A stretch of 64,000 bases of DNA from Coleofasciculus sp. B1-GNL1-01. Lineage in GTDB: Bacteria > Cyanobacteriota > Cyanobacteriia > Cyanobacteriales > Coleofasciculaceae. A model generated the notes under the pieces. That model saw nothing but the letters and a program-made list of their open reading frames with translations. It searched no databases and had not been told where the DNA came from. The position numbers and the translations under genes were made by a program. The DNA is taken from the NCBI GenBank assembly GCA_040220235.1, contig JAVJTO010000102.1. One strand, given 5' to 3'. Shown here piece after piece: positions 1 through 64,000 of the stretch. Within the stretch, counting starts at the first letter, position 1. Each line of letters opens with the position of its first letter.

Positions 1-117
1 GCGCTGTTGCGGGGAGAGATGTCGCGAGTTCTAAGTGTGCTACAGGAGGGACTTGGTTCGCCAGAGCATCAGGATATGTGGAGGAATTATCGAGAGCGTC
101 GCTCCAGTAACCGTTAA
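1..117 (+). CDS. 3' end of a Uma2-family (putative restriction endonuclease-like) gene, truncated by window edge
   Basis: Frame 1 reads ALLRGEMSRVLSVLQEGLGSPEHQ...*, resembling the C-terminus of cyanobacterial Uma2 proteins. Confidence 0.55.
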   Translation, partial: ALLRGEMSRVLSVLQEGLGSPEHQDMWRNYRERRSSNR

Positions 118-247
118 ACTGAAGTTCCCCCAGCCAAAACATCGAACAAAGGGGATTCACGAGCTTATCGCTGGGTTAGAGGATGTTATGAAATTATGTT
201 GACGCTGGAAAATTTTCCGAGACGTTGCTGACTAGCTCTTGAAAGCA

Positions 248-319
248 TAAGCTGTCATGCATTTAAATTGGGTATTAGTAGGGAGGAAGATGCTCGCACT
301 ACAAGGATTGCGCCATTGT
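248..319. mobile_element. Partial copy (one end) of the TA-flanked MITE also at 18039 and 62371
   Basis: TAAGCTGTCATGCATTTAAATTGGGTATTAGTAG...AAGATGCTCGCACTAC matches the start of the 62371 copy. Confidence 0.7.
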
Positions 320-544
320 TCTCTATTTTATCCCTTGTAACTCTGTCCTCGCCCCAATTCTACCCGATTCCCGATGAGGATCTCAATGTTCCGCCGTAAC
401 ACCGATGTTCAAGTTTTCAGGGGACATCAGATGGGTAATCGCGGCTAAAAAAATGGAATTAGGGCTTGACTTTTCTGGAGATTTTAGGTAATTTTATATC
501 ATGGAAAAATATGCCGTCCTATAGACTAGACCCAGATCAACCGT

Positions 545-629
545 GACCCGTAAGGTGGGTTAGGCAGTATTAAATTTAGGTAATGAACCGTTCAATAATA
601 AATCCGCCGTAACCCACCAAGTTATCATT
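545..629. repeat. GTAG/REP-like dispersed palindromic repeat, copy 1
   Basis: About 85 bp, near-identical to 1259..1343; GGTGGGTTA...TAACCCACC inverted arms. Confidence 0.8.
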
Positions 630-632
630 TTA

Positions 633-803
633 ATGGGGTCATGCCTGATCTTAAAAAAGCGGAATTTGGATGTACAGGCACTGTTGCAGGGAGAGATGTC
701 GCGAGTTCTGACTGTGCTACAGGAGGGATTGGGTTCTCCAGAGCATCAGGCATTTGTGGCACAATTGTCTAGAGCGTCAGCCGTTACCATCTGTGGCGAT
801 TAG
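633..803 (+). pseudogene. Duplicated 3' remnant of the Uma2-like gene
   Basis: LDVQALLQGEMSRVLTVLQEGLGSPEHQAFVAQL; nucleotides 678-750 are nearly identical to 1-73; no N-terminal part. Confidence 0.6.
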
Positions 804-851
804 GTGGAGAAACTGGTAGTGTAGATTTATGTTGCCAGCGTCGATTAAAAT

Positions 852-1163
852 TTGAGCGCAAATAATCAAGATTTAAACATGGACGAATTAATGGTTCGTT
901 TGAATTTACCTCGTGATTTACTTGGGCTACTTGATGTCTCGGAAACTGACTTAGAAAAGCGTATCCGAGAATTGATTGCCCTTGAGTTATTTCAAAAAGG
1001 GAGGATTTCTTCAGGTAAAGGTGGAGAATTATCAGGGGTCTCTAAATGGGATTTTATTCAGCTTTTGAGCCGATATAAGGTTCCTTATTTTACTCAAACT
1101 CCAGAGGATTTAGTGGCTGAGGTAAATCTCCTAGAAACCCTATTAAATACAACTGAACAATGA
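852..1163 (+). CDS. UPF0175 family protein (putative antitoxin, HTH)
   Basis: ELIALELFQKGRISSGKGGELSGVSKWDFIQLL is a typical UPF0175 motif; ATG at 879 is a possible start. Confidence 0.8.
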   Translation: MSANNQDLNMDELMVRLNLPRDLLGLLDVSETDLEKRIRELIALELFQKGRISSGKGGELSGVSKWDFIQLLSRYKVPYFTQTPEDLVAEVNLLETLLNTTEQ

Positions 1164-1267
1164 TTGTGGTGTCTAATGCTAGTCCCCTAATCGCTTTAGC
1201 CAAAATTGGGCAATTGCAACTGTTGTGTTCTGTTTACAAAAAGATACATATTTCCTCAGACCCGTAG
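1160..1267 (+). pseudogene. Truncated PIN-domain (DUF3368-type) toxin
   Basis: ATGA overlap with UPF0175; MIVVSNASPLIALAKIGQLQLL is a PIN N-terminus; stops after 35 aa at the TAG of the repeat starting at 1259. Confidence 0.8.
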
Positions 1268-1343
1268 GGTGGGTTAGGCGGTATTAAATTGAGGAAATGA
1301 ACCATTCAATAATAAATCCGCCGTAACCCACCAAGTTACCATT
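1259..1343. repeat. GTAG/REP-like dispersed palindromic repeat, copy 2
   Basis: Near-identical to 545..629. Confidence 0.8.
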
Positions 1344-1937
1344 GAATCCGGGTTAACAAAAGATTCGGGTTCCTCAAGAAAATTAATGGATTTGCCCGTA
1401 GTATTGGCAAGGGGAAACGAACCAGGATGAAATTTGGTCAGATAGGAGTCTCCCCCGGACGCGATCGCACCCCTTAGGGATGAGCCAAAACACCTGGGGT
1501 CAGGTAGGGGCGACCCGCTGGCACTAATGAAAACTCCATTCCCCTCAATTTGTCGGGTTGCCCGTCCCTCCCCTACTGGCTGGAGAAAAACTGGCGATCT
1601 CGTCCTATACTACTATTTGTACTAAGGAGCAGGTCTAATCTGTTGGGGATCGATGCTGTTGGAGTCGCGAACTTGAGCAATTGGTTGGTCTAACTGTTGG
1701 AGAATTTGTTGCGGCTGGTTGATTTCCAGCTCAATGGGGAATAGACTATTAGCGATCGCGTGACCTAATCTGGCTGGAAACTGCTGCTGGAGCCGGGTAG
1801 AGACTTGGGAGCCAGCTTCAGCCATAAAACGGGTATCGGGCGATCGCACGGTGATGTCGATCTGCTGCGTTTGGGTGTTATAGTTGGGTTTGACCTCAAT
1901 CTCGTCATGTAGTACAAATCATTGCAAGCAAGTGTAA

Positions 1938-3410
1938 GTGATCAAAAACGGACTGTACAATGTTCTAGGTGCTGTTAGTCGTATGGGATTAACTGTACTA
2001 ACTATTCCTCTACTCATACGTCTAATTGGGGTTGAGGAATATGGTCTGTGGACGCTTACTTCCGCTACAGTTGGGATTGTCAGCCTAGCTGAGGGAGGTC
2101 TTTCTGTATCTACCACTGTTTTCTTGTCGAAGGATTTAGCTAATGATGATGCCGATAGTGCCTCTCAGACACTAACAGTAACAGTAGGAACAATGCTTCT
2201 ACTAGCCACGATAGCTGCAATTGTCTTATGGGTTGGTGCTCCAAGACTTATTGGCTTATTTCCCTTACTGGAGCAAAGGCAATATTTAGCAGCCGTGCAA
2301 GCATTACAAGTCGGCGGAATTGTAATCTGGGCGCAATTGCTTCAAAAAGTTCTGATTGGAGTGGAACAAGCACATGAGCAATACGGAGTAATGAATGTTC
2401 TCAATACAATCCAGATCACTCTAAGTCATCTAGGTATGTTAATAGTGGCATGGCTAGGTGGACGGACAACTGAACTGATGCAATGGCAAGCTGTTGTCAG
2501 TATAGGCGTTTTAATTGTTCATGGTTGGGTAGGATGGTTACTACTCAGACATTATCAACTATATATAGCTTGGAATAATACTAAAGGAATGGATATTGCA
2601 AAATACAGCTTAATGACCTGGTTGGCATCATTGGGCAGCGCCCTCTTTAATAAAGTTGATAGAATATTAGTCGGAGCGTCATTAGGTACTGGTTTATTGG
2701 GAGTTTATGCAGCAATTACTAACGTTACGGTACAAATTAATTCATTTTCTGCTGTGGCTATTCAACCTGTACTTCCGGCGATAAGTAACCACATTGCCAG
2801 AAAAGAGTTCGACCTATTAACACTACAGCGACAAGTCAAACAGGCACTTGAAATCAATAGTATAATTGCTCTAGGATTAGGTGCTGGACTTCTAGCATTT
2901 GCACCGCAAATAATCCAAGTAGTACTCCCTGGGCAATCTCCTAGGGATTATTTATCAGAATTTAATACTGCAACAATAATTTATTCACTCTATTCTGTGA
3001 ATGCTGTTGGTTACTACGTACTCCTAGCTGTCAAAGCTGTGAGTAAATTTATGGTGATTCAACTTGTCAGTGGGATAATATCACTTGCTCTTATAACTAT
3101 TGGTTTACACAGTTTTGGTTTGCTGGGAGCAGTCGCAGGAAATGTTGGCTATTTGGGAGTTTTTTCACTAACGTTATTGGGGATGAAAAGATTGAGTATC
3201 CCGATTGGGTTATGGTTAGAGTGGTTTAAATTTCCTTTCGTATGGTTTTTGTTAACGGTATTAATCAATACAAATGTTTTTTATATAGAATTAAAATATA
3301 AAATAATTATACTTATCTTACAATTCATTATCCTTATAAATTGGTTTAAATCAAGACAAAACATTAATCTCAAAGTTTTAATTCAGCAGATCAGTAAAAA
3401 CAAATGTTAA
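1938..3410 (+). CDS. wzx: Wzx-type polysaccharide flippase
   Basis: Many TM segments; IPLLIRLIGVEEYGLW and DRILVGASLG...GVYA MOP-family motifs. Confidence 0.85.
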   Translation: MIKNGLYNVLGAVSRMGLTVLTIPLLIRLIGVEEYGLWTLTSATVGIVSLAEGGLSVSTTVFLSKDLANDDADSASQTLTVTVGTMLLLATIAAIVLWVGAPRLIGLFPLLEQRQYLAAVQALQVGGIVIWAQLLQKVLIGVEQAHEQYGVMNVLNTIQITLSHLGMLIVAWLGGRTTELMQWQAVVSIGVLIVHGWVGWLLLRHYQLYIAWNNTKGMDIAKYSLMTWLASLGSALFNKVDRILVGASLGTGLLGVYAAITNVTVQINSFSAVAIQPVLPAISNHIARKEFDLLTLQRQVKQALEINSIIALGLGAGLLAFAPQIIQVVLPGQSPRDYLSEFNTATIIYSLYSVNAVGYYVLLAVKAVSKFMVIQLVSGIISLALITIGLHSFGLLGAVAGNVGYLGVFSLTLLGMKRLSIPIGLWLEWFKFPFVWFLLTVLINTNVFYIELKYKIIILILQFIILINWFKSRQNINLKVLIQQISKNKC

Positions 3411-4252
3411 ATGTTCGTTTTTTTTCAAAAATTCGTCGCCGCTTTTTGTTATATATATGGAAAATCAGATGTATTTTTCCATCTAAACCATTGACTACAT
3501 TTTTATTAAATGATGGTTCTCGCTTTGATTATCCTCTGAAAAGTGCTATTGGTGGCTCATTATTTTGTGGTGGATTTGAAAATAAGGAAACTGGATTTTT
3601 ACAGCAAACATTGAAGCCTGGAAGTATCTTCTTCGATATTGGTGCTAATGGTGGCATTTATACTATTATTGCAGCTAAAAAAGTAGGATTAAAAGGACAT
3701 GTGTATGCTTTTGAACCTGGACAGTCTGAGTTAGAACTCTTGCGTCATAACATTTCTATAAATAATCTCAACAATGTTACTATTGTTGAATGTGCAGTTG
3801 GAAATACAACTGGCACAGCACAACTTGCCATTTCTCGTGATGGAGCGATGAATTCTTTAGCTAAAACTAATCATCCCTGGCAATGTATCGAGCGGTGGCA
3901 ATCTGTAAAAACTATTAGCTTAGATAATTTTATACAAGAATATGGAATCAAAAAAGTTGATTTTATCAAAATTGATGTGGAAGGGGCTGAAAAGCTTGTT
4001 TTTGAAGGCTCTAATCGCCTATTGTCTTCTGATCAAGAAATAATTGTTATGTTTGAGGCTTCTGAACTTAACGTTAACAGTTTTGGATATTCGGTTCAGG
4101 AATTTATAGAAAATATAATAAATTCAGGAATGTATTTATATTACTTAGATGCGTGGGATTCTTTGATAAGAATTTATAATTACGATTCTATGTTTGGCAA
4201 AAAAATTTATAATTTTATCGTCACTAATAAACCATTAAAATTAGAATACTAA
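3404..4252 (+). CDS. FkbM family methyltransferase
   Basis: FFDIGANGG, YAFEP, FIKIDVEGAE. Confidence 0.9.
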   Translation: MLNVRFFSKIRRRFLLYIWKIRCIFPSKPLTTFLLNDGSRFDYPLKSAIGGSLFCGGFENKETGFLQQTLKPGSIFFDIGANGGIYTIIAAKKVGLKGHVYAFEPGQSELELLRHNISINNLNNVTIVECAVGNTTGTAQLAISRDGAMNSLAKTNHPWQCIERWQSVKTISLDNFIQEYGIKKVDFIKIDVEGAEKLVFEGSNRLLSSDQEIIVMFEASELNVNSFGYSVQEFIENIINSGMYLYYLDAWDSLIRIYNYDSMFGKKIYNFIVTNKPLKLEY

Positions 4253-4257
4253 CGTTT

Positions 4258-5004
4258 ATGACTCTACTACCAAAACTTGCTCGCCGTCTCCAGATATTAG
4301 CCTATATAATTGAAAAACCAAAGCTATTGGCACTTGTTTTGCAGGGTGGTTCAGTCAATAAGTTTATCTCTTTAGATCAACCCTGGCTACATGAATTAAA
4401 GATAGAAACAGTTCTCGATATTGGGGCACATGCTGGTATATCTGCTGTCACGATTCATTCACTTTTTCCGAAAGCACAAATTTATTCATTTGAACCTTTG
4501 CCAATTTGTTTTCAGCAATTGCAAATGAGAATGGCAGGCGTAAACAACTTTAAGGGATTTAATATTGCACTGGGAGATTGTTTAAGTAATTTACCTCTGG
4601 ATTGTAATAGCTTTACACCATCATCCTCATTTCTCAAAATGACCGATTTGCATAAAACCGAATTTCCTTATACCCGTCATAGCCAACCTCTGAGCGTCAA
4701 GGTAGAAAGGCTAGACACCATAGCGGAACAAATACCAATTATTGACCCTCTCTGGATTAAAATTGATGTTCAAGGCTATGAAGAAAAAGTTCTGCGGGGT
4801 GGTGAGAAAACGATTCAACGAGCCAAACTAATTATCGTAGAAACCTCTTTTAAAAAACTGTATGAAGGTCAGCCATTATTTGACAATATATATAATCATC
4901 TGATAAAACTTGGATTTGATTATTTCGGTTCTCTTGACCAGTTACGTAGCCGTAAAAATGGACAGGTTTTGCAAGAAGATAGTATTTTCATGAAAAATGC
5001 ATAG
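4258..5004 (+). CDS. FkbM family methyltransferase
   Basis: VLDIGAHAG, YSFEP, IKIDVQGYE. Confidence 0.9.
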   Translation: MTLLPKLARRLQILAYIIEKPKLLALVLQGGSVNKFISLDQPWLHELKIETVLDIGAHAGISAVTIHSLFPKAQIYSFEPLPICFQQLQMRMAGVNNFKGFNIALGDCLSNLPLDCNSFTPSSSFLKMTDLHKTEFPYTRHSQPLSVKVERLDTIAEQIPIIDPLWIKIDVQGYEEKVLRGGEKTIQRAKLIIVETSFKKLYEGQPLFDNIYNHLIKLGFDYFGSLDQLRSRKNGQVLQEDSIFMKNA

Positions 5005-5941
5005 TCAGAGATTGTTTCCTGCTTTACTTAAACTAAAAAACGGAAAATTTTGGAAAATGTTAAATTTAAGTACTCTCAAAGAAAAAGGAATTAGAAAGTT
5101 TTGTATAAGGACATGGAGTTTATGGGAAAAATTGGGAATTCATGTTTCTCCCAATCACTTTTACTGGCCTATACCCGATACGACAGAGCTAACAAATTAT
5201 GACTTTAGTCAAACCTTTCCCACGGAGGGAATTGATTTTGATGATCAAGCAATGCTCAATTTACTGAGTGAAATCGCTAAGTACCGAGAAGAGTATTTTA
5301 AGATATATACATGCTCTGGATATGAGTCCAATGGTGACGGAGCCATACTTTATGGCATGATTAGAAAATATAAACCAAGGCGGATTATAGAAATTGGTTC
5401 GGGTTTTTCTACAAAAGTTTCTGGGAGGGCTTTGCAACAGAACCAATCAGAAAATTTTACTGGAGAAATAGTCTCAATAGAACCTTATCCCTCAGCCGTT
5501 CTTTTAAATGTTGTCAATCAAAGTGATCATATTACCCTAATTCAAGAAAAAGTTGAAAAAGTAGGAAATTTAATTCTTGAATCCCTGAGCGCTGGAGATG
5601 TACTATTTATTGATTCATCCCATGTTGTTAAATGTGGCAATGATGTACATTTTATTTACTTAAATTTACTACCAAAAATTCCAGTCGGAACGATCGTACA
5701 TATACATGATATTCGTTTTCCTTATGAATACCCAAGGGAGTGGGTCATTAATGCAAAAAAATTTTGGAATGAACAATATTTACTTCAAACGTTTTTAAGC
5801 TTTAATGATAGTTTTAAAATTGTATTTGCGGGAAATTATATCTACAATAAGTATCCTCAGATAATGAGAGAATCACTAGTAGGCTTGGGTGACGAAGAAA
5901 ATGGCTGGCCCGGATGCTTTTGGATAACAAGAGTAAAATGA
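4997..5941 (+). CDS. Class I SAM-dependent methyltransferase (Methyltransf_24-like)
   Basis: KPRRIIEIGSGFST, LFIDSSH, VHIHDI. Confidence 0.85.
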   Translation: MHSQRLFPALLKLKNGKFWKMLNLSTLKEKGIRKFCIRTWSLWEKLGIHVSPNHFYWPIPDTTELTNYDFSQTFPTEGIDFDDQAMLNLLSEIAKYREEYFKIYTCSGYESNGDGAILYGMIRKYKPRRIIEIGSGFSTKVSGRALQQNQSENFTGEIVSIEPYPSAVLLNVVNQSDHITLIQEKVEKVGNLILESLSAGDVLFIDSSHVVKCGNDVHFIYLNLLPKIPVGTIVHIHDIRFPYEYPREWVINAKKFWNEQYLLQTFLSFNDSFKIVFAGNYIYNKYPQIMRESLVGLGDEENGWPGCFWITRVK

Positions 5942-5954
5942 GGACTATTACAAC

Positions 5955-6776
5955 ATGGAGAGTAAGCCACTCGTTTCTATTATTACAGTATGTCGCAATA
6001 GTCAAACTTATATTAGGTTTGCCATAGAGTCAGTTTTAAATCAAGGCTATCCTCATATTGAATATATTATAGTAGACGGAAACTCAACCGATGAAACTCT
6101 AGCTATTATCCAAGAATATGAACCTAAATTTCAAGGTAGAATGCGCTGGATATCTGAACCCGATAAAGGTATCTATGATGCTATAAATAAAGGAATAAAG
6201 CTGGCAAAAGGTGAAATTATTGGAATCCTTAATAGTGATGACTGGTACAGCAGTGTTGCTGTCGAAAAGGTCGTCGCCCTTTTTCTGAGTGATACAAATA
6301 TAGGTTTAGTACATGGTAGACTCGCCAATTATAATAATCAAGGTAAACTAGATAGTGTTTATGGAAAAAGACTGAGTCGCTTCTCTTTTGCTGAACAGAC
6401 ACCTTTTAGTCATCCAACCTGTTTCGTTAGAAAAACAGTATATGATAGTATTGGTCTTTTCGATTTGCAATTTAGAACGGCATCGGATTATGATTTTATG
6501 TTACGGGTTTACGGTTCAGAAACTCTTAAAACTGTGTACCTTGATGAGGTAGTAACAAATTTCCGAAAAACTGGTGTTACGTCTTCAATGTGTATTTCGC
6601 CCATAGTCCAAATTTTTAGGCTACTTAGGAAAAACAAATACAGATTCTCCTATATAATAATTGGCATTGTATACAGACTAACTAGAGATATAATAAAAAT
6701 TGCTTTAGTGTCACTGAAATTAGAAGTAGTAATTAAATTCAGGCGTCGCTGGAGTCACCTCCATGAAAAAGTATGA
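5955..6776 (+). CDS. Glycosyltransferase family 2
   Basis: VSIITVCRN, IIVDGNSTD, DKGIYDAINKG, LNSDD. Confidence 0.92.
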   Translation: MESKPLVSIITVCRNSQTYIRFAIESVLNQGYPHIEYIIVDGNSTDETLAIIQEYEPKFQGRMRWISEPDKGIYDAINKGIKLAKGEIIGILNSDDWYSSVAVEKVVALFLSDTNIGLVHGRLANYNNQGKLDSVYGKRLSRFSFAEQTPFSHPTCFVRKTVYDSIGLFDLQFRTASDYDFMLRVYGSETLKTVYLDEVVTNFRKTGVTSSMCISPIVQIFRLLRKNKYRFSYIIIGIVYRLTRDIIKIALVSLKLEVVIKFRRRWSHLHEKV

Positions 6777-8071
6777 AATCCAAAAGTAATTTACTACTAA
6801 GAAATTTAATTTGTGCCTATATTTTTTTTGCTAGCTGGACAGATTCGTTTTCTTTGGGCAAAAGATTTCCTTTACACATTGTCATTTTAGGTGCTATTGT
6901 AGTTGTTTTTATAAAAGCCTTTCTCAAGGGTCAAAAAATTCCTTGCAGAGCATACAAACCTGAAGACTTTTTCGTGATACTATGCTTTGGTGGAGTGTGC
7001 TTATCAGGACTTTTAAATTTAAACGGAAAAACCGTGAACTACGTTCTTGCTTATTTTTCTGTCTTCATCATAGGTTATTTACTCTTAAAAGGGATAGTTT
7101 ATCAAAACATTAACTGGCACACTCTACTCAAAATCAACACAATTGCCCTTGTTTTTACAGGCTTATTTACAACATCTGAATTTTTGATAGAATTTTTGAC
7201 TGGCTTTGATATCCAAACACTAATACCCAGAGACAATCCAGCAAGAGCAACTTATCTTCTACGATTTCCCAGAGCCTATGGTTTTTCAGATGAGCCAACT
7301 ATCCTTGCTTTCTACTTTAATACCCTGGGATCTATTGGTTTATGGAAATTATGGCATTGGAATAGTATTGGCAGAGTTTTTTATAGATATTGGTTGAAAA
7401 TTTCTCTCACTCTGATCGTAATATTTGCCTGGTTCAGTACATTTTCTGCCGCCGGATTTGTTTTTCTTCCTTGCAGTCTAATCTTGGCAAACTGCTTAAA
7501 AAAGCGGCACAAGTTTTCAATAACTATATCCCCTAGACTTATATTTTTAGTTGTACTGAGCATAGTAATAGTGACTATTCTGTTTTCTATTGTTTCTTTG
7601 AATATTTTTCAATCTCGAGAAATTATCAACGAATATACAGATCCTCTCCTGACTAAAGTTACTTTACAAGATGATAAACACGTCAATATAAGAGTCACTG
7701 CTTGGATAACCAGCCTTGACAATATACGCAGATCTCTGGTATTTGGTATAGGTGTGGGACATCAATCCGATTCTGGCTTGAATAGCTCATTTAACTGGTA
7801 CTTGTTTTTGATGCTAGAAGGTGGATTGATTTCGTTCTTGCCAATTGCTGTATTTCTTTGCATCTCATTTTTGAGAATAGCTATGTCTAATGTACAAGGA
7901 AAGCTCTGGTTTATGACTGGATTCTTAGCTGGAGCCATGCATCTATTGGTTATTGCCACATTTTATCATCCTTTTCTATGGATATTACTGATTCTTTTTT
8001 CGACCTGTAATGAACAAAAAAAGATTTACGAAAAAACAGCAAGCCAAGTTGATTGTAACTGTGGTCAATGA
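6773..8071 (+). CDS. Wzy-like O-antigen polymerase/ligase membrane protein
   Basis: Polytopic; RAYGFSDEP and FGIGVG motifs; position in a polysaccharide cluster. Confidence 0.75.
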   Translation: MKSKSNLLLRNLICAYIFFASWTDSFSLGKRFPLHIVILGAIVVVFIKAFLKGQKIPCRAYKPEDFFVILCFGGVCLSGLLNLNGKTVNYVLAYFSVFIIGYLLLKGIVYQNINWHTLLKINTIALVFTGLFTTSEFLIEFLTGFDIQTLIPRDNPARATYLLRFPRAYGFSDEPTILAFYFNTLGSIGLWKLWHWNSIGRVFYRYWLKISLTLIVIFAWFSTFSAAGFVFLPCSLILANCLKKRHKFSITISPRLIFLVVLSIVIVTILFSIVSLNIFQSREIINEYTDPLLTKVTLQDDKHVNIRVTAWITSLDNIRRSLVFGIGVGHQSDSGLNSSFNWYLFLMLEGGLISFLPIAVFLCISFLRIAMSNVQGKLWFMTGFLAGAMHLLVIATFYHPFLWILLILFSTCNEQKKIYEKTASQVDCNCGQ

Positions 8072-9191
8072 CATCAGTCCTACTAGCATGGCTCTGAATG
8101 AGTTTGTTTTGTATAGAGCAAAACATTATTCTGATGAAAAGCATTTTATAGTAGTATTCCTACCTGTCGATGAGAAAACTAAGGCTATTTACCAAACTAA
8201 AATAGCTAGTTATAATGTAGAAATAATTGAATGTTACGGAAATTTGAGGCGGTTTTTTACAAGTATTTATTCTTTTATTAAAGCGGCACATCAGCAAGGC
8301 AAACAAATATTATGTCATTTACATAATCCTAAAACTGCCTTGATGTTGATAATAGAATGGTTGATATTGGCAAACAGATTTAAACTACCGAAGTTATATA
8401 CAGTTCACAGCGTATATACTAGATACAGTGCGTTAAATAAGTTCGGTACTTTTCTCAGTATTTTACTCTGTGATAAGGTGAGTTGTAATAGCTACTCGAG
8501 CTATTTGGCTCTTCCGCAGATAGCTAGAAACATAAGAAAAAATGAGTTGAATGTGATTTTTAATGGCATAGATATTACAGGTATTGATGCTATTGCTGCA
8601 AACGGGGAAGCTAATCGCTCTCTCTTTGCCAACGATGTCGGTCAGCGATTTCGGTTAATTTCTGTAAATAGATGCGTAAAAGCTAAGAATATCTCATTTC
8701 TATTAAAAGTTTTGCGAGACTTGCCACCCTTCATTACATTGACTCTAGTTGGAGATGGTATTTTACTACCAAATCTCAAGCAGCAAGCCAAAAAATTAAA
8801 AATTGATGATCGTGTTTTTTTTACGGGGCGTCTCTCTCGCGAAGCAGTATACAGAGAAGTTCTTCAGGCTGACGTTTACATATCAAGTTCTATATGGGAA
8901 GGTCTGGGTAATGCAGTACTAGAAGCAATGGCTTTAAGAAAACCTGTGGTCTTATCCAATATTAAGCCATACAAAGAGATCGCTAAAAAGGGCAAAGGTA
9001 GTATTAAAGTTATTGATTTTAATATTAAGGAATGGACAATACTAATTAAAAAATTAAGCCAGGAATCAAAAGATACTCTTCAAGAGTTAGGTGAAGCTAA
9101 TAGAAAAATAGTTGAAGATAATTTCTCTTTAAAAAAAATGCATGAAGAATACTCACAAATATATAAATTTTTATGGAATCAATCAATTTAA
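8010..9191 (+). CDS. Glycosyltransferase family 4
   Basis: SSIWEGLGNAVLEAMALRKPVV (EX7E motif). Confidence 0.9.
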   Translation: MNKKRFTKKQQAKLIVTVVNDISPTSMALNEFVLYRAKHYSDEKHFIVVFLPVDEKTKAIYQTKIASYNVEIIECYGNLRRFFTSIYSFIKAAHQQGKQILCHLHNPKTALMLIIEWLILANRFKLPKLYTVHSVYTRYSALNKFGTFLSILLCDKVSCNSYSSYLALPQIARNIRKNELNVIFNGIDITGIDAIAANGEANRSLFANDVGQRFRLISVNRCVKAKNISFLLKVLRDLPPFITLTLVGDGILLPNLKQQAKKLKIDDRVFFTGRLSREAVYREVLQADVYISSSIWEGLGNAVLEAMALRKPVVLSNIKPYKEIAKKGKGSIKVIDFNIKEWTILIKKLSQESKDTLQELGEANRKIVEDNFSLKKMHEEYSQIYKFLWNQSI

Positions 9192-9353
9192 ATTAATTTA
9201 TTAATTTAAATTGATTAAAATACATCATTGAAACCATAAAAAAGCATTTGATATTTATCAGGAACATCTAATGGGCAGTATAATTTATAATTTATGAGAT
9301 GTGTTAAAGTTTCAGACATGGCTAGAAACACAACATTAAGCAGGTAATTTTGA

Positions 9354-10634
9354 ATGAGTGTTCACATTTCAGTGATTGGTCTGGGCTATGTCGGTCTTCC
9401 CGTCGCCCTAGCATGTGCCAAAAAATTTTCCAATACCGTTGGTTTTGATATCAATGTCGAAAAAGTAGAGGCATTAAGACAAGGTATAGACCTTACTGGT
9501 TCAGTGTCTCCCAATGAGCTGAAAACTACCTCGCTTAAACTAACCTATGACCCAAAAGCCCTAGTAGAAACCAACTTTTTTATCGTTGCTGTCCCTACCC
9601 CTATTGACCGCAATCACCGTCCCGACCTCACCGCCTTGATTAAAGCGTCCGAAATAATCGGCAAAGTTCTCACCCCTGGCTCAGTTGTGGTCTATGAATC
9701 CACAGTTTATCCGGGAGTAACCGAGGAAATCTGTGGCACAGTCTTAGCCAAAGTGTCAGGGTTAAGACAAGGAATTGATTTCAAATTGGGCTATTCTCCA
9801 GAACGGATTAACCCAGGTGATAAAGCCCATACCCTTGAAAAAATTGTCAAAGTGGTTGCAGGTGAAGATCCTGAAACCCTAGAACGAGTCGCTAACGTCT
9901 ATGACACCATTATTGAGGCTGGTATCTATCGCGCCCCTTCCATTAAAGTAGCGGAAATGGCGAAAGTCATTGAAAATACCCAACGTGACCTCAATATCGC
10001 CTTTATGAACGAATTAGCCTTGATTTGTGATCGCTTAGGTATGCGTACTCAGGATGTCCTCAAAGCCGCTCAAACAAAATGGAACTTTTTGCCATTTACT
10101 CCAGGACTCGTCGGTGGTCACTGTATCGGAGTTGATCCCTACTACTTAACGACAAAAGCCGAAGAACTAGGCTATCACCCCCAAGTCATTCTTGCCGGTC
10201 GTAGGATCAACGATAATATGGGAACCTATCTCGGTCAGCGATTTGTTAAACTGCTTGTACAAGGCAATTTATCCATCAAAAATGCAAGAGTAGGGATTTT
10301 GGGTTTGACCTTTAAGGAAAATGTTCCTGACCTAAGAAACAGCCGCGTTCCTGATATTGTTCAAGAACTACGGCAATTTGGGATTAACCCTCTTATTCAT
10401 GATCCATTAGCTGATGCTCAAGAAGCCCAACGCGACTATAATATTCAGTTAGTGGAATGGCAAAATCTATCAAATTTAGATGGACTCATCTTGGCTGTGA
10501 GCCATCAGTGGTACTTGGATTTGCCTCAAGAGAAACTTTTGGCGTGCTTGCGATCACATTCTGTATTGATGGATGTCAAATCAGTCTTTGATCCGGCTAG
10601 ACTACCCCCACACTTACATTACTGGAGTTTATAA
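9354..10634 (+). CDS. Nucleotide-sugar dehydrogenase (UDP-GlcNAc/GalNAc 6-dehydrogenase, TviB/WbpO-like)
   Basis: GLGYVG, YSPERINPGD, GGHCIGVDPYYL, GLTFKEN. Confidence 0.92.
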   Translation: MSVHISVIGLGYVGLPVALACAKKFSNTVGFDINVEKVEALRQGIDLTGSVSPNELKTTSLKLTYDPKALVETNFFIVAVPTPIDRNHRPDLTALIKASEIIGKVLTPGSVVVYESTVYPGVTEEICGTVLAKVSGLRQGIDFKLGYSPERINPGDKAHTLEKIVKVVAGEDPETLERVANVYDTIIEAGIYRAPSIKVAEMAKVIENTQRDLNIAFMNELALICDRLGMRTQDVLKAAQTKWNFLPFTPGLVGGHCIGVDPYYLTTKAEELGYHPQVILAGRRINDNMGTYLGQRFVKLLVQGNLSIKNARVGILGLTFKENVPDLRNSRVPDIVQELRQFGINPLIHDPLADAQEAQRDYNIQLVEWQNLSNLDGLILAVSHQWYLDLPQEKLLACLRSHSVLMDVKSVFDPARLPPHLHYWSL

Positions 10635-10643
10635 GGAATTAAC

Positions 10644-11654
10644 GTGGTCAAAGTTTTAGTAACTGGTGCTGCTGGTTTCATTGGCTTCCACCTGAGTCAA
10701 CGGTTGTTGAGTCGAGGGGATCGAGTTGTTGGACTTGATAATCTGAACCACTACTATGATGTTTCTCTGAAGCAAGCTAGATTATCTCAACTCGAAGAGC
10801 AGGCAAATTTTAGCTTTTACAAACTAGACTTAACTGATACAGACGGGATTAAGCAGCTATTTACTGAACAAAAATTTGATATTGTCGTTAACTTAGCAGC
10901 ACAAGCAGGGGTTAGACACTCCCTTGAAAATCCTCACGCTTATATCAATAGCAATCTTGTTGGCTTTATCAATATTTTAGAAGGATGTCGCCATTCCCAA
11001 GTCAAGCATCTAGTGTTTGCGTCCTCTAGTTCAGTCTATGGCGCAAACACTAAAATTCCCTTTTCCGTCCATGATAATGTTGATCATCCTATCAGCCTCT
11101 ACGCGGCTACAAAAAAAGCGAATGAATTAATGGCGCATACCTACAGCCATTTGTACGGAATTCCCACAACAGGCTTGCGTTTCTTTAGCGTCTATGGACC
11201 CTGGGGTCGTCCTGATATGGCTTTATTTATATTTACAAAAGCCATTCTATCCGGTCAACCTATTGATGTGTTTAATCAGGGTAAAATGAGGCGAGATTTT
11301 ACCTATATTGATGACATTGTTGCAGGTATTGTCAAGAGCATTGAAAAAGTTCCAACCCCTAATCCAGGCTGGTCAGGCAATACACCCGATCCAGCAACCA
11401 GCTATGTTCCTTATAAACTTTATAACATTGGCAACAATCAACCTGTGGAATTGATGTACTTTATTGAAGTTCTAGAATCTTGTTTGGGAATCAAAGCCCA
11501 GAAAAATATGTTACCCATGCAGCCCGGTGATGTCCCGATCAATTATGCTGATATAGATGATATCATTGCAGATGTTGGGTTCAAGCCGAATACGTCAATT
11601 GAGGAGGGAATAAAAAAGTTTGTTGATTGGTATCGCTCTTATTATAATTGCTAA
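10644..11654 (+). CDS. UDP-glucuronate 4-epimerase-like NAD-dependent epimerase
   Basis: [36 protein letters not shown]. Confidence 0.92.
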
Positions 11655-11691
11655 TACTTGAATTGACTCAATTAACACTCACGACCTCTTA

Positions 11692-12852
11692 ATGAAAGTT
11701 TTACATATTTGTGCAGTTGGATTCACAGTAAAAAACTTACTAATTCCTCAAATAGAATACTTTATTGAACGAGGATTAGATGTGGAAATCGCCTGCTCTC
11801 GTGGCGACGAACTAAAAACTCTGGAAAGTCAGGGATATATTGTTCATCCCATTCAAATTGACCGCAAGATTGCTCCAATTTCTAATTTAAAAAGTATTAC
11901 TAAACTCACTCATTTAATTTCCAATAAGCAGTATGATTTAGTTCATGTCCATACTCCTGTGGCTTCAGTTTTAGGAAGAGTAGCTGCAAAACTAGCGAGA
12001 GCGCCACGAGTAATCTATACCGCTCATGGTTTTTACTTTCATGATAATATGGCAGCAAGAAAATATCGTTTCTATCATTCAATTGAGAAAGTATCGGCTT
12101 GGTTTACTGATTTGATTTTAACTCAAAGCCAAGAAGATTTAGAAACGGCAAAAAAAACGGGCATTTGTCCTGCTCATAAGTTACGTTATTTGGGCAATGG
12201 TGTAGATTTAGCTCGATTTAACCGCTTAAAGCTGATACCAGAAAATCAAGCTATCTTAAAAAAAGAACTACACATTCCGGATCAAGCTTTTCCCATAATT
12301 GGCATGACAGGTCGTATTACGGCTGAAAAAGGATATTTAGAATTAATTAATGCCTTGGATATCATTCGTTTTCAATATCCTAATGTTCATTTGTTAGTGA
12401 TTGGAGGACAGTTAAGTAGCGAACGCGATGCTTTTCAAGTAAAACTCAGCAAATTAATTTCAGGAAAAAATTTAGAAAAGCATGTCACATTTACGGGGTT
12501 CCGTAGCGATATTCCAGAGTTGCTAGGTTTAGTAGATGTATTTACACTTCCGTCTTATCGAGAAGGTTTACCACGTTCAATCTTAGAAGCTATGGCGATG
12601 GAAATACCTGTGATTGCAACAAATATTAGAGGCTGTCGAGAAGCCGTTGCTCATGAAAAAACGGGTTTGATTATTCCTCCTAAAGATAGCGAAAAATTAG
12701 CAGAAGCTCTCTCAACATTGCTGTCAAACTCAGCTCTAAGAAAAGCTTATGGTAGAGCTGGTCGCCAACGTGCTGAATCAGAATTTGATGAACGCTTGGT
12801 TTTTGATCGCTTGCAAACTGCCTACAGAGATTTGGGTATATGGTCAAAATAA
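11692..12852 (+). CDS. Glycosyltransferase family 4
   Basis: HVHTP, YTAHGFYF, PSYREGLPRSILEAMA. Confidence 0.92.
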   Translation: MKVLHICAVGFTVKNLLIPQIEYFIERGLDVEIACSRGDELKTLESQGYIVHPIQIDRKIAPISNLKSITKLTHLISNKQYDLVHVHTPVASVLGRVAAKLARAPRVIYTAHGFYFHDNMAARKYRFYHSIEKVSAWFTDLILTQSQEDLETAKKTGICPAHKLRYLGNGVDLARFNRLKLIPENQAILKKELHIPDQAFPIIGMTGRITAEKGYLELINALDIIRFQYPNVHLLVIGGQLSSERDAFQVKLSKLISGKNLEKHVTFTGFRSDIPELLGLVDVFTLPSYREGLPRSILEAMAMEIPVIATNIRGCREAVAHEKTGLIIPPKDSEKLAEALSTLLSNSALRKAYGRAGRQRAESEFDERLVFDRLQTAYRDLGIWSK

Positions 12853-13739
12853 ATATACTCCTTACAGGAGCAACAGGTTTAACGGGTACTTTATTCCTCA
12901 GCAATCTAGCTGATCAAAACCCAGGCTCACAAATTTACTGCCTAGTGCGTCCAACCAGCGATTGCTCCTCGATCAAACGCCTCAACCTCAATCTGAGCTA
13001 CTTCACAGGCGATAGCTCCAAGTGTGAAACTTGGAATGAAATATTGGCTCAGTACATTCCCAGTACGATTGTCCATATCGCTTCAATCCGTCATGTTCCT
13101 GTTATTCTGGATAGCCTAAAAAAAGCCCAGAAAACTCCTCGATTAATTGTAATTGGCACGACTGGCGTTTATTCCCAATACAACCAATACGCTAAAGATT
13201 ATAAAGCTATTGAAGAACAGCTAATTCAGTATCCAGGTCACTACTGTCTCCTGCGCCCAACCATGATTTACGGTTCTCACCGTGATAAAAACCTGCATAA
13301 GCTGATTAAATTTTGCGATCGCTATGGCTTCTTTCCCGTGTTTGGTTCGGGTCAATGCCTTCTTCAACCGATTCATGCTGATGACCTAGCCAAGGCTATT
13401 CTTCATGTCCTACAACGCCCAACTATCCAGGGAACTTACGACCTTTCCGGTGGTAGTATCGTCACATTTCGCGAACTTCTAGCCATAGTTGAAAAACAGC
13501 TTGGCAAACCTGTGCGTCCAATCTACATCCCTCTGCGTGTTGGAATTTGGTCAGCAACAGTCGCCGAGAAAGTTCTTGGCACTAAATCACCAGTGCGACG
13601 GGAACAAATTCTTCGCTTGCAAGAAGACAAAGCCTATCCCCATGATGCGGCTCAACCTGACCTCGACTTTTTTCCGCGATCGCTTGAGGTTGGCTTACGG
13701 CAAGAAGTGGAACTCATGCACAGCCAAGGAGTCCTATAG
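12840..13739 (+). CDS. NAD-dependent epimerase/dehydratase (atypical SDR)
   Basis: LLTGATGLTG, LRPTMIYG, QPIHADDLA. Confidence 0.85.
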   Translation: MVKINILLTGATGLTGTLFLSNLADQNPGSQIYCLVRPTSDCSSIKRLNLNLSYFTGDSSKCETWNEILAQYIPSTIVHIASIRHVPVILDSLKKAQKTPRLIVIGTTGVYSQYNQYAKDYKAIEEQLIQYPGHYCLLRPTMIYGSHRDKNLHKLIKFCDRYGFFPVFGSGQCLLQPIHADDLAKAILHVLQRPTIQGTYDLSGGSIVTFRELLAIVEKQLGKPVRPIYIPLRVGIWSATVAEKVLGTKSPVRREQILRLQEDKAYPHDAAQPDLDFFPRSLEVGLRQEVELMHSQGVL

Positions 13740-13775
13740 TAAAAGATGTGTGTGTGAGAAGTGTAATAGACAAGC

Positions 13776-14774
13776 ATGTTAACTGTTCTTACGGCTGCCA
13801 GTGTACTGGCGAGTATCCTCCTGACCAATATCATTAAACGACGCTTCAGCAACCACTTACTGGACATCCCCAACGATCGCAGTTCCCATACCCAACCGAC
13901 TCCCCGTGGTGGTGGCTTGGGTTTCATCCTGGCGTTTGCCATAACGGGGTTAATTGCCACTCTATTCGCCCGTTATTTCCCTCAACTCCTCTCCCACCCC
14001 TTAATTAACCCCAACCCAACCTTCCTGTGGCTCATCCTCACCCCCCTAGCCGTCATTGGCATCATCGATGACCGCCAAGGGCTTCCCGCCAGAATACGCT
14101 ACCTCGTACATCTGTCCGTCGCCAGTCTCGCGATCGCGTGTTTCGGTTCTTTCCCCCTACCCTGGCTCCCTAACTTCGATATACCAGGTCAAATAATCGC
14201 GATCGCACTCACCCTAATTGGCATCACCGCCCTAATTAACTTCTACAACTTCATGGATGGTTTAGATGGTCTAGTTGCCAGTGTCACCGCCCTCCAGATG
14301 GCATTCCTAGCACTATACCTCAACCAACCCCTATTCTGGCTACTTACCGCCGCCCTCCTGGGTTTTCTCTGGTGGAATTGGTCTCCCGCGAAAATCTTTA
14401 TGGGCGATGCGGGTAGCACTGTCTTGGGAGCGAGTGTCGCCATCGCCCTACTTAACAGCCATAATCCCGTGCAAGCCTGGTCTGCTTTGGCTGTAACTCT
14501 CCCCCTCACCGCTGATGCCATTTATACCCTAATCCGTCGCCTTATCCGCCAAGAAAACATCTTTAAAGGACATCGTAGCCATGTTTACCAGCGGCTTCAG
14601 CAATCCGGTTGGACTCATCGCCAAGTTGCCCTCACCTACCTGATTGCCACCAGCTTAATTATCCTGTTAATTACCACTCTCGGTACTTTGGGGAGTTGCT
14701 TCAGTTTAATCGGGGTACTAATGGCGATCGCGATCGCGGAAATGTATCTCCAGGCGAAAAGGGCGATCGTTTAG
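13776..14774 (+). CDS. Polyprenyl-phosphate N-acetylhexosamine-1-phosphate transferase (WecA/WbpL-like, MraY family)
   Basis: DIPNDRSSHTQPTPRGGG, GIIDD, NFYNFMDGLDG, AKIFMGDAGS, HRSHVYQRL. Confidence 0.92.
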   Translation: MLTVLTAASVLASILLTNIIKRRFSNHLLDIPNDRSSHTQPTPRGGGLGFILAFAITGLIATLFARYFPQLLSHPLINPNPTFLWLILTPLAVIGIIDDRQGLPARIRYLVHLSVASLAIACFGSFPLPWLPNFDIPGQIIAIALTLIGITALINFYNFMDGLDGLVASVTALQMAFLALYLNQPLFWLLTAALLGFLWWNWSPAKIFMGDAGSTVLGASVAIALLNSHNPVQAWSALAVTLPLTADAIYTLIRRLIRQENIFKGHRSHVYQRLQQSGWTHRQVALTYLIATSLIILLITTLGTLGSCFSLIGVLMAIAIAEMYLQAKRAIV

Positions 14775-14893
14775 AAATTTGCCCCAGGTGGTGCGATCGC
14801 CAATCCCAGCTTAGATGTCCCATTGACGACCAATCAGGAAACCTGTAGCATCTAATTAGAGTCTTAATAGAGATTTTAATTTAGTTCTATTCT

Positions 14894-15226
14894 ATGGTTA
14901 ACCTTCAAGATATTCACTCACTCACTGATTTTAAGCGCAACGCCAGTAACTATATAGAACGCATCCGAGAAACGAAAGCACCAATGGTACTGACAATAAA
15001 CGGTGAGGCGGCTGTGATTGTCCAAGATGCCCTCAGTTTCCAACATCTACAAGATCGCCTCAAGGAACTCGAAGCGGAATTAGAGAAAGTTAAACTGCAA
15101 GCCTTACAGACAGAAATCCGTCAAGGAGTTGAGAGCGGAGAAGCCACACCACTTGACATTGAAGACGTGATCCGTCGAGGTCAAGCACGAAGTCTTGAAC
15201 GTCGAAGCACAGAGCAAGGTGTATGA
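14894..15226 (+). CDS. Type II antitoxin: Phd/YefM N-terminal domain with a ParD-like C-terminal tail
   Basis: SLTDFKRNA...PMVLTINGEAAVIVQD (Phd); KLQALQTEIRQGVESGEATPLD (ParD-like); upstream palindrome TCTAATTAGA at 14851. Confidence 0.8.
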   Translation: MVNLQDIHSLTDFKRNASNYIERIRETKAPMVLTINGEAAVIVQDALSFQHLQDRLKELEAELEKVKLQALQTEIRQGVESGEATPLDIEDVIRRGQARSLERRSTEQGV

Positions 15227-15540
15227 GCGAGATTTTCAAGCGTCCTCTTGCTCAGACAGATTTAGATGCTATCTGGGACTATCTCGAAGAAAATAGTAAT
15301 CAAGAGCAGGCAGCAGATTTTCTGAGAAAGCTTTATGCCAAATTGGAAATCCTTGCCCAAAACCCTTATATTGGGCGTATTCGTGACGAGTTGTTACCAG
15401 AACTGCGGAGTTTCCCATTTAGGAACTATCTGATTTTTTACTTTCCCCTGACGAATGGAATTGAGGTGGTGCGTGTGCTTTATGGGAGACGGGATATAGA
15501 GCGTATTTTCGCCGAAGAAGGGGAAGAGGAAGAAATGTGA
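15223..15540 (+). CDS. RelE/ParE family toxin (ParE-like)
   Basis: AQTDLDAIWDY, NPYIGRIRDEL, YLIFY, IEVVRVLYGRRD; ATGA overlap with the antitoxin. Confidence 0.9.
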   Translation: MSEIFKRPLAQTDLDAIWDYLEENSNQEQAADFLRKLYAKLEILAQNPYIGRIRDELLPELRSFPFRNYLIFYFPLTNGIEVVRVLYGRRDIERIFAEEGEEEEM

Positions 15541-15583
15541 AGATCTAATCGTAGACTAGCGGCGTTTTGTCACCGTAGGTTAA

Positions 15584-15655
15584 TGTGGGCGACCCGCACG
15601 GCATCAATTAACGCCTGTATCCACTCAATGGACTCGGGTCGCCCTTTACTCAACC
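15584..15655. repeat. GGGCGACCCG...CGGGTCGCCC palindromic dispersed repeat
   Basis: Same family as 1504..1563, 16842..16915 and 38912. Confidence 0.75.
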
Positions 15656-15733
15656 AAAAATTCCAACATTGCCAACGCTACCCATTAGGATTAGCGATGG
15701 GATAATTGATCCTGAGAATCCAGATTAACTGCT

Positions 15734-16639
15734 ATGCCATCTCAAACCCTAAAATACGCTTACTTCCCTGGTTGTGTCGCCCAAGGCGCTTGCCGAGAGT
15801 TGTACCAATCCACCGCCGCCCTGACTCAAGCCTTGGGCATTGAACTGATTGAACTGAAAAAAGCTTCCTGTTGTGGTTCTGGCACATTTAAGGAAGATTC
15901 CCGATTACTGGAAGATACCGTAAATGCTCGTAATATTGCCTTGGCGGAGGAACTCAATCTCCCCCTGTTGACCCATTGCAGCACCTGTCAGGGGGTTATT
16001 GGTCATGTGGATGAACGCTTGAAGGACTTTCAACAGAGTGATCCGGGCTATATTGATCAAGTTAATGGCTTACTGAAAAAAGAGGGTTGTTCTCCTTATA
16101 AAGGGAACAGTGAGGTCAAGCATTTGCTGTGGGCGTTAGTCACCGATTATGGACTAGATGCCTTACAAGAACGGGTCACTCGAAAGTTAAGCGGGTTAAA
16201 ATGTGCTGCGTTCTATGGCTGTTATTTGCTGCGAGGACAAACCACAATACCCTACGACAACCCGTTTCACCCTGAATCAATGGAGAATGTATTTCGATCC
16301 GTTGGCGCAACTCCGGTTTATTATCGTGGACGAACCCAATGTTGTGGTTGGCCCATTGCCAGTTATGCGACCGAGCAATCCTTCCAAATGGCAGGGAAAA
16401 ATATCCAAGAAGCCATTGACGCGGGGGCAGATTGTATGGTAACACCTTGCCCATTGTGCCACCTTAATCTTGACTCTCGTCAACCGGAAGTGGAAAAGGT
16501 AATTGAGCGTAAGCTGGGATTACCTGTGTTACATTTACCGCAATTGGTGGCTTTGGCGCTAGGGATTCCACCCAAGGAGTTGGGGTTGAGTAAGCATATT
16601 GTGTCCACACGACCTGTTTTAGAGAAATTGGGCTTCTAA
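15734..16639 (+). CDS. hdrB: Heterodisulfide reductase subunit B-like protein (CCG domains; cyanobacterial SdhE/HdrB-type)
   Basis: YFPGC, SCCGSG, HCSTCQ, FYGCYLLR, QCCGW, PCPLCHLNLD. Confidence 0.88.
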   Translation: MPSQTLKYAYFPGCVAQGACRELYQSTAALTQALGIELIELKKASCCGSGTFKEDSRLLEDTVNARNIALAEELNLPLLTHCSTCQGVIGHVDERLKDFQQSDPGYIDQVNGLLKKEGCSPYKGNSEVKHLLWALVTDYGLDALQERVTRKLSGLKCAAFYGCYLLRGQTTIPYDNPFHPESMENVFRSVGATPVYYRGRTQCCGWPIASYATEQSFQMAGKNIQEAIDAGADCMVTPCPLCHLNLDSRQPEVEKVIERKLGLPVLHLPQLVALALGIPPKELGLSKHIVSTRPVLEKLGF

Positions 16640-16841
16640 TCCATTCCCCTAACCGATCCTCGACTTCTTGAAGGTTGAGGATCTAAATTGAATGTTACTG
16701 ACTGGTATGCTGGTGGGTTGAGCGAAGCCGAGCGGGTATATCAAAGGTTTTGGCGATCTCATAATGCCCGCTTTTCAGTGCCATTCGATCTAAATTAGCG
16801 ATCGCATCTGCAACGGATGAAAGCAACATTTATAATTCCCC

Positions 16842-16915
16842 TGTAGGGGCGACCCGCTTGACCTAATTCACAACACCAGTCCATTCAATGGGGTCGGGTC
16901 GCCCTTTACTCAACC
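16842..16915. repeat. GTAGGGGCGACCCGC...GGGTCGCCC REP-like palindrome
   Basis: Inverted arms; family shared with 15584. Confidence 0.75.
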
Positions 16916-16980
16916 GCTCTGGCTCCCTATCAACCCAACACTCCACCAGCCCTGTACATAATCCTCAAACCTTTACATAA

Positions 16981-17012
16981 ACGAATGACGAATGACGAAT
17001 GACGAATGACGA
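16981..17012. repeat. Heptamer tandem repeat (ACGAATG)n, STRR-type
   Basis: About 4.5 perfect copies. Confidence 0.9.
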
Positions 17013-17031
17013 TCAAAACCGTTCACTGTAA

Positions 17032-17760
17032 TTGTTCCCACCTACTTATATGGATATTTTAATCGTTGAAGATGAAGCGGAAATCGCCAAACTCATCCAA
17101 CTTACCCTAGAACGGGAAGGATTCACCTGCTACTCCTGTCGCGATGGACTAGCCGCCATGCAAGCCTTCCAAACCCAGCAACCGGATGTGATTATTCTTG
17201 ACTTAATGCTACCCGGATTGGATGGACTGGAAGTTTGCGCCAGAATTCGCCAAAAACCGGGACCCAAAGACCCCTATATTCTAATGCTGACGGCGAAGGG
17301 AGAGGAAATTGACCGCGTAATTGGTCTATCAACAGGTGCTGATGATTACCTGGTCAAGCCCTTTAGCCCTACCGAACTGGTGGCTAGAGTCCGGGCGCTA
17401 TTGCGGCGTAGTTTGCGTCACGGTGGACAGTCCCTCGTCCACCGTACCCAACATTTTACTGTGGATGTAGATCAACATACAGCTAGTCGCCAACTCGATT
17501 CTGGGGAATCAGAACCCCTAGATTTAACCACGTTAGAATTTAATCTGTTGGCAACCTTTACCAGTCAACCGGGTCGAGTTTGGAATCGTACTCAACTGAT
17601 TGATAAACTGTGGGGGAATGACTTCTTTGGCGATGAACGGGTGGTTGATACCCATGTCGCCCGGTTACGGAAAAAAATAGAACCAGATCCCAGTAATCCG
17701 ACCTTTGTTAAGACGGTGATCGGTGTTGGTTATAAATTTGAAGATAACCGTGTAGACTAA
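17032..17760 (+). CDS. OmpR-family response regulator (Synechocystis Rre3-like)
   Basis: ILIVEDE, LDLMLPGLDG, KDPYILMLTAKGEEIDR, winged helix DERVVDTHVARLRKKIEPDP; likely ATG at 17050. Confidence 0.92.
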   Translation: MFPPTYMDILIVEDEAEIAKLIQLTLEREGFTCYSCRDGLAAMQAFQTQQPDVIILDLMLPGLDGLEVCARIRQKPGPKDPYILMLTAKGEEIDRVIGLSTGADDYLVKPFSPTELVARVRALLRRSLRHGGQSLVHRTQHFTVDVDQHTASRQLDSGESEPLDLTTLEFNLLATFTSQPGRVWNRTQLIDKLWGNDFFGDERVVDTHVARLRKKIEPDPSNPTFVKTVIGVGYKFEDNRVD

Positions 17761-18305
17761 ACTTATAGAAACTTGTAGTTTAGTCTTTCATACTGGGTTA
17801 ACCCGTATCGGCTGCACAGCGCAGCTCACTACTCCCTCGACGGTAAACGCCTCTGGGATATACTTGCGGATAATTTGGATACTTCCGTTGATGTCCGCAT
17901 TAATCACACGTCCACTTCTGGACTGAAACAAACCTCTTTTAACCCGCTTCCCAGCATATTTTGATTGCTTTGATGGAAGCTCTAAGTCAATAGCTGATGT
18001 TTTTGATGTGTAACTTTCCTCTTGAATAACTACCTTGATAAGCTGTTCGACATTTAAACCTTAATGTCAATAATGGTGAAAGCCGTGTAGTGCGAGCATC
18101 TTGCTCGCTACATTGAGCATCTTGCTCGCTACATTGAGCATCTTGCTCGCTACTAATACCCAATTTAAATGCATGACAGCTTAATACTGGTTCGGCTTTC
18201 GGCTGGTAGGTTGCTTTGAAGGAAAGCTTTTAGCTTGTTGTAGTATTGGTTTCGACTTTTGAGTGGTCTTCCATTAACCAACATTGGCTGAAAACCGGGT
18301 TGGTT
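17754..18305 (-). mobile_element. tnpB: Degenerate IS200/IS605-family element: tnpB remnant in two fragments plus a right-end hairpin
   Basis: Minus 18305..18183 reads NQPGFQPMLVNGRPLKSRNQYYNKLKAFLQS. Minus 18039..17788 reads IKVVIQEESYTSKTSAIDL...KRVKRGLFQSRSGRVINADINGSIQIIRK...* (RuvC II/III). Hairpin AGACTAAACT-N-AGTTTAGTCT at about 17754..17786. Confidence 0.85.
18039..18183. mobile_element. MITE with TAAGCTGT...CATTTAAA terminal inverted repeats, inside tnpB
   Basis: TIRs TAAGCTGTTCGACATTTAAA / TTTAAATGCATGACAGCTTA; three internal GAGCATCTTGCTCGCTAC repeats; related copies at 248 and 62371. Confidence 0.8.
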
Positions 18306-18426
18306 TTTCTACAATGCAAACCCGCAACAGTTCAGAACCCCTGCCTGTAAAGAAACACCAAAGCGGGCGATCCGACCGTCTGTAGGGGACTCTTCATGAA
18401 GAATTACCTACTAGGCTAGAGTCTTT

Positions 18427-18478
18427 CAACCCGTTTTAACGGGTTTTAGCTTTTAGCCCGAACTTTAGTTCAGGGCTT
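18427..18478. repeat. Small dispersed repeat AACCCGTTTTAACGGGTT...GAACTTTAGTTC
   Basis: Near-identical copy at about 62559..62609. Confidence 0.75.
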
Positions 18479-18527
18479 CACTTAAGCCTTAAGCCAAGCC
18501 CACAAAGCCAAAATTGTATCAAACCCC

Positions 18528-19664
18528 ATGAGTAAAACCAGTTTACACCGCCGCAAATCCTTACCCTTAGTCTCACGCCTGTTTCTCTCCCATTTGCTGG
18601 TGATGATTGTCGGCGTGGGTTCCCTTTTAATTATTAGTAAAGTGTCTTCGCCGCGCTTCTTTATTTTGCATCTGCAACAATTAGAAGGCAAAGGAGTTAT
18701 CTTTCGCGTTGCTCGTACCTCTCTATTAAAAGGATTTCAAACCGCCTGGAATCGCGGCACGTTTTGGTCGGTTATTGTTGGCACGACGGCGGCGGGAGGA
18801 CTCAGTTATTGGTTGTCTCGTCGCATCGTCAAACCCCTGACTCAAATTGAAGACATTACCCAACAATTTGCCGCAGGTAAGCTGGATAAACGGCTTCCGC
18901 CCAGTGAAATTCCTGAAATTAATCAACTCGCCAGCAGTTTTAACCAAATGGCGGTGAGTTTAGAAGATGTGGAACAGCGACGGCGAGATTTAGTCAGTGA
19001 TTTGACTCATGAACTGCGAACGCCTTTGACGGTACTAAGGGGTTATTTAGAAGAACTGGCTACACAACGGATGGACGCAACGCCTGCGATGTATCAGCAG
19101 TTGGCAAAAGAAACGCGCCGATTGGAACGATTAATTAATGATTTACAGGAACTCTCGAAAGCCGAAGCGGGTTATCTGCCAATCAAAGTGGAACCTGTAA
19201 ATGTGCGTCCCTTGTTAGAATCACTGGTACAAAAGTTTACGGATCAGGTGTTGGAAGAAGGTCCGGTATTGCAGTTAGATTGTCCGGAGAAATTGCCGCG
19301 AGTCTTGGCGGATAGTGACCGATTGGAACAGGTACTGATGAATCTTTTAGGGAATGCTATTCGCCATACTCAAACGGGTGAGATTAGGGTACGGGTGTGG
19401 GTAGAACGGGATGGGAGAAAAGGACGGATTCCTAGGTTATGGATTGCGGTAACGGATACAGGGATGGGGATTGCCCCAGAGGATCTCCCTCATGTGTTTG
19501 AACGGTTCTGGCGGGCGGAAAAGTCGCGCAATCCGAATACTGGGGGAACGGGAATTGGGTTAGCGATATCAAAGCGATTGGTGGAATTGCAAGGGGGTGA
19601 GATTGAGGTGGAAAGTCAGTTAGGGGTGGGCAGTACGTTTCGATTTTATCTGCCTTTGGCGTGA
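18528..19664 (+). CDS. Membrane sensor histidine kinase with HAMP (Synechocystis Hik10-like)
   Basis: 2 TM, HAMP, DLTHELRTPL H-box, NLLGNAIRHT, DTGMGI, GGTGIGL. Confidence 0.92.
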   Translation: MSKTSLHRRKSLPLVSRLFLSHLLVMIVGVGSLLIISKVSSPRFFILHLQQLEGKGVIFRVARTSLLKGFQTAWNRGTFWSVIVGTTAAGGLSYWLSRRIVKPLTQIEDITQQFAAGKLDKRLPPSEIPEINQLASSFNQMAVSLEDVEQRRRDLVSDLTHELRTPLTVLRGYLEELATQRMDATPAMYQQLAKETRRLERLINDLQELSKAEAGYLPIKVEPVNVRPLLESLVQKFTDQVLEEGPVLQLDCPEKLPRVLADSDRLEQVLMNLLGNAIRHTQTGEIRVRVWVERDGRKGRIPRLWIAVTDTGMGIAPEDLPHVFERFWRAEKSRNPNTGGTGIGLAISKRLVELQGGEIEVESQLGVGSTFRFYLPLA

Positions 19665-19781
19665 GTTTTGTTGTCAAAGTCAACAGAGATTCAGTTTCTT
19701 AATAAATATTTAACCTAATTTTCTCCAAAAAGAGATAAAATGAAGGGCAATAAAATTCAGCTCAGATAAGTGAGATCGGCT

Positions 19782-19985
19782 ATGTCATCTAAAGTTTTTA
19801 ATTTGCTGTCTGACCTTGCCCAAGATACAAATAAGCGGGACAGATTTAACGAAAATCCTGAGGTCGTACTAGACGAATACGGAATTGATCAAGATATGAA
19901 GACTTTGCTCACCAGTGGAAAGTGGGAAGATTTTCAACAAGCCGTTCATAAAGAGGCTGAAGCATACGGCATGAAAGCACCCTAG
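19782..19985 (+). CDS. Putative RiPP precursor with a LigA-like / borosin-binding-domain-like helical leader (67 aa)
   Basis: LLSDLAQD...RFNENPEVVLDEYGIDQDMKTLLTSG resembles LigA/SonA-type leaders; 41 bp upstream of a RiPP radical SAM gene. Confidence 0.7.
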   Translation: MSSKVFNLLSDLAQDTNKRDRFNENPEVVLDEYGIDQDMKTLLTSGKWEDFQQAVHKEAEAYGMKAP

Positions 19986-20026
19986 TGCAGGATGGTAAAA
20001 GTTAAGTAACCGATGCAAGAGAGCAG

Positions 20027-22078
20027 GTGAGCCAAGGAGCAATTACTATCATGATGGTTGATGATCGGGTGACTAAATCGGCGGTAAAACCGTCCTTGCA
20101 ACAACAGGCAGACGTGGTTCTAGTGAGTATGCCTTTTGGTCCCCTGCTTCCCTCTATCGGACTAGGTTTGCTCAAGGCTTCACTTGCGCCTGCAAACCTC
20201 TCGACGAAAGTGTGTTACTTCACCCTCCGCTTTGCTCAACAGATTGGCATTTCCCGCTATAACGAGACAACAAGTGGGGAAGTCTCGGTGTGTGATTTGG
20301 TGGGAGAATGGGTCTTTTCCGATGCCCTGTTTGACTCAAGGGTGCAGGATGTAGAAAACTTTATTGAAGATGTACTACGGGGACGTTCCCCAACTCATCG
20401 TGGGTCTTATCCAAATAGTAAACCGGTTTCTGAAACCTTTATCCAAAATGTTCTGTACATCCGCAGCTTAGTTGAGAACTTTCTGGATGAATGCGTAGCA
20501 GAAGTTTTGAGTTATCGTCCTCGCTTGGTTGGGTTTACCAGTACGTTTCACCAACACGTTGCAGCACTGGCGCTGGCTAAACGCCTGAAAGCAAAAGCGC
20601 CAGAGGTGTTTATCGAATTTGGCGGCGCGAATTGCCAAGGTGTGATGGGGATTGAAACAATCCGCCAATTTTCCTTTGTAGATGCCATTATATCGGGTGA
20701 AGGCGATCGCGTGTTTCCAGAATTGGTTCACCGAGTTTTCCAGAACCAGCCTGTTTCTGATTTGCCAGGGGTTTATACTCGAAACCGGATTGATGCGATC
20801 GGCAATTATTGGAATTTGAATGCGCCGACTGTTCATCAGATGGATGCGCTACCCATCCCAGATTACGATGACTACTTCCAAGAGTGGGAGAAAATTCGTC
20901 CTCACTTAAGTGAACCTTATCAGCCACGACTCCTAATAGAAACCTCACGAGGATGCTGGTGGGGAGAAAAAAAGCACTGTACGTTTTGTGGACTCAACGG
21001 TACGGAGATGACCTACCGCAGCAAGTCAGGGACTCGTGCTTTGGAGGAACTGCTCTATTTGATTGATAAATATCCAGGTTATCCCATTTCTGTGGTCGAT
21101 AATATCCTGGATATGAAGTATTTCAAAGACTTGATTCCAGAGATGGCAGCACGCCAGCTTGATTTGGAACTGTTTTATGAAGTGAAAGCCAATCTCAGAA
21201 AAGAGCAAGTGCGACTGCTCAAAGATGCCGGAATTACGATGATTCAGCCCGGGATCGAGAGTTTTAGCACTCACGTTCTCGAACTCATGCAAAAAGGTGT
21301 TCGCGGTTTACAAAATATCCAGTTGCTCAAATGGTGTAAAGAGTTAGGTGTTACCCCGTTCTGGAATCTGTTGTGGGGCTTTCCAGGTGAAACACCAGAG
21401 GACTACAGCCAGATGGCAAATCTGATTCCGTTACTGACTCATCTGCGACCTCCTAAATGGGCAGGGGCAATCCGGATTGACCGCTTCAGCCCTCATTTTG
21501 ATCGTCCGGAAGAGTTTGGCTTTGAGGAGGTTGTGCCGTTTCCCGCCTATCATTATATCTATCCATTCGCTCCTGAAGCGGTTGCTAATCTTGCTTATTT
21601 CTTCACCTTTAAGTATTGTCAGCAGCAAGATGTGGAACGTTATACCCGTCGGGTGAGAGAAGAAATCATCGCTTGGCAGTCTGCCTATGAAACCAGTACC
21701 CTGTTTGCTGTAGACCAAGGGACAAGCCTACAAATTTGGGATTTGCGACCGATTGCCCATCAATTGTTAGTCACACTGACAGAACCCTTGAAGACGCTGT
21801 ACCTGGCTTGTGACGGTATCCGCACCGTTAACTTCCTGCACCAGTTGCTTGCAAACCGCTTCAGTTATGCTATATCAGTGCAAGACGTAGCAGAAATGCT
21901 TCAACCCTTGGTTGATCGGGGATTACTGCTCAACGAAGGCAATTCCTATCTCAGTTTAGCGGTGTCAGTGGGTGAGTATTCACCCGACAAATCGGTGTTG
22001 AAGCGGTTGGTATCACAGGTAACACAGCGAGGACATCAGGTGTCACGAGTCAATGATTACTGCGAAATCACAAATTGA
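20027..22078 (+). CDS. B12-dependent RiPP-maturation radical SAM C-methyltransferase (TIGR03975/PoyB-PoyC-like)
   Basis: LVSMPFG..PSIGLGLLKA, B12-binding VGFTSTFHQ/FGGANC, CX7CX2C motif GCWWGEKKHCTFCGLNG, QPGIES, RIDRFSP. Confidence 0.9.
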   Translation: MSQGAITIMMVDDRVTKSAVKPSLQQQADVVLVSMPFGPLLPSIGLGLLKASLAPANLSTKVCYFTLRFAQQIGISRYNETTSGEVSVCDLVGEWVFSDALFDSRVQDVENFIEDVLRGRSPTHRGSYPNSKPVSETFIQNVLYIRSLVENFLDECVAEVLSYRPRLVGFTSTFHQHVAALALAKRLKAKAPEVFIEFGGANCQGVMGIETIRQFSFVDAIISGEGDRVFPELVHRVFQNQPVSDLPGVYTRNRIDAIGNYWNLNAPTVHQMDALPIPDYDDYFQEWEKIRPHLSEPYQPRLLIETSRGCWWGEKKHCTFCGLNGTEMTYRSKSGTRALEELLYLIDKYPGYPISVVDNILDMKYFKDLIPEMAARQLDLELFYEVKANLRKEQVRLLKDAGITMIQPGIESFSTHVLELMQKGVRGLQNIQLLKWCKELGVTPFWNLLWGFPGETPEDYSQMANLIPLLTHLRPPKWAGAIRIDRFSPHFDRPEEFGFEEVVPFPAYHYIYPFAPEAVANLAYFFTFKYCQQQDVERYTRRVREEIIAWQSAYETSTLFAVDQGTSLQIWDLRPIAHQLLVTLTEPLKTLYLACDGIRTVNFLHQLLANRFSYAISVQDVAEMLQPLVDRGLLLNEGNSYLSLAVSVGEYSPDKSVLKRLVSQVTQRGHQVSRVNDYCEITN

Positions 22079-22196
22079 TCAGTTGTTCCACCTTTAGTTT
22101 CCAGGTACTTACCCCGTTCGATGCCATCTTCATCGCTTAGTTAGAGAGGGACGTAGAATGGTAATGATTTGAGCTAAATAATGTGAGATATGATAG

Positions 22197-25100
22197 ATGC
22201 TCAAATCAACCGGATATGATATGACCTGTGAATCGAGCTTACATTTCTGGACATGGTTTAACCACAGACGCATCCGAACAACTGATTGGCGAGTTAATTC
22301 TAAAATTATTTCAGGAATTAAAATACTATTTTTAGTAGTCCTGATGAGCCTGAGTTTAGCCACTAATGCCTTGGCTCAACCGTCTAATATTCAGTTTGAT
22401 CGACTGACTATTGAGGATGGACTATCTGCCAGTACAGTCTTTTCTATTTTACAAGACCGTCAAGGATTTATGTGGTTTGCTACTCCCGATGGTTTGAACC
22501 AGTATGATGGTTATCAATTTAAGCTTTATAAACACAATTCTCTTGATCACTCTTCACTATCTGACAATTTCGTCACGACAATTTATAAAGATCATTTAGA
22601 AACTCTTTGGATCGGAACTAAGAATGGAGGACTCAATAAATTTAACAAAGTAGACGAAACATTTACTCATTACCAGTATGATCCCAATCATCCCAATAGC
22701 TTAAGCCAAAATCATATTTTATCAATTTATGAAGACCAATCGGGTATACTCTGGATTGGCACGGAAGGGGGCGGACTTAACAAATTTGATAGGGAAACAG
22801 AGCAGTTTATTCACTACAGCCATGACCCAGCTAATCCTCATAGTTTGAGTAACAATACGGTGACTTCACTCTATGCAGATAAACAGGGGACGCTTTGGGT
22901 AGGAACCAATGGTGGTGGCTTAAATCAATTTGATAGAGAAAGCCAGCAATTTAAGCATTATCAAAATGAACCAGGTAATCCTTCAAGTTTAAGTGATAAT
23001 CATATTTTATCAATTTATGAAGACCAATCAGGTACAATCTGGATTGGCACGGAAGGGGGTGGACTCAATAAATTTGACGAGGAAATGGGACAATTTATTC
23101 ACTATAGATACGAGCCAACTAACCCTGATAGTCTTAGTAGTAATACAGTGGGTCAAATTTATGAAGACCAATCAGGAGTGATGTGGATTGGAACGGGTAG
23201 CTGGTTGGGAACGTCGGGTGGGAAAGGAGTTAATACATTCGATCGAGAAACTGAAACATTTACGAGTTATACCAACAATCCAGCAAAATCCACAAGCTTC
23301 AGTGATAATACTTGCTTGTCTATTTATGAAGATAATTCTGGAATTATTTGGTTTGGCACTTTTAGTGGAGGAGTCAACAAAGTTGATCGGAAAAAGCGCA
23401 AATTTATCCACTATACTCACGAACCCGGTAACTCCAATAGTTTGAGTGAGAATACATCGGTAATGTCCATTTATGAAGATTCATCTGGCACAGTATGGAT
23501 AGGTACATTTGGTGGAGTCCTTGAGAAATTAGATCGTCAAACTGGAGAATTTACACACTATAAACATGAACCCGATACTCCAACCAGTTTAAGTGACAAT
23601 GCTGTCTGGTCTATTTACGAAGATAAGGGAGGAACACTTTGGGTCGGTACGTTTGGTGGTGGACTCAACAAATTTAACCGTGCAACCCAGGCATTTATCC
23701 ATTATTACCATGACGTTGATAATCCTACAAGTTTAAGCAACGATGCAGTGATGTCCATCTATGAAGATAGACAAGGAAATTTTTGGATTGGCACATTTGG
23801 GGGTGGATTAAATAAATTTGACCGTGAAACTGGGCAATTTACCGCTTATCGAAATCAACCGGATAATCCCCAAAGTTTGAGTGATAACAACATTTGGCAA
23901 CTTTACGAAGATAAAGAGGGTCGATTTTGGATTGCTACCCATAACGGTGGACTCAATAAATTTGACCGCAAAACTCAGCAATTTACCCGTTACCAATATA
24001 GCCAAGACCCGAATAGTTTGAGTAATAACAGTGTCTTGTCCATTTATGAAGATCAGTCGGGAATTCTTTGGTTGGGTACATTTGGTGGTGGACTTAATAA
24101 GTTCGACCCCGACACCGAGTCATTTTCTCATTACTCTGAAAAAGATGGTCTTGCCAATGATGTGGTTTATGGCATCCTTGGCGATGATGACGGCAATCTT
24201 TGGTTAAGTACGAATAAGGGGTTGTCCAAGTTTAATCCAAAAACGGAAACCTTTAAAAATTATGATGTTAGGGATGGACTTCAGAGTAATGAGTTTAATG
24301 CGGGAGCTTATTATCGTAGTCAAACCGGGGAAATGTTTTTTGGCGGCGTAAATGGCTTCAATGTATTTTACCCAGACCAAGTAAAAGATAATCCCTATAT
24401 TCCTTCCATTGTGATTACAGAGTTTAAAAAACTCAACCAAGATATTAAGTTAGATAAAAATATATCACAGATTCAAGAACTGAAACTATCTTATAAAGAT
24501 TATGTGTTTTCCTTGGAGTTCGCCGCCTTAAACTATACAATACCCGAGAAAAATCAGTACGCCTACAAACTAGAAGGTTTTGATCAAGACTGGATTCAGG
24601 CTGGAACAAGACGTTATGCCACTTATACTAACCTCGATGGTGGAACCTATACGTTTCGGGTGAAAGGGTCAAATAATGATGGAGTGTGGAACGAACAAGG
24701 GACATCGATTCAGATTATTATTTCGCCACCTCCCTGGGAAACGGGATGGGCTTACACCTTGTATGTTTTGGCGTTGGTGAGTACAGTTTTTGGCTATGTG
24801 CAGTGGAGAATCAGGGCGCAGAAACGAGAAACGGCACTGCTGCGAGAAAATGAAAGAAAACTGAATCAAATTTTGGAAGCCATTCCCGTGGGAATTGGTG
24901 TGATTGACGCCATAGGAAAATGGGTTTATGTGAATAAAACTGGGTTAAAATTACATGGGTTAGATGCTCCAAAAGACGGGTTCATTGAGAATTTATCCCA
25001 AGCTTATCAGGTTTATATTGCGGGGACAGATCAGTTATATCCGACAGAAAATTTGCCCTTAGTTCGGGCGTTGCGGGGAGAAAAAACCATCATTGATGAT

Positions 25101-27278
25101 GTAGAAGTTCATCAACCGGATCGGGTTGTTCCCTTAGAAGCTTGGGGGACACCCATTTATGATAATCAGGGGAACATTATTTATGCGATCACGGCGTTTC
25201 AAGATATCACCCAACGCAAACAAGCCGAACGCGATCGCCTTCAGTTTACCCAAGCCCTGGAAGCCAAAAACGCCGCCCTGCAACGCCTCGACCAACTTAA
25301 GGACGAATTTCTCGCCAATACCTCCCATGAACTCCGCACGCCTCTGAATGGGATTATTGGTATTGCTGAATCCTTAATCGATGGTGCAGCCGGGGCGCTG
25401 TCTGAGGTGCAAATCGCGAACTTGGCGATGATTGTCTCTAGTGGGAAGCGCCTCTCCAGTTTGGTTAATGATCTTCTGGATTTCTCTAAACTGAAAAACC
25501 AAGATATCGAACTGCAACGCCAACCCGTGGATTTTCAGCAAATTACTGACGTGGTTCTGACTCTTTGTCAACCTTTAGTTACGGGTAAATCCTTACATCT
25601 ACGAAACCAGGTTCCGGCTAATTTACCTGCTGTTGATGGGGATGAAAATCGCTTGCAACAGATTATGTATAACTTAGTCGGGAATGCAATTAAGTTTACT
25701 GAATCCGGGTCAGTTACCGTATCCGCCCAGGTGAAGAATAACCAGATTGAAGTCACCGTTGCGGATACAGGAATTGGGATTCCAGAGGATAAATTTGAGG
25801 ATATTTTCAAATCCTTTGAACAGGTTGATACCTCCCCCTCCCGATCTTATAGTGGCACGGGTTTAGGATTGAGTATTACTAAACAATTAGTCGAACTCCA
25901 TGGCGGTACTATCCGAGTTGAGTCTGAACGGGGACAGGGGTCTCAATTTGTCTTTACTCTACCCATGAGTAGCAAGTCTCCAGAACCTTCCTTGAGTATT
26001 AGCCAATTTATCAGCAAAGTACGACCCAATCCGATCCAACTTCCGACACCATCACCGGAAGAAACAACGATCGCGTCTAATCAAAAATTAATCATTTTAG
26101 TCGTTGATGATGAACCGATTAATCTGCAAGTCGTGACTAATCACCTTTCGGTACAAAACTATCGGATTATTCGCGCCATCAATGGGATGGAAGCCTTAGA
26201 TCAGATTCAAAAGGGGTTAAGACCCGATTTAATTCTCCTGGATTTGATGATGCCCAAAATGTCAGGGTATCAGGTTTGCCGCATGATTCGCCAGCAGTTT
26301 TCAGCGTCAGAAATGCCGATTGTGATGTTAACGGCGAAAAATCAGGTGTCTGATTTGGTGGCTGGTTTAGAGGTGGGGGCGAATGATTATGTGACTAAAC
26401 CTGTGCTGAAAAATGAATTGCTGGCACGGATTAAAACTCATCTTCGGTTATCGAAAATCAATAGTGCCTATAGTCGGTTTGTTCCCCATGAATTCCTCCG
26501 CTTTCTGGGACGTGAAAGTATTATTGATGTCCAGTTAGGGGATCAGGTGCAGCAGGAGATGTCGGTTTTGTTTGCGGATATTCGTAACTTTACCACGTTG
26601 TCGGAGCAAATGTCTCCCAAGCAAAACTTTAATTTTATTAATGCGTATTTAAAACGAGTGGGTCCGGTGATTCGCCAGCATCAAGGTTTTATTGATAAAT
26701 ATATTGGCGATGCCGTGATGGCATTGTTTCCTCATACCCCTGATGACGCTTTGCAAGCTGCGATTGAGATGCAACAGGAGGTGACACAGTATAATCGCGA
26801 TCGCCAAAATGCTGGATATCTGCCAGTAACTATTGGTATTGGCTTAAATACGGGAAGTTTGATGTTAGGAACGATTGGGGAAAAACAACGGATGGAAAGT
26901 ACAGTAATTTCTGATACGGTGAACCTAGCCTCCCGGCTGGAAGACTTAACTAAAGTCTATGGGGCGGCGATTTTGGTGAGTGGACATACATTATTTGACT
27001 TGGATGATCCTAACCAGTATGAGTATCGATTTATAGGTCAAGTTCAAGTTAAAGGCAAAAAGGATTTAGTGCCTATCTTTGAGGTGTTTGAGACTGATCC
27101 GATTGATAGCCGCAGGTTAAAGCAGCAAACGAAGCAAAAGTTTGAACAAGGGGTTATCTTGTATCACCAGAGACAATTCTCATTAGCGTCTCAACGCTTT
27201 ACAGAAATCAGCCAAATCAACCCACAGGATCAAGCGGCTCATTTCTATATCCAGCGCTGTCAAGGGTTACAAGAGTAG
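22197..27278 (+). CDS. Hybrid sensor: extracytoplasmic Reg_prop beta-propellers + Y_Y_Y, TM, PAS, HisKA/HATPase, REC, class III adenylate cyclase
   Basis: Signal-like FLVVLMSLSLATNALA; many SIYEDxxGxLWIGTxGGGLNKFD repeats; [62 protein letters not shown]. True start uncertain. Confidence 0.92.
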   Translation: MLKSTGYDMTCESSLHFWTWFNHRRIRTTDWRVNSKIISGIKILFLVVLMSLSLATNALAQPSNIQFDRLTIEDGLSASTVFSILQDRQGFMWFATPDGLNQYDGYQFKLYKHNSLDHSSLSDNFVTTIYKDHLETLWIGTKNGGLNKFNKVDETFTHYQYDPNHPNSLSQNHILSIYEDQSGILWIGTEGGGLNKFDRETEQFIHYSHDPANPHSLSNNTVTSLYADKQGTLWVGTNGGGLNQFDRESQQFKHYQNEPGNPSSLSDNHILSIYEDQSGTIWIGTEGGGLNKFDEEMGQFIHYRYEPTNPDSLSSNTVGQIYEDQSGVMWIGTGSWLGTSGGKGVNTFDRETETFTSYTNNPAKSTSFSDNTCLSIYEDNSGIIWFGTFSGGVNKVDRKKRKFIHYTHEPGNSNSLSENTSVMSIYEDSSGTVWIGTFGGVLEKLDRQTGEFTHYKHEPDTPTSLSDNAVWSIYEDKGGTLWVGTFGGGLNKFNRATQAFIHYYHDVDNPTSLSNDAVMSIYEDRQGNFWIGTFGGGLNKFDRETGQFTAYRNQPDNPQSLSDNNIWQLYEDKEGRFWIATHNGGLNKFDRKTQQFTRYQYSQDPNSLSNNSVLSIYEDQSGILWLGTFGGGLNKFDPDTESFSHYSEKDGLANDVVYGILGDDDGNLWLSTNKGLSKFNPKTETFKNYDVRDGLQSNEFNAGAYYRSQTGEMFFGGVNGFNVFYPDQVKDNPYIPSIVITEFKKLNQDIKLDKNISQIQELKLSYKDYVFSLEFAALNYTIPEKNQYAYKLEGFDQDWIQAGTRRYATYTNLDGGTYTFRVKGSNNDGVWNEQGTSIQIIISPPPWETGWAYTLYVLALVSTVFGYVQWRIRAQKRETALLRENERKLNQILEAIPVGIGVIDAIGKWVYVNKTGLKLHGLDAPKDGFIENLSQAYQVYIAGTDQLYPTENLPLVRALRGEKTIIDDVEVHQPDRVVPLEAWGTPIYDNQGNIIYAITAFQDITQRKQAERDRLQFTQALEAKNAALQRLDQLKDEFLANTSHELRTPLNGIIGIAESLIDGAAGALSEVQIANLAMIVSSGKRLSSLVNDLLDFSKLKNQDIELQRQPVDFQQITDVVLTLCQPLVTGKSLHLRNQVPANLPAVDGDENRLQQIMYNLVGNAIKFTESGSVTVSAQVKNNQIEVTVADTGIGIPEDKFEDIFKSFEQVDTSPSRSYSGTGLGLSITKQLVELHGGTIRVESERGQGSQFVFTLPMSSKSPEPSLSISQFISKVRPNPIQLPTPSPEETTIASNQKLIILVVDDEPINLQVVTNHLSVQNYRIIRAINGMEALDQIQKGLRPDLILLDLMMPKMSGYQVCRMIRQQFSASEMPIVMLTAKNQVSDLVAGLEVGANDYVTKPVLKNELLARIKTHLRLSKINSAYSRFVPHEFLRFLGRESIIDVQLGDQVQQEMSVLFADIRNFTTLSEQMSPKQNFNFINAYLKRVGPVIRQHQGFIDKYIGDAVMALFPHTPDDALQAAIEMQQEVTQYNRDRQNAGYLPVTIGIGLNTGSLMLGTIGEKQRMESTVISDTVNLASRLEDLTKVYGAAILVSGHTLFDLDDPNQYEYRFIGQVQVKGKKDLVPIFEVFETDPIDSRRLKQQTKQKFEQGVILYHQRQFSLASQRFTEISQINPQDQAAHFYIQRCQGLQE

Positions 27279-27293
27279 GGGCTTGGGAACCAA

Positions 27294-27426
27294 CATTGGT
27301 ATTAACTTACAGAGGATGCTTCGCTTTTGTTGCACGGGAGAAGGGGGATCGGATGCTCTTGCTCCCCTCTCCCCGGCGTGGGAGAGGGGCTGGGGGTGAG
27401 GGGTTGAGCTTAAGTTGACACGGATG
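27294..27426. repeat. Composite dispersed repeat/MITE with a CTTAAGTTGACAC end
   Basis: Reverse-complement similarity to 38932..39090 (GTGTCAACTTAAGCTCAACCCCTCACCCCCAGCCCCTCTCCC; AAGCGAAGCATCC). Confidence 0.7.
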
Positions 27427-27493
27427 GTTCCCAAACCCCTATATTTTTATTAGGGGTGATGGGTTCGCACTCCTATCTTCTTTTGGCGATCGT

Positions 27494-28639
27494 TCAATCC
27501 GAAGATTCTCCTGGTTCAATCGCATTCTGCACCATGGCTTTGGTGACGGGAGAGGCTGAAGGTTCCAGGGTGTTAAGGTTTATCATCAACAGGTTCTCTA
27601 CCGTCGCACTCAATAAGTCAGAGAGGATTTGACGCCAAGCCTTATATGGTGCAGTATGTTCCTCCTGCTTGCACCACTGCGCGATCGCATTGGCTAAGTC
27701 TTCTAGTTTATCGGGTAAGGGTTGAATCAAAAAAGCCAAGTCAGCTAAGTCTTCTGGGGAGAACAGTTCACGTTGATGATTTAATAGTTGAATAAATGCC
27801 AGAACATTCTGTTGATCAAATAACTGGCAAGCCTGTTGGACGACTTCCAGTGGCAGGTCTAACCCCTCAGCAATCATCTCCAAACTCAAACCCAACTGGA
27901 TCATACGTGGTATGGCTTCTAACTTGGCTTTGAGTTGACCTTCTGTCAAACCTTGCTGTTTCCCTTCGACTAAGCCTTCTTCTAAACCTTCTTGTTTGGC
28001 TTCCTGATACACTTTGGTTTGTTTGAGTTCACTTAAACCTAACATGGCTTCTATTTCCTCCCGGCTTTTTTGGGGTAATTTGTACACGATTATTGTTTCG
28101 ATTAAATCGATCAAGTCCCGTTTTGTGGTTGCATCAGCTATCTGAGTTTGAGCTTCGTCGATTAACCGCCTTGCTAATTCAGGTGCTGTCTGTTGATTCT
28201 CAATGACTAGCTTAACAATTCTTACGCCCAGGGAATCTGATCCTGATTCCCCTAACTGATCTAAGTAAATGCGTTGCACTCTCGTCAAGAGTTCCTGAAA
28301 TTGTAATGGTTGTTCTCTTTCAATCCGGCGAGTGGGATAAATGACGACAACCCGCCAAGGATAGGGGGGTTTGTATTGCCTTAAGAAGATAAAGAGTTCC
28401 GCAAATAAACGATAGTATAAATCTTCATCGAGTTGAAATTGAACTTCGACGACGTAGAAGGGTTGGTTTCTGGTTTGGTTTTTGGGTAAGAATAAACCAT
28501 CGAGTCGAAATGACAGTTGTTTGATTTCACGGGAAGTGAATTCATAAGTGGCGGCTTGTTCGGTTGGCTGGTTAATCAGTTCAAAGAAGATACTGGGAAA
28601 CTCTTTAAACAGGCTATAGAAGATAGTGTCAGTTTTCAC
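27494..28639 (-). CDS. Rpn-family / DUF2887 recombination-promoting nuclease-like protein with C-terminal extension
   Basis: MKTDTIFYSLF, SREIKQLSFRLDGLF, VEVQFQ, IETIIVYKLPQKSREEIEAML, EGxxEG repeats; GTG start at 28639. Confidence 0.85.
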   Translation of the reverse strand: MKTDTIFYSLFKEFPSIFFELINQPTEQAATYEFTSREIKQLSFRLDGLFLPKNQTRNQPFYVVEVQFQLDEDLYYRLFAELFIFLRQYKPPYPWRVVVIYPTRRIEREQPLQFQELLTRVQRIYLDQLGESGSDSLGVRIVKLVIENQQTAPELARRLIDEAQTQIADATTKRDLIDLIETIIVYKLPQKSREEIEAMLGLSELKQTKVYQEAKQEGLEEGLVEGKQQGLTEGQLKAKLEAIPRMIQLGLSLEMIAEGLDLPLEVVQQACQLFDQQNVLAFIQLLNHQRELFSPEDLADLAFLIQPLPDKLEDLANAIAQWCKQEEHTAPYKAWRQILSDLLSATVENLLMINLNTLEPSASPVTKAMVQNAIEPGESSD

Positions 28640-28955
28640 GTTCTCCTTGGGTAAAGGTGACATCGTTAATCAGGGCTACTATGCCAACCTCTCTCATCCC
28701 AAATTTATATAATGGCTAGATTGACAAAATGACGTAAATATGGTTAGAGCCAAGCTAGGGGAGAAGAGCGCGATACGTCCTATCAGACACGCTGGCGCGA
28801 TCGCACTCCGTCAGGCGGTGAACTCTGGTTGTGGTGAGAGTGGGGGAAAAACAAGAGTGTCAGAGGCGATCGCTAAATAGAATCCTGACAATCTCTATGA
28901 TCAATTGTGGCTAGTTTTGGGTTTATACTCAAATCATTAAGAGCCGCCTTTATCT

Positions 28956-31253
28956 TTGATAACGATGATCAATCAGCCTCGATTTAAACAGTGCTTTCAG
29001 GTGGAAACGGTTGAACCAGAAACAGTATTTTTGTTGTCAGAGCGAGGTTCGATTCAACTCAATCGCCATCTCTATCAACAATTAGTCCCGTTAATCGATG
29101 GGCATCATACGGTTGAGGACATTATTGATCAAGTTCTCCAGGATCTACCGACAGAAACGATTTCATTTCAAGAGATGCTTAATACTAGCGTCATGGCGCG
29201 ACACGCCCTGATGCAGATGGAACAGAAGGGGTATATTGTTGAAAGTGAGTCTCTATTGCCCGATCATTTAGCCAGCTTCTGTGAGATGCTAAATGTTGAG
29301 GTTCAGCAGGCGTACCAGCGATTACAAAGGACAAAAGTAGCCGTAAGCTGTTTTGGTTCTCTAGCCAGTTCTGAGTTCCTATCGACGCTGGAATCCCTAC
29401 AGATTCAAGTGGCGGATCAGGGAGAGATTGATGTCGTCTTAACCGATGACTATTTACACGTTGATTTAGACGCATTTAATCAAAACGCTTTACAATCTCA
29501 GCGCCCCTGGATGCTGGTTAAACCCGTGGGAACGATGGTTTGGATTGGACCGATTATTCAGCCAGGGAAAACGGGCTGCTGGCACTGTTTAGCGCAGCGC
29601 TTACGGGATAACAGACCCATAGAACGCTTTATTCAAAACCAGCAAAACTGTTCTACACCGATACCGATTCCTTTAACCTCTTTTCCGGCTAGCGTCCAAA
29701 CGGCTTGGGGAATGGCTGCAACGGAACTCTTTAAATGGATTGTTCAGGGCGAAAATCAACGGTTAACCGGGGTTCTGGTGACTCACGATACCTTATCTTT
29801 AGACACCCGAAATCATCGTTTAGTGAAGCGTCCGCAATGTCCCAGTTGTGGATTGAATCAGCAGTTGAACCGTAACCCTTTACCGATTATTCTGGGACAC
29901 CGAAAGAAGCGTTTTACCACCGATGGCGGACATCGTTATTGTTCACCGGAAGAAACCCTGAAAAGTTATCATCATCACCTGAGTCCGATTACGGGTGTTG
30001 TGCGAGAATTGACTCGGTTAGAGACAGGGGTCAATCATTTAACTCATACTTATCTCGCCAAGCATCATTTTGCTACCTTGTTTGATGATCTCAACACCTT
30101 ACGCCAAAATCTTGGCGGTCGCAGTGCGGGAAAAGGTCGCACCGATGCTCAAGCCAAAGCGAGTGGGTTTTGTGAGGCGATTGAACGCTATTCTGGGGTG
30201 TTTCAGGGGGACGAAATTCGGGAAACAGGGAGTTATCAAACGCTAGGCGATCGCGTGATTCATCCGAATCGTTGTATGAATTTTAGCTCGAGTCAATATG
30301 AAACTCGTCAGGAATGGAATAGTAAATGTGCGGGGTGGTTTCAAAAGGTTCCCGAACCTTTTGATGAGGAACGAGAGCGAGAATGGACACCAGTTTGGTC
30401 GTTAACGGAGCAAGGGTTTAAATATCTGCCTACAGCGTATTGTTATTATGGCTATCCCCAAGTCGAAACAGCGGATTGTTGGGCAGATTCTAATGGGTGT
30501 GCGGCGGGAAATACGCTGGAAGAAGCGATCCTGCAAGGGTTTATGGAATTGGTGGAACGGGATAGTGTGGCGTTATGGTGGTATAACCGGATTCAACGCC
30601 CCAAGGTTGACTTAGAGAGTTTTGATGACCCCTATTTTTATCAATTAAACGAGTATTACCAAAGCCTGCATCGGGAACTCTGGGTGCTGGATATTACCAG
30701 TGATTTGAATATTCCCGTATTTGCGGCGATTAGTCGGCGATGCGATCGCGCGGTGGAAGATATCATTTTAGGGTACGGCGCTCATTTTGACCCGAAAATT
30801 GCCATTCAACGGGCGTTGACGGAGGTGAATCAGATTCTCCCTTCCGTGTTAAGGGCAAATGCTGATGGCAGTACATTGTATAATCCTGGGGCTGATCCGA
30901 TGGCGCTGGACTGGTGGAAAATGGCAACGGTGGCGAATCAGCCTTATTTAGTTGCGGATGAGACTAGGGCGGTAAAGGTACAGTCCGATTATCCGCAAGT
31001 GTGGAGTGATGACCTCAAAGATGATGTGATTCGCTGTCAGCAAATCGTTAAAAATCGGGGGATGGAATTGCTGGTGCTGGATCAGACTCGTCCTGATATT
31101 GGACTCAAGGTTGTCAAGGTGATTGTTCCCGGAATGCGCCACTTCTGGAAACGGCTGGGTTCGGGACGGTTATATCAGGTTCCGGTAGAATTGGGGTGGC
31201 TGAAAGCGCCGCTTCCGGAAAATCAACTCAATCCATTCCCGATGTGGATGTGA
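28956..31253 (+). CDS. Fused TOMM cyclodehydratase (RRE/E1-like + YcaO; TruD/PatD-like)
   Basis: WIGP..PGKTGCWHCLAQRL, RPQCPSCG, TDGGHR, SAGKG, CEAIERYSG, DSNGCAAGNTLEEAILQGFMELVERD, DQTRPD, C-terminal LNPFPMWM. Confidence 0.93.
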   Translation: MITMINQPRFKQCFQVETVEPETVFLLSERGSIQLNRHLYQQLVPLIDGHHTVEDIIDQVLQDLPTETISFQEMLNTSVMARHALMQMEQKGYIVESESLLPDHLASFCEMLNVEVQQAYQRLQRTKVAVSCFGSLASSEFLSTLESLQIQVADQGEIDVVLTDDYLHVDLDAFNQNALQSQRPWMLVKPVGTMVWIGPIIQPGKTGCWHCLAQRLRDNRPIERFIQNQQNCSTPIPIPLTSFPASVQTAWGMAATELFKWIVQGENQRLTGVLVTHDTLSLDTRNHRLVKRPQCPSCGLNQQLNRNPLPIILGHRKKRFTTDGGHRYCSPEETLKSYHHHLSPITGVVRELTRLETGVNHLTHTYLAKHHFATLFDDLNTLRQNLGGRSAGKGRTDAQAKASGFCEAIERYSGVFQGDEIRETGSYQTLGDRVIHPNRCMNFSSSQYETRQEWNSKCAGWFQKVPEPFDEEREREWTPVWSLTEQGFKYLPTAYCYYGYPQVETADCWADSNGCAAGNTLEEAILQGFMELVERDSVALWWYNRIQRPKVDLESFDDPYFYQLNEYYQSLHRELWVLDITSDLNIPVFAAISRRCDRAVEDIILGYGAHFDPKIAIQRALTEVNQILPSVLRANADGSTLYNPGADPMALDWWKMATVANQPYLVADETRAVKVQSDYPQVWSDDLKDDVIRCQQIVKNRGMELLVLDQTRPDIGLKVVKVIVPGMRHFWKRLGSGRLYQVPVELGWLKAPLPENQLNPFPMWM

Positions 31254-31434
31254 TCCCATAGATTGGTTATAACCCATCCTGAAAAATGATCCACTTGGTT
31301 TATTAAGAATGATGTACAACCATTGAATTTTCCGCCAGTGGAGTTAATAATATTCGTTAAAAAATAAATATAGTGCATTTAATCACGTTTACGATTTGCG
31401 GAATCCACGACAATACAATTGGAGAGTCTAACTG

Positions 31435-31995
31435 ATGAAAGACTGGGACGTAACAGCCTTAAGGCAATGGCATCAATCAAAATCTAGTCCTGCTAAATCC
31501 CAACCTTGCCCACCCCCCAAAAAACATCCTTGTGACTACGAGACATTTGCCAACCAGTTACTGAGAAAATGTAGATTACTATCCCAACTTATTGCTACCT
31601 CATGGTTAAATGGTGACCAAGCCAAACAGATCAGGGAGATATTCACCCAAGCTACAGGTCATGATGATTCAGAATTGAGGCAGTTGTTGACTGGAAAGAA
31701 ACCAAACTTGTGGAAACAGCCTATTTTTACTGACGAAGAAATAGAATTATATGAATTAAAAATTAGTTGGAATTCCTTTGAAGGTAAATTATTGGAGAAT
31801 GCACAAGCTGTTATATCACAGACACCTCCTTACTTTACACTGATCTTGCCTTATCCTCCACGCCCTGCCCTCGGAGAGTTTACGGTCACTTACGAACAAA
31901 TAGAAGAATGGACAACGGCAAGCATAGAAGAAGAGGACGGTTTAATCAAAAATCCCTTTCCTCCTTACCCCTATATCCCACTGACATCTTGCTAA
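31435..31995 (+). CDS. Hypothetical 186-aa protein; candidate NHLP-like YcaO substrate ending in ...PYIPLTSC
   Basis: SQLIATSWL and LILPYPPRP resemble the nitrile-hydratase-leader motifs (IAxAW; LvlP.xP); C-terminal Thr-Ser-Cys; directly downstream of YcaO; GGAGAG RBS. Confidence 0.65.
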   Translation: MKDWDVTALRQWHQSKSSPAKSQPCPPPKKHPCDYETFANQLLRKCRLLSQLIATSWLNGDQAKQIREIFTQATGHDDSELRQLLTGKKPNLWKQPIFTDEEIELYELKISWNSFEGKLLENAQAVISQTPPYFTLILPYPPRPALGEFTVTYEQIEEWTTASIEEEDGLIKNPFPPYPYIPLTSC

Positions 31996-32086
31996 TACAA
32001 CACGGCGGAAAATTTACCTAGAGTTCAAACTCTCTACACTTAGTCATGAAAGTGGTAAGCGTGTAAATCTCTGTATTTTCTCCAAC

Positions 32087-32116
32087 GAATCCCCCGCCCA
32101 AAGGATGGGGGATTTC
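32087..32116 (+). terminator. Possible stem-loop/terminator after the 186-aa gene
   Basis: AATCCCCC...GGGGGATT inverted repeat. Confidence 0.35.
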
Positions 32117-32193
32117 GCATTATCAGCATCCCATTTTAGAGGGGGGATTCCAAAACCGTAACTGTATCGCCGCCAAGCCAAGACTTAAAAATT

Positions 32194-33285
32194 ATGATTA
32201 ACGGATATCAAATTATTGATGCAGATGCTCATGTATTTGAGCCGCAAGACCTTTGGCAAAATTACCTAGAACCTGGGTTAAAGCAGTTTGCCCTGACACC
32301 ACCACCAGATATAACAATTCAGGGTGAAAAAATTTACCGCAAAATTTCTAATGACGTTCACAACTATGCGGTGAAAAATATCGGACGCAATCACCCGACA
32401 TTGGGCATACCTAATGGTTTTGACTCAGAATCTCAAGTTAGAGCAATGATGCAGATGGGAGTTGATATCTCATTTCTCTATCCCAGCCTGGGATTGTGGG
32501 TGATGGGAATCGATAGCATGACACCGCAACTGGCTGGAGCATTTACCAGAGCCTATAATAATTGGTTACATGACTTTTGTAGCTATAACCCGCAAATTCT
32601 CAAAGGGGTGGGAGCAATCAATTTACACGATCCCGAAGAGATGATCCCTGAATTGCATCGAGTTGTCGCCTTTGGTTGGAATGCTGTCTTCTTGCGCTCC
32701 AACCCCGTTCAGGGGCGACTACTGAGTGACCCCACCTACGAGCCATTTTGGACGGAGTGCGAAGCGCTAGGGGTAGCTGTGGGGATTCATGAAAGTGGCA
32801 GTCACAGTCGTTTACCAACCACTGGCGCGGATCGGTTTAACACCCGTTTTGGGATGCACGCCTGCTCTCATCCAATGGAACAGATGATGGCATTGTTAGC
32901 GCTGATTGAAGGGGGGGTGTTAGAGCGTCACCCTAACCTGAGAGTTGGCTTTCTCGAATCTGGCTGTGGTTGGTTACTCTATTGGCTGTGGCGTCTGGAT
33001 GAAGAGTATGAGGAGTTAGGTTGGGAAGTGAAGAATAACGTTACAATGAAGCCGTCCGAGTACTTCCGTCGCCAGTGCTTTATCACGATAGAGCCTTCTG
33101 AGCCTTATCTGGATCGGGTTATTCAGGATATTGGCGTTGATAACTTGCTCTTTGGTTCTGACTATCCTCACATGGATCACAAGCAGGATATTGTGACAAG
33201 AGCCGTGGCACTTCAGGAACAACTGGGTGAGGAAACGGTGCGAAAGATTCTTTGGCATAACCCTGTTCGTTTTTATGGATTGTAG
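32194..33285 (+). CDS. Amidohydrolase_2 family metalloenzyme
   Basis: IIDADAHV, AYNNWL, GIHE, FLESGCGW, LFGSDYPHMD. Confidence 0.9.
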   Translation: MINGYQIIDADAHVFEPQDLWQNYLEPGLKQFALTPPPDITIQGEKIYRKISNDVHNYAVKNIGRNHPTLGIPNGFDSESQVRAMMQMGVDISFLYPSLGLWVMGIDSMTPQLAGAFTRAYNNWLHDFCSYNPQILKGVGAINLHDPEEMIPELHRVVAFGWNAVFLRSNPVQGRLLSDPTYEPFWTECEALGVAVGIHESGSHSRLPTTGADRFNTRFGMHACSHPMEQMMALLALIEGGVLERHPNLRVGFLESGCGWLLYWLWRLDEEYEELGWEVKNNVTMKPSEYFRRQCFITIEPSEPYLDRVIQDIGVDNLLFGSDYPHMDHKQDIVTRAVALQEQLGEETVRKILWHNPVRFYGL

Positions 33286-33405
33286 CTATTTTAGTTATTC
33301 ACTCAATTATGGCTAAAAGAGAAAAAAGCACGACCATGTATTTGGCAATATAGAAAACCCTAAAATAACAGTCCAACTGAATAACACTTACTTCTGTTAA
33401 AAAAA

Positions 33406-36400
33406 ATGAACTTCACGACTGACTATCAAATTCTTGCCAAAATATACGAAAGCAATAATTCATTAGTCTATCGAGCGATTCTTCCCAAAAATCATCAACC
33501 CATTATTCTTAAGATTCTTAAAGAAGACTATCCCACTCCAGCAGAACTCAATCGATACAAGCAAGAATATGAAATAACCCGTTCCTTAAATCTGGAAGGT
33601 GTGGTTAAAGCATACAACTTACAGCGATATCAAAATAGCTTGATCATGCTATTGGAAGATTTTGGGGGAGAATCTTTAAGGAAATGGATGACCGAGTGCC
33701 AGTTTAATCTGAAAGAATGTCTCGATATTGCTCTAAAAATAACCGAAGGCTTGGGCGGAATTCATGCTGCCAATATCATCCACAAAGATATTAATCCATC
33801 AAATATTGTTTATAACCCAAAAACTGGACAATTAAAAATCATTGATTTTGGAATGTCTTCTGTTTTATCGCGGGAGAATCCAGCCGTTCGTAATCCGGAT
33901 CATCTGGAAGGCACGTTAGCCTATATTTCCCCAGAGCAAACAGGCAGAATGAATCGAGTGATTGATTATCGAACTGATTTCTATTCTCTGGGGGTTACAT
34001 TCTACGAACTTCTCACCTATCAACTTCCATTTAAAACGACTGATGCGATGGAGTTGGTGCATTGTCATATCGCTAAACAACCGATTCCACCTCATCGCTT
34101 GAGAGGAGGAGCAAATGAACTCAAGAATAGGGGGATCAACGAGATTCCTAAGACGGTTTCTGATATCGTCATGAAACTGATGGCAAAAACGGCAGAGGAT
34201 CGCTATCAAAGTACTTGGGGACTAAAAGCCGATTTAGAAAGCTGTTTAAGTCAATTACAAACTCAAGGTGAGATTTTAGAGTTCACTCTCGGTCAGCAAG
34301 ATATTTCAGATCAGTTTAAAATCCCGCAAAAACTCTATGGTAGGGAAACAGAAATCAAGAAACTGATAGCAACCTTTAATCAAGTGAGCCAAGGCACAAG
34401 TCAAATGATGCTTGTGGCGGGCTATTCAGGTGTTGGAAAGTCAGCATTAGTGAATGAAATTCATAAACCTATCGTGCGACAGCATGGGTATTTTATTTCC
34501 GGTAAATTTGATCAGTTTAAGCGGAATATTCCCTATGCTTCTATAATTCAGGCTTTCCAAGAATTGATGCGGCACTTGTTGACAGAAAGTGAAGCGCGTC
34601 TGCAAGCTTGGAGGCAAGAACTGCTAGCCGCACTGGGAAGCAATGGGAAGGTGATTACTGATGTTATTCCTGAAGTCGAAATAATTATTGGTAAACAGCC
34701 ACCCGTGCCGCAACTCGGTTCAACTGAGTCCCAAAATAGATTTAATTTAGTCTTTAAAAATTTTATTGGTGTTTTCACTAAAAAAGAACATCCTTTAGTT
34801 ATTTTTATGGACGATTTACAGTGGGCAGATTCTGCTTCTTTAAAGTTAATTCAGTTGTTAATGACTGAACCCGATATCCAATATTTACTCATAATTGGGG
34901 CATATCGAGATAATGAAGTCAGCGCCACACATCCTTTGATGTTCACCTTAGAGGAAATTGAGACTCATAATATAAATGTGAATACTATTACTCTTAAGCC
35001 TTTAACAATAGACTGTGTTAAGCAATTAATTTCTGATACGTTACACTCTTCGCAAGATGCAGCTAAACCTTTAGCTAATTTACTTTTAAATAAGACTAAT
35101 GGCAACCCGTTTTTTTTGACTCAATTACTTGAAAATTTATATCAAAGAAATATATTTTTATTCGATTCAAATACGGGATCATGGCAGTGGAATATTAATC
35201 AGATTCAAACTGTAGAAATAACTGATAATGTTGTTGAACTAATGGTCAGTAAAATTAAACGATTAGATGAGCCAACCCAAACTGTATTAAAATTGGCAGC
35301 CTGTATGGGCAACCGATTTAATTTAGATGTTCTCTCCGTCGTCAACTCCAAATCGTTGTCAAATACGGCTAACGATCTGTGGTCAGCCATACAAGAAGGG
35401 TTAATTATTCCGTTAAGTGATGATTACAAAATACCCCTGCTTTGGCAGAAAGAAAGCGAGTTAATTGACTCTGGAAAACCAGCCCACTCTCTCTTTTCGG
35501 CTCAGAAACATTCTATCTTTTATAAATTTTTGCATGACCGAGTTCAACAAGCGGCTTATGCTCTGATTCCCGATAACCATAAAAAAGAAGTTCATGTCAA
35601 AATTGGTCAATTATTGCTAGCGAACGTCAAAGAAAATGAACTCGATGAAAATATTTTTGCCATTGTTAACCAGTTAAATATTGGAGCCGAATTAATTAAC
35701 GAGCAGTCAGATAGAGATGAGTTGGCTCAATTAAATCTGATGGCTGGGAAGAAAGCCAGAGAAGCAACAGCTTATGAATCGGCTGTTAGGTACTTAACGA
35801 TAGGGTTAGATATCCTCTCATCAGATGCCTGGGAACGTCAGTATGACTTAACCCTGGAACTGCATATAGAAACGATTAAATCCCAATACCTCTGTACCCA
35901 ATTTGAGCAAGCACACAAGCTTTCTGCGGTTGTTCTAAAACATACTAAAACGCTGATTGATCAAGCTAAAGTGTATGAAATAAAGCTTCAATCCTACTAC
36001 TCGCAACTACAGTTCCAGTCAGCGATAGATACGGGACTTGAGATTTTAGCGAAATTGGGAATAGTTTTGCCCCAACAACCAAGCCAAAGGCGAATAAAAA
36101 AAGAACATAATGCATTCAAGTTACTTTTAGGCGATAAACGGATTAAAGACTTAGCTAATCTACCCGAAATGACGGCTGCTGATAAACTGGCAGCAATGAG
36201 AATCTTACTCGCGATCGCTTCACCTACTTATATTACTAATCCACCCTTGTTTGCGATGGTTGCTCATAGTTTAGTGACTCTCTGTATCAAGTATGGAAAT
36301 TCTAGTTTAGCTGTGGGGGGTTATATTAACTATGCTCTGTATCTATCTGGAATTGAAGGTTATAAAGAAGATGCTTATCATTTTGGTCAATTGTCTTTGC

Positions 36401-38880
36401 AGTTACTGGAAAAGTTTAATGCCCAACAATTTACAGCAAGAGTTCCCTTGATCTATAATACTCAGATTAAACATTGGAAAGAACATACTAAAACTACCAT
36501 AGAACCGTTACGAGAGGGATTAAATACCGGATTAGAACATGGGGATTTGGAGTATGCTGGCATGGCTGCAAATTCCTATTGCGCCAATCTATTCTTTATT
36601 GGCAAGAATTTGGATGACGTAGAACAACAGACCGCAAAGTATACTGAATTAATGCTCAAATTAAAGCTGGTATATTCTATACAATATTCCCAGGTTTTTC
36701 ATCAAACTGTATTGAATTTACTCAATCCCCCTATAGAGCAATTCAATTTAATTGGCAAAGCTTTTAATGAAACTCAATCTATTCCTAAATTAATAGAAGG
36801 AAAAAATTACTGTACATTGTGTCACTTGTATGCTAACAAAGCACTATTGTCTTTTTTATTCAAACATTATCAGCAGGTCATTGAACATATTAGATTAGGT
36901 CAATCCTACGCCAGTTCTGCTGCTGGAATGATAGCCCTCGTTCAGCTTAATTTTTATGAGTCAATAGGCAATTTAGGGTTATACTTTAAAGACCAGAGTT
37001 TAGAGAAAAAACAGTTAATTAATAAAACTAATATAAATCAAAAGCGTCTGAAAAAATGGGCAGCTCATTGCCCAGAAAATCATCAACATAAATATGAACT
37101 CGTGGAAGCGGAAAAAGCGCGGGTTTTGGGTCAACAAATCCCAGCCATGGAACATTATGATTCCGCGATTCGTGGGGCGAGAGAGCAAGGGTTCATCCAC
37201 GAAGAAGCCATCGCTTACGAACGGGCGGCGGAGTTTTATTTCTCCCTCGGTAGAGACGAAATCGGTAAATTCTACCTAAAAAACGCCCACCACTGCTACA
37301 CGCGCTGGGGTGCTAAAGCTAAAGTCAAAGCCTTGGAAGCAGAATATCCGCAAATTTTAGTTGGTGCAACCCATCGAACTGATAGTAAAGGGATTAGCAC
37401 CCGAATCTCTACATCGGGGCGTGATGCTCAAGCGTTAGATTTGTCAACGGTGATGAAAGCCTCGCAAACCCTCACCAGTGAAATTATGCTGGATAAGGTA
37501 CTGGCGAAACTGATGAATATTGCCATAGAGAATGCAGGCGCACAAAAAGGCTTTCTAATTTTACAATCCCAAATTGAGCCAGAGACTGAGCCAGGGAAAT
37601 GGGTAATTGAAGCCGAAGGTATCGTGGATTCAGAAGCGGTTAATATTTTGCGATCGCGTCCTGTAGATACGGTCGATCCTGACACCCAATTGCCCCTGCT
37701 GTCAACCGCTATCATCAACTACGTCATCCACACCAAGGAAAATATTGTCCTCAATGACGCCACCCATGAAGGACAATTTACCCGCGATTCCTATATCGTC
37801 GCCACTCACCCCAAATCCATCCTCTGCACCCCCCTCCTCAATCAAGGCAAACTAACAGGTATTCTTTACTTAGAAAATAACCTCGCCACCGACGCCTTTA
37901 CACCCGAACGAGTCGAAACCTTAAAAATTCTATCCGCCCAAGCCGCTATCTCCATCGAAAATTCCCGCCTTTACCAACAACTCGAAGCCTACAGCCGTAA
38001 CCTGGAAATTAAAGTTGATGAAAGAACCCAGGAACTCCAAGACAAAAATCAGGAACTCTCCGCCACCCTGAAAAAACTCAAAGCCACCCAAGATAAAATT
38101 ATCGCCCAAGAGAAACTCGCCTCCCTCGGTGCATTAACCGCCGGGATTGCCCATGAAATTAAAAATCCCTTAAACTTTGTCAATAACTTCGCCGAACTGT
38201 CGGCTGAGTTAACCGAAGAACTCTTAGAAGAACTCGACAGTCAAAAAGAACGATTAGACCCGGAAAGCACCGAATACATCGAAGAAATTCTCAGTGACTT
38301 AGAACAAAACGTAAAAAAAATCAACGAACATGGCAAACGCGCCGACAATATTGTGCGCGGGATGTTGATGCATTCACGGGGTCAAGGGAACGAACGCCAA
38401 CTCATCGATATCAACGCACTTCTATCTGAATATGTAAATCTGGCATATCACGGAATGCGTGCTAAAGACTCCTCATTCAACATCACCATTGAAACCGACT
38501 ATGACCCCACCCTTGGTCAAATTAATATTGTGCCGCAAAATATCAGTCGCGTCTTTCTCAATGTGATCAATAATGCCTGTTATGCTGCCCATGACAAGAA
38601 AAAATCCGTTGACACAGACTTTACTCCCACACTCTCCGTTACCACCAAAAATCTAGGCGATAAAGTCGAAATCCGTATCCGAGATAACGGTAATGGCATC
38701 CCAGCAGACATTCGAGATAAAATATTCAACCCCTTCTTTACCACCAAACCCACAGGTCAAGGAACAGGGTTGGGATTATCCATTAGTCACGATATCATTG
38801 TGGGAGAACATCAAGGGGAGATTCAGGTAGCAACTGAAGTAGGCACATATACCGAGTTTAAGATTATTTTGCCGCAATAA
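33406..38880 (+). CDS. Trifunctional Ser/Thr kinase - AAA/STAND ATPase - TPR-like region - GAF - histidine kinase (HstK-like)
   Basis: [24 protein letters not shown]; Walker A GYSGVGKS and Walker [57 protein letters not shown]. Confidence 0.93.
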
Positions 38881-38911
38881 TAGTAGCCAGGGCGCGTCTT
38901 GAACAGTGTAG

Positions 38912-39210
38912 TGTAGGGGCGACCCGCTGTACATTAGTGTCAACTTAAGCTCAACCCCTCACCCCCAGCCCCTCTCCCAAGCTTGGGGGGGAGCAAGAGG
39001 GGAGCAAGAGAATCCGGTTCCCCTTCTCCCGTGCCAAAAAAAGCGAAGCATCCGCTGGCTTCCCCGTGCCAAAAAAGCGAAGCATCCTTTGGCTTCCCCC
39101 TTTTGAAGGGGGACGGGAGGGGGATCTGAAGGGGGACGGGAGGGGGATCTAATAGGGGGACGGGAGGGGGATTCAAAAGGGGGACGGGAGGGGGATTCAA
39201 AAGGGATGAG
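38912..39210. repeat. Composite repeat region: REP-like start, GTGTCAACTTAAG element and four G-rich about 23-25 bp tandem units
   Basis: GGGGGACGGGAGGGGGAT x4 at about 39108..39197. Confidence 0.8.
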
Positions 39211-39266
39211 GGGGAAAATGCTTAACAGTTTATGTCACTCTTGATAAATTGAGAGGAAAGGGAAAA

Positions 39267-39653
39267 ATGATAAAAGTCATGGTAGTCGATGATGAAAAAG
39301 ATGTTCTGTTGTTGTTTCGACAACGATTTAGAAAAGAGATTAGACAGGACAAAATTGAATTTCACTTTGCGTTCTCAGCCAAGGAAGCCCTCTACTATCT
39401 GGAAATGGAAAGCAAAAAAGAAAATTGTGTGGTCTTAATCCTGTCCGATATTAATATGCCGGAAATCAACGGCTTAGAATTACTTAAAACTATCAAAACC
39501 CAATTTCCCAGCTTAAAAGTTTTTATGATTACCGCTTACGGCGACGACGAAAACTATCGCCTGTCCCAAGAATACGGAGCTGATGATTATATTCATAAAC
39601 CCGTTGACTTTGACCAACTCAAAGAAAAAATCTTTAATTTATCCACAACCTAG
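39267..39653 (+). CDS. Single-domain response regulator (REC)
   Basis: VMVVDDE, LSDINMPEING, MITAYG, IHKP; ATG at 39267. Confidence 0.9.
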   Translation: MIKVMVVDDEKDVLLLFRQRFRKEIRQDKIEFHFAFSAKEALYYLEMESKKENCVVLILSDINMPEINGLELLKTIKTQFPSLKVFMITAYGDDENYRLSQEYGADDYIHKPVDFDQLKEKIFNLSTT

Positions 39654-39667
39654 CCGACTGAAAACCA

Positions 39668-40852
39668 ATGCCAGCCAAAATACTGGTTGTCGATGATGAA
39701 CCCGACATAGAACCCCTAATCCGTCAAAAATTCAGAAAAAAGATTCGGCGCAAAGAATTCCAGTTTAGCTTTGCCTGTAATGGTGTGGACGCCCTAGAAA
39801 AGATACAAGCTGACTCTGATATTGATATGGTTTTAACCGATATTAATATGCCCCAAATGGACGGGTTAGCCTTGCTGATGAAACTGGCAGCAGACTATCC
39901 AGCGATTAAAACCGTGATCCTGTCCGCTTATGGGGATATGAACAATATTCGAGCGGCGATGAACTTAGGCGCGTTTGATTTTCTCACCAAACCCATTGAT
40001 TTTCAAGACTTAGAAATTACCACCTACAAAACCCTCAACCATGTCCAGCAAATCAAACAAGCCTTAGCCCAAAAAAACTATCTCAAGCGCTTAGAAGCCG
40101 AAAACCTCCGCCTCAACACCGAACTCGATATTACCCGACGACTGCAACAGATGCTGTTACCCACAGAAACAGAACTACATCAAATTCAGGGACTCGATAT
40201 CGCTGGGTATATGCAACCCGCCAATGAAGTCGGGGGAGACTATTACGACGTACTGCAACACAATGGCAGGGTGAAAATTGGCATCGGCGATATCACGGGT
40301 CACGGATTAGCCAGTGGTGTCCTGATGCTGATGGTACAAACGGCGGTGCGGACATTGCTGGTCAATAATGAGACCAACACCGTTAACTTTTTCAGTACCC
40401 TCAACCAAACGATTTACCACAACCTACAACGGATGCGCTGCGACAAGAACTTAAGCCTGGTCTTAATCGACTATCATCAGGGAACTCTAACTGTGAGTGG
40501 ACAACATGAGCAAATGATTGTGCTACGCTCTGAAGGTAGGATTGAGCGAATTGATACGATTGATTTAGGCTTCCCCATTGGTTTGGCAGAGGCTATTGCC
40601 GACTTTGTGGCGGAAGCGACCGTACAGTTGTATCCCGGTGATGGAGTTGTCCTCTATACCGACGGGATTACAGAAGCCGAAGATATTAATGGGGTGCAAT
40701 ATGGGCTAGAACGGCTGTGTCAAGTCTTAAGTAACAACTGGCACAAGTCAGCCTGTGAGATTAAACAGGCAGTTATTGACCAAGTGTGGCAGCATATTGG
40801 AAACCAGAAAGTTCATGATGATATCACCTTACTTATTCTTAAGCAGCAGTGA
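39668..40852 (+). CDS. REC - SpoIIE/PP2C (RsbU-like) phosphatase
   Basis: ILVVDDE..TDINMP; EVGGDYYD, GDITGHG, LYTDGITEA, HDDITL. Confidence 0.92.
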   Translation: MPAKILVVDDEPDIEPLIRQKFRKKIRRKEFQFSFACNGVDALEKIQADSDIDMVLTDINMPQMDGLALLMKLAADYPAIKTVILSAYGDMNNIRAAMNLGAFDFLTKPIDFQDLEITTYKTLNHVQQIKQALAQKNYLKRLEAENLRLNTELDITRRLQQMLLPTETELHQIQGLDIAGYMQPANEVGGDYYDVLQHNGRVKIGIGDITGHGLASGVLMLMVQTAVRTLLVNNETNTVNFFSTLNQTIYHNLQRMRCDKNLSLVLIDYHQGTLTVSGQHEQMIVLRSEGRIERIDTIDLGFPIGLAEAIADFVAEATVQLYPGDGVVLYTDGITEAEDINGVQYGLERLCQVLSNNWHKSACEIKQAVIDQVWQHIGNQKVHDDITLLILKQQ

Positions 40853-40950
40853 TTGGTCATTGGTCATTGGTCATTGGTCATTGGTCATTGGTCATTGGTC
40901 ATTGGTCATTGGTCATTGGTCATTGGTCATTGGTCATTGGTCATTGGTCA
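40853..40950. repeat. STRR2-type tandem heptamer (TTGGTCA)14
   Basis: 14 perfect copies (98 bp) directly after the SpoIIE stop codon. Confidence 0.95.
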
Positions 40951-41049
40951 GGGAATAGAGAATAGGGAATAGAGTCGAGGTGTTCCCTATCTCCCAGACG
41001 TTCCACGGTCACGTCTCTACAGTCAGCCCATCCTTATCAGGCAAAAACA

Positions 41050-43974
41050 ATGCCAGCAAAAATACTGGTTGTCGATGATGAACCTGATTTAGAAGTCCTA
41101 ATTCGCCAGAAGTTTAGAAAAAAAATTCGGCGTCAGGAACTCCTGTTTATTTTCGCCCGGAATGGTGTAGATGCTTTGGGAAAACTGCACGCCCAACCGC
41201 ATATTGATATGGTTTTAACCGATATTAATATGCCCGAAATGGATGGGTTAACCTTGCTGACACACCTCGCCCAAGATTATCCCACCACTAAAGCTGTGAT
41301 TCTTTCTGCCTATGGGGATATGGAAAATATCCGCAAAGCCATGAATCTGGGAGCGTTTGACTTCCTGACTAAACCTATCGATTTCCAAGATTTAGAGATT
41401 ACCACCCATAAAACCCTAAACCATGTGCAACAGCTCAAAGCCGCACAACAGCAGGAGAGTTTGGCACAACAAGCGCAAGCTGACTTATTAGAAAATCTAC
41501 GCCAAGAAGTGATTGAGCGCAAGCGCGTCCAAGAGGCATTACGGGCGAGTGAGAGACAGTTGGCACAATTTCTAGAAGCTGTACCCGTAGGCTTATTTGT
41601 CGTTGATGCTGAGGGTCAATCTCACTATGCAAACCAACGGGCGCAACAACTTGTCGGAAAAGAGATGATACCGGGTGCAACGGTTGAAGAATTGTCCCAA
41701 GTTTATCAAATCTACGTCGCCGGAACTAATCAACTCTACCCCACCGAGGAAAACCCCATCGTGCGAGCCTTATGGGGGGAACGAGTCACTGTGGATAATC
41801 TGGAAATTCATCGCGGGGATCAAGTGATTCCCTTGGAAGTCTGGGCAACTCCCATCTATAATGAACAGGGTGAAATTGTTTATGCGATCGCGGCTTTTCA
41901 AGATATCAGTCTCCACAAGCAAGCTGAAGCAGAACGGCTTCAGTTTACCCAAGCCTTAGAACAACAGAATGCGGCGTTGCAGCGCCTAGACCAACTCAAA
42001 GATGAGTTTTTAGCCAATACCTCCCACGAACTACGGACTCCCCTGAATGGCATTATTGGCATTACTGAATCCCTCATCGATGGGGCGGCGGGTTCCCTGT
42101 CTGAGATGCAAATCGCGAATCTGGCAATGGTTGTTTCCAGTGGGAAGCGCCTGAACAGCCTCATTAATGATATTTTGGATTTTGCCAAACTGAAAAACCA
42201 AGATATCAAATTACACCGCAAATCAGTGGACTTTCGCCAAATCACGGAAGTGGTGCTTACCCTATCTCGCCCCCTGATTAAGGGCAAATCTATCGACTTA
42301 AACAATGAAATACCCACAGATTTTCCTGGTATTGATGGCGACGAGAATCGGTTGCAACAAGTTATGTATAATCTGGTGGGCAATGCGATTAAGTTTACCG
42401 AATCAGGTTCTATTACCGTGTCAGCCACCCAGCAGCAAAATATGGCAGAAATAACGGTGGCAGATACGGGGATTGGTATTTCCCTGGATAAATTCGAGGA
42501 TATTTTTAAATCTTTTGAGCAACTTAACGCCTCGGTTTCCCATTCCTCTAGGGGGACAGGATTAGGATTAAGTATTACCAAACAACTGATTGAACTTCAC
42601 GGCGGTAGGATTCGCGTTGAGTCAGAAGTGGGTCAAGGTTCACGATTTATTTTCACGCTTCCTCTCAGTTTCCAACCGATTGCATCTTCATCAGACTATA
42701 GAACGGATATTACCAAAGTACGGGACTATAGTAACTCTTTTCCCAGTGAACTGTTGCCCCTGATGTCTAAAACGGGCGAGTTCACGATTTTAGTGGTAGA
42801 CGACGAACCGATTAATTTGCAGGTAGTGACGAATCACTTATCTGTACAAAATTATGCCATTGTTCAAGCCACCAGTGGGATAGAGGCTTTAGCCAAAATC
42901 GAGCAGGGATTTAAACCGGATCTGGTGATTCTAGATATTATGATGCCCAAAATGTCAGGCTACGAAGTCTGCCAAAAAATTCGCGAACGCTTTCCAGCCA
43001 CTGAAGTACCAATTATTATGTTGACGGCGAAGGAACAAGTCTCAGATTTAGTGGAAGGGTTGAGTGTGGGCGCGAATGATTATTTAACTAAACCGATTTC
43101 TAAACATGAATTGATTGCCCGGATCAAAACCCATCTTTATCTGGCGAAAATCAATAGTGCTTATGGGCGCTTTGTTCCCCAAGAATTTCTCCGCTTTTTG
43201 GGCTATGAAAGCATTGTGGATGTGCGCTTGGGAGATCAGGTGCAGCAGGATATGTCGATTATGTTTGCGGATATTCGCAATTTTACGACTCTATCAGAAA
43301 GTATGTCGCCCCAGGAGAATTTTAACTTTCTCAATTCTTATTTAAAACAAGTGGGACCAATTATCCGTAAGCATCAGGGGTTTATCGATAAATACATTGG
43401 CGACGCAATTATGGCACTGTTTCCCCAGACTGCCGATGATGGCTTAAAAGCGGCGATTGAAATCCAGAAACAGGTGACACGTTATAACCGCGATCGCGAA
43501 AAAGCAGGGTATCCTTCAATTACCATTGGCATTGGCTTACATACAGGCAGTTTAATGCTAGGAACCATTGGGGAACAGCAGCGCATGGAAACTACCGTAA
43601 TTTCTGATACGGTTAACCTAGCATCACGCTTAGAAGATTTGACAAAAATCTACGGGGCATCCATTTTAATTAGTGGTTACACTTTGTTTTGTTTAGAGGA
43701 TCAAAGTCAATATCACTATCGATTTATCGGTCAGGTGCAGGTTAAAGGTAAAAAAAACTTGGTTCCAGTCTTTGAATTTTTTGATGCGGAACCGGAGTAT
43801 ATCATCCAATTAAAAGAAAATACTAAAACCACATTTGAAGCAGGAATCGTTAATTTTAATCAAAATAAAATTGATGTAGCTTTGAGAATATTTGAACATA
43901 TTATAGCAATTAATTGGCGCGATAGAGCGGCGCTTAATTACATTAAACTTTGTAAAAGGACACGACCACAATAG
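41050..43974 (+). CDS. Cytoplasmic REC-PAS-HisKA/HATPase-REC-adenylate cyclase hybrid
   Basis: N-terminal [15 protein letters not shown]; second [34 protein letters not shown]. Confidence 0.93.
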
Positions 43975-44022
43975 CGTTAAGTAGAGGGCTTACTTTTCAC
44001 AGCATCTGGCTGAATTAGGAAG

Positions 44023-44228
44023 TGTAGGGACAGGTTATAGGGAATGTAGGGGCGGGTTATAGGGACTGTAGGGGCGGGTTTAGGGACTAAAGACAGCTAT
44101 TCACCAATAACGGCACAACAAAACCCGCCCTCTCCACCAATAACGGCACAACAAAACCCGCCCTCTCCACCAATAACGGCACAACAAAACCCGCCCTCTC
44201 CACCAATAACGGCACAACAAAACCCGCC
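44023..44228. repeat. REP-like GTAGGGGCGGGTT arms plus four tandem 33-bp units
   Basis: CACCAATAACGGCACAACAAAACCCGCCCTCTC at 44102, 44135, 44168 and 44201 (last copy partial), with no spacers. Confidence 0.9.
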
Positions 44229-44306
44229 TTTATGTATAATCTAATCTCAACCGTTAACTTTAATCGTCTCCACCCAGTTAAAAGAAACAGAAAACCGATT
44301 TCCGCC

Positions 44307-44933
44307 TTACAGGGGAATCAGTTCTGGAAAATTCACCAATAGCTGTTCATCAGTCAATTCATCACCAAACTGAGCCGGAGAAAAGTGAACTTGGATCGCT
44401 CGCAAGTATCCCTGATAATGGAGATTAATTAACGCTTTGAGACCCTCTTCTAGTGCCTCTATATCTGCCAGATTAGTTTCCATTTCCGGCACTTCCCCTT
44501 CAAACGCCACAGTAATCATCACAATTAAATTACGAGTGACGGGTAACGATAGCGATTCATCCTCTGAAGCATATCCATTGAAATCAGGCTCACTCAAATA
44601 CCGTTGAGCCGAATCAGTAAATAACTCACTCACATAATCCCCTGCTTCCCCTTCATCCCAAAACACATCCCCTTCATTCGCCGCCGATTGCCAATAGGTA
44701 TTGTACTGTAAGAGGTTCTGGCAAATATCCACCAGTCCTTCACCGAGAACAGTTAAGTCTCCGTCGGATTCAACCGCATCTCGCGCCGCCCGATTCAGCA
44801 CTCCCAATAACGGTGCGACTTCTGTACCGCTTAAATGAACAAACAACCGACAGACAACCAGTCGGGTTTTACCACTCAGTTTATTGAAGCGATCGCGCCA
44901 CGAACTCATAGACTGCTCCTCTGCTGGCTCCAA
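44307..44933 (-). CDS. DUF1517-like conserved cyanobacterial protein
   Basis: RLFVHL, WQSAANEGDVFWDEGEAGDY, ELTDEQLLVNFPELIPL; likely start MSSWRDRF at 44909. Confidence 0.7.
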   Translation of the reverse strand: MEPAEEQSMSSWRDRFNKLSGKTRLVVCRLFVHLSGTEVAPLLGVLNRAARDAVESDGDLTVLGEGLVDICQNLLQYNTYWQSAANEGDVFWDEGEAGDYVSELFTDSAQRYLSEPDFNGYASEDESLSLPVTRNLIVMITVAFEGEVPEMETNLADIEALEEGLKALINLHYQGYLRAIQVHFSPAQFGDELTDEQLLVNFPELIPL

Positions 44934-45035
44934 ACGAAATAATATGTCACTTATGCCGATTAAAATCGTAACATAAAGTTACCCACTCTCCTGTTTATAA
45001 CGTATTATTTATAAAGTCTCTTTTGTTTTAACGCC

Positions 45036-45491
45036 ATGACACCCAGTTTACTTTTTACCATCGCGAATCTGTTCGTTTTACCCTTCTGGTTACTCATGAT
45101 TCTGCTACCGAACTGGGGGATAAGTCGAAAAGTGATGGAATCTTATTTACCATTTGTCGCCTTAGCCGGGTTATACATTTACTTCTTCGCCAACAGTATT
45201 ACACCGGAATCGGCTCAAGCCTTATCCAATCCTCAACTCGCTGATATTGCCCGCTTCTTTGGAGATGAAATCATCGCCGCCGCTGGATGGACTCATTTTT
45301 TGGTCTTGGATTTGTTTGTAGGGCGATGGATTTATTGGGAAGGACAACGGACTGGGGTGTGGACAATTCACTCCCTGGTTCTCTGTTTATTTGCTGGACC
45401 GATTGGATTATTATCTCACATTTTGACAGTTTGGATTACCCAGAAATTCTCGGCAAGTTCACCAACAGAATCAACAACTGCATCAACATAG
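45036..45491 (+). CDS. ABA4-like (DUF4281) membrane protein
   Basis: FVLPFWLLMILLPNW, AGWTHFLVLDLFVGRWIY, LFAGPIGLLSH. Confidence 0.85.
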   Translation: MTPSLLFTIANLFVLPFWLLMILLPNWGISRKVMESYLPFVALAGLYIYFFANSITPESAQALSNPQLADIARFFGDEIIAAAGWTHFLVLDLFVGRWIYWEGQRTGVWTIHSLVLCLFAGPIGLLSHILTVWITQKFSASSPTESTTAST

Positions 45492-45568
45492 ATCGGGCTT
45501 TCCACGGGAAGTCTAGGGTGGAATCCTAAAACAGTAGAGAACTTCTTGGGAAACATCTCTAAGTTAAA

Positions 45569-48500
45569 TTACTCTGGAGTACCAATACCATCACAGAGGG
45601 TGCGATCGCTCTCTGGTACTTTGGAGTTATTCTTGAGATAATCTCTTGCCCAATCACAACCTTGCTCTAACAGCTCATCTAAACTCGGACTCAAAACCAA
45701 CATACCATCATTGCCGGAAACGGTAATAGACTGGGGGCTAGGGCTAAAACTCACATCCGAAAATTCAGTCATGTTGTAAAGTTCAGTTAGTTTTAACCAC
45801 ATCCCGTTAAGAATATATAGCTGCGCCTTACCCATCTGACTGCCACCTAGGGCTAACATTTTACCGTCTTTGCTAAAATTTAGAGCATCAATATTACTTA
45901 TACTATCGTCTGGTTTCAATAAATCTATCGATTTGTCTGTACTGCTTCTCCACAGCCTGACAGCACCATTTTCGTTGGCATAAGCAAGGGTTTTACCATT
46001 GGGGCTGAACCTGACACTTGTCATTTGTTCATTATGTTGATCAATGTCTTTGAATATGCTCCCGTCAATATTCCATATTTTCACCGTTTTATCATCACTA
46101 GCAGAGGCAATTGTATTCCCATCTTTACTAAAGCTTACACTGTTGACTTTACCCTCATGCTTACCAATAGTTTGTGGAGAACTTGCATCTCCGTCAAGGT
46201 TCCAAAGTTTCACCGTTTTATCATCACTAGCAGAAGCGATTTTCTTTCCATCATCACTGAAGCTTATACTGTTGATCCAGCTTGAGTGACCTTTGAGGGT
46301 TGATTGTAAATTACGGTTTATGTCCCAGAGATTGATATTATGCTCTTGACGAGCAAGAGCAACTGTTTCACTATCTTCACTGAAACTAATAAGATTCAAA
46401 TCAATGATCCCATTGTCGAGCTTTATTAAGCTGTTATCACTCTGTCCGAAGAGAGTTTTGATATGTTCGCCATCACGACGCCAAAATCGTACTGTGTATT
46501 TAGATTTAACTTTTTTACTAGACCAACTTCTAGTACCACTAACAGAGGTAATCATCTTGCCGTTATTACTGAAACTAACCCGGTGAAATAACAAACCATC
46601 TGTGTTACCCTCATCACTTGGAACTGTCAACGTATTTATATTAGTGCCGTAACTGCTATTCCATATTTTTACTGTTTTGTCTTTACTAGCTGAGGCAATA
46701 ATTTCACTATCTGGGCTAAAACTGACGCTATAAACAACATCACTATGTCCTCGGAGGGTTTTGATTTGACTACCGTTTTTGCCATTCCAAAGCCTTACTG
46801 TATTGTCCTCACTTGCTGTTGCAATTTTCTCGCCATTACGGCTAAATTTTAAATCATAAATTGAAGCGTTATGCCCTTTAATAGTCCCCAACAAATCCCC
46901 TTTAATATTCCATAATTTAACTGTGTTGTCAGCATTGATAGACGCAAAAATATTACCGTTAGGACTAAATATCAAGCTTCCAATGCCATAATTAGCAATA
47001 GTTTTAATCTCAGAACCATTGTAGCTGTGCCAAAGCTTAATTTCGCTATTTGCTGGTCTATTTCCACCATCACTTACAGAAGCTATAATCTTACCATTTG
47101 GACTAAACTTAACACTTGTGACTCTATCGGTATGTCCAATTAAGGTTTTAATAACTTTGCTGTTCTGACGCCAAATATGAATGAGGTTATCCTCACCAAG
47201 TGAGGCAACAAACTGACCATCAGGACTAAAAATTACGCTTCTCCCTGGAAGAGTGATAATAGGTTTACCATCTCTATGCCAAAGTTGTACTACATCATTG
47301 GCTTCAATAGTAGCAATAACCTTACCATTTGGACTAAATTTGACACTTTCAATGTTAGCTCTGTGTCCAGACAATGTTTGGATAAGGATACCCTCACGAT
47401 TCCAAATCTGTACTGTATTATTTCCACTGACGGTAGCAATTCGCTGGCTATCAGGACTGATCTCAATATATTTAATATTAAAAATAGATTTTGGTAAACG
47501 CATTTTCTGGCCTTCAATAGCCCAAATTGTGACAATATCGTCAGCACTGGCAGTTGCTAGAGTCTGTCCAGTAGGACTAAAACTTAAAATCGAACTATCT
47601 GCTTGGATTATTTTAGGAGAATTACTATTTTTTTGCCATAGCTGCACTGTATTGTCAGCACGACCTTTTGCAACAGCTATACCATTCCTACTATGTGCTA
47701 ATTTGATGGTGCGACTATTCTCAGTATTAGATCCGTTTGAAGTTTTTTCAAAACGCCAAATTTTGATAGTATTATCTTGACTGGCTGATGCTAACAATTT
47801 CCCATTCGGACTCAGACTCAGAGAAGTAATAGCATCGTTGTGATTTAATTCCTCTATATAATAACAACCTATAGAGTCTTTTTTTGCCAAAACAACTCTA
47901 TCTTTATAGTAAATATTGTCTAGACTATATGCCGCCAAATTGCTATAATAATTGACACTGATATTACTTATTTTTTCTGTATCACAACTATTGGTACTCT
48001 TTACCAAAAAATTTTCATTTATGCCATTGAAAATATTAATATGCCATTGTTTTGTTGAACCATCTTTATTGACTATATCAATAGTACTTTTATCAGAGTT
48101 AAATTGCATACTCATAGCACCATAGTTATCGATTTCGCCTATAAGTTTGCCATTAATATTCCAAAATTTAACTGTGTCATATTGACTACCCATAGCCAAG
48201 ATAGTGCTGTCAGGAATAAAACGCAATGTTGTTACATCACCAATCTCAATAATTGCTTTTGGTTTTCCATCACGGTTCCAAATTTTTACAGTTTTATCTC
48301 CACCAGCCGTGGCTAACAGTTTGCCGTTGGGACTAAACGCAACAGTTGTAACACCATCTTGATGAGCGTTCCAATCCTTGATTAGGTTGCCATTTATATC
48401 CCAGAGTTTTACCATTCCGTCTTGACTAACAGAAGCTAACCGTTTGCCATTGGGACTAAACATTGTGCTATTAACAGCATTCGTGTGTCCTTTCAAAATT

Positions 48501-51500
48501 CCAATGGAACTACCATCAAGATTCCAGAGTCTTACTGTTTTATCCTCACTGGCTGTAGCGATTATGTCGCCTTTAGGACTAAAGCTAATATGCGTAACAG
48601 TCCCTTCGTGTCCTTCTAGTCGATTACTTTCTGTTACTCCATTTAGCGCCTGATTCAGTTCTGCCAAAACTCTGAGTCTTGTACCTGGTATTGTTGCCAT
48701 GGATAACAAGGGTTGTTTTAGCATCTTCCCTGCTTTTAGCGCAGATACAACTCGATCAAGTTCTTCTTTCTGAGTTGAGACAGACGTAAGATTTGTCAAG
48801 TACAGATTGATACCAACAACTGTAGCGGTTAGGGCAACTCCCCCAATTACTGCTAGGAGTCCAGCTAGAGTTAAAGTTGCTCGGCGTGCTGCTCGAAGTT
48901 GCTGTTTGAGAACCTGATTTAGCTTGGCTTCAGTTAACTTTCTTTGTTCTCTTTCTTTCTCCAATTCGGCAACTAATCGCGCTGATTGTTGCTGACGAAC
49001 AAATGGGACTAAATAATCATGAACCAGTTGATAGCGGTCAGCCGGAGAAGCGGGTACTCTCAACACTAATCCTGATTTCACCAAGACATCTAACACTAGG
49101 GTCAGGGTTTCTAGTTTAACGTCAAGCTCTAATTCTAAATCAGCACGGGTTTTCAGGGGACGAGTATTATTCTCATCGGTTAATAAATATAATACTAATT
49201 TGGCAATCTGCTCGTTTTCAGAACCACAATCTTTAACCACTTCTTCTAAAAATCGTCCCACCAGTACTTCCTTGGGACCCTTTTCACGATACTGTTTTAG
49301 AGTGGTAATTTTCTCGGTTTGTAACTGCGATCCCACAACCTGTAACTCGATGGGACGGACTTCTCCTAAATGTCCCGCTAAATCACTCACCAATTCATCG
49401 ATCAGGGCTTCCTCTAAGAAAAACTGACTTTGAGCGGTTAAACTTTGAATTACTGATTTAGTATCTGCTGGAGAAAAATTGCCCAAGTAGTAAATAATTA
49501 ACTTATCGAGAATATTATTGTTGATCACTTCCAACATTGTCAGTCGATTAAACTCTAACAAGTAATGGAGATAGTCCTCACGCAACGATAAAATAACCTT
49601 GACATAAGGAATATCTAAACAGTCTCGCAGAAATTCATAAAACGGCAACCGTTGCTGAGTGTCTTTATAGATAAAGAAAAACTCTTCAAATTGATCAAAG
49701 ATTAAAACCGTTAGTAGATTTCGATCAGCATTCTTGTTCAATTCTTCAATCACGGCTGTTGTATCTAGCGGTTCGGTCAAACGAATAGCTTTAACCGCTT
49801 TAAGAGATTCAGCCAAACATTGACCCAATTCCTGACGCCAATCAGTATAGACTTGGAGCAAAACAGGTAAAATATCGCGAATACCGATCGCTTCCCCTTG
49901 TAACACAGGAATTAAGCCAGCTTGGACAATTGAGCTTTTGCCCACCCCAGATTGCCCATAAATAACCGTCAGTTTGTGATCAATGCGTCCGAGGCGTTCC
50001 AATAAACGTTGGACATCTTGTTGTCTCCCAGAGGCGGCTATTTCTTGAGTGATTGTTTCTTTCGTTTCACCAGGTAGCAAACTTGAACTGATGGCTTCTT
50101 GTTTGGGTTGTAACCGACCTGCACCAATAAAGGCTCGAAAGCCATAGCGTTGTTCAATTTCCCGCTGTTTTTGCTTAATTTCAAAAGCCTTTAAATACTG
50201 ACCGTGCTGGAAGTAAGTGTCTCGTAATGCTTGTAAAATTTGAATATACAGTTCCGGTTCATAGTGAGGTTGGGTTTGTTTCCTAGCAGTTTCAAGCTGG
50301 TCGATCGCCTCAGCATTTTGACCTAAACCTCGTTGCGCTCTCGCTAAGGCGAAATGATACCACCCTTGATCATAAAAACGCACCCAGTCTACATCTCCTG
50401 TAGAGGGGGAATCGGAACTCGATTCCAGATAGGATTGGACTAAGGTGAGAGCGTTTTGAGCCAAGGTTTGCGCCTCACTCCAATCAGATTTAGCCAAGGC
50501 GACTTCCGCCAAAAAGCCATACACCCGCGCTAGTCTAAAGGGTTCAGAGTGAGTTTGATGCAGTTCCAACGCCTTTTCAGCTAAGGCAGCTAACTCATCC
50601 CACTGTTTTAACCGTTGGAGAATTTCGCCTACAGCATTAATAAATTTAGTCACTAATTCTGGCTGTTGACATTGCTCAAATACTGCCACACATTGTTGAA
50701 AATACCCCTTAGCGCGATCGCACGCCATTTCATACTCAGCCCGATGTCTAACTGCATAGGTGCGCCAACCGATTCCTAGGCTGTACAGAACGCATCCGAG
50801 ACGCTGGTTAATGTATTGATTTCGAGAGGAGACGTCGGGGGAAACCGTGGTCTGTTTTTCTGACTCTGGATCATCTAAATCCCCCGGCAAACAGTGCTGC
50901 CACAGTGCTAAACTTTGCTCATAGTGTTGCTGTGACTCGTCAGACACACCATCGGCTATTCGACCTAAAATAAATTGCCAACTAGCTTCTAGTTCTGGGG
51001 TGAATGTGATTCCCTGATGTTGTAGTTCTTGGTAGGCAGATTTAAGTTCAGCACGAAGGGGAGATCCTTTCCCTAAATTTAGCGCCACATTACTTAAGAA
51101 TTTACCTGCACCTGTCTCTAAGACTTGGCTAAAAATCTGATCCGCCGTTTGCTGAATTAACTGAATTAACTGTTCTGGACTACTGGAAAAACGAATGGTT
51201 TTTGTCCAACTTTCCAAATCTGGCGCTAACTGCATCAACTGACGCAAAACGTCATCAGTCACCCACCATACAATCGGAAACGAGAACTGTTTGCGAAACT
51301 CTTCTCGCACCTGGTTAGCCGCCGTGAGTACAGAACCTAAATTGGGTAAAGCTTCCAAGCCAAATACCATTAAAGCCGATGGCTGTTCATCCCCCAATTG
51401 AGCTTTAAGGGTGGCAAATAATCGCTTCACTGATTGATCTAAAACCACTTCCCGCCATTCAACCGGGGAACTGTCTCGCAACTGCTGCACTATCTGCGAT

Positions 51501-51622
51501 CGCACGGTGGTAGAGTTACACCGTGCCAAAATTAGGGAAAATTTGCCTTGAGAGGCTCGAATTGCCCAAACTAAAGCCGCTAAGGAATTGGCGTTATTCT
51601 GGTTTACCTCATGTTCACTCAT
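45569..51622 (-). CDS. Large NLR-like protein: degenerate NTPase-like N-terminus, TPRs, STAND (nSTAND1-like) NTPase, TM-like helix, WD40 repeats
   Basis: Walker A GQSGVGKSS, Walker B LIFDQFEEFF, RPIELQVVG, YQLVHDYL; many GH..V..VSFSPDG..IASAS.D.TVKLW repeats. Confidence 0.9.
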   Translation of the reverse strand: MSEHEVNQNNANSLAALVWAIRASQGKFSLILARCNSTTVRSQIVQQLRDSSPVEWREVVLDQSVKRLFATLKAQLGDEQPSALMVFGLEALPNLGSVLTAANQVREEFRKQFSFPIVWWVTDDVLRQLMQLAPDLESWTKTIRFSSSPEQLIQLIQQTADQIFSQVLETGAGKFLSNVALNLGKGSPLRAELKSAYQELQHQGITFTPELEASWQFILGRIADGVSDESQQHYEQSLALWQHCLPGDLDDPESEKQTTVSPDVSSRNQYINQRLGCVLYSLGIGWRTYAVRHRAEYEMACDRAKGYFQQCVAVFEQCQQPELVTKFINAVGEILQRLKQWDELAALAEKALELHQTHSEPFRLARVYGFLAEVALAKSDWSEAQTLAQNALTLVQSYLESSSDSPSTGDVDWVRFYDQGWYHFALARAQRGLGQNAEAIDQLETARKQTQPHYEPELYIQILQALRDTYFQHGQYLKAFEIKQKQREIEQRYGFRAFIGAGRLQPKQEAISSSLLPGETKETITQEIAASGRQQDVQRLLERLGRIDHKLTVIYGQSGVGKSSIVQAGLIPVLQGEAIGIRDILPVLLQVYTDWRQELGQCLAESLKAVKAIRLTEPLDTTAVIEELNKNADRNLLTVLIFDQFEEFFFIYKDTQQRLPFYEFLRDCLDIPYVKVILSLREDYLHYLLEFNRLTMLEVINNNILDKLIIYYLGNFSPADTKSVIQSLTAQSQFFLEEALIDELVSDLAGHLGEVRPIELQVVGSQLQTEKITTLKQYREKGPKEVLVGRFLEEVVKDCGSENEQIAKLVLYLLTDENNTRPLKTRADLELELDVKLETLTLVLDVLVKSGLVLRVPASPADRYQLVHDYLVPFVRQQQSARLVAELEKEREQRKLTEAKLNQVLKQQLRAARRATLTLAGLLAVIGGVALTATVVGINLYLTNLTSVSTQKEELDRVVSALKAGKMLKQPLLSMATIPGTRLRVLAELNQALNGVTESNRLEGHEGTVTHISFSPKGDIIATASEDKTVRLWNLDGSSIGILKGHTNAVNSTMFSPNGKRLASVSQDGMVKLWDINGNLIKDWNAHQDGVTTVAFSPNGKLLATAGGDKTVKIWNRDGKPKAIIEIGDVTTLRFIPDSTILAMGSQYDTVKFWNINGKLIGEIDNYGAMSMQFNSDKSTIDIVNKDGSTKQWHINIFNGINENFLVKSTNSCDTEKISNISVNYYSNLAAYSLDNIYYKDRVVLAKKDSIGCYYIEELNHNDAITSLSLSPNGKLLASASQDNTIKIWRFEKTSNGSNTENSRTIKLAHSRNGIAVAKGRADNTVQLWQKNSNSPKIIQADSSILSFSPTGQTLATASADDIVTIWAIEGQKMRLPKSIFNIKYIEISPDSQRIATVSGNNTVQIWNREGILIQTLSGHRANIESVKFSPNGKVIATIEANDVVQLWHRDGKPIITLPGRSVIFSPDGQFVASLGEDNLIHIWRQNSKVIKTLIGHTDRVTSVKFSPNGKIIASVSDGGNRPANSEIKLWHSYNGSEIKTIANYGIGSLIFSPNGNIFASINADNTVKLWNIKGDLLGTIKGHNASIYDLKFSRNGEKIATASEDNTVRLWNGKNGSQIKTLRGHSDVVYSVSFSPDSEIIASASKDKTVKIWNSSYGTNINTLTVPSDEGNTDGLLFHRVSFSNNGKMITSVSGTRSWSSKKVKSKYTVRFWRRDGEHIKTLFGQSDNSLIKLDNGIIDLNLISFSEDSETVALARQEHNINLWDINRNLQSTLKGHSSWINSISFSDDGKKIASASDDKTVKLWNLDGDASSPQTIGKHEGKVNSVSFSKDGNTIASASDDKTVKIWNIDGSIFKDIDQHNEQMTSVRFSPNGKTLAYANENGAVRLWRSSTDKSIDLLKPDDSISNIDALNFSKDGKMLALGGSQMGKAQLYILNGMWLKLTELYNMTEFSDVSFSPSPQSITVSGNDGMLVLSPSLDELLEQGCDWARDYLKNNSKVPESDRTLCDGIGTPE

Positions 51623-53046
51623 CCCTGAAACTCCGGCGCTTGCAATAAAATTGGATTAATATCAAACCAAGACCCTTGCTGATCTCGATATTCATAGACA
51701 AAGCGACTACGGATCAGGAGTTGGTAGCCCTCATCCCCACTCACTTGTTTGCGCTGTTGCACTTGACGCAGCAGGTTCCACTCCCGATCATCAATCGCTA
51801 ATTTCATCTGATTGCGACGACTTCTAATCGCATTTTCTAAGCCTTCACGGGAGAGGGGAATTTGTCGTTCTTGTTCAATCCACTCATTCAGCAGTCTCAG
51901 CAATTCCCGCACATGACCCCCACTGACATAGCATAATCGATCTAAGGTTTCGGGTTGGTCAAAAATCTTGGAAATTAAGGTTAATCGCTGCTGAGTTTCA
52001 ACCTCTGGAAATGCCCTTACCAGAACCATTTGCCGTAATAGCATCATCCCTTGTTCACAGACACCGCCATCGCGCGATCGCACTGGAACCATAGGTAATA
52101 CTTTCGGATCAACCCCAAATCGTTCGGTTAATCTACCATAGTCATTGGAGAAAATTAAGCCTAAGGGTATGGTATAAACAACGTGGCAATTCAGTTGGCG
52201 TAACTGTTCGGCTCGATCCACAAACAAGTATTCCGGTTGAGTTCGTCCCCAGGGTTTTTTCACTGTCTCAACCCGATCCAAATTATCTACAAGCACCACA
52301 AGACCTTTTTTTCCCTGTTGTTTTAGGCTGTCTTGGGCGGGTATCAGTAGTTCTTGATTAATCGCGTCAATAATTCCCTTGGTGCGCGGTTCTAGATATT
52401 CCCGTAACTTATTCCGCAAGTCTGGACTATCTTTGGCTTTCGCTGTGATTTTACCAATCCCCAGTGCTACCAGGGACACGCCTTCTTTGTCACTCGCCGT
52501 GACTTGACCAATCCCTGGAATCCCCACATCTGCCGAAAACTCTCCCTCGGTGTTCGCCTCAATTTTGCCAATACCGGGAACCGAGGCTTGAGCCGACAGT
52601 TCCAGTTCTGTCTGCAACAGCTTCGCCGCACCTCGGAGAATCGCCTTCAATCCCTTCGGTTCAGCAATTTCTATCCGATTGAGACTCTCACTCACCCGAC
52701 GTGCGATCGCTAGGAGAATATCGGTAACATCCACATCCCCCATTTCCAGATACTGACTCGACTCAAAATACACCAGATGGTAACCCGCCTGTTCTAATTC
52801 GGCTTTGAGTCCCAACAACTCCGTAGACTTCCCGCAGCCAATATGTCCGGTAAATAGCTGACACGTCGGCTTTCCCCGGGAGAAAAACGTAATTTTATCC
52901 CTTAAGTCCTTAATAATATTGCTGCCTCTGACGGGAGAAAAGTCAATGTAGTATTGCTTCTCCTCTGGATTCTCCACCGCCAACGGTTTGGTCGGATCAA
53001 GTAATTCATAGAATTGCAACAAATCCAGTGTCATGCCCAGAGCCAC
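51619..53046 (-). CDS. P-loop NTPase (KAP/AAA-like) translationally coupled to the STAND-WD40 gene
   Basis: FTGHIGCGKSTEL, VLVDNLDRV, SGGHVRELL; ATGA overlap at 51619-51622. Confidence 0.88.
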   Translation of the reverse strand: MALGMTLDLLQFYELLDPTKPLAVENPEEKQYYIDFSPVRGSNIIKDLRDKITFFSRGKPTCQLFTGHIGCGKSTELLGLKAELEQAGYHLVYFESSQYLEMGDVDVTDILLAIARRVSESLNRIEIAEPKGLKAILRGAAKLLQTELELSAQASVPGIGKIEANTEGEFSADVGIPGIGQVTASDKEGVSLVALGIGKITAKAKDSPDLRNKLREYLEPRTKGIIDAINQELLIPAQDSLKQQGKKGLVVLVDNLDRVETVKKPWGRTQPEYLFVDRAEQLRQLNCHVVYTIPLGLIFSNDYGRLTERFGVDPKVLPMVPVRSRDGGVCEQGMMLLRQMVLVRAFPEVETQQRLTLISKIFDQPETLDRLCYVSGGHVRELLRLLNEWIEQERQIPLSREGLENAIRSRRNQMKLAIDDREWNLLRQVQQRKQVSGDEGYQLLIRSRFVYEYRDQQGSWFDINPILLQAPEFQG

Positions 53047-53182
53047 TCAATTTCCGTTCGAGAACTAATTGAACCATAACTGTTCTCACACCAGACTAGG
53101 GCGAATTTTTAACTTTTCTTTACCTAGCGACAAAGCATAGCATAGCATGGCGCTGTTCATTATTAGGCTAGCCCATCCAGTT

Positions 53183-53370
53183 TTAAGGCGGAAATAAAAT
53201 TAAGTTTGTTGTTGCGCTGTCTTCACTAAAGTTAGTATTCCGAAAGTCGGCTCCCTGAGCATTTACATTTTCGAGGATAACTGCTTCCAGAGTAGCACCA
53301 TTCAAGTTAGCGTTTTTCAGGATAGCTCCTGTCAAGTCAGTTGCTTTAAGGTTGGCTGTTGTATTAACAA
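53183..53370 (-). pseudogene. Pentapeptide-repeat gene fragment
   Basis: ANLKATDLTGAILKNANLNGATLEAVILENVNAQGADFRN; the apparent N-terminus is only a translated heptamer repeat. Confidence 0.55.
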
Positions 53371-53384
53371 ACCTCAAATCCTTA

Positions 53385-53422
53385 CAAATGACGAATGACG
53401 AATGACAAATGACAAATGACAA
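53385..53422. repeat. STRR-type heptamer repeat (A[A/C]GAATG / ACAAATG)n
   Basis: About 5 copies of CAAATGA/CGAATGA. Confidence 0.85.
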
Positions 53423-53514
53423 TCCCCACCTACTTACCCCTGAGTAGCTTCTAACACGCCAGATTCGTTACAGTGTCTCTAAGACAATCACAGCAATTGA
53501 ATCCGTAAACTACA

Positions 53515-55416
53515 ATGGCAATGGCAACGACTTCTCCAGTATCCCAAGCACTACCTCCCTTAATTCCCCGCGAAACTCTATTCGGAAACCCCGATCGCAC
53601 CCGCCCCCAGCTATCGCCCGATGGTAAGTATTTGGCTTATATCGCCCCGGATGAGAAAAATGTGTTGCAAGTCTGGTTGCGAACCGTAGGAGAAGATGAT
53701 GATCAGCAGCTAACGGCGGATCAAAAGCGGGGGATTCGCCTTTATGTCTGGACATACAATCCTAACCAGCTTATTTATCTGCAAGACTCAGACGGCGACG
53801 AAAACTTTCACCTCTACTTGGTGAATGTCCAATCCAAGTTAGTGCGCGATTTAACCCCCTTCCAAGGCGTGAAAGCCCAACCGATTGACCTTGATCCAGA
53901 GTTTCCGGATCAAGTCTTGGTGGGAATGAATCTCAACGATCGCCAAAAATTTGATGTGTATCGGGTTAATCTAAATAATGGGGCAGTGGAGTTTGAGACC
54001 GATAACCCTGGTAATATCGTCAGTTGGGTGGCTGATGCTCAATTCCAGATTCGGGGGGCGATCGCAGCCACGCCAGATGGGGGTTCCGATCTGTTATTTC
54101 GCCAGACGCCTGATAAATCTTGGGAATTATTACGCCACTGGGGACCCGATGATGAAGGATCAGCCGTAACCTTTTCTCAGGATGGCAAAACCCTATATAT
54201 TAGTGGATCGCACGATGCCAATGCCCAACGGTTAATTGCTTTAGATTTAGCCTCCCGCCAAGAAACCGTTATGGCGGCTGATGAGCAGTATGATATCGGT
54301 GGTGTGGTCATTCATCCAACTCAGCGCCGGATTCAGGCGGTGTCCTTTTATAAGGATAAAGTGGAATGGCAAATTCTCGATGACAGTATTGCTGATGATT
54401 TTAATGCGATCGCGCAAATCCGAGACGGTGAATTTGCCATCACCAATCGCACGTTAGCGGATGATACCTGGTTGGTTGGCTACGCCACGGATGATGGTCC
54501 GGTTTATTACTATGTGTATAACCGTGAGGCTAAAACCCACTCCTTGTTATTTAGCAATCAACCCGAATTGGAAACGTTGCAACTCGCATCAATGCAACCC
54601 ATTTCTTACCAAGCACGGGATGGTTTAACGATTCACGGCTATCTCACCACGCCTGTTGGAATTGAGGCAAAAAATTTACCCACGGTGCTTTTAGTTCACG
54701 GTGGACCTTGGGCGCGAGATACGTGGGGGTATAGTCCAACAGTACAATGGTTGGCTAACCGAGGTTATGCCGTGCTGCAAGTCAATTTCCGAGGATCTAC
54801 AGGTTACGGGAAAGCGTTCCTAAATGCCGGAAATCGTGAATGGGCGGCAAAGATGCATGATGATTTAATTGATGCCGTCAATTGGATTGTAGACCAAGGG
54901 ATTGCGGATCGGAATAAGGTGGCAATTATGGGCGGATCGTATGGTGGATATGCCACATTAGTCGGATTAGCGTTTACCCCAGAAGTATTTGCGGCGGGTG
55001 TGGATATTGTTGGTCCGAGTAACTTAGTGACGTTGATGCAAAGTATTCCTCCCTACTGGGCACCCATGAAAGCCGTATTTGCCCATCGATTGGGCGATTT
55101 GGATACAGAGGAGGAGTTTCTCAAAGCGCGATCGCCTTTGTTTTTTATTGACCGGATTCAGAAGCCATTATTGATTGGTCAAGGGGCAAATGATCCACGG
55201 GTAAAACAAGCCGAAAGTGAACAAATTGTTGAAGCGATGCGAAAGGCAGATAAACCCGTTGAATACGCCCTTTACACAGACGAAGGACATGGATTTGCTC
55301 GTCCAGCGAATCGGCTTCACTTTTTCGCGATCGCCGAAGAGTTTCTCAGTAAATATTTAGAGGGACGCTTTGAACCGATTGGTGAAATCAAGGGTCATTC
55401 GGGGGTGGTGAGTTAA
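53515..55416 (+). CDS. S9 family peptidase (dipeptidyl aminopeptidase/acylaminoacyl peptidase)
   Basis: VHGGPW, NFRGSTGYG, nucleophile GGSYGG, GANDPRV, DEGHG. Confidence 0.93.
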   Translation: MAMATTSPVSQALPPLIPRETLFGNPDRTRPQLSPDGKYLAYIAPDEKNVLQVWLRTVGEDDDQQLTADQKRGIRLYVWTYNPNQLIYLQDSDGDENFHLYLVNVQSKLVRDLTPFQGVKAQPIDLDPEFPDQVLVGMNLNDRQKFDVYRVNLNNGAVEFETDNPGNIVSWVADAQFQIRGAIAATPDGGSDLLFRQTPDKSWELLRHWGPDDEGSAVTFSQDGKTLYISGSHDANAQRLIALDLASRQETVMAADEQYDIGGVVIHPTQRRIQAVSFYKDKVEWQILDDSIADDFNAIAQIRDGEFAITNRTLADDTWLVGYATDDGPVYYYVYNREAKTHSLLFSNQPELETLQLASMQPISYQARDGLTIHGYLTTPVGIEAKNLPTVLLVHGGPWARDTWGYSPTVQWLANRGYAVLQVNFRGSTGYGKAFLNAGNREWAAKMHDDLIDAVNWIVDQGIADRNKVAIMGGSYGGYATLVGLAFTPEVFAAGVDIVGPSNLVTLMQSIPPYWAPMKAVFAHRLGDLDTEEEFLKARSPLFFIDRIQKPLLIGQGANDPRVKQAESEQIVEAMRKADKPVEYALYTDEGHGFARPANRLHFFAIAEEFLSKYLEGRFEPIGEIKGHSGVVS

Positions 55417-55653
55417 ATTGAAATGTAGGGGCGCAAGGTTTGCGCCCTTTTCCGTATAATTGGTTACGAAATTATGTTGTTTTAACGCAGAGGAGCGCAG
55501 AGGTTTACGCAGAGGGCGCAGAGGAAGTTGGTTGATGTGAATGAACATTTTATAGAATTGGATAAATAACTGGAAACGATATCAGTAGTCAAATTACCCA
55601 TTAAATACGCCATTTTATGACAGACGTGCCATGGTACGTCTCTACAAAATCAG

Positions 55654-56979
55654 ATGCAGGATTCTCATAATTACTATCAAATTCTGGAGATTTCTCCTGG
55701 CGCAACCCAACAGGAGATTAAACAGGCTTATCGTCGCCTCGTGCGTCAATACCATCCAGATTTGCATCCTGATAATCCAGACGCCACAGAGCGATTTAGA
55801 GCAATTTGTGAGGCGTATCAGGTGCTGTCAGATGAAGTAAAGCGGCGTCAGTATAACCAAGAGGTTCAACCTCAGCCTAATCCGCCTAAAACGGAGTCAA
55901 TGACGGCTCAAGATTTCTATGTACGGGCGGTTAGTAAAGCATTGGCTAAAAATTATCAGGGGGCGGTTAAGGATTGTAATCAAGCGATTTCCCTAAATCC
56001 TAACTTTGTAGACGCCTACGTGGAACGGGGCGCAGCGTATTATAAACTAGGAAATGCGAGGAAAACACTACAAGATTGTAATCAGGCATTAAGGATTAAT
56101 TCTCAGTTTGCCCCAGCTTATTATTACCAAGGGAGAGCGCGTTATCGACTAGGATATAGTCAGGCGGCGATTGATGCCTATACTCAAGCGATCGCCTATC
56201 ATCCTACTCACGCTCAGGCTTACTATCAGCGCGGTTTAGCCCATAAAGATTTGCAAGAATTTGAAAGCGCGATCGCGGATTTTCACCAAGCGGCACAATT
56301 ATTACGTGAACAAGGAGATAAAACAGGATATCGGTTAGTTCAGGAAACGTTGCGAACTCTGCAACAAACACCCGGAAAAGGGGGAGTTTCCCGGAAACGA
56401 AATCCTATCCGTTATCTCAAAGGGTTATTGGGGGACACGCTATTTACAATCAAGTCCTTTTTACTCAATCCCATGGGGGGACTCTTACCCAGTTTTGCCC
56501 GTCTCGATGCTCAACGAGCTAGGGGGGTAGGATTCCTATTGGCGGCGATTTTTGATGCTTGTTTTGTCTGGGGTGTTTATGCAGGGTGGCGGGATATGGT
56601 TTCTATTTCCCTGGTTCCATTAATCGGCGTGGGTATGATGCCATTTATCATTCTAGCCGCGATGAGTGCGATCGCCCGATTAATTCGGCGTCATCCTAGT
56701 AGTTTGGCGGGGGATAGTTTTCTGGCTGGGGCGACACTGATGCCATTAACTATTTTAGCGATCGCTAATGGGATTTCGTCCAATTTGCCGAGTCAACTCA
56801 TGGTGATGATCACCGTATTCACTAGCTGCTACACGATTCTGACGCTGTATAGTGGTTGCACACAGATCGCCAATTTCTCGGAAAAGACAGCCGCGTTATT
56901 GGTTCCGGTGATGGTTTTAGTCAGTGGCTGGATTTCCTATTGGGCGTTTATGGCGATGCTGGGAACGGCGTCTTTTTGA
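55654..56979 (+). CDS. DnaJ-domain + TPR + C-terminal membrane domain protein
   Basis: NYYQILEI...YHPDLHP (HPD motif); TPRs AYYYQGRARY; about 5 TM segments. Confidence 0.88.
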   Translation: MQDSHNYYQILEISPGATQQEIKQAYRRLVRQYHPDLHPDNPDATERFRAICEAYQVLSDEVKRRQYNQEVQPQPNPPKTESMTAQDFYVRAVSKALAKNYQGAVKDCNQAISLNPNFVDAYVERGAAYYKLGNARKTLQDCNQALRINSQFAPAYYYQGRARYRLGYSQAAIDAYTQAIAYHPTHAQAYYQRGLAHKDLQEFESAIADFHQAAQLLREQGDKTGYRLVQETLRTLQQTPGKGGVSRKRNPIRYLKGLLGDTLFTIKSFLLNPMGGLLPSFARLDAQRARGVGFLLAAIFDACFVWGVYAGWRDMVSISLVPLIGVGMMPFIILAAMSAIARLIRRHPSSLAGDSFLAGATLMPLTILAIANGISSNLPSQLMVMITVFTSCYTILTLYSGCTQIANFSEKTAALLVPVMVLVSGWISYWAFMAMLGTASF

Positions 56980-57257
56980 GGATGCAATCGAGACACTGTA
57001 CCAAGCCGATAGTTCATTAAGTTTGTGTAAACTTACCAACTCCCTAAATAAAATAGGAAATCCTGGAAACAATTCTAGATATTATCGCCAAACTAACTCA
57101 ATCCGGACATTTGGGGCATAATTTCAAGTAATACTTTCCTTATAGTTTAGTTGAGGTTATATGAAAAGCTAATGAAGTTAAGTTAATCCGCTTGCTTTGC
57201 CAACCGTAATCACTCTACGCTAGATAACAGTATAGTTATCAGTATGCTTAAAAAGCT

Positions 57258-57977
57258 ATGAAAAAAACCTTATTGGCAAGTTTAAGTGTAGTCTTAGGTT
57301 TAATCTTTGTTTCTGAGAATGCACAAGCCCTTACCTTGTATGCGGAAGACTTCTCTGGTGAAAACGGTAAAGGAGCAACAGGCGGAGCGGCTACAGACGT
57401 AGTTGGCGTAGATTGGTCGATTGAGTTGCATGATGCGGCTCTCTTTGACTCCAACGATTACTTCAGAGTCGAGGCTGAAGCCTTCACCGCTCGTGATACA
57501 AACGCGGGTTGTCCGAATGTAAGATGTTCTGGGGGTAATCTTAATCCCTTATTTCCAGCGTGGCTGAGTCCAAAAATCGATATTTCTGGATTTAGTAATC
57601 TGGCGTTATCGTTGGATGCTTTCGCCAGTGATGTCAGTTTTGAACACGAGGAAAATAGCCCGATTGGTCACAAAGATTACTTTATTGTCTCCTATTTACT
57701 AGATGATGTTGAATTTTTAGCGGCTGACTTAATTACCCAGACTGGGTTTTTCACGAATCAAACGGTGAATCAAGCGATCGGTGATGGTAGTACATTACAA
57801 GTGAAAGTGCAGCTAAACACGACGGCATCCACAGAGTTGTTGTCATTTGATAACATTTTGGTCACAGGAGATCAAATCAATCCCCCTCAGTCTGTCCCTG
57901 AACCTGCGTCTATTATGGGTTTAATCGCACTTGCGGGTTTCGGTATAGCTTCCCGTAAACGCCAATCTGCTAAGTAG
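57258..57977 (+). CDS. PEP-CTERM sorting domain protein
   Basis: Signal peptide ending AQA; C-terminal VPEPASIMGLIALAGFGIASRKRQ. Confidence 0.9.
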   Translation: MKKTLLASLSVVLGLIFVSENAQALTLYAEDFSGENGKGATGGAATDVVGVDWSIELHDAALFDSNDYFRVEAEAFTARDTNAGCPNVRCSGGNLNPLFPAWLSPKIDISGFSNLALSLDAFASDVSFEHEENSPIGHKDYFIVSYLLDDVEFLAADLITQTGFFTNQTVNQAIGDGSTLQVKVQLNTTASTELLSFDNILVTGDQINPPQSVPEPASIMGLIALAGFGIASRKRQSAK

Positions 57978-58071
57978 GGGCTGCTGAATAAGTCTTGTAG
58001 TGGGGTTAGAGAGCAGGGGAAGCAGGGGAAGCAGAGGGAGCTGGGGGAGCAATGGTACATTTTCGGTGATT

Positions 58072-58426
58072 CTATCGCCATAAATCCGGGTTAGTTACCC
58101 CTGTTATAAACCAGTCCGCGCAGGCGGACTTTGTTTGTGTAGCAGCGATTTCAATCTCAGTCTGGCTGACATCATGTAGATCTAGGGCTATTTTTGTAAA
58201 GAACAACTGGGCATGAAATCGCAGTGACCAATAAACGATGCGGTAACTCAATTTACCGTGAAAGGTATTAATCGGATCGGTAAAGCAAATATCTTCAGTA
58301 TAAATATCATAAGAAATATCGCGTTCAAATAGCGGTGGCAAGTCTCGCTTAATTCTCTCAATATTCTGCTGAATTTGCGCTTGATAGTCAGTTTCTCTAG
58401 CGGTCTGACGCTCTGATATTGGCATA
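58072..58426 (-). pseudogene. Truncated DUF2358 (SnoaL/NTF2-like) gene
   Basis: DLPPLFERDISYDIY..DICFTDPINTFHGKLSYRIVYWSLRFH, then an abrupt switch to IAATQTKSACAD, the translation of a dispersed repeat (AGTCCGCGCAGGCGGACT palindrome at about 58113). Confidence 0.7.
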
Positions 58427-58764
58427 ACAATTCCTTGGTGCGTCAACAGTAGCAATTATTGTCTATAGAAGAAATAGTAGCGCTATCCAATTTGTTGAAA
58501 CACCCTCCTAAGACTGAGATTGGATAAAAGTTTGGGGGGAGCATGTCAGTTTTGCCCGCAGGATTATTGTAGGTTGGGTTTCGACTTCTGATAGTAAGCC
58601 TTTAGGCTATGTACTCACACGCATCGAACCATTTCACCCTCATCCCCTAACCCCTTCTCCCATCGAGGGAGAAGGGGAACTATAACTGCCTTCCCACAGC
58701 CGATGGTGAGAATTGAGATGTAACAGATGAAAACATGCGATCGCGTTATCGTAAAACCCAATCT

Positions 58765-58831
58765 GTAGGGGCGGGTTTAGGGACTAACCTATTAAAACAT
58801 AACCGATAACTTTCGTACAAAACCCGCCCTT
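58765..58831. repeat. GTAGGGGCGGGTTT...AAACCCGCCC REP-like element
   Basis: Same arms as 44068..44130. Confidence 0.8.
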
Positions 58832-59028
58832 CCAAAGTTTGCGATCGCGTCTTTCCCGTCTGTTGTTATAATCTTTTTGTTCACCGTTTCTTTGGCATTA
58901 GATTTTCTTTGACAAAATGACTTGAATAGGCTGAAGCCCTTACTACAAAACTCGCCCGACCAAAGTTTGCGATCGCGTCTTCCCTGTCTGTTGTCTTAAT
59001 ATATAGGATGGGTCAGCATTTGAGCGGC

Positions 59029-62000
59029 TCATGAATTTGGCGCATCTGGTGATGGATTGGGTGGGTAAAGTGATAGCAGTTGCTTTAAGGCTTCTGGAAT
59101 GTTAATTGCTGTTTCTAATCCTTGCACGTTTTGCCATTGAGTATATTCATCCCAGGTAATACCGTCTAGATTAGCCTTGCTGAAGTTAGCCTTGCTGAAG
59201 TTAGCCTCGCTGAGGTTGGCGTCGCTGAGGTCGGCTAAGCTAAGGTTGGCACTGCTGAGGTCAGCGTTGCTGAGGTCGGCATTGGTCAGGTTTGCATAGC
59301 TAAGGTCGGCATTGCTGAGATCTGTGTAGCTAAGATCTCCATAGTGGAGATTGGCACAACTGAGGTTGGCTGTATTGAGGTTGGCTGTATTGAGGTTAAC
59401 CAAGCTGAAATTAGCGTTACTGAGATTAGCACTACCGAGGTCAGCTTCGCCGAGTTGAGCGTTGATGAGTTGAGCGTTGATGAGATTGGCGTTAGTGAGG
59501 TTTGCATCAAGCAGGCATGAGTCGTAAAGGTCTGCGTTAGTGAGATTACCCTCGATGAGGTCTGCATGGCAGAGATTAGCTTCACTGAGATTAGCCCCAA
59601 TGATGTTTGTGCCGCTGAGGTTAGCGAACTCAAGGTTGGCATCACTGAGGTCTGCGCCACTGAGGTCTGCGCCACTGAGGTCTGCCCTAACAAAGTTGAC
59701 ACCTCTAAGATTGACCTGCTTAAGATTGACGTTACTAAAAAATAAGTTAACCGTATTTTCAAAAGTGTTAAGCTTAACGCTATTGCTATAACTAATAATG
59801 CGAAGCAATCGAGTTGGCTCAAAACTATCACTATCTGTATTACCACAAGGATTAAAGTTAATCTTATCCTTTAGTTCATCTTTTCTCTGAGCGTAACGAT
59901 TCAATACTAACAGCAGAATCATTACATTTAGCCCAGCATAGATATCCACCTCTCGCAATCCCATCAAACTACCATGCTTTCGCAATTGCAGCATCTTTTT
60001 CTGAGGTAGATTACTCGTAGGTTCTGCATTAATAAAGTCCCCATTACACCAATCCAAGTAGAATTCTTCCAAACGCTGGAATAATTGCACAAATTCTTCG
60101 TTACTGACATCAAGCAACGCCATCACATACTCGACAATTTCCCAAGTCAGCCCCCCATAACCTAGTAAATCGTAAACTTCCTCGGCTAACTGATCCTGGC
60201 TAACCAGAAAACCGCTACGTCTGCGGCGCGGTTCAACCCACTCTTTCAAACTTTCAACTAACCGCTGAGCGCATAAAAACTCAGCAAAACTTTTATGAAC
60301 AAACTCCACCGCTCCTTCCGTGGCGTCAGCAGCAGAAGCGGGTCGTAAATAAAACGCTGCTAGCGCATTTCTCAACGGATTATCGCCAATGCGTTCTCGT
60401 GCTTTTTCTAACAATTTACTGGCTTGATCATCTCCCTTGAGACGTTCCTCAATCATGCGAATTGAAGTCCACTCTCCACCCGATTGAGTGACACATAACC
60501 CCGCTTCAGTGAGAATGCGCCGCAAGTCATCTGTCTCTTGTTCAGTAAGTTCCAAATTCAGGTCTTGAGAACGCTGCTGAGTCAGTACCCAATCTAAAGC
60601 TTTTTGATAAATCAACACTTTGGCACCAGCGCGGCTGGTTCCCTCAAACATTTCTAAGGATAGTTCCCCATCCCGATGCATCGCAGCTAAAAGGTAAAGT
60701 AATAGCGGTTCTCGCGCCAATTCTTTCACCCGTTCCGGGCAGTTTCCAGCCTGTAAAAAATCCCAAAATACGTTAGCTTTATCCTCACCCACTAAATTTG
60801 ACCACTTATCCAACCATTGCTGCTGGATTTGGTCATTCATGAGGGCAATTTCTACCCGTTCTAAATTGCGAGGTAGAAATTGTTCAATTCCATGTAAAGC
60901 TAATTCTCGACCCGTGACTAAAAACCGATGTCCCAGTTCTGAATTTTGCTGACAACTGGTTTGAAAATTCCCCACCTGTTTGAGAAACTTTTCAATCCCG
61001 CCTGTAGTTCTTCCCTCCATTCGCAATTCATCAAACCCATCCAGGACGAATAAAAATCGGGTATTGCGGTCAGTTAACCAGCCGTCATCGCTCTTAACAA
61101 AATCTGCCTTAACCGCAGCGCGGAGGGTATTTTCGATATTGTTTTCAAAGGCATCAATATCCCGGAGTCGAATCAGAATCGGTGTCCAGATGGGATGAAG
61201 ATGTTCTCGCACCCAATTGGCAAACATCCGACAAAAGACACTTTTTCCTCGTCCAGGTCCCGCTTGAATGAATAGGACTTTACCATTTTTATCCGGGTTC
61301 GTAAGCTGGTTTTTCGCCCACTGTTCTAAATTAACCGGGTCTGCTTTTTTATCAACTTTGCCATTTTTATCCACTAAATGGGCTTCCAGTGGCACATAGA
61401 TATCGGGAAGCGTGAAATTTTCACCCAATACTTTCCACTGGGTTTGTAATAGAGGATTACTGGTATGAGGAGATATCTGTTCCGTTAAATAGGATTCAAT
61501 ACTGCCATATTTCTGGCTGGCTTGGATTTCCCGCGCGGCGGTACGGGTTAATTGTAGGGGTTGGGTAATCGTCTCTGACTCGTAGGAAAGTAGCTGATCA
61601 ATTATCGGATAGATTCCCCAGGCTACCCATCCGGTTACAATAGGAATATTGTACTGATTTAATCCCGCTTGGTTTAAGTATTCTGATAATTGTTGATTTA
61701 AAGCCTGTCCTAACCGGGATTCAGGAAAATAGGTTAAAGCGTCTTCAATTAATTTCTGGTCAAGTTGAAGTTCTCCAAGCTGATCCAATTGTGATTTAGC
61801 CGCTTGATTCGATATCCCAGAACCGATTTTGTGCTGTAGCCAATCATTCTCACGCACCAATTTATCGAAACGTTCCAGATACGCTAAAGGAAACGCGATC
61901 GCAGCCCACTCTTCTAAGCGTGTCTTTCCCTTAACCTTACCACGATACAGGTTCACCCCTTTGCGAGTAAGCCCCACAAACGACAACCCCGCCGGGATCA

Positions 62001-62166
62001 CCGCCACAGGTGCGGCTGGCGTTCCCAATAAACCTAACGCGATCGCTAATTCTAACCCCGCCTTGGAAACCTCTGCGCCAGTCTCGGCAATTTCTCCCGG
62101 TTTCCCTAAATCCCGGATATCAGTATTGAGAAGCTGCCAAACCTGCTTAAATTTGTTCACCGTCAC
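59029..62166 (-). CDS. NACHT NTPase with C-terminal pentapeptide repeats
   Basis: IYVPL, Walker A AGPGRGKS, Walker B FVLDGFDEL, REPLLLYLLA, EFVHKSFAEFL; A(D/N)LS.A(D/N)L repeats. Confidence 0.92.
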   Translation of the reverse strand: MTVNKFKQVWQLLNTDIRDLGKPGEIAETGAEVSKAGLELAIALGLLGTPAAPVAVIPAGLSFVGLTRKGVNLYRGKVKGKTRLEEWAAIAFPLAYLERFDKLVRENDWLQHKIGSGISNQAAKSQLDQLGELQLDQKLIEDALTYFPESRLGQALNQQLSEYLNQAGLNQYNIPIVTGWVAWGIYPIIDQLLSYESETITQPLQLTRTAAREIQASQKYGSIESYLTEQISPHTSNPLLQTQWKVLGENFTLPDIYVPLEAHLVDKNGKVDKKADPVNLEQWAKNQLTNPDKNGKVLFIQAGPGRGKSVFCRMFANWVREHLHPIWTPILIRLRDIDAFENNIENTLRAAVKADFVKSDDGWLTDRNTRFLFVLDGFDELRMEGRTTGGIEKFLKQVGNFQTSCQQNSELGHRFLVTGRELALHGIEQFLPRNLERVEIALMNDQIQQQWLDKWSNLVGEDKANVFWDFLQAGNCPERVKELAREPLLLYLLAAMHRDGELSLEMFEGTSRAGAKVLIYQKALDWVLTQQRSQDLNLELTEQETDDLRRILTEAGLCVTQSGGEWTSIRMIEERLKGDDQASKLLEKARERIGDNPLRNALAAFYLRPASAADATEGAVEFVHKSFAEFLCAQRLVESLKEWVEPRRRRSGFLVSQDQLAEEVYDLLGYGGLTWEIVEYVMALLDVSNEEFVQLFQRLEEFYLDWCNGDFINAEPTSNLPQKKMLQLRKHGSLMGLREVDIYAGLNVMILLLVLNRYAQRKDELKDKINFNPCGNTDSDSFEPTRLLRIISYSNSVKLNTFENTVNLFFSNVNLKQVNLRGVNFVRADLSGADLSGADLSDANLEFANLSGTNIIGANLSEANLCHADLIEGNLTNADLYDSCLLDANLTNANLINAQLINAQLGEADLGSANLSNANFSLVNLNTANLNTANLSCANLHYGDLSYTDLSNADLSYANLTNADLSNADLSSANLSLADLSDANLSEANFSKANFSKANLDGITWDEYTQWQNVQGLETAINIPEALKQLLSLYPPNPSPDAPNS

Positions 62167-62370
62167 TCAGGCATTAGACTCTCCCTTACACGATACAGCA
62201 GTTTGCTCTGCTATGCGGTACATTGTCGATCCCCCTCGCATCCCCCTTAAAAAGGGGGACTTTGATCTACTGTACTTTATTACAGCGCAAAGAGCTGTAA
62301 CCTGAATTCACCCACGTTCGTAGTTAGGCTTGTAGCCAACTTGAACGCCAGGAAATAAATTTCTTATCGT

Positions 62371-62522
62371 TAAGCTGTAATGCATTTAAATTGGGTATTA
62401 GTAGCGAGCAAGATGCTCAATGTAGCGAGCAAGATGCAAAGCCTGCGGCATGGCTTCGCTAAACGCACTACGGCAAGGATCTCGCAATTATTGACATTAT
62501 GGTTTAAATGCCGAACAGCTTA
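62371..62522. mobile_element. Full MITE copy, inverted relative to the 18039 copy
   Basis: TAAGCTGTAATGCATTTAAA ... TTTAAATGCCGAACAGCTTA. Confidence 0.8.
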
Positions 62523-62620
62523 AGCTCAAGTAAGCTAAAGCTTACTAGGTAAATCTTACAACCCGTTTTAACGGGTTTAAGCTTTTAGCCGGAACTTTAG
62601 TTCCAGGCTTAATGGGCTAT

Positions 62621-63202
62621 CTATTCCTGGATTTCGCTAGTATAATGCAGCTTAATAAAACTATCAAAGGAATACCAAGCTAAAACATACCAAGGAATCG
62701 CTTCTATCATCAATCCCTTAACAATTAATTGTCTTATCGCTAAAACACTAAAACCCAAAGGAATCAAAAATCTTATATCAACGATCCCATCGGTTGCCCG
62801 TCTCACGCGACGGTTAAAATCAGTGACAGCATAAGTTACACTAGCCGCCGCATCAGATTGACCGTTAGCCGAACGTCTCGGTTGTTGTTCAGGAAGCTGG
62901 CTCAACGTCACCCCTAAATCCTGCAAAATCGCCCAAACTCCCTCGAAATTAATGTAATCTTGGGCGTAAAAAATAGTAATACTACCACTGTGGATATTAC
63001 CTCGTACCCGATAAATCTCTAGACGTTCATTTAACAAGTTGATCAGCGGTTCAATATCCTCAGATTGGCGATACTCCGGAGCCACCCGCAATCGCACTCG
63101 CCCTGGTGTTTGACTGATCAGTTCAGCATAAATAGGTGAAACACCTATTTCGGGCGTCGTTTCCTTTAGTTTTGGCATTTTAGAATTATTAGTTATGATC
63201 AT
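62621..63202 (-). CDS. HMA2-domain (heavy-metal-associated-like) protein with C-terminal TM
   Basis: ISQTPGRVRLRV, VRGNIHSGSITIFY, DIRFLIPL, IPWYVLAWYSFDSF. Confidence 0.8.
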   Translation of the reverse strand: MIITNNSKMPKLKETTPEIGVSPIYAELISQTPGRVRLRVAPEYRQSEDIEPLINLLNERLEIYRVRGNIHSGSITIFYAQDYINFEGVWAILQDLGVTLSQLPEQQPRRSANGQSDAAASVTYAVTDFNRRVRRATDGIVDIRFLIPLGFSVLAIRQLIVKGLMIEAIPWYVLAWYSFDSFIKLHYTSEIQE

Positions 63203-63238
63203 AATTAATTCTCAATTATGAATTGTGCCTCATGAATT

Positions 63239-63266
63239 GTAGAGACGTGCCATGGCACGTCTCTAC
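63239..63266. repeat. GTAGAGACGTGCCATGGCACGTCTCTAC perfect palindrome (REP-like)
   Basis: Perfect 28-bp palindrome; degenerate copies near 55621 and 40995. Confidence 0.85.
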
Positions 63267-63280
63267 ACAGTTAATGAAAA

Positions 63281-63568
63281 TTAACCTTCACTATTCGGCG
63301 CGGGTTCCAATTCGGCTTGGCTTTTTTGTTCAGCCAATTCTGCCTTCGCTTCTGCCACGATGTCTTCAAAAACTTCACCAGATTCTGAGAGCATTCCTTT
63401 ACCTTTTTCGTAAAAGACAATTCCACCTTTGACCATCGCCTTGGCAACAGGTTTCCCCACCTTGACAGCAGCCGGAATCAGCAACGGCGCAGCAACAACG
63501 GCACCAATACCCGCCACAACACCGGGAACCCCCAGATCTTCAAACAGATCAGTTATTTTAAACGCCAT
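63281..63568 (-). CDS. DUF5132 family small membrane-associated protein
   Basis: GVVAGIGAVVAAPLLIP...KPVAKAMVKGGIVFYEK...E..EDIVAEAKAEL. Confidence 0.85.
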   Translation of the reverse strand: MAFKITDLFEDLGVPGVVAGIGAVVAAPLLIPAAVKVGKPVAKAMVKGGIVFYEKGKGMLSESGEVFEDIVAEAKAELAEQKSQAELEPAPNSEG

Positions 63569-63655
63569 AATGTACCTCCTTCATTCAAAAAACTTTTCCG
63601 GAACTGTTATTCTAGCAACCTACCTAGGAAAATGCATGATCCTAGGGATACAGGG

Positions 63656-63952
63656 TTAGTTCGTTTCCGGATGATTAGACACTTTGACAATGCTATTCTC
63701 GTCTAATTCAGTCGCCAGTTCTGCCTTACTCTGGGCGACTAAATCGCCAAAGGCTTCGCCAGCTTCTGCCATGACAATTTTGCTCTTTTCATAGAACACA
63801 ATGCCACCTTTAATCGCAGCTTTGGCAACAGGTTTGCCTGCTTTCGCCAGCGCCGGACCAAAAATCGGTGCCAGAACAACCGCACCAACACCGATAAGAA
63901 CACCGGGAATACCAATGTCTTCGACTAAATCTTCGAGATCAAATAAACTCAT
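63656..63952 (-). CDS. DUF5132 family small protein (tandem paralog)
   Basis: GVLIGVGAVVLAP...KPVAKAAIKGGIVFYEK...DLVAQSKAEL. Confidence 0.85.
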   Translation of the reverse strand: MSLFDLEDLVEDIGIPGVLIGVGAVVLAPIFGPALAKAGKPVAKAAIKGGIVFYEKSKIVMAEAGEAFGDLVAQSKAELATELDENSIVKVSNHPETN

Positions 63953-64000
63953 AAAACACCTCCAAACGTAGATTGAAAACTTTTAGGTTGAGATAACAGG

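Follow-up and report, generated by a model that had tools for sequence, protein, structure and literature searches.

A conserved YcaO-diiron oxygenase cassette linked to a giant STAND kinase in a Coleofasciculus genome, and its possible role in intracellular signalling

Analysis of the window (the whole stretch of 64,000 nucleotides of Coleofasciculus sp. B1-GNL1-01 DNA that was studied) revealed a conserved cassette at 28,956-38,880, here called unit 2, which encodes a fused YcaO, a 186-amino-acid NHLP-like protein, an ‘amidohydrolase’ and a kinase of STK-STAND-TPR-GAF architecture. Signalling genes accompany it far more often than chance would allow, and among known types it represents a new version of the kinase-linked TOMM systems of Burkholderia; in a literature search that mostly excluded subscription papers, the four-gene cassette was nowhere described. 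The near-constant presence of the giant kinase hints that chemistry of the antibiotic type is used here for intracellular signalling. On the basis of linkage and block exchange, the reading that we prefer is that an azole-capped protein, retained in the cell, regulates the linked kinase; we would put its probability at about one half.

The original prediction, made from the DNA alone, had proposed that the 24-kb region around the cassette is one island in which two peptide-modifying units are wired to kinase and cyclase relays. All 11 genes lie where they had been placed, the Rpn gene (27494-28663) being the only one on the minus strand, and Pfam and NCBIfam profile matches on the 11 ORFs agree with the gene content and domains then described. 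The region as a whole is composite: units 1 and 2 have separate histories, and a single wired 24-kb island is thus not supported. The features are the following.

19701..28940, no strand: strain-specific 9.2-kb insertion (unit 1, propeller kinase, Rpn), delimited by breaks in similarity to the same-genus genomes G002, G003, G006 and G008
19782..19985, + strand: LigA/NHLP-clan small protein of 67 amino acids ending in EAEAYGMKAP, putative radical SAM substrate (Pfam LigA, E 0.006)
20027..22078, + strand: B12-dependent radical SAM enzyme, TIGR03975 RiPP C-methyltransferase type (673.7 bits, cut-off 281.85)
22197..27278, + strand: propeller (Reg_prop x13-Y_Y_Y)-PAS-HK-REC-class III cyclase, the sensor of unit 1 (Pfam)
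27494..28663, - strand: Rpn-family nuclease/putative transposase (TIGR01784, above cut-off)
28956..31253, + strand: fused RRE/E1-YcaO cyclodehydratase, azoline synthase (TIGR03882, 190 bits, and TIGR03604, 271 bits, both above cut-off)
31435..31995, + strand: folded NHLP-like protein of 186 amino acids with the tail PYPYIPLTSC, putative substrate, unnamed family
32194..33285, + strand: amidohydrolase-related diiron oxygenase (ARO) of the BarH/LynB7 type, predicted azoline-carboxylate oxidative decarboxylase (Amidohydro_2)
33406..38880, + strand: Ser/Thr kinase-STAND ATPase-TPR-GAF-histidine kinase, cbSTKIII/HstK type (Pfam Pkinase-AAA_16-GAF-HK, nSTAND)
39249..39653, + strand: single-domain receiver (Pfam), found after HK-type kinases in related loci
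39668..40852, + strand: REC-SpoIIE (PP2C) phosphatase (Pfam)
41050..43974, + strand: REC-PAS-HK-REC-class III cyclase (Pfam)

The first enzyme of unit 2 carries the motifs EAIER (407) and ELVER (531) and a proline-rich C-terminus, NPFPMWM. It is an azoline-forming YcaO with an E1/RRE partner, as in TOMM/LAP clusters; the SagB, leader protease and exporter that belong to such clusters were not found among the 11 ORFs, which bears out the earlier statement that SagB, a C39 or S8 protease and an ABC exporter are absent. Elsewhere in the genome, SagB adjoins another YcaO (contig C22). In related loci, SagB was found in none of 43 loci anchored on the precursor and in 3 of 79 anchored on the ARO. 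Equally, an NHLP-type exporter was seen in 0/43 and 0/79, and in none of 122 locus records with a screen that detected true exporters in 2 control loci, which agrees with the original prediction.

The second enzyme had been taken for a hydrolase. This has to be corrected: judged by its PDB match, metal ligands and identity to BarH, the enzyme at 32194..33285 is a diiron oxygenase of the BarH/LynB7 type and a putative decarboxylase. Its best PDB match is PtmU3 (E 2e-39). D11, H13, H199, E255, D323, H326 and D328 align with all seven metal ligands of the NRPS-embedded protein to which UniRef gives the name BarH (ligand list from PMC10127204), and the superfamily motifs, defined as D-x-H and D-x-P-H-x-D/E (PMC13154177), are present in this PF04909 protein as D11-A-H13 and D323-Y-P-H-M-D328 and kept in 117/123 copies. 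BarH, LynB7, DolJ and E0U9F9 have the seven ligands and the motifs in common with it. Identity is 59% to L185, whose UniRef name is BarH, and 62% to L186; E0U9F9 is 59.4% identical to BarH. In a FastTree phylogeny with low deep supports, the BarH-type pair groups with the cassette AROs, apart from distant AROs. E0U9F9 belongs to a clade about 69% of whose members have a ‘thiazoline synthase’ neighbour, and it carries out oxidative decarboxylation of thiazoline-4-carboxylate (PMC13154177); LynB7 requires a free 4-carboxylate (PMC10127204). BarH-type enzymes act at the end of NRPS pathways, whereas the unit 2 enzyme lies in a YcaO cassette.

The 186-amino-acid protein is a single gene, not a tandem pair, and matched no Pfam or NCBIfam family. 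Its description as NHLP-like is supported by motifs, by weaker relatives and by a weak fold match, and finds no counterpart in a family assignment. None of 70 homologues matched TIGR03793 or TIGR03795; short relatives retrieved with the family profile match TIGR03793 below its cut-off (E 6e-12 and 2e-11), and one in L170 scores 29 bits against the TIGR03795 cut-off of 41. The AlphaFold2 model is confident (pLDDT 90.8, residues 171-180 included) and shows the PYPYIP motif as part of the fold. Foldseek returned no match at E<=0.001 and the ESM Atlas no usable one; the best VIA match, the nitrile hydratase alpha subunit, is weak (Z 3.2, rmsd 6.4, 112 aligned). The family comprises 237 representatives at 50% identity, with the tail consensus P-Y-I-P-x-[ST]-[CST]-[SCT]. 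These tails are rich in Ser and Thr and end in Cys, Ser or Thr in 86/105 cases. A Gly-Gly leader motif is missing from the window's precursor and rare in the family, GG occurring anywhere in the last 40 residues in only 10/105. Sorted by the precursor end, 104 ARO loci fall into 36 with Cys, 56 with Ser/Thr only and 12 with neither; oxazoline decarboxylation, which Ser/Thr ends would call for, is not reported in the text of PMC10127204 and PMC13154177.

The kinase combines an N-terminal Ser/Thr kinase domain, whose catalytic motifs are intact and of KD type ([26 protein letters not shown]), with a P-loop ATPase, a helical/WHD segment and a TPR-like solenoid, as expected of STAND-TPR proteins, and with a GAF and a C-terminal His kinase domain, as in the cbSTKIII/HstK family (PMC2176072). 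It has no TM segment. Modelled with a pLDDT of 88, residues 521-1345 have as top Foldseek match the STAND-TPR structure 6MFV (E 4.5e-5, TM 0.28/0.34). The match to TIGR03903 is partial (134.5 bits, cut-off 705.75). Members of the cbSTKIII/HstK family respond to nitrogen source or iron, and the text of PMC2176072 gives neither a ligand nor a linked modification cassette. In many cassette kinases AAA_35, PP2C or a cyclase replaces the HK of that family: among 85 full-length ones the outputs were AAA_35 (39), HK (17), PP2C (11), PAS-AAA_35 (9), HK-REC (5), PAS-cyclase (3) and HK-REC-PP2C (1). We had also considered that the linked kinases form one clade; this was dropped, as they are scattered among 14 comparison kinases over several clades; 10 of the 14 were taken without upstream flanks and are possibly linked themselves.

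Conserved linkage of each unit to its sensor was the test set by the original prediction, and it came out positive for unit 2 with the STK-STAND kinase and for unit 1 with the propeller kinase. In loci that come from relatives and are not independent samples, an STK-AAA kinase is found no farther than about 10 kb away in 41/43 precursor-anchored loci (40 genomes, 17 families), in 34/34 of those of at least 18 kb, and in 65/79 ARO-anchored loci; it is downstream on the same strand in 39/43. All four genes occur together in 33/43 and 53/79, respectively, and the set persists despite shuffled gene order. The chance of finding such a kinase in a 20-kb stretch is about 6% (1-12% over 11 genomes), and among YcaO loci without ARO it was found in 2/35 and in 0/16 long ones. 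Signalling genes make up about 5.4% of the genome's ORFs (338/6209, a BLAST-based floor). Some ARO-YcaO loci have no kinase (L139, L154, L184, L188, L189, L235), and one locus, L221, has the kinase and SagB without ARO. The cassette is also found in gammaproteobacteria (two Parabeggiatoa records, L151 and L170) and on three cyanobacterial plasmids. The ARO copy on the PCC 7822 plasmid is E0ULZ8.

A second line of evidence is block exchange. In 3/6 same-genus genomes the precursor, the ARO and the sensor half of the kinase have been swapped as a block that ends at GAF. Compared with the window, G002 and G003 are 56-58% identical in the precursor, 70% in the ARO and 57-75% in STK/AAA/TPR, against 96% in the YcaO domain and 92-98% in GAF-HK; in G004 the block takes in YcaO and GAF-HK is again 95-96% identical. 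The point at which outputs were naturally swapped, the edge of GAF, marks the division between the sensor and output halves of the kinase. In G008 the precursor is 52% and the kinase 83-93% identical; thus the precursor can change alone. Over 49 loci, STK/AAA/TPR distances correlate with those of YcaO (rho 0.61-0.70) and ARO (0.57-0.65), and GAF distances do so more weakly (0.44 and 0.37). Co-variation of the precursor tail with TPR was close to nil once YcaO and ARO were controlled for (partial rho 0.05-0.10, tail distances being near saturation). A predicted complex between residues 30-186 of the precursor and residues 690-1345 of the kinase, its TPR region, scored 0.00, which weighs neither way.

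Unit 1 would be a second, independent cassette of small protein, B12 C-methyltransferase and propeller sensor, which this strain has gained by insertion upstream of unit 2. Similarity to G002, G003, G006 and G008 is lost at about 19,700 and found again from 28,940-28,950 on, with 346-486 bp in place of the insertion in all four of these same-genus genomes; the Rpn gene has 7 BLAST matches in the genome. The radical SAM enzyme has a B12-binding domain and CxxxCxxC inside residues 310-321. Its homologues are found in 12/301 order genomes at E<=1e-60, four of them at 70-72% identity. For the 67-amino-acid protein the LigA match is weak and those to TIGR04351 and TIGR04509 are under cut-off; its Atlas neighbours, LigA-like proteins and the Os1348 NHLP clan (score 0.88), are a lead only. 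A homologue search with it returned itself only, and orthologues (58-59% identical, ending in YGLKAP) were found through the radical SAM neighbourhood, upstream of the same enzyme, in G442, G454 and G502. The trio of small protein, radical SAM and propeller kinase recurs in another family, where the kinase accompanies unit 1 in 2/2 informative close orthologues. There are only two such propellers in the genome, each after a RiPP-type unit; in orthologues in L255 and L256 a PP2C replaces the cyclase. A signal-like hydrophobic segment near residue 37 and a TM-like one near 852 predict an extracytoplasmic sensor domain, so that the intracellular ligand of the original prediction does not fit unit 1 simply.

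Among known systems the closest is NHLP-Burk, with TIGR03795 precursors, a TIGR03882 fused cyclodehydratase and a TIGR03903 kinase/cyclase (Haft, Basu, Mitchell 2010, PMC2887384). Unit 2 has in common with it the fused cyclodehydratase, an NHLP-like precursor, the absence of an exporter and an adjacent large Ser/Thr kinase whose AAA region is related; NHLP-Burk precursors end in Cys or Cys-Cys, that of unit 2 in Cys, and neither has a Gly-Gly site. By eye, the end of the gammaproteobacterial precursor of L293, GPTYLFTCC, resembles PYPYIPLTSC; a profile comparison between the two was not significant (probability 1-2%). Unlike those of NHLP-Burk, the unit 2 precursor is not a TIGR03795 member, the domain order of its kinase is STK-AAA-TPR-GAF-output instead of STK-cyclase-AAA-TPR, and a search of 2 TIGR03903 genomes for the ARO, which unit 2 has, found none. 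Split borosins are another case of RiPP genes that often lie beside second-messenger genes, GGDEF occurring in 56% of clusters (bioRxiv 2021.12.24.474128). They use an N-methyltransferase where unit 1 has a B12 radical SAM enzyme, and no borosin alpha-N-methyltransferase domain was found among the 11 ORFs. They also share with unit 1 a LigA-like small domain, linked to the borosin-binding domain. The bottromycin pathway combines YcaO, the amidohydrolase PurAH and B12 radical SAM enzymes, and shares with the window these enzyme classes and a C-terminal thiazole, predicted in the window. Its decarboxylation is by a P450 (PMC10127204). A PurAH-like, follower-removing hydrolase was considered for the ARO and dropped: PurAH is not among its 36 PDB matches and is only 14% identical to LynB7 (PMC10127204).

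How could such a cassette work? Unit 2 may be a cytoplasmic protein-modification cassette serving the kinase behind it. From its family, YcaO would cyclise Cys, Ser or Thr in the last three residues of the precursor, turning the terminal Cys into a thiazoline-4-carboxylate, and the diiron ARO, with O2, would decarboxylate the ring to a terminal thiazole. The latter reaction is known in vitro for close family members acting on small substrates (PMC10127204, PMC13154177). It would account for the missing SagB and protease, as neither these nor removal of a follower would be needed, and we regard terminal-azole chemistry in unit 2 as likely. The capped protein, uncleaved, would stay in the cell and set STK-STAND-TPR activity, in the simplest form by binding to the kinase more or less well as its own C-terminus changes state. 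From domain logic, GAF would then relay to the exchangeable output, in this strain HK to the receiver, the REC-PP2C and the hybrid HK-cyclase. Against this reading count the near-absent co-variation of tail and TPR, the lone change of the precursor in G008, the spread of the linked kinases over several clades, the ARO loci whose precursor ends in Ser/Thr only or in neither, the loci with SagB or without the kinase, and the NHLP exporter and C39 matches elsewhere in the genome. The REC-SpoIIE gene is kept in same-genus loci and G019; the hybrid, whose sequence matches the C-terminal half of the propeller kinase at 67% identity, is kept in these and in G526. One may speculate further that the cassette is an enzymatic O2/Fe(II) sensor, ARO removing the carboxylate only when both are available and the STAND-TPR kinase reading its presence or absence. 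TPR domains recognise free C-termini, and such a C-terminal cap switch would have a logic like that of HIF hydroxylases or cysteine oxidases; all the same, we consider this extension improbable.

Other explanations have to be weighed. A small peptide with a terminal thiazole or oxazole could be released after cleavage by a protease encoded elsewhere, with the kinase either controlling its production or sensing it once taken up again, in an autoinducer loop. BarH/LynB7 products are small metabolites (PMC10127204), the last four tail residues vary, and the genome has, outside the region, an NHLP exporter above the TIGR03796 cut-off (contig C123) and 9 C39 matches. Some loci also contain additional tailoring or secreted proteins: rSAM-SPASM (14 loci in the cluster) and, again in 14, a signal-peptide CxxCH protein, besides DyP peroxidase, an O-methyltransferase, in 3 a prolyl oligopeptidase and, in L170, an S8 protease. 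Yet the scarcity of Gly-Gly, the inclusion of PYPYIP in the modelled fold, the absence of an NHLP exporter from the loci and the lack of a TM segment in the kinase all speak against release, as do the window's outputs, by Pfam a phosphatase and cyclases, among which there is no DNA-binding regulator, and we find this rather unlikely. It is also conceivable that the Ser/Thr kinase domain phosphorylates the precursor tail, either competing with YcaO or contributing a step of the biosynthesis, which would make the precursor a substrate and not a regulator. The Ser/Thr-rich tail, the intact KD-type motifs, the highest, though small, partial correlation of the tail being that with STK (0.14) and the large Ser/Thr kinase noted beside NHLP-Burk precursors (PMC2887384) would all fit; but genomes carry 2-35 STK-AAA kinases, most of them without a precursor nearby, and fused, exchanged signalling outputs would be left unexplained, which makes this quite unlikely.

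A guard-type defence or stress system, in which the STAND kinase watches over the modified protein and is triggered once phage or stress changes it or takes it away, would agree with the STAND-TPR architecture, the patchy distribution (50/301 order genomes), allele exchange and plasmid copies. We hold it to be very unlikely: PADLOC anti-phage models matched a generic kinase domain only, with 0 matches for YcaO, precursor, ARO, rSAM and AAA_35, the outputs, instead of cell-death effectors, are phosphorelay, PP2C and cyclase domains of the ordinary kind, and the unit 2 locus is stable across the genus. Finally, the radical SAM and YcaO units could work together, which would make the whole 24 kb one pathway, as suggested by the TIGR03975 rSAM inside the ARO-YcaO-kinase cluster of L170 and by the near-identical HK-REC-cyclase modules (67%) in which both units end. 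Such an enzyme occurs, however, in only 1/79 ARO loci, at 33% identity, unit 1 lies in the insertion with Rpn and is missing from 8/8 same-genus genomes searched, and in G442 and G454 it has no unit 2 in its vicinity; cooperation is thus extremely improbable.

Should the kinase indeed be under the control of the capped protein, azole chemistry would here modify a folded protein for the sake of regulation, and not lead to secreted toxins. Two old questions can now be tested with four genes: the role of the NHLP-Burk-type kinase, noted in 2010 and left unexplained in the text of that report (PMC2887384), and what HstK-type STAND kinases sense. The precursor family also gives a named candidate substrate to the large diiron decarboxylase clade described in 2026, for whose thiazoline-synthase members no product, precursor or kinase is named in the text; RiPP and YcaO are not mentioned in the main text, nor precursor or kinase in the supplement text, and the neighbourhoods in Figure S15 may show a kinase or precursor (PMC13154177). 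Were the O2/iron reading true, HstK-type kinases would have their first class of ligands, and, taken together with the units linked to propellers, the chemistry of ribosomal peptides would emerge as a layer of input used repeatedly in cyanobacterial signalling. Scans of the window for promoters (38 vs 34.6) and terminators (15 vs 17.0) were at chance level. Sequencing-run matches cover unit 2 and not unit 1: a related unit 2 allele is present, as contigs, in 3 RNA-library runs and 1 unlabelled run, and since library records extend up to 109 kb, DNA may be included in them.

ORF calling and domain searches bore out the genes and domains listed in the original prediction: the radical SAM scores above the TIGR03975 cut-off, the YcaO above those of TIGR03882 and TIGR03604, and the large kinase reads Pkinase-AAA_16-GAF-HK, with TIGR03903 matched in part only. 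The names of homologues suggest a mat cyanobacterium resembling Coleofasciculus. The reported lack of SagB, protease and exporter holds among the 11 genes of the region, but the same genome has a SagB on contig C22, an NHLP exporter on contig C123 and nine C39 matches. The single 24-kb island that had been proposed was not supported: the region is two things, a shared cassette and an insertion. The stretch from YcaO through the last cyclase is common to the genus and to G019, another compared genome, and the radical SAM was found in none (0/8) of the same-genus genomes searched. In four same-genus genomes (G002, G003, G006, G008) no more than 346-486 bp separate YcaO from the histidine kinase upstream of it, and therefore the corresponding part of the window is an insertion:

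19,701-28,940: insertion, by comparison with G002, G003, G006 and G008; contains the gene of the 67-aa LigA-like protein, the B12 radical SAM, the propeller kinase and Rpn

Within the remainder, YcaO, 186-aa precursor, 'amidohydrolase' and STK-AAA kinase form a conserved cassette. The precursor belongs to a family without a name (237 representatives at 50% identity, relatives of ~100 to 430 aa) with common motifs SQLIAxxW and PYPPRP and a C-terminal tail P-Y-I-P-x-[ST]-[CST]-[SCT]; a profile search found it in 50 of the 301 genomes of the order and in 38 of 121 genera. From 40 of these 50 genomes we took 43 loci, leaving out nine genomes (same-genus/G019 comparison or the window's own) and one weak hit. 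They contain the kinase in 41 cases, YcaO in 36, 'amidohydrolase' in 37 and all four genes in 33; the two loci devoid of kinase lie on short contigs (4.7 and 10 kb), while every locus of at least 18 kb (34/34) has one. The kinase lies downstream of the precursor on the same strand in 39/43. Genomes carry 2-35 such kinases, so that a 20-kb window would meet one ~6% of the time; the conserved linkage that was to be tested for the YcaO homologues is supported, with the proviso that the counts include related genomes and the loci are not independent samples. A second set, anchored on 'amidohydrolase', for which the best 80 hits were taken out of 537 confirmed, gave 79 named loci (four being duplicates of precursor-anchored ones), with kinase in 65, YcaO in 65, precursor in 71 and all four in 53. 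Forty further YcaO loci served as a control; 35 of them lack the oxygenase, and among these the kinase occurs in 2/35, and in 0/16 of the long ones. The four-gene set persists with shuffled gene order in 17 families; copies also lie on three plasmids and in two Parabeggiatoa records. In L192, L198 (and L179) the kinase and oxygenase frames are split into many pieces, by decay or assembly error; L189 and L190 have YcaO, oxygenase and a Rieske ring-hydroxylase, and in the part covered neither kinase nor precursor was called.

The 'amidohydrolase' is not a hydrolase; motifs, metal ligands and closest relatives place it with oxygenases. Among solved structures its best match is PtmU3, a diiron monooxygenase, and it carries the D-x-H and D-x-P-H-x-D motifs that define amidohydrolase-related dinuclear oxygenases (PMC13154177), both present in 117/123 locus copies. 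It is 59% identical to an NRPS-terminal protein (L185) named BarH by UniRef, with all seven ligands kept. LynB7, of the BarH family, turns thiazoline-4-carboxylate into thiazole, using Fe and O2 and requiring a free carboxylate (PMC10127204); the same reaction was demonstrated for E0U9F9, 59.4% identical to BarH, in whose clade, to which the paper assigns no product, ~69% adjoin a thiazoline synthase (PMC13154177). By analogy with these close enzymes, YcaO would yield exactly the thiazoline-4-carboxylate substrate, since the window precursor ends in Cys, and oxidative decarboxylation at the C-terminus would explain the absence of SagB and follower protease. Two findings limit this reading: SagB is also found in three oxygenase loci, and of the oxygenase loci that include a precursor (104 distinct ones), 36 have a tail ending in Cys, 56 have tails ending in Ser/Thr only and 12 have tails ending in neither.

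The closest system is NHLP-Burk, the Burkholderia TOMM system, with Cys-ending precursors, a large Ser/Thr kinase and no exporter (PMC2887384). The window precursor and kinase fail its precursor and kinase models, and the window has in addition the oxygenase, which was not found in the 2 TIGR03903 genomes searched. The oxygenase-YcaO link is already in print (PMC13154177); the precursor family, the kinase link, the output exchange and the block exchange were not met with in the literature searched.

In the kinase, a sensor half precedes an output half that can be exchanged. Residues 521-1345 are modelled as a helical solenoid, best matched by a STAND-TPR protein. After GAF, 85 full-length locus kinases end in AAA_35 (39), HK (17), PP2C (11), PAS-AAA_35 (9), HK-REC (5), PAS-cyclase (3) or HK-REC-PP2C (1). 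In G002 and G003 identity is 56-75% across precursor, oxygenase and STK-AAA-TPR and rises to 91-98% in the flanks on both sides, two exchanges that may be one event; G004 shares the right boundary, with YcaO within the block. Modification genes therefore travel with the sensor half, and in 49 loci sensor domains follow YcaO and oxygenase more closely than GAF does. At 34966-35500, in the AAA region of the window's kinase, identity to G006, G007 and G008 drops to 82% between flanks at 90-98%, which suggests a small recombination tract.

What would the modified protein do? The reading we favour, at a probability of about one half, is that the precursor, azole-capped, uncleaved and cytoplasmic, would act on the linked kinase, which we infer it to bind and regulate. 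The model of the window precursor shows a fold that leaves out only the last few C-terminal residues, and the protein has no Gly-Gly site; no NHLP exporter was found in the 43 precursor-anchored or 79 oxygenase-anchored loci, where the two ABC genes are MsbA-like (in two control loci this screen did pick up genuine NHLP exporters), and no TM segments in precursor, oxygenase and kinase, the cassette proteins scanned. Set beside these features, a released peptide as the product is possible and rather doubtful. A precursor that is a substrate of the kinase seems unlikely to us, and a guard system a shade less likely still; one integrated island is very improbable. Against a tight ligand-receptor pair stand the G008 precursor, which alone has changed (52%), partial correlations between tail and TPR of 0.05-0.10, and linked kinases that do not form one clade.

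Unit 1, the inserted radical SAM module, also keeps its sensor and changes its output, in a small sample from one genus. Radical SAMs 70-72% identical to the window's occur in four genomes of the order: G442 and G454 have the order small protein (59%, ending YGLKAP), radical SAM, propeller-HK-REC-PP2C, G502 has small protein and radical SAM only, at a contig end, and in G512 the radical SAM belongs to a CHAT/TPS/CHASE2-cyclase locus whose small protein is not the same. According to prediction the propeller points outward, where a cytoplasmic methylated protein would first have to reach it. The only other propeller kinase of the genome follows a YcaO-SagB-NHLP unit on C22 (29356-37932, L242), an arrangement seen in 10/15 such control loci.

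In this sister YcaO clade with SagB (L242, L205, L208, L210, L212, L214, L217-L220) the propeller kinase comes directly after, and the NHLP is short, with a variable, acidic, Cys-containing tail; these look like peptide-receptor pairs. TIGR03975-type radical SAMs also lie in CHAT-TPR / TPS / ShlB / CHASE2-cyclase loci (L257 of G512, L202, L203, L268, L269); some of these also encode a heme-oxygenase-like protein and a small protein of 85-93 aa. In Okeania records (L130, L133, L138) arrays of precursor genes, as many as seven, lie together with two oxygenases and two kinases within ~20 kb. A variant cassette (L125, L126, L132, L135, L136, L142, L146, L156, L183, L201) has a divergent DyP peroxidase together with NHLP-like genes in tandem; the NHLP-like products, of 105-120 aa, end YG[IL][LM]R[VI][CS] or YGIMR[HQ][TS], a YG tail resembling YGMKAP of the 67-aa protein. 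In 14 loci, including L078, L073, L074, L080, L082 and L290, the precursor adjoins an unnamed protein of 470-580 aa that has a signal peptide, a C-terminal CxxCH and no Pfam match.

Elsewhere in the window, intergenic gaps at 27300-27450 and 38930-39200 hold related short repeats, probably a genome-wide family since contig depth is very high there. A low-GC (33-40%) polysaccharide cluster at 1938-14774 (flippase, three methyltransferases, glycosyltransferases, O-antigen ligase) varies in gene content between same-genus genomes and is followed by a Phd/YefM-ParE toxin-antitoxin pair (14894-15540). STAND-like proteins are encoded at 45569-53046 (an ATPase paired with a 2017-aa TPR-ATPase-WD40 protein) and 59029-62166 (NACHT-helical-pentapeptide).

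Follow-up and report, generated by a model that had tools for sequence, protein, structure and literature searches.

Two amidohydrolase-related dinuclear oxygenases (AROs), LynB7 and E0U9F9, carry out the oxidative decarboxylation of thiazoline-4-carboxylate to thiazole, with E0U9F9 converting phenylthiazoline-carboxylate to phenylthiazole (PMC10127204, PMC13154177). E0U9F9 is reported to be 59-62% identical to BarH, LynB7 and DolJ (PMC13154177, PMC10127204), LynB7 requires a free 4-carboxylate (PMC10127204), and about 69% of the E0U9F9 clade is adjoined by a thiazoline synthase (PMC13154177). Both enzymes were assayed on small molecules only and on no protein tails (PMC10127204, PMC13154177); activity on oxazoline-carboxylates is unreported in these papers, the string 'oxazol' having zero occurrences in PMC13154177. 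AROs are defined by the motifs D-x-H and D-x-P-H-x-D/E, which characterised hydrolases and decarboxylases of the same fold do not have, and the terminal Asp of the seven-ligand site is the LynB7/BarH-type residue (PMC13154177, PMC10127204). The link between YcaO enzymes and these oxygenases was published in 2026 with no substrate or product named, and neither 'precursor' nor 'kinase' occurs in the main text (PMC13154177). We found no prior paper on the precursor family, the ARO substrate or the kinase link described here in a search that left subscription journals mostly uncovered; Figure S15C of PMC13154177 may show the precursor or kinase.

The window analyzed in this study is a stretch of 64,000 nucleotides, in which the genes for a YcaO protein, a 186-aa protein and a PF04909 enzyme were found to be intact and on the plus strand at the coordinates given in Table 1. 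The kinase gene downstream lies outside the interval 28956..33285 and is the fourth member of the cassette. We propose, with a probability of roughly 0.6 on the sequence comparisons below, that this cassette builds an azole at the C-terminus of a folded NHLP-clan protein by a ribosomal route.

Table 1. Features of the cassette and its downstream signalling genes
Feature	Coordinates	Strand	Evidence
Fused YcaO cyclodehydratase	28956..31253	+	TIGR03882, TIGR03604, PF02624; PDB MusD/TruD/LynD
186-aa NHLP-clan scaffold/precursor (candidate)	31435..31995	+	Homologues, hhalign, AlphaFold2, tail statistics
Amidohydrolase-related dinuclear oxygenase (ARO, putative)	32194..33285	+	PF04909, PtmU3, seven ligands
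1824-aa Ser/Thr kinase-AAA_16-GAF-HisKA-HATPase	33406..38880	+	Pfam; recurs in ARO loci
Single-domain response regulator and receiver-SpoIIE phosphatase	39249..40852	+	NCBIfam, Pfam, gene order in relatives

From its profile matches, the first gene is identified as a fused C/D TOMM cyclodehydratase (leader-binding, E1-like and YcaO parts) of the TruD/LynD/MusD type, scoring 190.1 bits against TIGR03882 (curated cut-off 36.9), 271.2 bits against TIGR03604 (curated cut-off 219.25) and E 8e-109 against PF02624. These scores, together with the ORFs and motifs, confirm the reading of the first-pass annotation, in which an intact TruD-like cyclodehydratase is followed by a 186-aa ORF. The best PDB match was MusD (E 2e-228, 764 bits), and TruD and LynD were also found. 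Translation probably starts at ATG 28965 rather than at 28956 because the homologue alignments begin at residue 4. A complex prediction for the YcaO and the scaffold returned a score of 0.00, which is no answer and counts neither for nor against binding.

The PF04909 enzyme (E 1.5e-33) retains all seven predicted ligands of the dinuclear site, namely D11, H13, H199, E255, D323, H326 and D328. The N-terminal D-x-H motif reads D11-A-H13, while the C-terminal D-x-P-H-x-D motif, at least 200 residues downstream, reads DYPHMD at 323-328; D-x-P-H-x-D/E is retained in 141 of 147 distinct homologous loci. Its best PDB match is the diiron monooxygenase PtmU3 (E 2e-39), with an E value better than that of any decarboxylase by over 20 orders of magnitude; hydrolases and decarboxylases match at E 1e-17 or weaker. 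The enzyme is 59.7% identical (213/357) to a BarH-type ARO encoded beside a 2887-aa two-module NRPS with a thioesterase, a value that refers to this NRPS-linked ARO and not to the E0U9F9, LynB7, BarH or DolJ sequences themselves, and 67% identical to a protein that its source calls 'BarH protein'. We therefore regard it as a putative BarH/LynB7-like thiazoline-4-carboxylate oxidative decarboxylase dependent on O2 and a dimetal site, with an expected mass loss of about 46 Da (CO2 + 2H) and not 44 Da. A non-oxidative PF04909 decarboxylase or hydrolase of the LigI, LigJ or GraF type does not agree with the presence of both ARO motifs. The role first considered for this 'amidohydrolase' was right in the direction of decarboxylation, while that of a hydrolase or non-oxidative enzyme is unsupported.

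The 186-aa protein contains LIATSW at 52, LILPYPPRP at 136 and SIEEEDG at 163, and its residues 173-186 are NPFPPYPYIPLTSC, the last of them being Y-I-P-L-T-S-C. It has no Pfam or NCBIfam match, contains neither GG or GA (the Gly-Gly leader cleavage motif) nor CxxCSC, and falls below the TIGR03793 cut-off of 50.9 bits. The suggested relation to TIGR03795 (cut-off 41 bits) was not supported, as this model matched neither the protein nor any of the 23 close homologues up to E 10 and none of 109 family members among the 25 of 42 families listed; its sole match in the host genome is another locus, at 13 bits, and no short NHLP-type relative next to a related YcaO scores above 29 bits. The precursor family forms 238 clusters at 50% identity with sizes of 150-430 aa, and the gene is single copy in the host genome while some relatives have two to three copies. 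When the family was compared by hhalign with the short NHLP-type neighbours of related YcaOs, a probability of 94.8 (E 5.5e-8) was obtained; a second comparison with NHLP proteins gave 90.7 (E 1.2e-6), and the bridging alignment matches nitrile hydratase (NHase) alpha at E 1e-14 and the proteusin precursor 8tb1 at 4e-12. The AlphaFold2 model has a pLDDT of 88.5. In VIA-align searches of 48,161 chains, NHase alpha ranked first and second (Z 3.3 with rmsd 4.3 over 101 aligned residues, and Z 3.0) and 8tb1 fifth (Z 2.5), all below the reliable Z. Foldseek gave no match in the PDB and the ESM Atlas no usable match, the Atlas's own model being poor. Judged from these profile alignments, the protein is a divergent nitrile-hydratase-like scaffold of the NHLP clan outside TIGR03795, in agreement with the NHLP-like character first ascribed to it. 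Its tail, Y-I-P-L-T-S-C, is presumed to be the cassette substrate, and no other precursor candidate was found at the locus.

The S/T/C tail of this protein is beyond chance: eighteen of the 5042 host ORFs of at least 150 aa end in three S/T/C residues and only one matches the family tail pattern. The three cyclisable residues pointed out at the start, T184, S185 and C186, correspond to positions -3, -2 and -1, at which S/T/C occurs in 160, 151 and 126 of 171 homologues respectively (background about 13%), with position -3 being Ser or Thr in 146. Cys is found at -1 in 51 and at -2 in 63 of the 171 (background 0.8%), and anywhere in the last four residues in 109. S/T/C is thus strongly enriched among the homologues, whereas terminal Cys is not conserved (51 of 171 overall, 12 of 23 close homologues) and 45 of the 171 have a non-cyclisable last residue. 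Among ARO-locus precursors, 108 of 125 have S/T/C as the final residue; in 31 of the 108 the penultimate residue is non-cyclisable, which suggests that the last position is itself selected. The last residue in 111 ARO loci is Cys in 47, Ser or Thr in 51 and another residue in 13; locus L067 was reassigned for this count, since the piece of it that ends in Cys is a fragment produced by a frameshift. The 13 loci, in which the final residue is non-cyclisable, all carry S/T/C at -2. The terminal class (Cys or Ser/Thr) switches at least 18 times on a tree of 99 labelled rows, and among the rows listed the raw associations of oxygenase residues with this class fail an independent-pairs test.

A total of 90 ARO loci were well flanked (over 4 kb on each side of the ARO), with YcaO in 82, the precursor in 82, the kinase in 80, all three in 71 and a flavin dehydrogenase in 4; these counts are non-independent, as the loci were selected for similarity to the ARO or the precursor and are mutually related. 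The linkage to YcaO was therefore upheld, and the kinase had been missed when the cassette was described as three genes. The cassette is common: a sample of 401 cyanobacterial genomes has the ARO in 24, and it occurs in 38 of 52 genomes of the host's family; 19 of the 22 genomes among the 401 that carry a large precursor also have it. In one locus the scaffold, YcaO and kinase occur with TfuA replacing the ARO, so the oxygenase is not obligatory, and each of the three precursor loci without a complete ARO match has the kinase together with the scaffold. Optional tailoring genes were observed for radical SAM/SPASM proteins (8 loci), O-methyltransferases (4) and DyP peroxidases (10). The metagenome scan used the oxygenase alignment as query.

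Profile scans of the 30 window ORFs found no flavin dehydrogenase, as noted before, no PatA/PatG subtilisin proteases, and no peptidase or transporter at the locus. The last two are also absent from the recurring neighbour clusters identified, part of which were covered by annotation; an NHLP-type peptidase-ABC transporter is encoded on another contig of the host genome. The gene for a B12 radical SAM protein at 20027-22078, adjoined by its own 71-aa NHLP-like ORF, was rejected as a cassette member, being missing from the loci of same-genus relatives. A promoter/terminator scan of the stretch stayed at chance level (10 found, 9.1 expected). Four metatranscriptome contig sets span the whole stretch with relatives' sequence, although such contigs prove neither transcription nor an operon.

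Our model is based on gene content, motifs, conservation and linkage; its reactions, binding and expression are predicted. In a first step, suggested by family membership, the fused YcaO would bind the NHase-like body of the scaffold and convert T184, S185 and C186 by ATP-driven cyclodehydration to methyloxazoline, oxazoline and a terminal thiazoline-4-carboxylate. The ARO would then use Fe(II) and O2 to turn the terminal ring into a decarboxylated thiazole, a step suggested by its motifs and its identity of about 60% to the BarH/LynB7 group; only the C-terminal ring offers a free 4-carboxylate, and the LynB7 requirement is counted as support for a C-terminal substrate. Homologues with a terminal Ser or Thr would yield an oxazole, a putative reaction for these enzymes. 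In a third and weaker step the tail might be kept on an intracellular protein, since the scaffold lacks a Gly-Gly site and the locus encodes neither a peptidase nor a transporter, and the modified protein might work with the adjacent Ser/Thr-AAA-His kinase. Against the model stand the variable last residue (Cys in 47 of 111 ARO loci and 51 of 171 homologues), where the 45 non-cyclisable cases need an extra trimming step, and the fold prediction, with its weak NHase match (Z 3.3) and no Foldseek match.

The same chemistry may instead end in a released product, in which case a host protease would free a short peptide ending in a thiazole, as lyngbyapeptin and barbamide do, and the kinase would merely regulate or sense. 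Known ARO substrates are small (PMC10127204, PMC13154177), NHLPs are normally removable leaders (PMC2887384), some loci have the optional tailoring genes, and the peptidase-ABC transporter elsewhere in the genome is of NHLP type. However, the lack of GG or GA, the lack of a peptidase or transporter at the locus, and a core of only three to four residues after a conserved proline-rich linker make release rather doubtful. It is unlikely that the real core is formed by positions -3 and -2, with the last residue a follower cut off by the YcaO in a MusD-like manner or by a carboxypeptidase, and with the ARO acting on the exposed ring to give here an oxazole from S185. Positions -3 and -2 are better conserved than -1 (160 and 151 against 126), the 13 ARO loci noted above all keep S/T/C at -2, and MusD, which cuts off a terminal Gly-Val according to a review, is the best PDB match of the YcaO; yet 31 of 125 precursors combine a cyclisable last residue with a non-cyclisable penultimate one. 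Moreover, the MusD ranking is unspecific, as another host YcaO outscores the cassette enzyme against MusD (846 vs 764 bits), and it lends no support to a MusD-like peptidase activity specific to the cassette YcaO.

We consider it very improbable that the S/T-rich tail is mainly phosphorylated by the adjacent Ser/Thr kinase and that YcaO and ARO have their substrate elsewhere. Ser or Thr at -3 (146 of 171) and the kinase beside the scaffold in the three loci without a complete ARO match agree with this, but Cys is enriched at -1 and -2, the scaffold fold appears to be that of the NHLP clan, a clan recognised by YcaO enzymes (PMC12455567), and the locus offers no alternative precursor. Hardly to be expected, finally, are persisting azoline rings with a terminal thiazoline-carboxylate as metal ligand or cofactor and a hydrolase or non-oxidative decarboxylase beside them, as first envisaged: PF04909 takes in such enzymes (E 1e-17 or weaker) and no flavin dehydrogenase was found at the locus, but both oxygenase-specific motifs are present, PtmU3 outranks every decarboxylase, Cys occurs among the last four residues of only 109 of 171 homologues, and ARO decarboxylation, which would aromatise the terminal ring without a flavin dehydrogenase, would remove the carboxylate and with it the basis of the chelator idea.

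Returning to an azole-capped scaffold as the preferred reading, the kinase belongs to a type with only five genes in the 8.66-Mb host genome, and its output is likely the response regulator and receiver-SpoIIE phosphatase. Their order recurs in the related loci L007, L008 and L011, and the phosphatase is 90-97% identical across four same-genus loci. In two same-genus loci the YcaO is 94-96% and the GAF-His kinase end 83-98% identical to the host, against 70% for the oxygenase, 57-58% for the scaffold and 33-80% for kinase residues 1-1200. Scaffold, oxygenase and the N-terminal part of the kinase, as these identities indicate, swap together among same-genus relatives. We tentatively suggest, as a possibility that we rate below even odds by some distance, that the cassette is a signalling system in which an O2-dependent, irreversible heteroaromatic C-terminal cap is read by the N-terminal or central part of the kinase and passed on by its conserved GAF-His kinase end to response regulators, with scaffold, oxygenase and kinase sensor region as matched alleles exchanged between strains. 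If so, these alleles would resemble self/non-self recognition or an oxygen-history sensor.

The tight link to a giant kinase suggests RiPP chemistry that serves intracellular signalling and not an exported antibiotic, and it makes testable the kinase association of NHLP-Burk, which was noted and left unexplained in 2010 (PMC2887384). The tail is a candidate natural substrate for the large diiron oxygenase clade tied to thiazoline synthases in 2026 (PMC13154177). If true, the model would mean that a terminal thiazole like that of barbamide, lyngbyapeptin and dolastatin 10 can be made ribosomally and without flavin, and it would provide a two-enzyme tool for azole capping of proteins or peptides.

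The ARO resembles LynB7, BarH, DolJ and E0U9F9 in its PF04909 fold and its predicted seven-ligand dinuclear site ending in Asp and is about 60% identical to an NRPS-linked member; like the E0U9F9 clade it is adjoined by a thiazoline synthase (PMC13154177). Whereas LynB7, BarH and DolJ act on NRPS products, its substrate is apparently a protein C-terminus, often Ser/Thr. The cassette shares with muscoride, a linear cyanobactin, a YcaO of the MusD group acting on C-terminal Ser/Thr (predicted for the cassette), but it is without the PatA/PatG protease or prenyltransferase, and its precursor is a folded NHLP and not of the cyanobactin type. Like the NHLP/proteusin precursors of TIGR03793, the scaffold has a predicted NHase-alpha-like body, an I-A-x-x-W helix and P-x-x-P, and is accompanied by a fused leader-binding YcaO; in contrast to them, there is no Gly-Gly site, long hypervariable core or C39 transporter, and the leader fold has large insertions. 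The fused C/D cyclodehydratase, the NHase-related precursor with P-x-x-P, the missing Gly-Gly motif 2, the C-terminal Cys (C186), the missing NHLP transporter and the large Ser/Thr kinase alongside are all shared with NHLP-Burk/TIGR03795 (Haft et al. 2010, PMC2887384). The cassette differs from that system in having no HMM match and one gene instead of a tandem or fused pair, with 150-430 aa against about 115, and in being cyanobacterial, with a diiron oxygenase and a variable last residue.

All three ORFs were confirmed to be intact where the first-pass annotation had placed them. The first encodes a fused leader-binding/YcaO cyclodehydratase, which scores above the TIGR03882 and TIGR03604 cut-offs and has MusD, TruD and LynD as its closest structures. 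The third encodes a PF04909 protein, directly followed by an 1824-aa Ser/Thr kinase-AAA-GAF-His kinase and then by two response-regulator genes. In the reading that we prefer, with a probability of roughly 0.6, the YcaO would cyclise T184/S185/C186 of the 186-aa protein encoded by the second ORF, the PF04909 enzyme, a putative diiron oxygenase, would then cap this scaffold protein with a decarboxylated thiazole, and the product would be kept inside the cell.

The 186-aa protein ends in P-Y-I-P-L-T-S-C and had no family match in the Pfam/NCBIfam scan. Among named relatives, those closest to it come from Coleofasciculus (89-96%), which makes a Coleofasciculus-like cyanobacterium the probable host; twenty-three close homologues were found, and a profile search returned 238 clusters at 50% identity, the best 150 of which were listed. 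The AlphaFold2 model is compact and confident (pLDDT 88.5). No match to it was found with Foldseek; in a comparison with 48,161 chains, two nitrile hydratase (NHase) alpha subunits rank top and a proteusin precursor fifth, all with low Z (3.3, 3.0 and 2.5 respectively). Sequence bridges to NHLP and NHase provide stronger support than these structural matches. Precursors of ~110-125 aa in related YcaO-oxygenase loci match TIGR03793, TIGR03795 and NHase models, all below cut-off, and an alignment of seven of these short precursors with the NHLP of the same genome matches both the 186-aa family (probability 94.8) and NHase alpha (E 1e-14), which argues that the 186-aa protein is an expanded NHLP-clan scaffold. 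Membership of TIGR03795 or TIGR03793 itself was ruled out by family-model searches.

The tail pattern [YF]-[ILMV]-P plus 3-6 residues closes 159 of the 171 distinct scaffold homologues, and S/T/C residues occupy positions -3, -2 and -1 in 160, 151 and 126 of them (a few of the 171 rows look truncated) against a background of ~13%. Three S/T/C residues end 18 of the 5042 ORFs of 150 aa or more in the genome. The earlier proposal of an NHLP-like azoline system whose core lies at the C-terminus is upheld. The conserved terminal cysteine that was also proposed does not hold, as only 51 of the 171 homologues end in Cys. Among the 111 oxygenase loci whose precursor is complete (L067 being reassigned in this tally), the last residue is Cys in 47, Ser/Thr in 51 and another residue in 13, and all thirteen of the latter have S/T/C at -2. 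The tails T-T-S-S and L-S-C-L are examples from homologous cassettes. Of 125 precursors (129 minus four fragments), a cyclisable residue is found in the last position only in 31, in the penultimate only in 15, in both in 77 and in neither in two. Read most simply, these counts point to a last ring that matters, an oxygenase that also accepts oxazolines and a minority of tails that is trimmed first; the last two would be extensions, and the published chemistry applies to the window scaffold without either since it ends in Cys. Trimming by a YcaO has a precedent in MusD, according to the review PMC10885120; score comparisons gave the window YcaO no special closeness to MusD. The main rival explanation is that the product is a released small peptide, and the confidences given to the rivals partly overlap with that of the preferred reading because steps are shared. 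A Gly-Gly site is absent from the whole 186-aa sequence.

The third enzyme had been called an amidohydrolase, possibly a hydrolase or non-oxidative decarboxylase. This assignment is not supported: PtmU3, a diiron monooxygenase, is the top PDB match of the enzyme (E 2e-39), and the ligand residues D11-x-H13, H199, E255 and D323-Y-P-H326-M-D328 are present. Such motifs, in the accessible portion of PMC13154177 (2026), define amidohydrolase-related dinuclear oxygenases and are missing from characterised hydrolases and decarboxylases of the same fold. LynB7 is described in excerpts of Kudo et al. 2023 (PMC10127204) as converting thiazoline-4-carboxylate to thiazole with Fe2+ and O2 while rejecting the amide. 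The thiazoline-carboxylate chelator suggested in the first-pass annotation was likewise set aside in our assessment. In five loci besides L069, the oxygenase motif ends in His in place of Asp/Glu.

Coordinates of the annotated features and related loci
Location	Strand	Feature
Window 14894-15540		Phd/YefM antitoxin and ParE toxin pair
Window 19770-22078		71-aa NHLP-like ORF (TIGR04351, E 2e-4), then TIGR03975 B12 radical SAM RiPP C-methyltransferase
Window 28956-31253	+	YcaO cyclodehydratase
Window 31435-31995	+	186-aa scaffold
Window 32194-33285	+	Oxygenase
Window 33406-38880	+	Kinase
L015:9357-13931 (G000:C22, same genome)		Third YcaO, with SagB dehydrogenase and 118-aa NHLP without Gly-Gly
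L016:9574-12601 (G000:C82, same genome)		Another YcaO, top PDB match MusD, directly 3' of 218-aa Peptidase_S74 (endosialidase chaperone) protein ending Cys-Asn; no NHLP seen nearby
L069:9541-10626		Orphan oxygenase, degenerate metal ligands; YcaO, scaffold and kinase absent nearby
L107:1-1000		Regular repeat unit with unique spacers in translations, adjoining cassette; suggestive of a CRISPR array
L186:1355-7684, also L187		Different system: YcaO, more distant oxygenase (53%), Rieske ring-hydroxylase-like genes, two 56-57-aa peptides with Cys at end; NHLP scaffold and kinase not detected
L223:1-10420 (G280)		Scaffold family (longer, Gly/Ser-rich tail) and kinase with TfuA, stand-alone YcaO (thioamide type) and C/D YcaO; oxygenase absent
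P0036-P0167 (58 proteins >260 aa)		Long scaffold subfamily, 303-434 aa, with added N-terminal region and internal insertion
L050, L051, L052, L089, L098, L107, L196, L213, L214, L217		Short-NHLP subtype: 1-3 short NHLPs ending R-x-[CTS] and divergent DyP-type peroxidase

A full-length oxygenase is present in 152 loci, 147 of them distinct, that were collected by genome, plasmid and metagenome searches. In the 90 that have >4 kb on each side of the oxygenase, YcaO was found in 82, scaffold in 82, kinase in 80 and all three in 71. Because these related loci were chosen for their similarity, the counts show conservation of a cassette and should not be treated as independent trials. Only five kinases of this type occur in the 8.66-Mb genome. 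In one sample of 401 cyanobacterial genomes, 24 carry the oxygenase, 22 carry the large scaffold and 19 carry both. Among the three large-scaffold genomes outside the overlap, the locus runs off its contig in the first, contains a transposase and lacks the oxygenase in the second, and has TfuA/YcaO in the oxygenase's place in the third; the kinase is retained in all three. A flavin dehydrogenase is present in four of the 90 well-flanked loci; the window scaffold is a conceivable target in trans of the SagB dehydrogenase of L015. Cultured carriers include Gloeothece and Nostoc strains in which the cassette is plasmid-borne. Some cassettes carry further genes, namely radical SAM/SPASM (8 loci), O-methyltransferase (4 loci) and a 475-560-aa protein (15 loci, including L043, L044, L057 and L059) that has no Pfam/NCBIfam match and only unnamed clusters as Atlas neighbours.

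Between a 378-aa histidine kinase and the YcaO, the window holds the NHLP-like ORF/B12 radical SAM pair, a 1693-aa hybrid kinase/cyclase and a DUF2887 gene. As the histidine kinase and YcaO directly adjoin in L008, L010 and L011, the pair appears to be a second RiPP system inserted between them.

Two loci of the same genus, L010 and L207, retain 94-96% identity to the window in YcaO and 83-98% in the GAF-His kinase end of the kinase, with 70% in the oxygenase, 57-58% in the scaffold, which terminates in Ser, and 33-80% in kinase residues 1-1200. The kinase end is again at 94-98% in L212, where the remainder diverges. Scaffold, oxygenase and kinase sensor thus look like alleles exchanged against a fixed output. 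This evidence is suggestive only, because recombination of one contiguous block would also produce this pattern, with no need for functional coupling.

The YcaO-oxygenase pairing is already published. In the accessible portion of PMC13154177, a thiazoline synthase is a neighbour in ~69% of the dominant sister clade, a clade without known product whose member E0U9F9 catalyses the reaction of LynB7. A large Ser/Thr kinase lies alongside NHLP-Burk clusters, where a transporter is absent, according to excerpts of Haft et al. 2010 (PMC2887384); kinase and amidohydrolase go unmentioned in the accessible portion of Cox et al. 2015 (PMC4603692). The literature searched, which covers few subscription journals, yielded no account of the substrate family or of this link to the kinase. 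The window oxygenase is 59.7% identical to an oxygenase adjoining a 2887-aa NRPS with a terminal thioesterase, which is the BarH arrangement, the NRPS being presumably comparable to BarG. This distance equals that of E0U9F9 to BarH, LynB7 and DolJ (59-62% in the accessible portion of PMC13154177).
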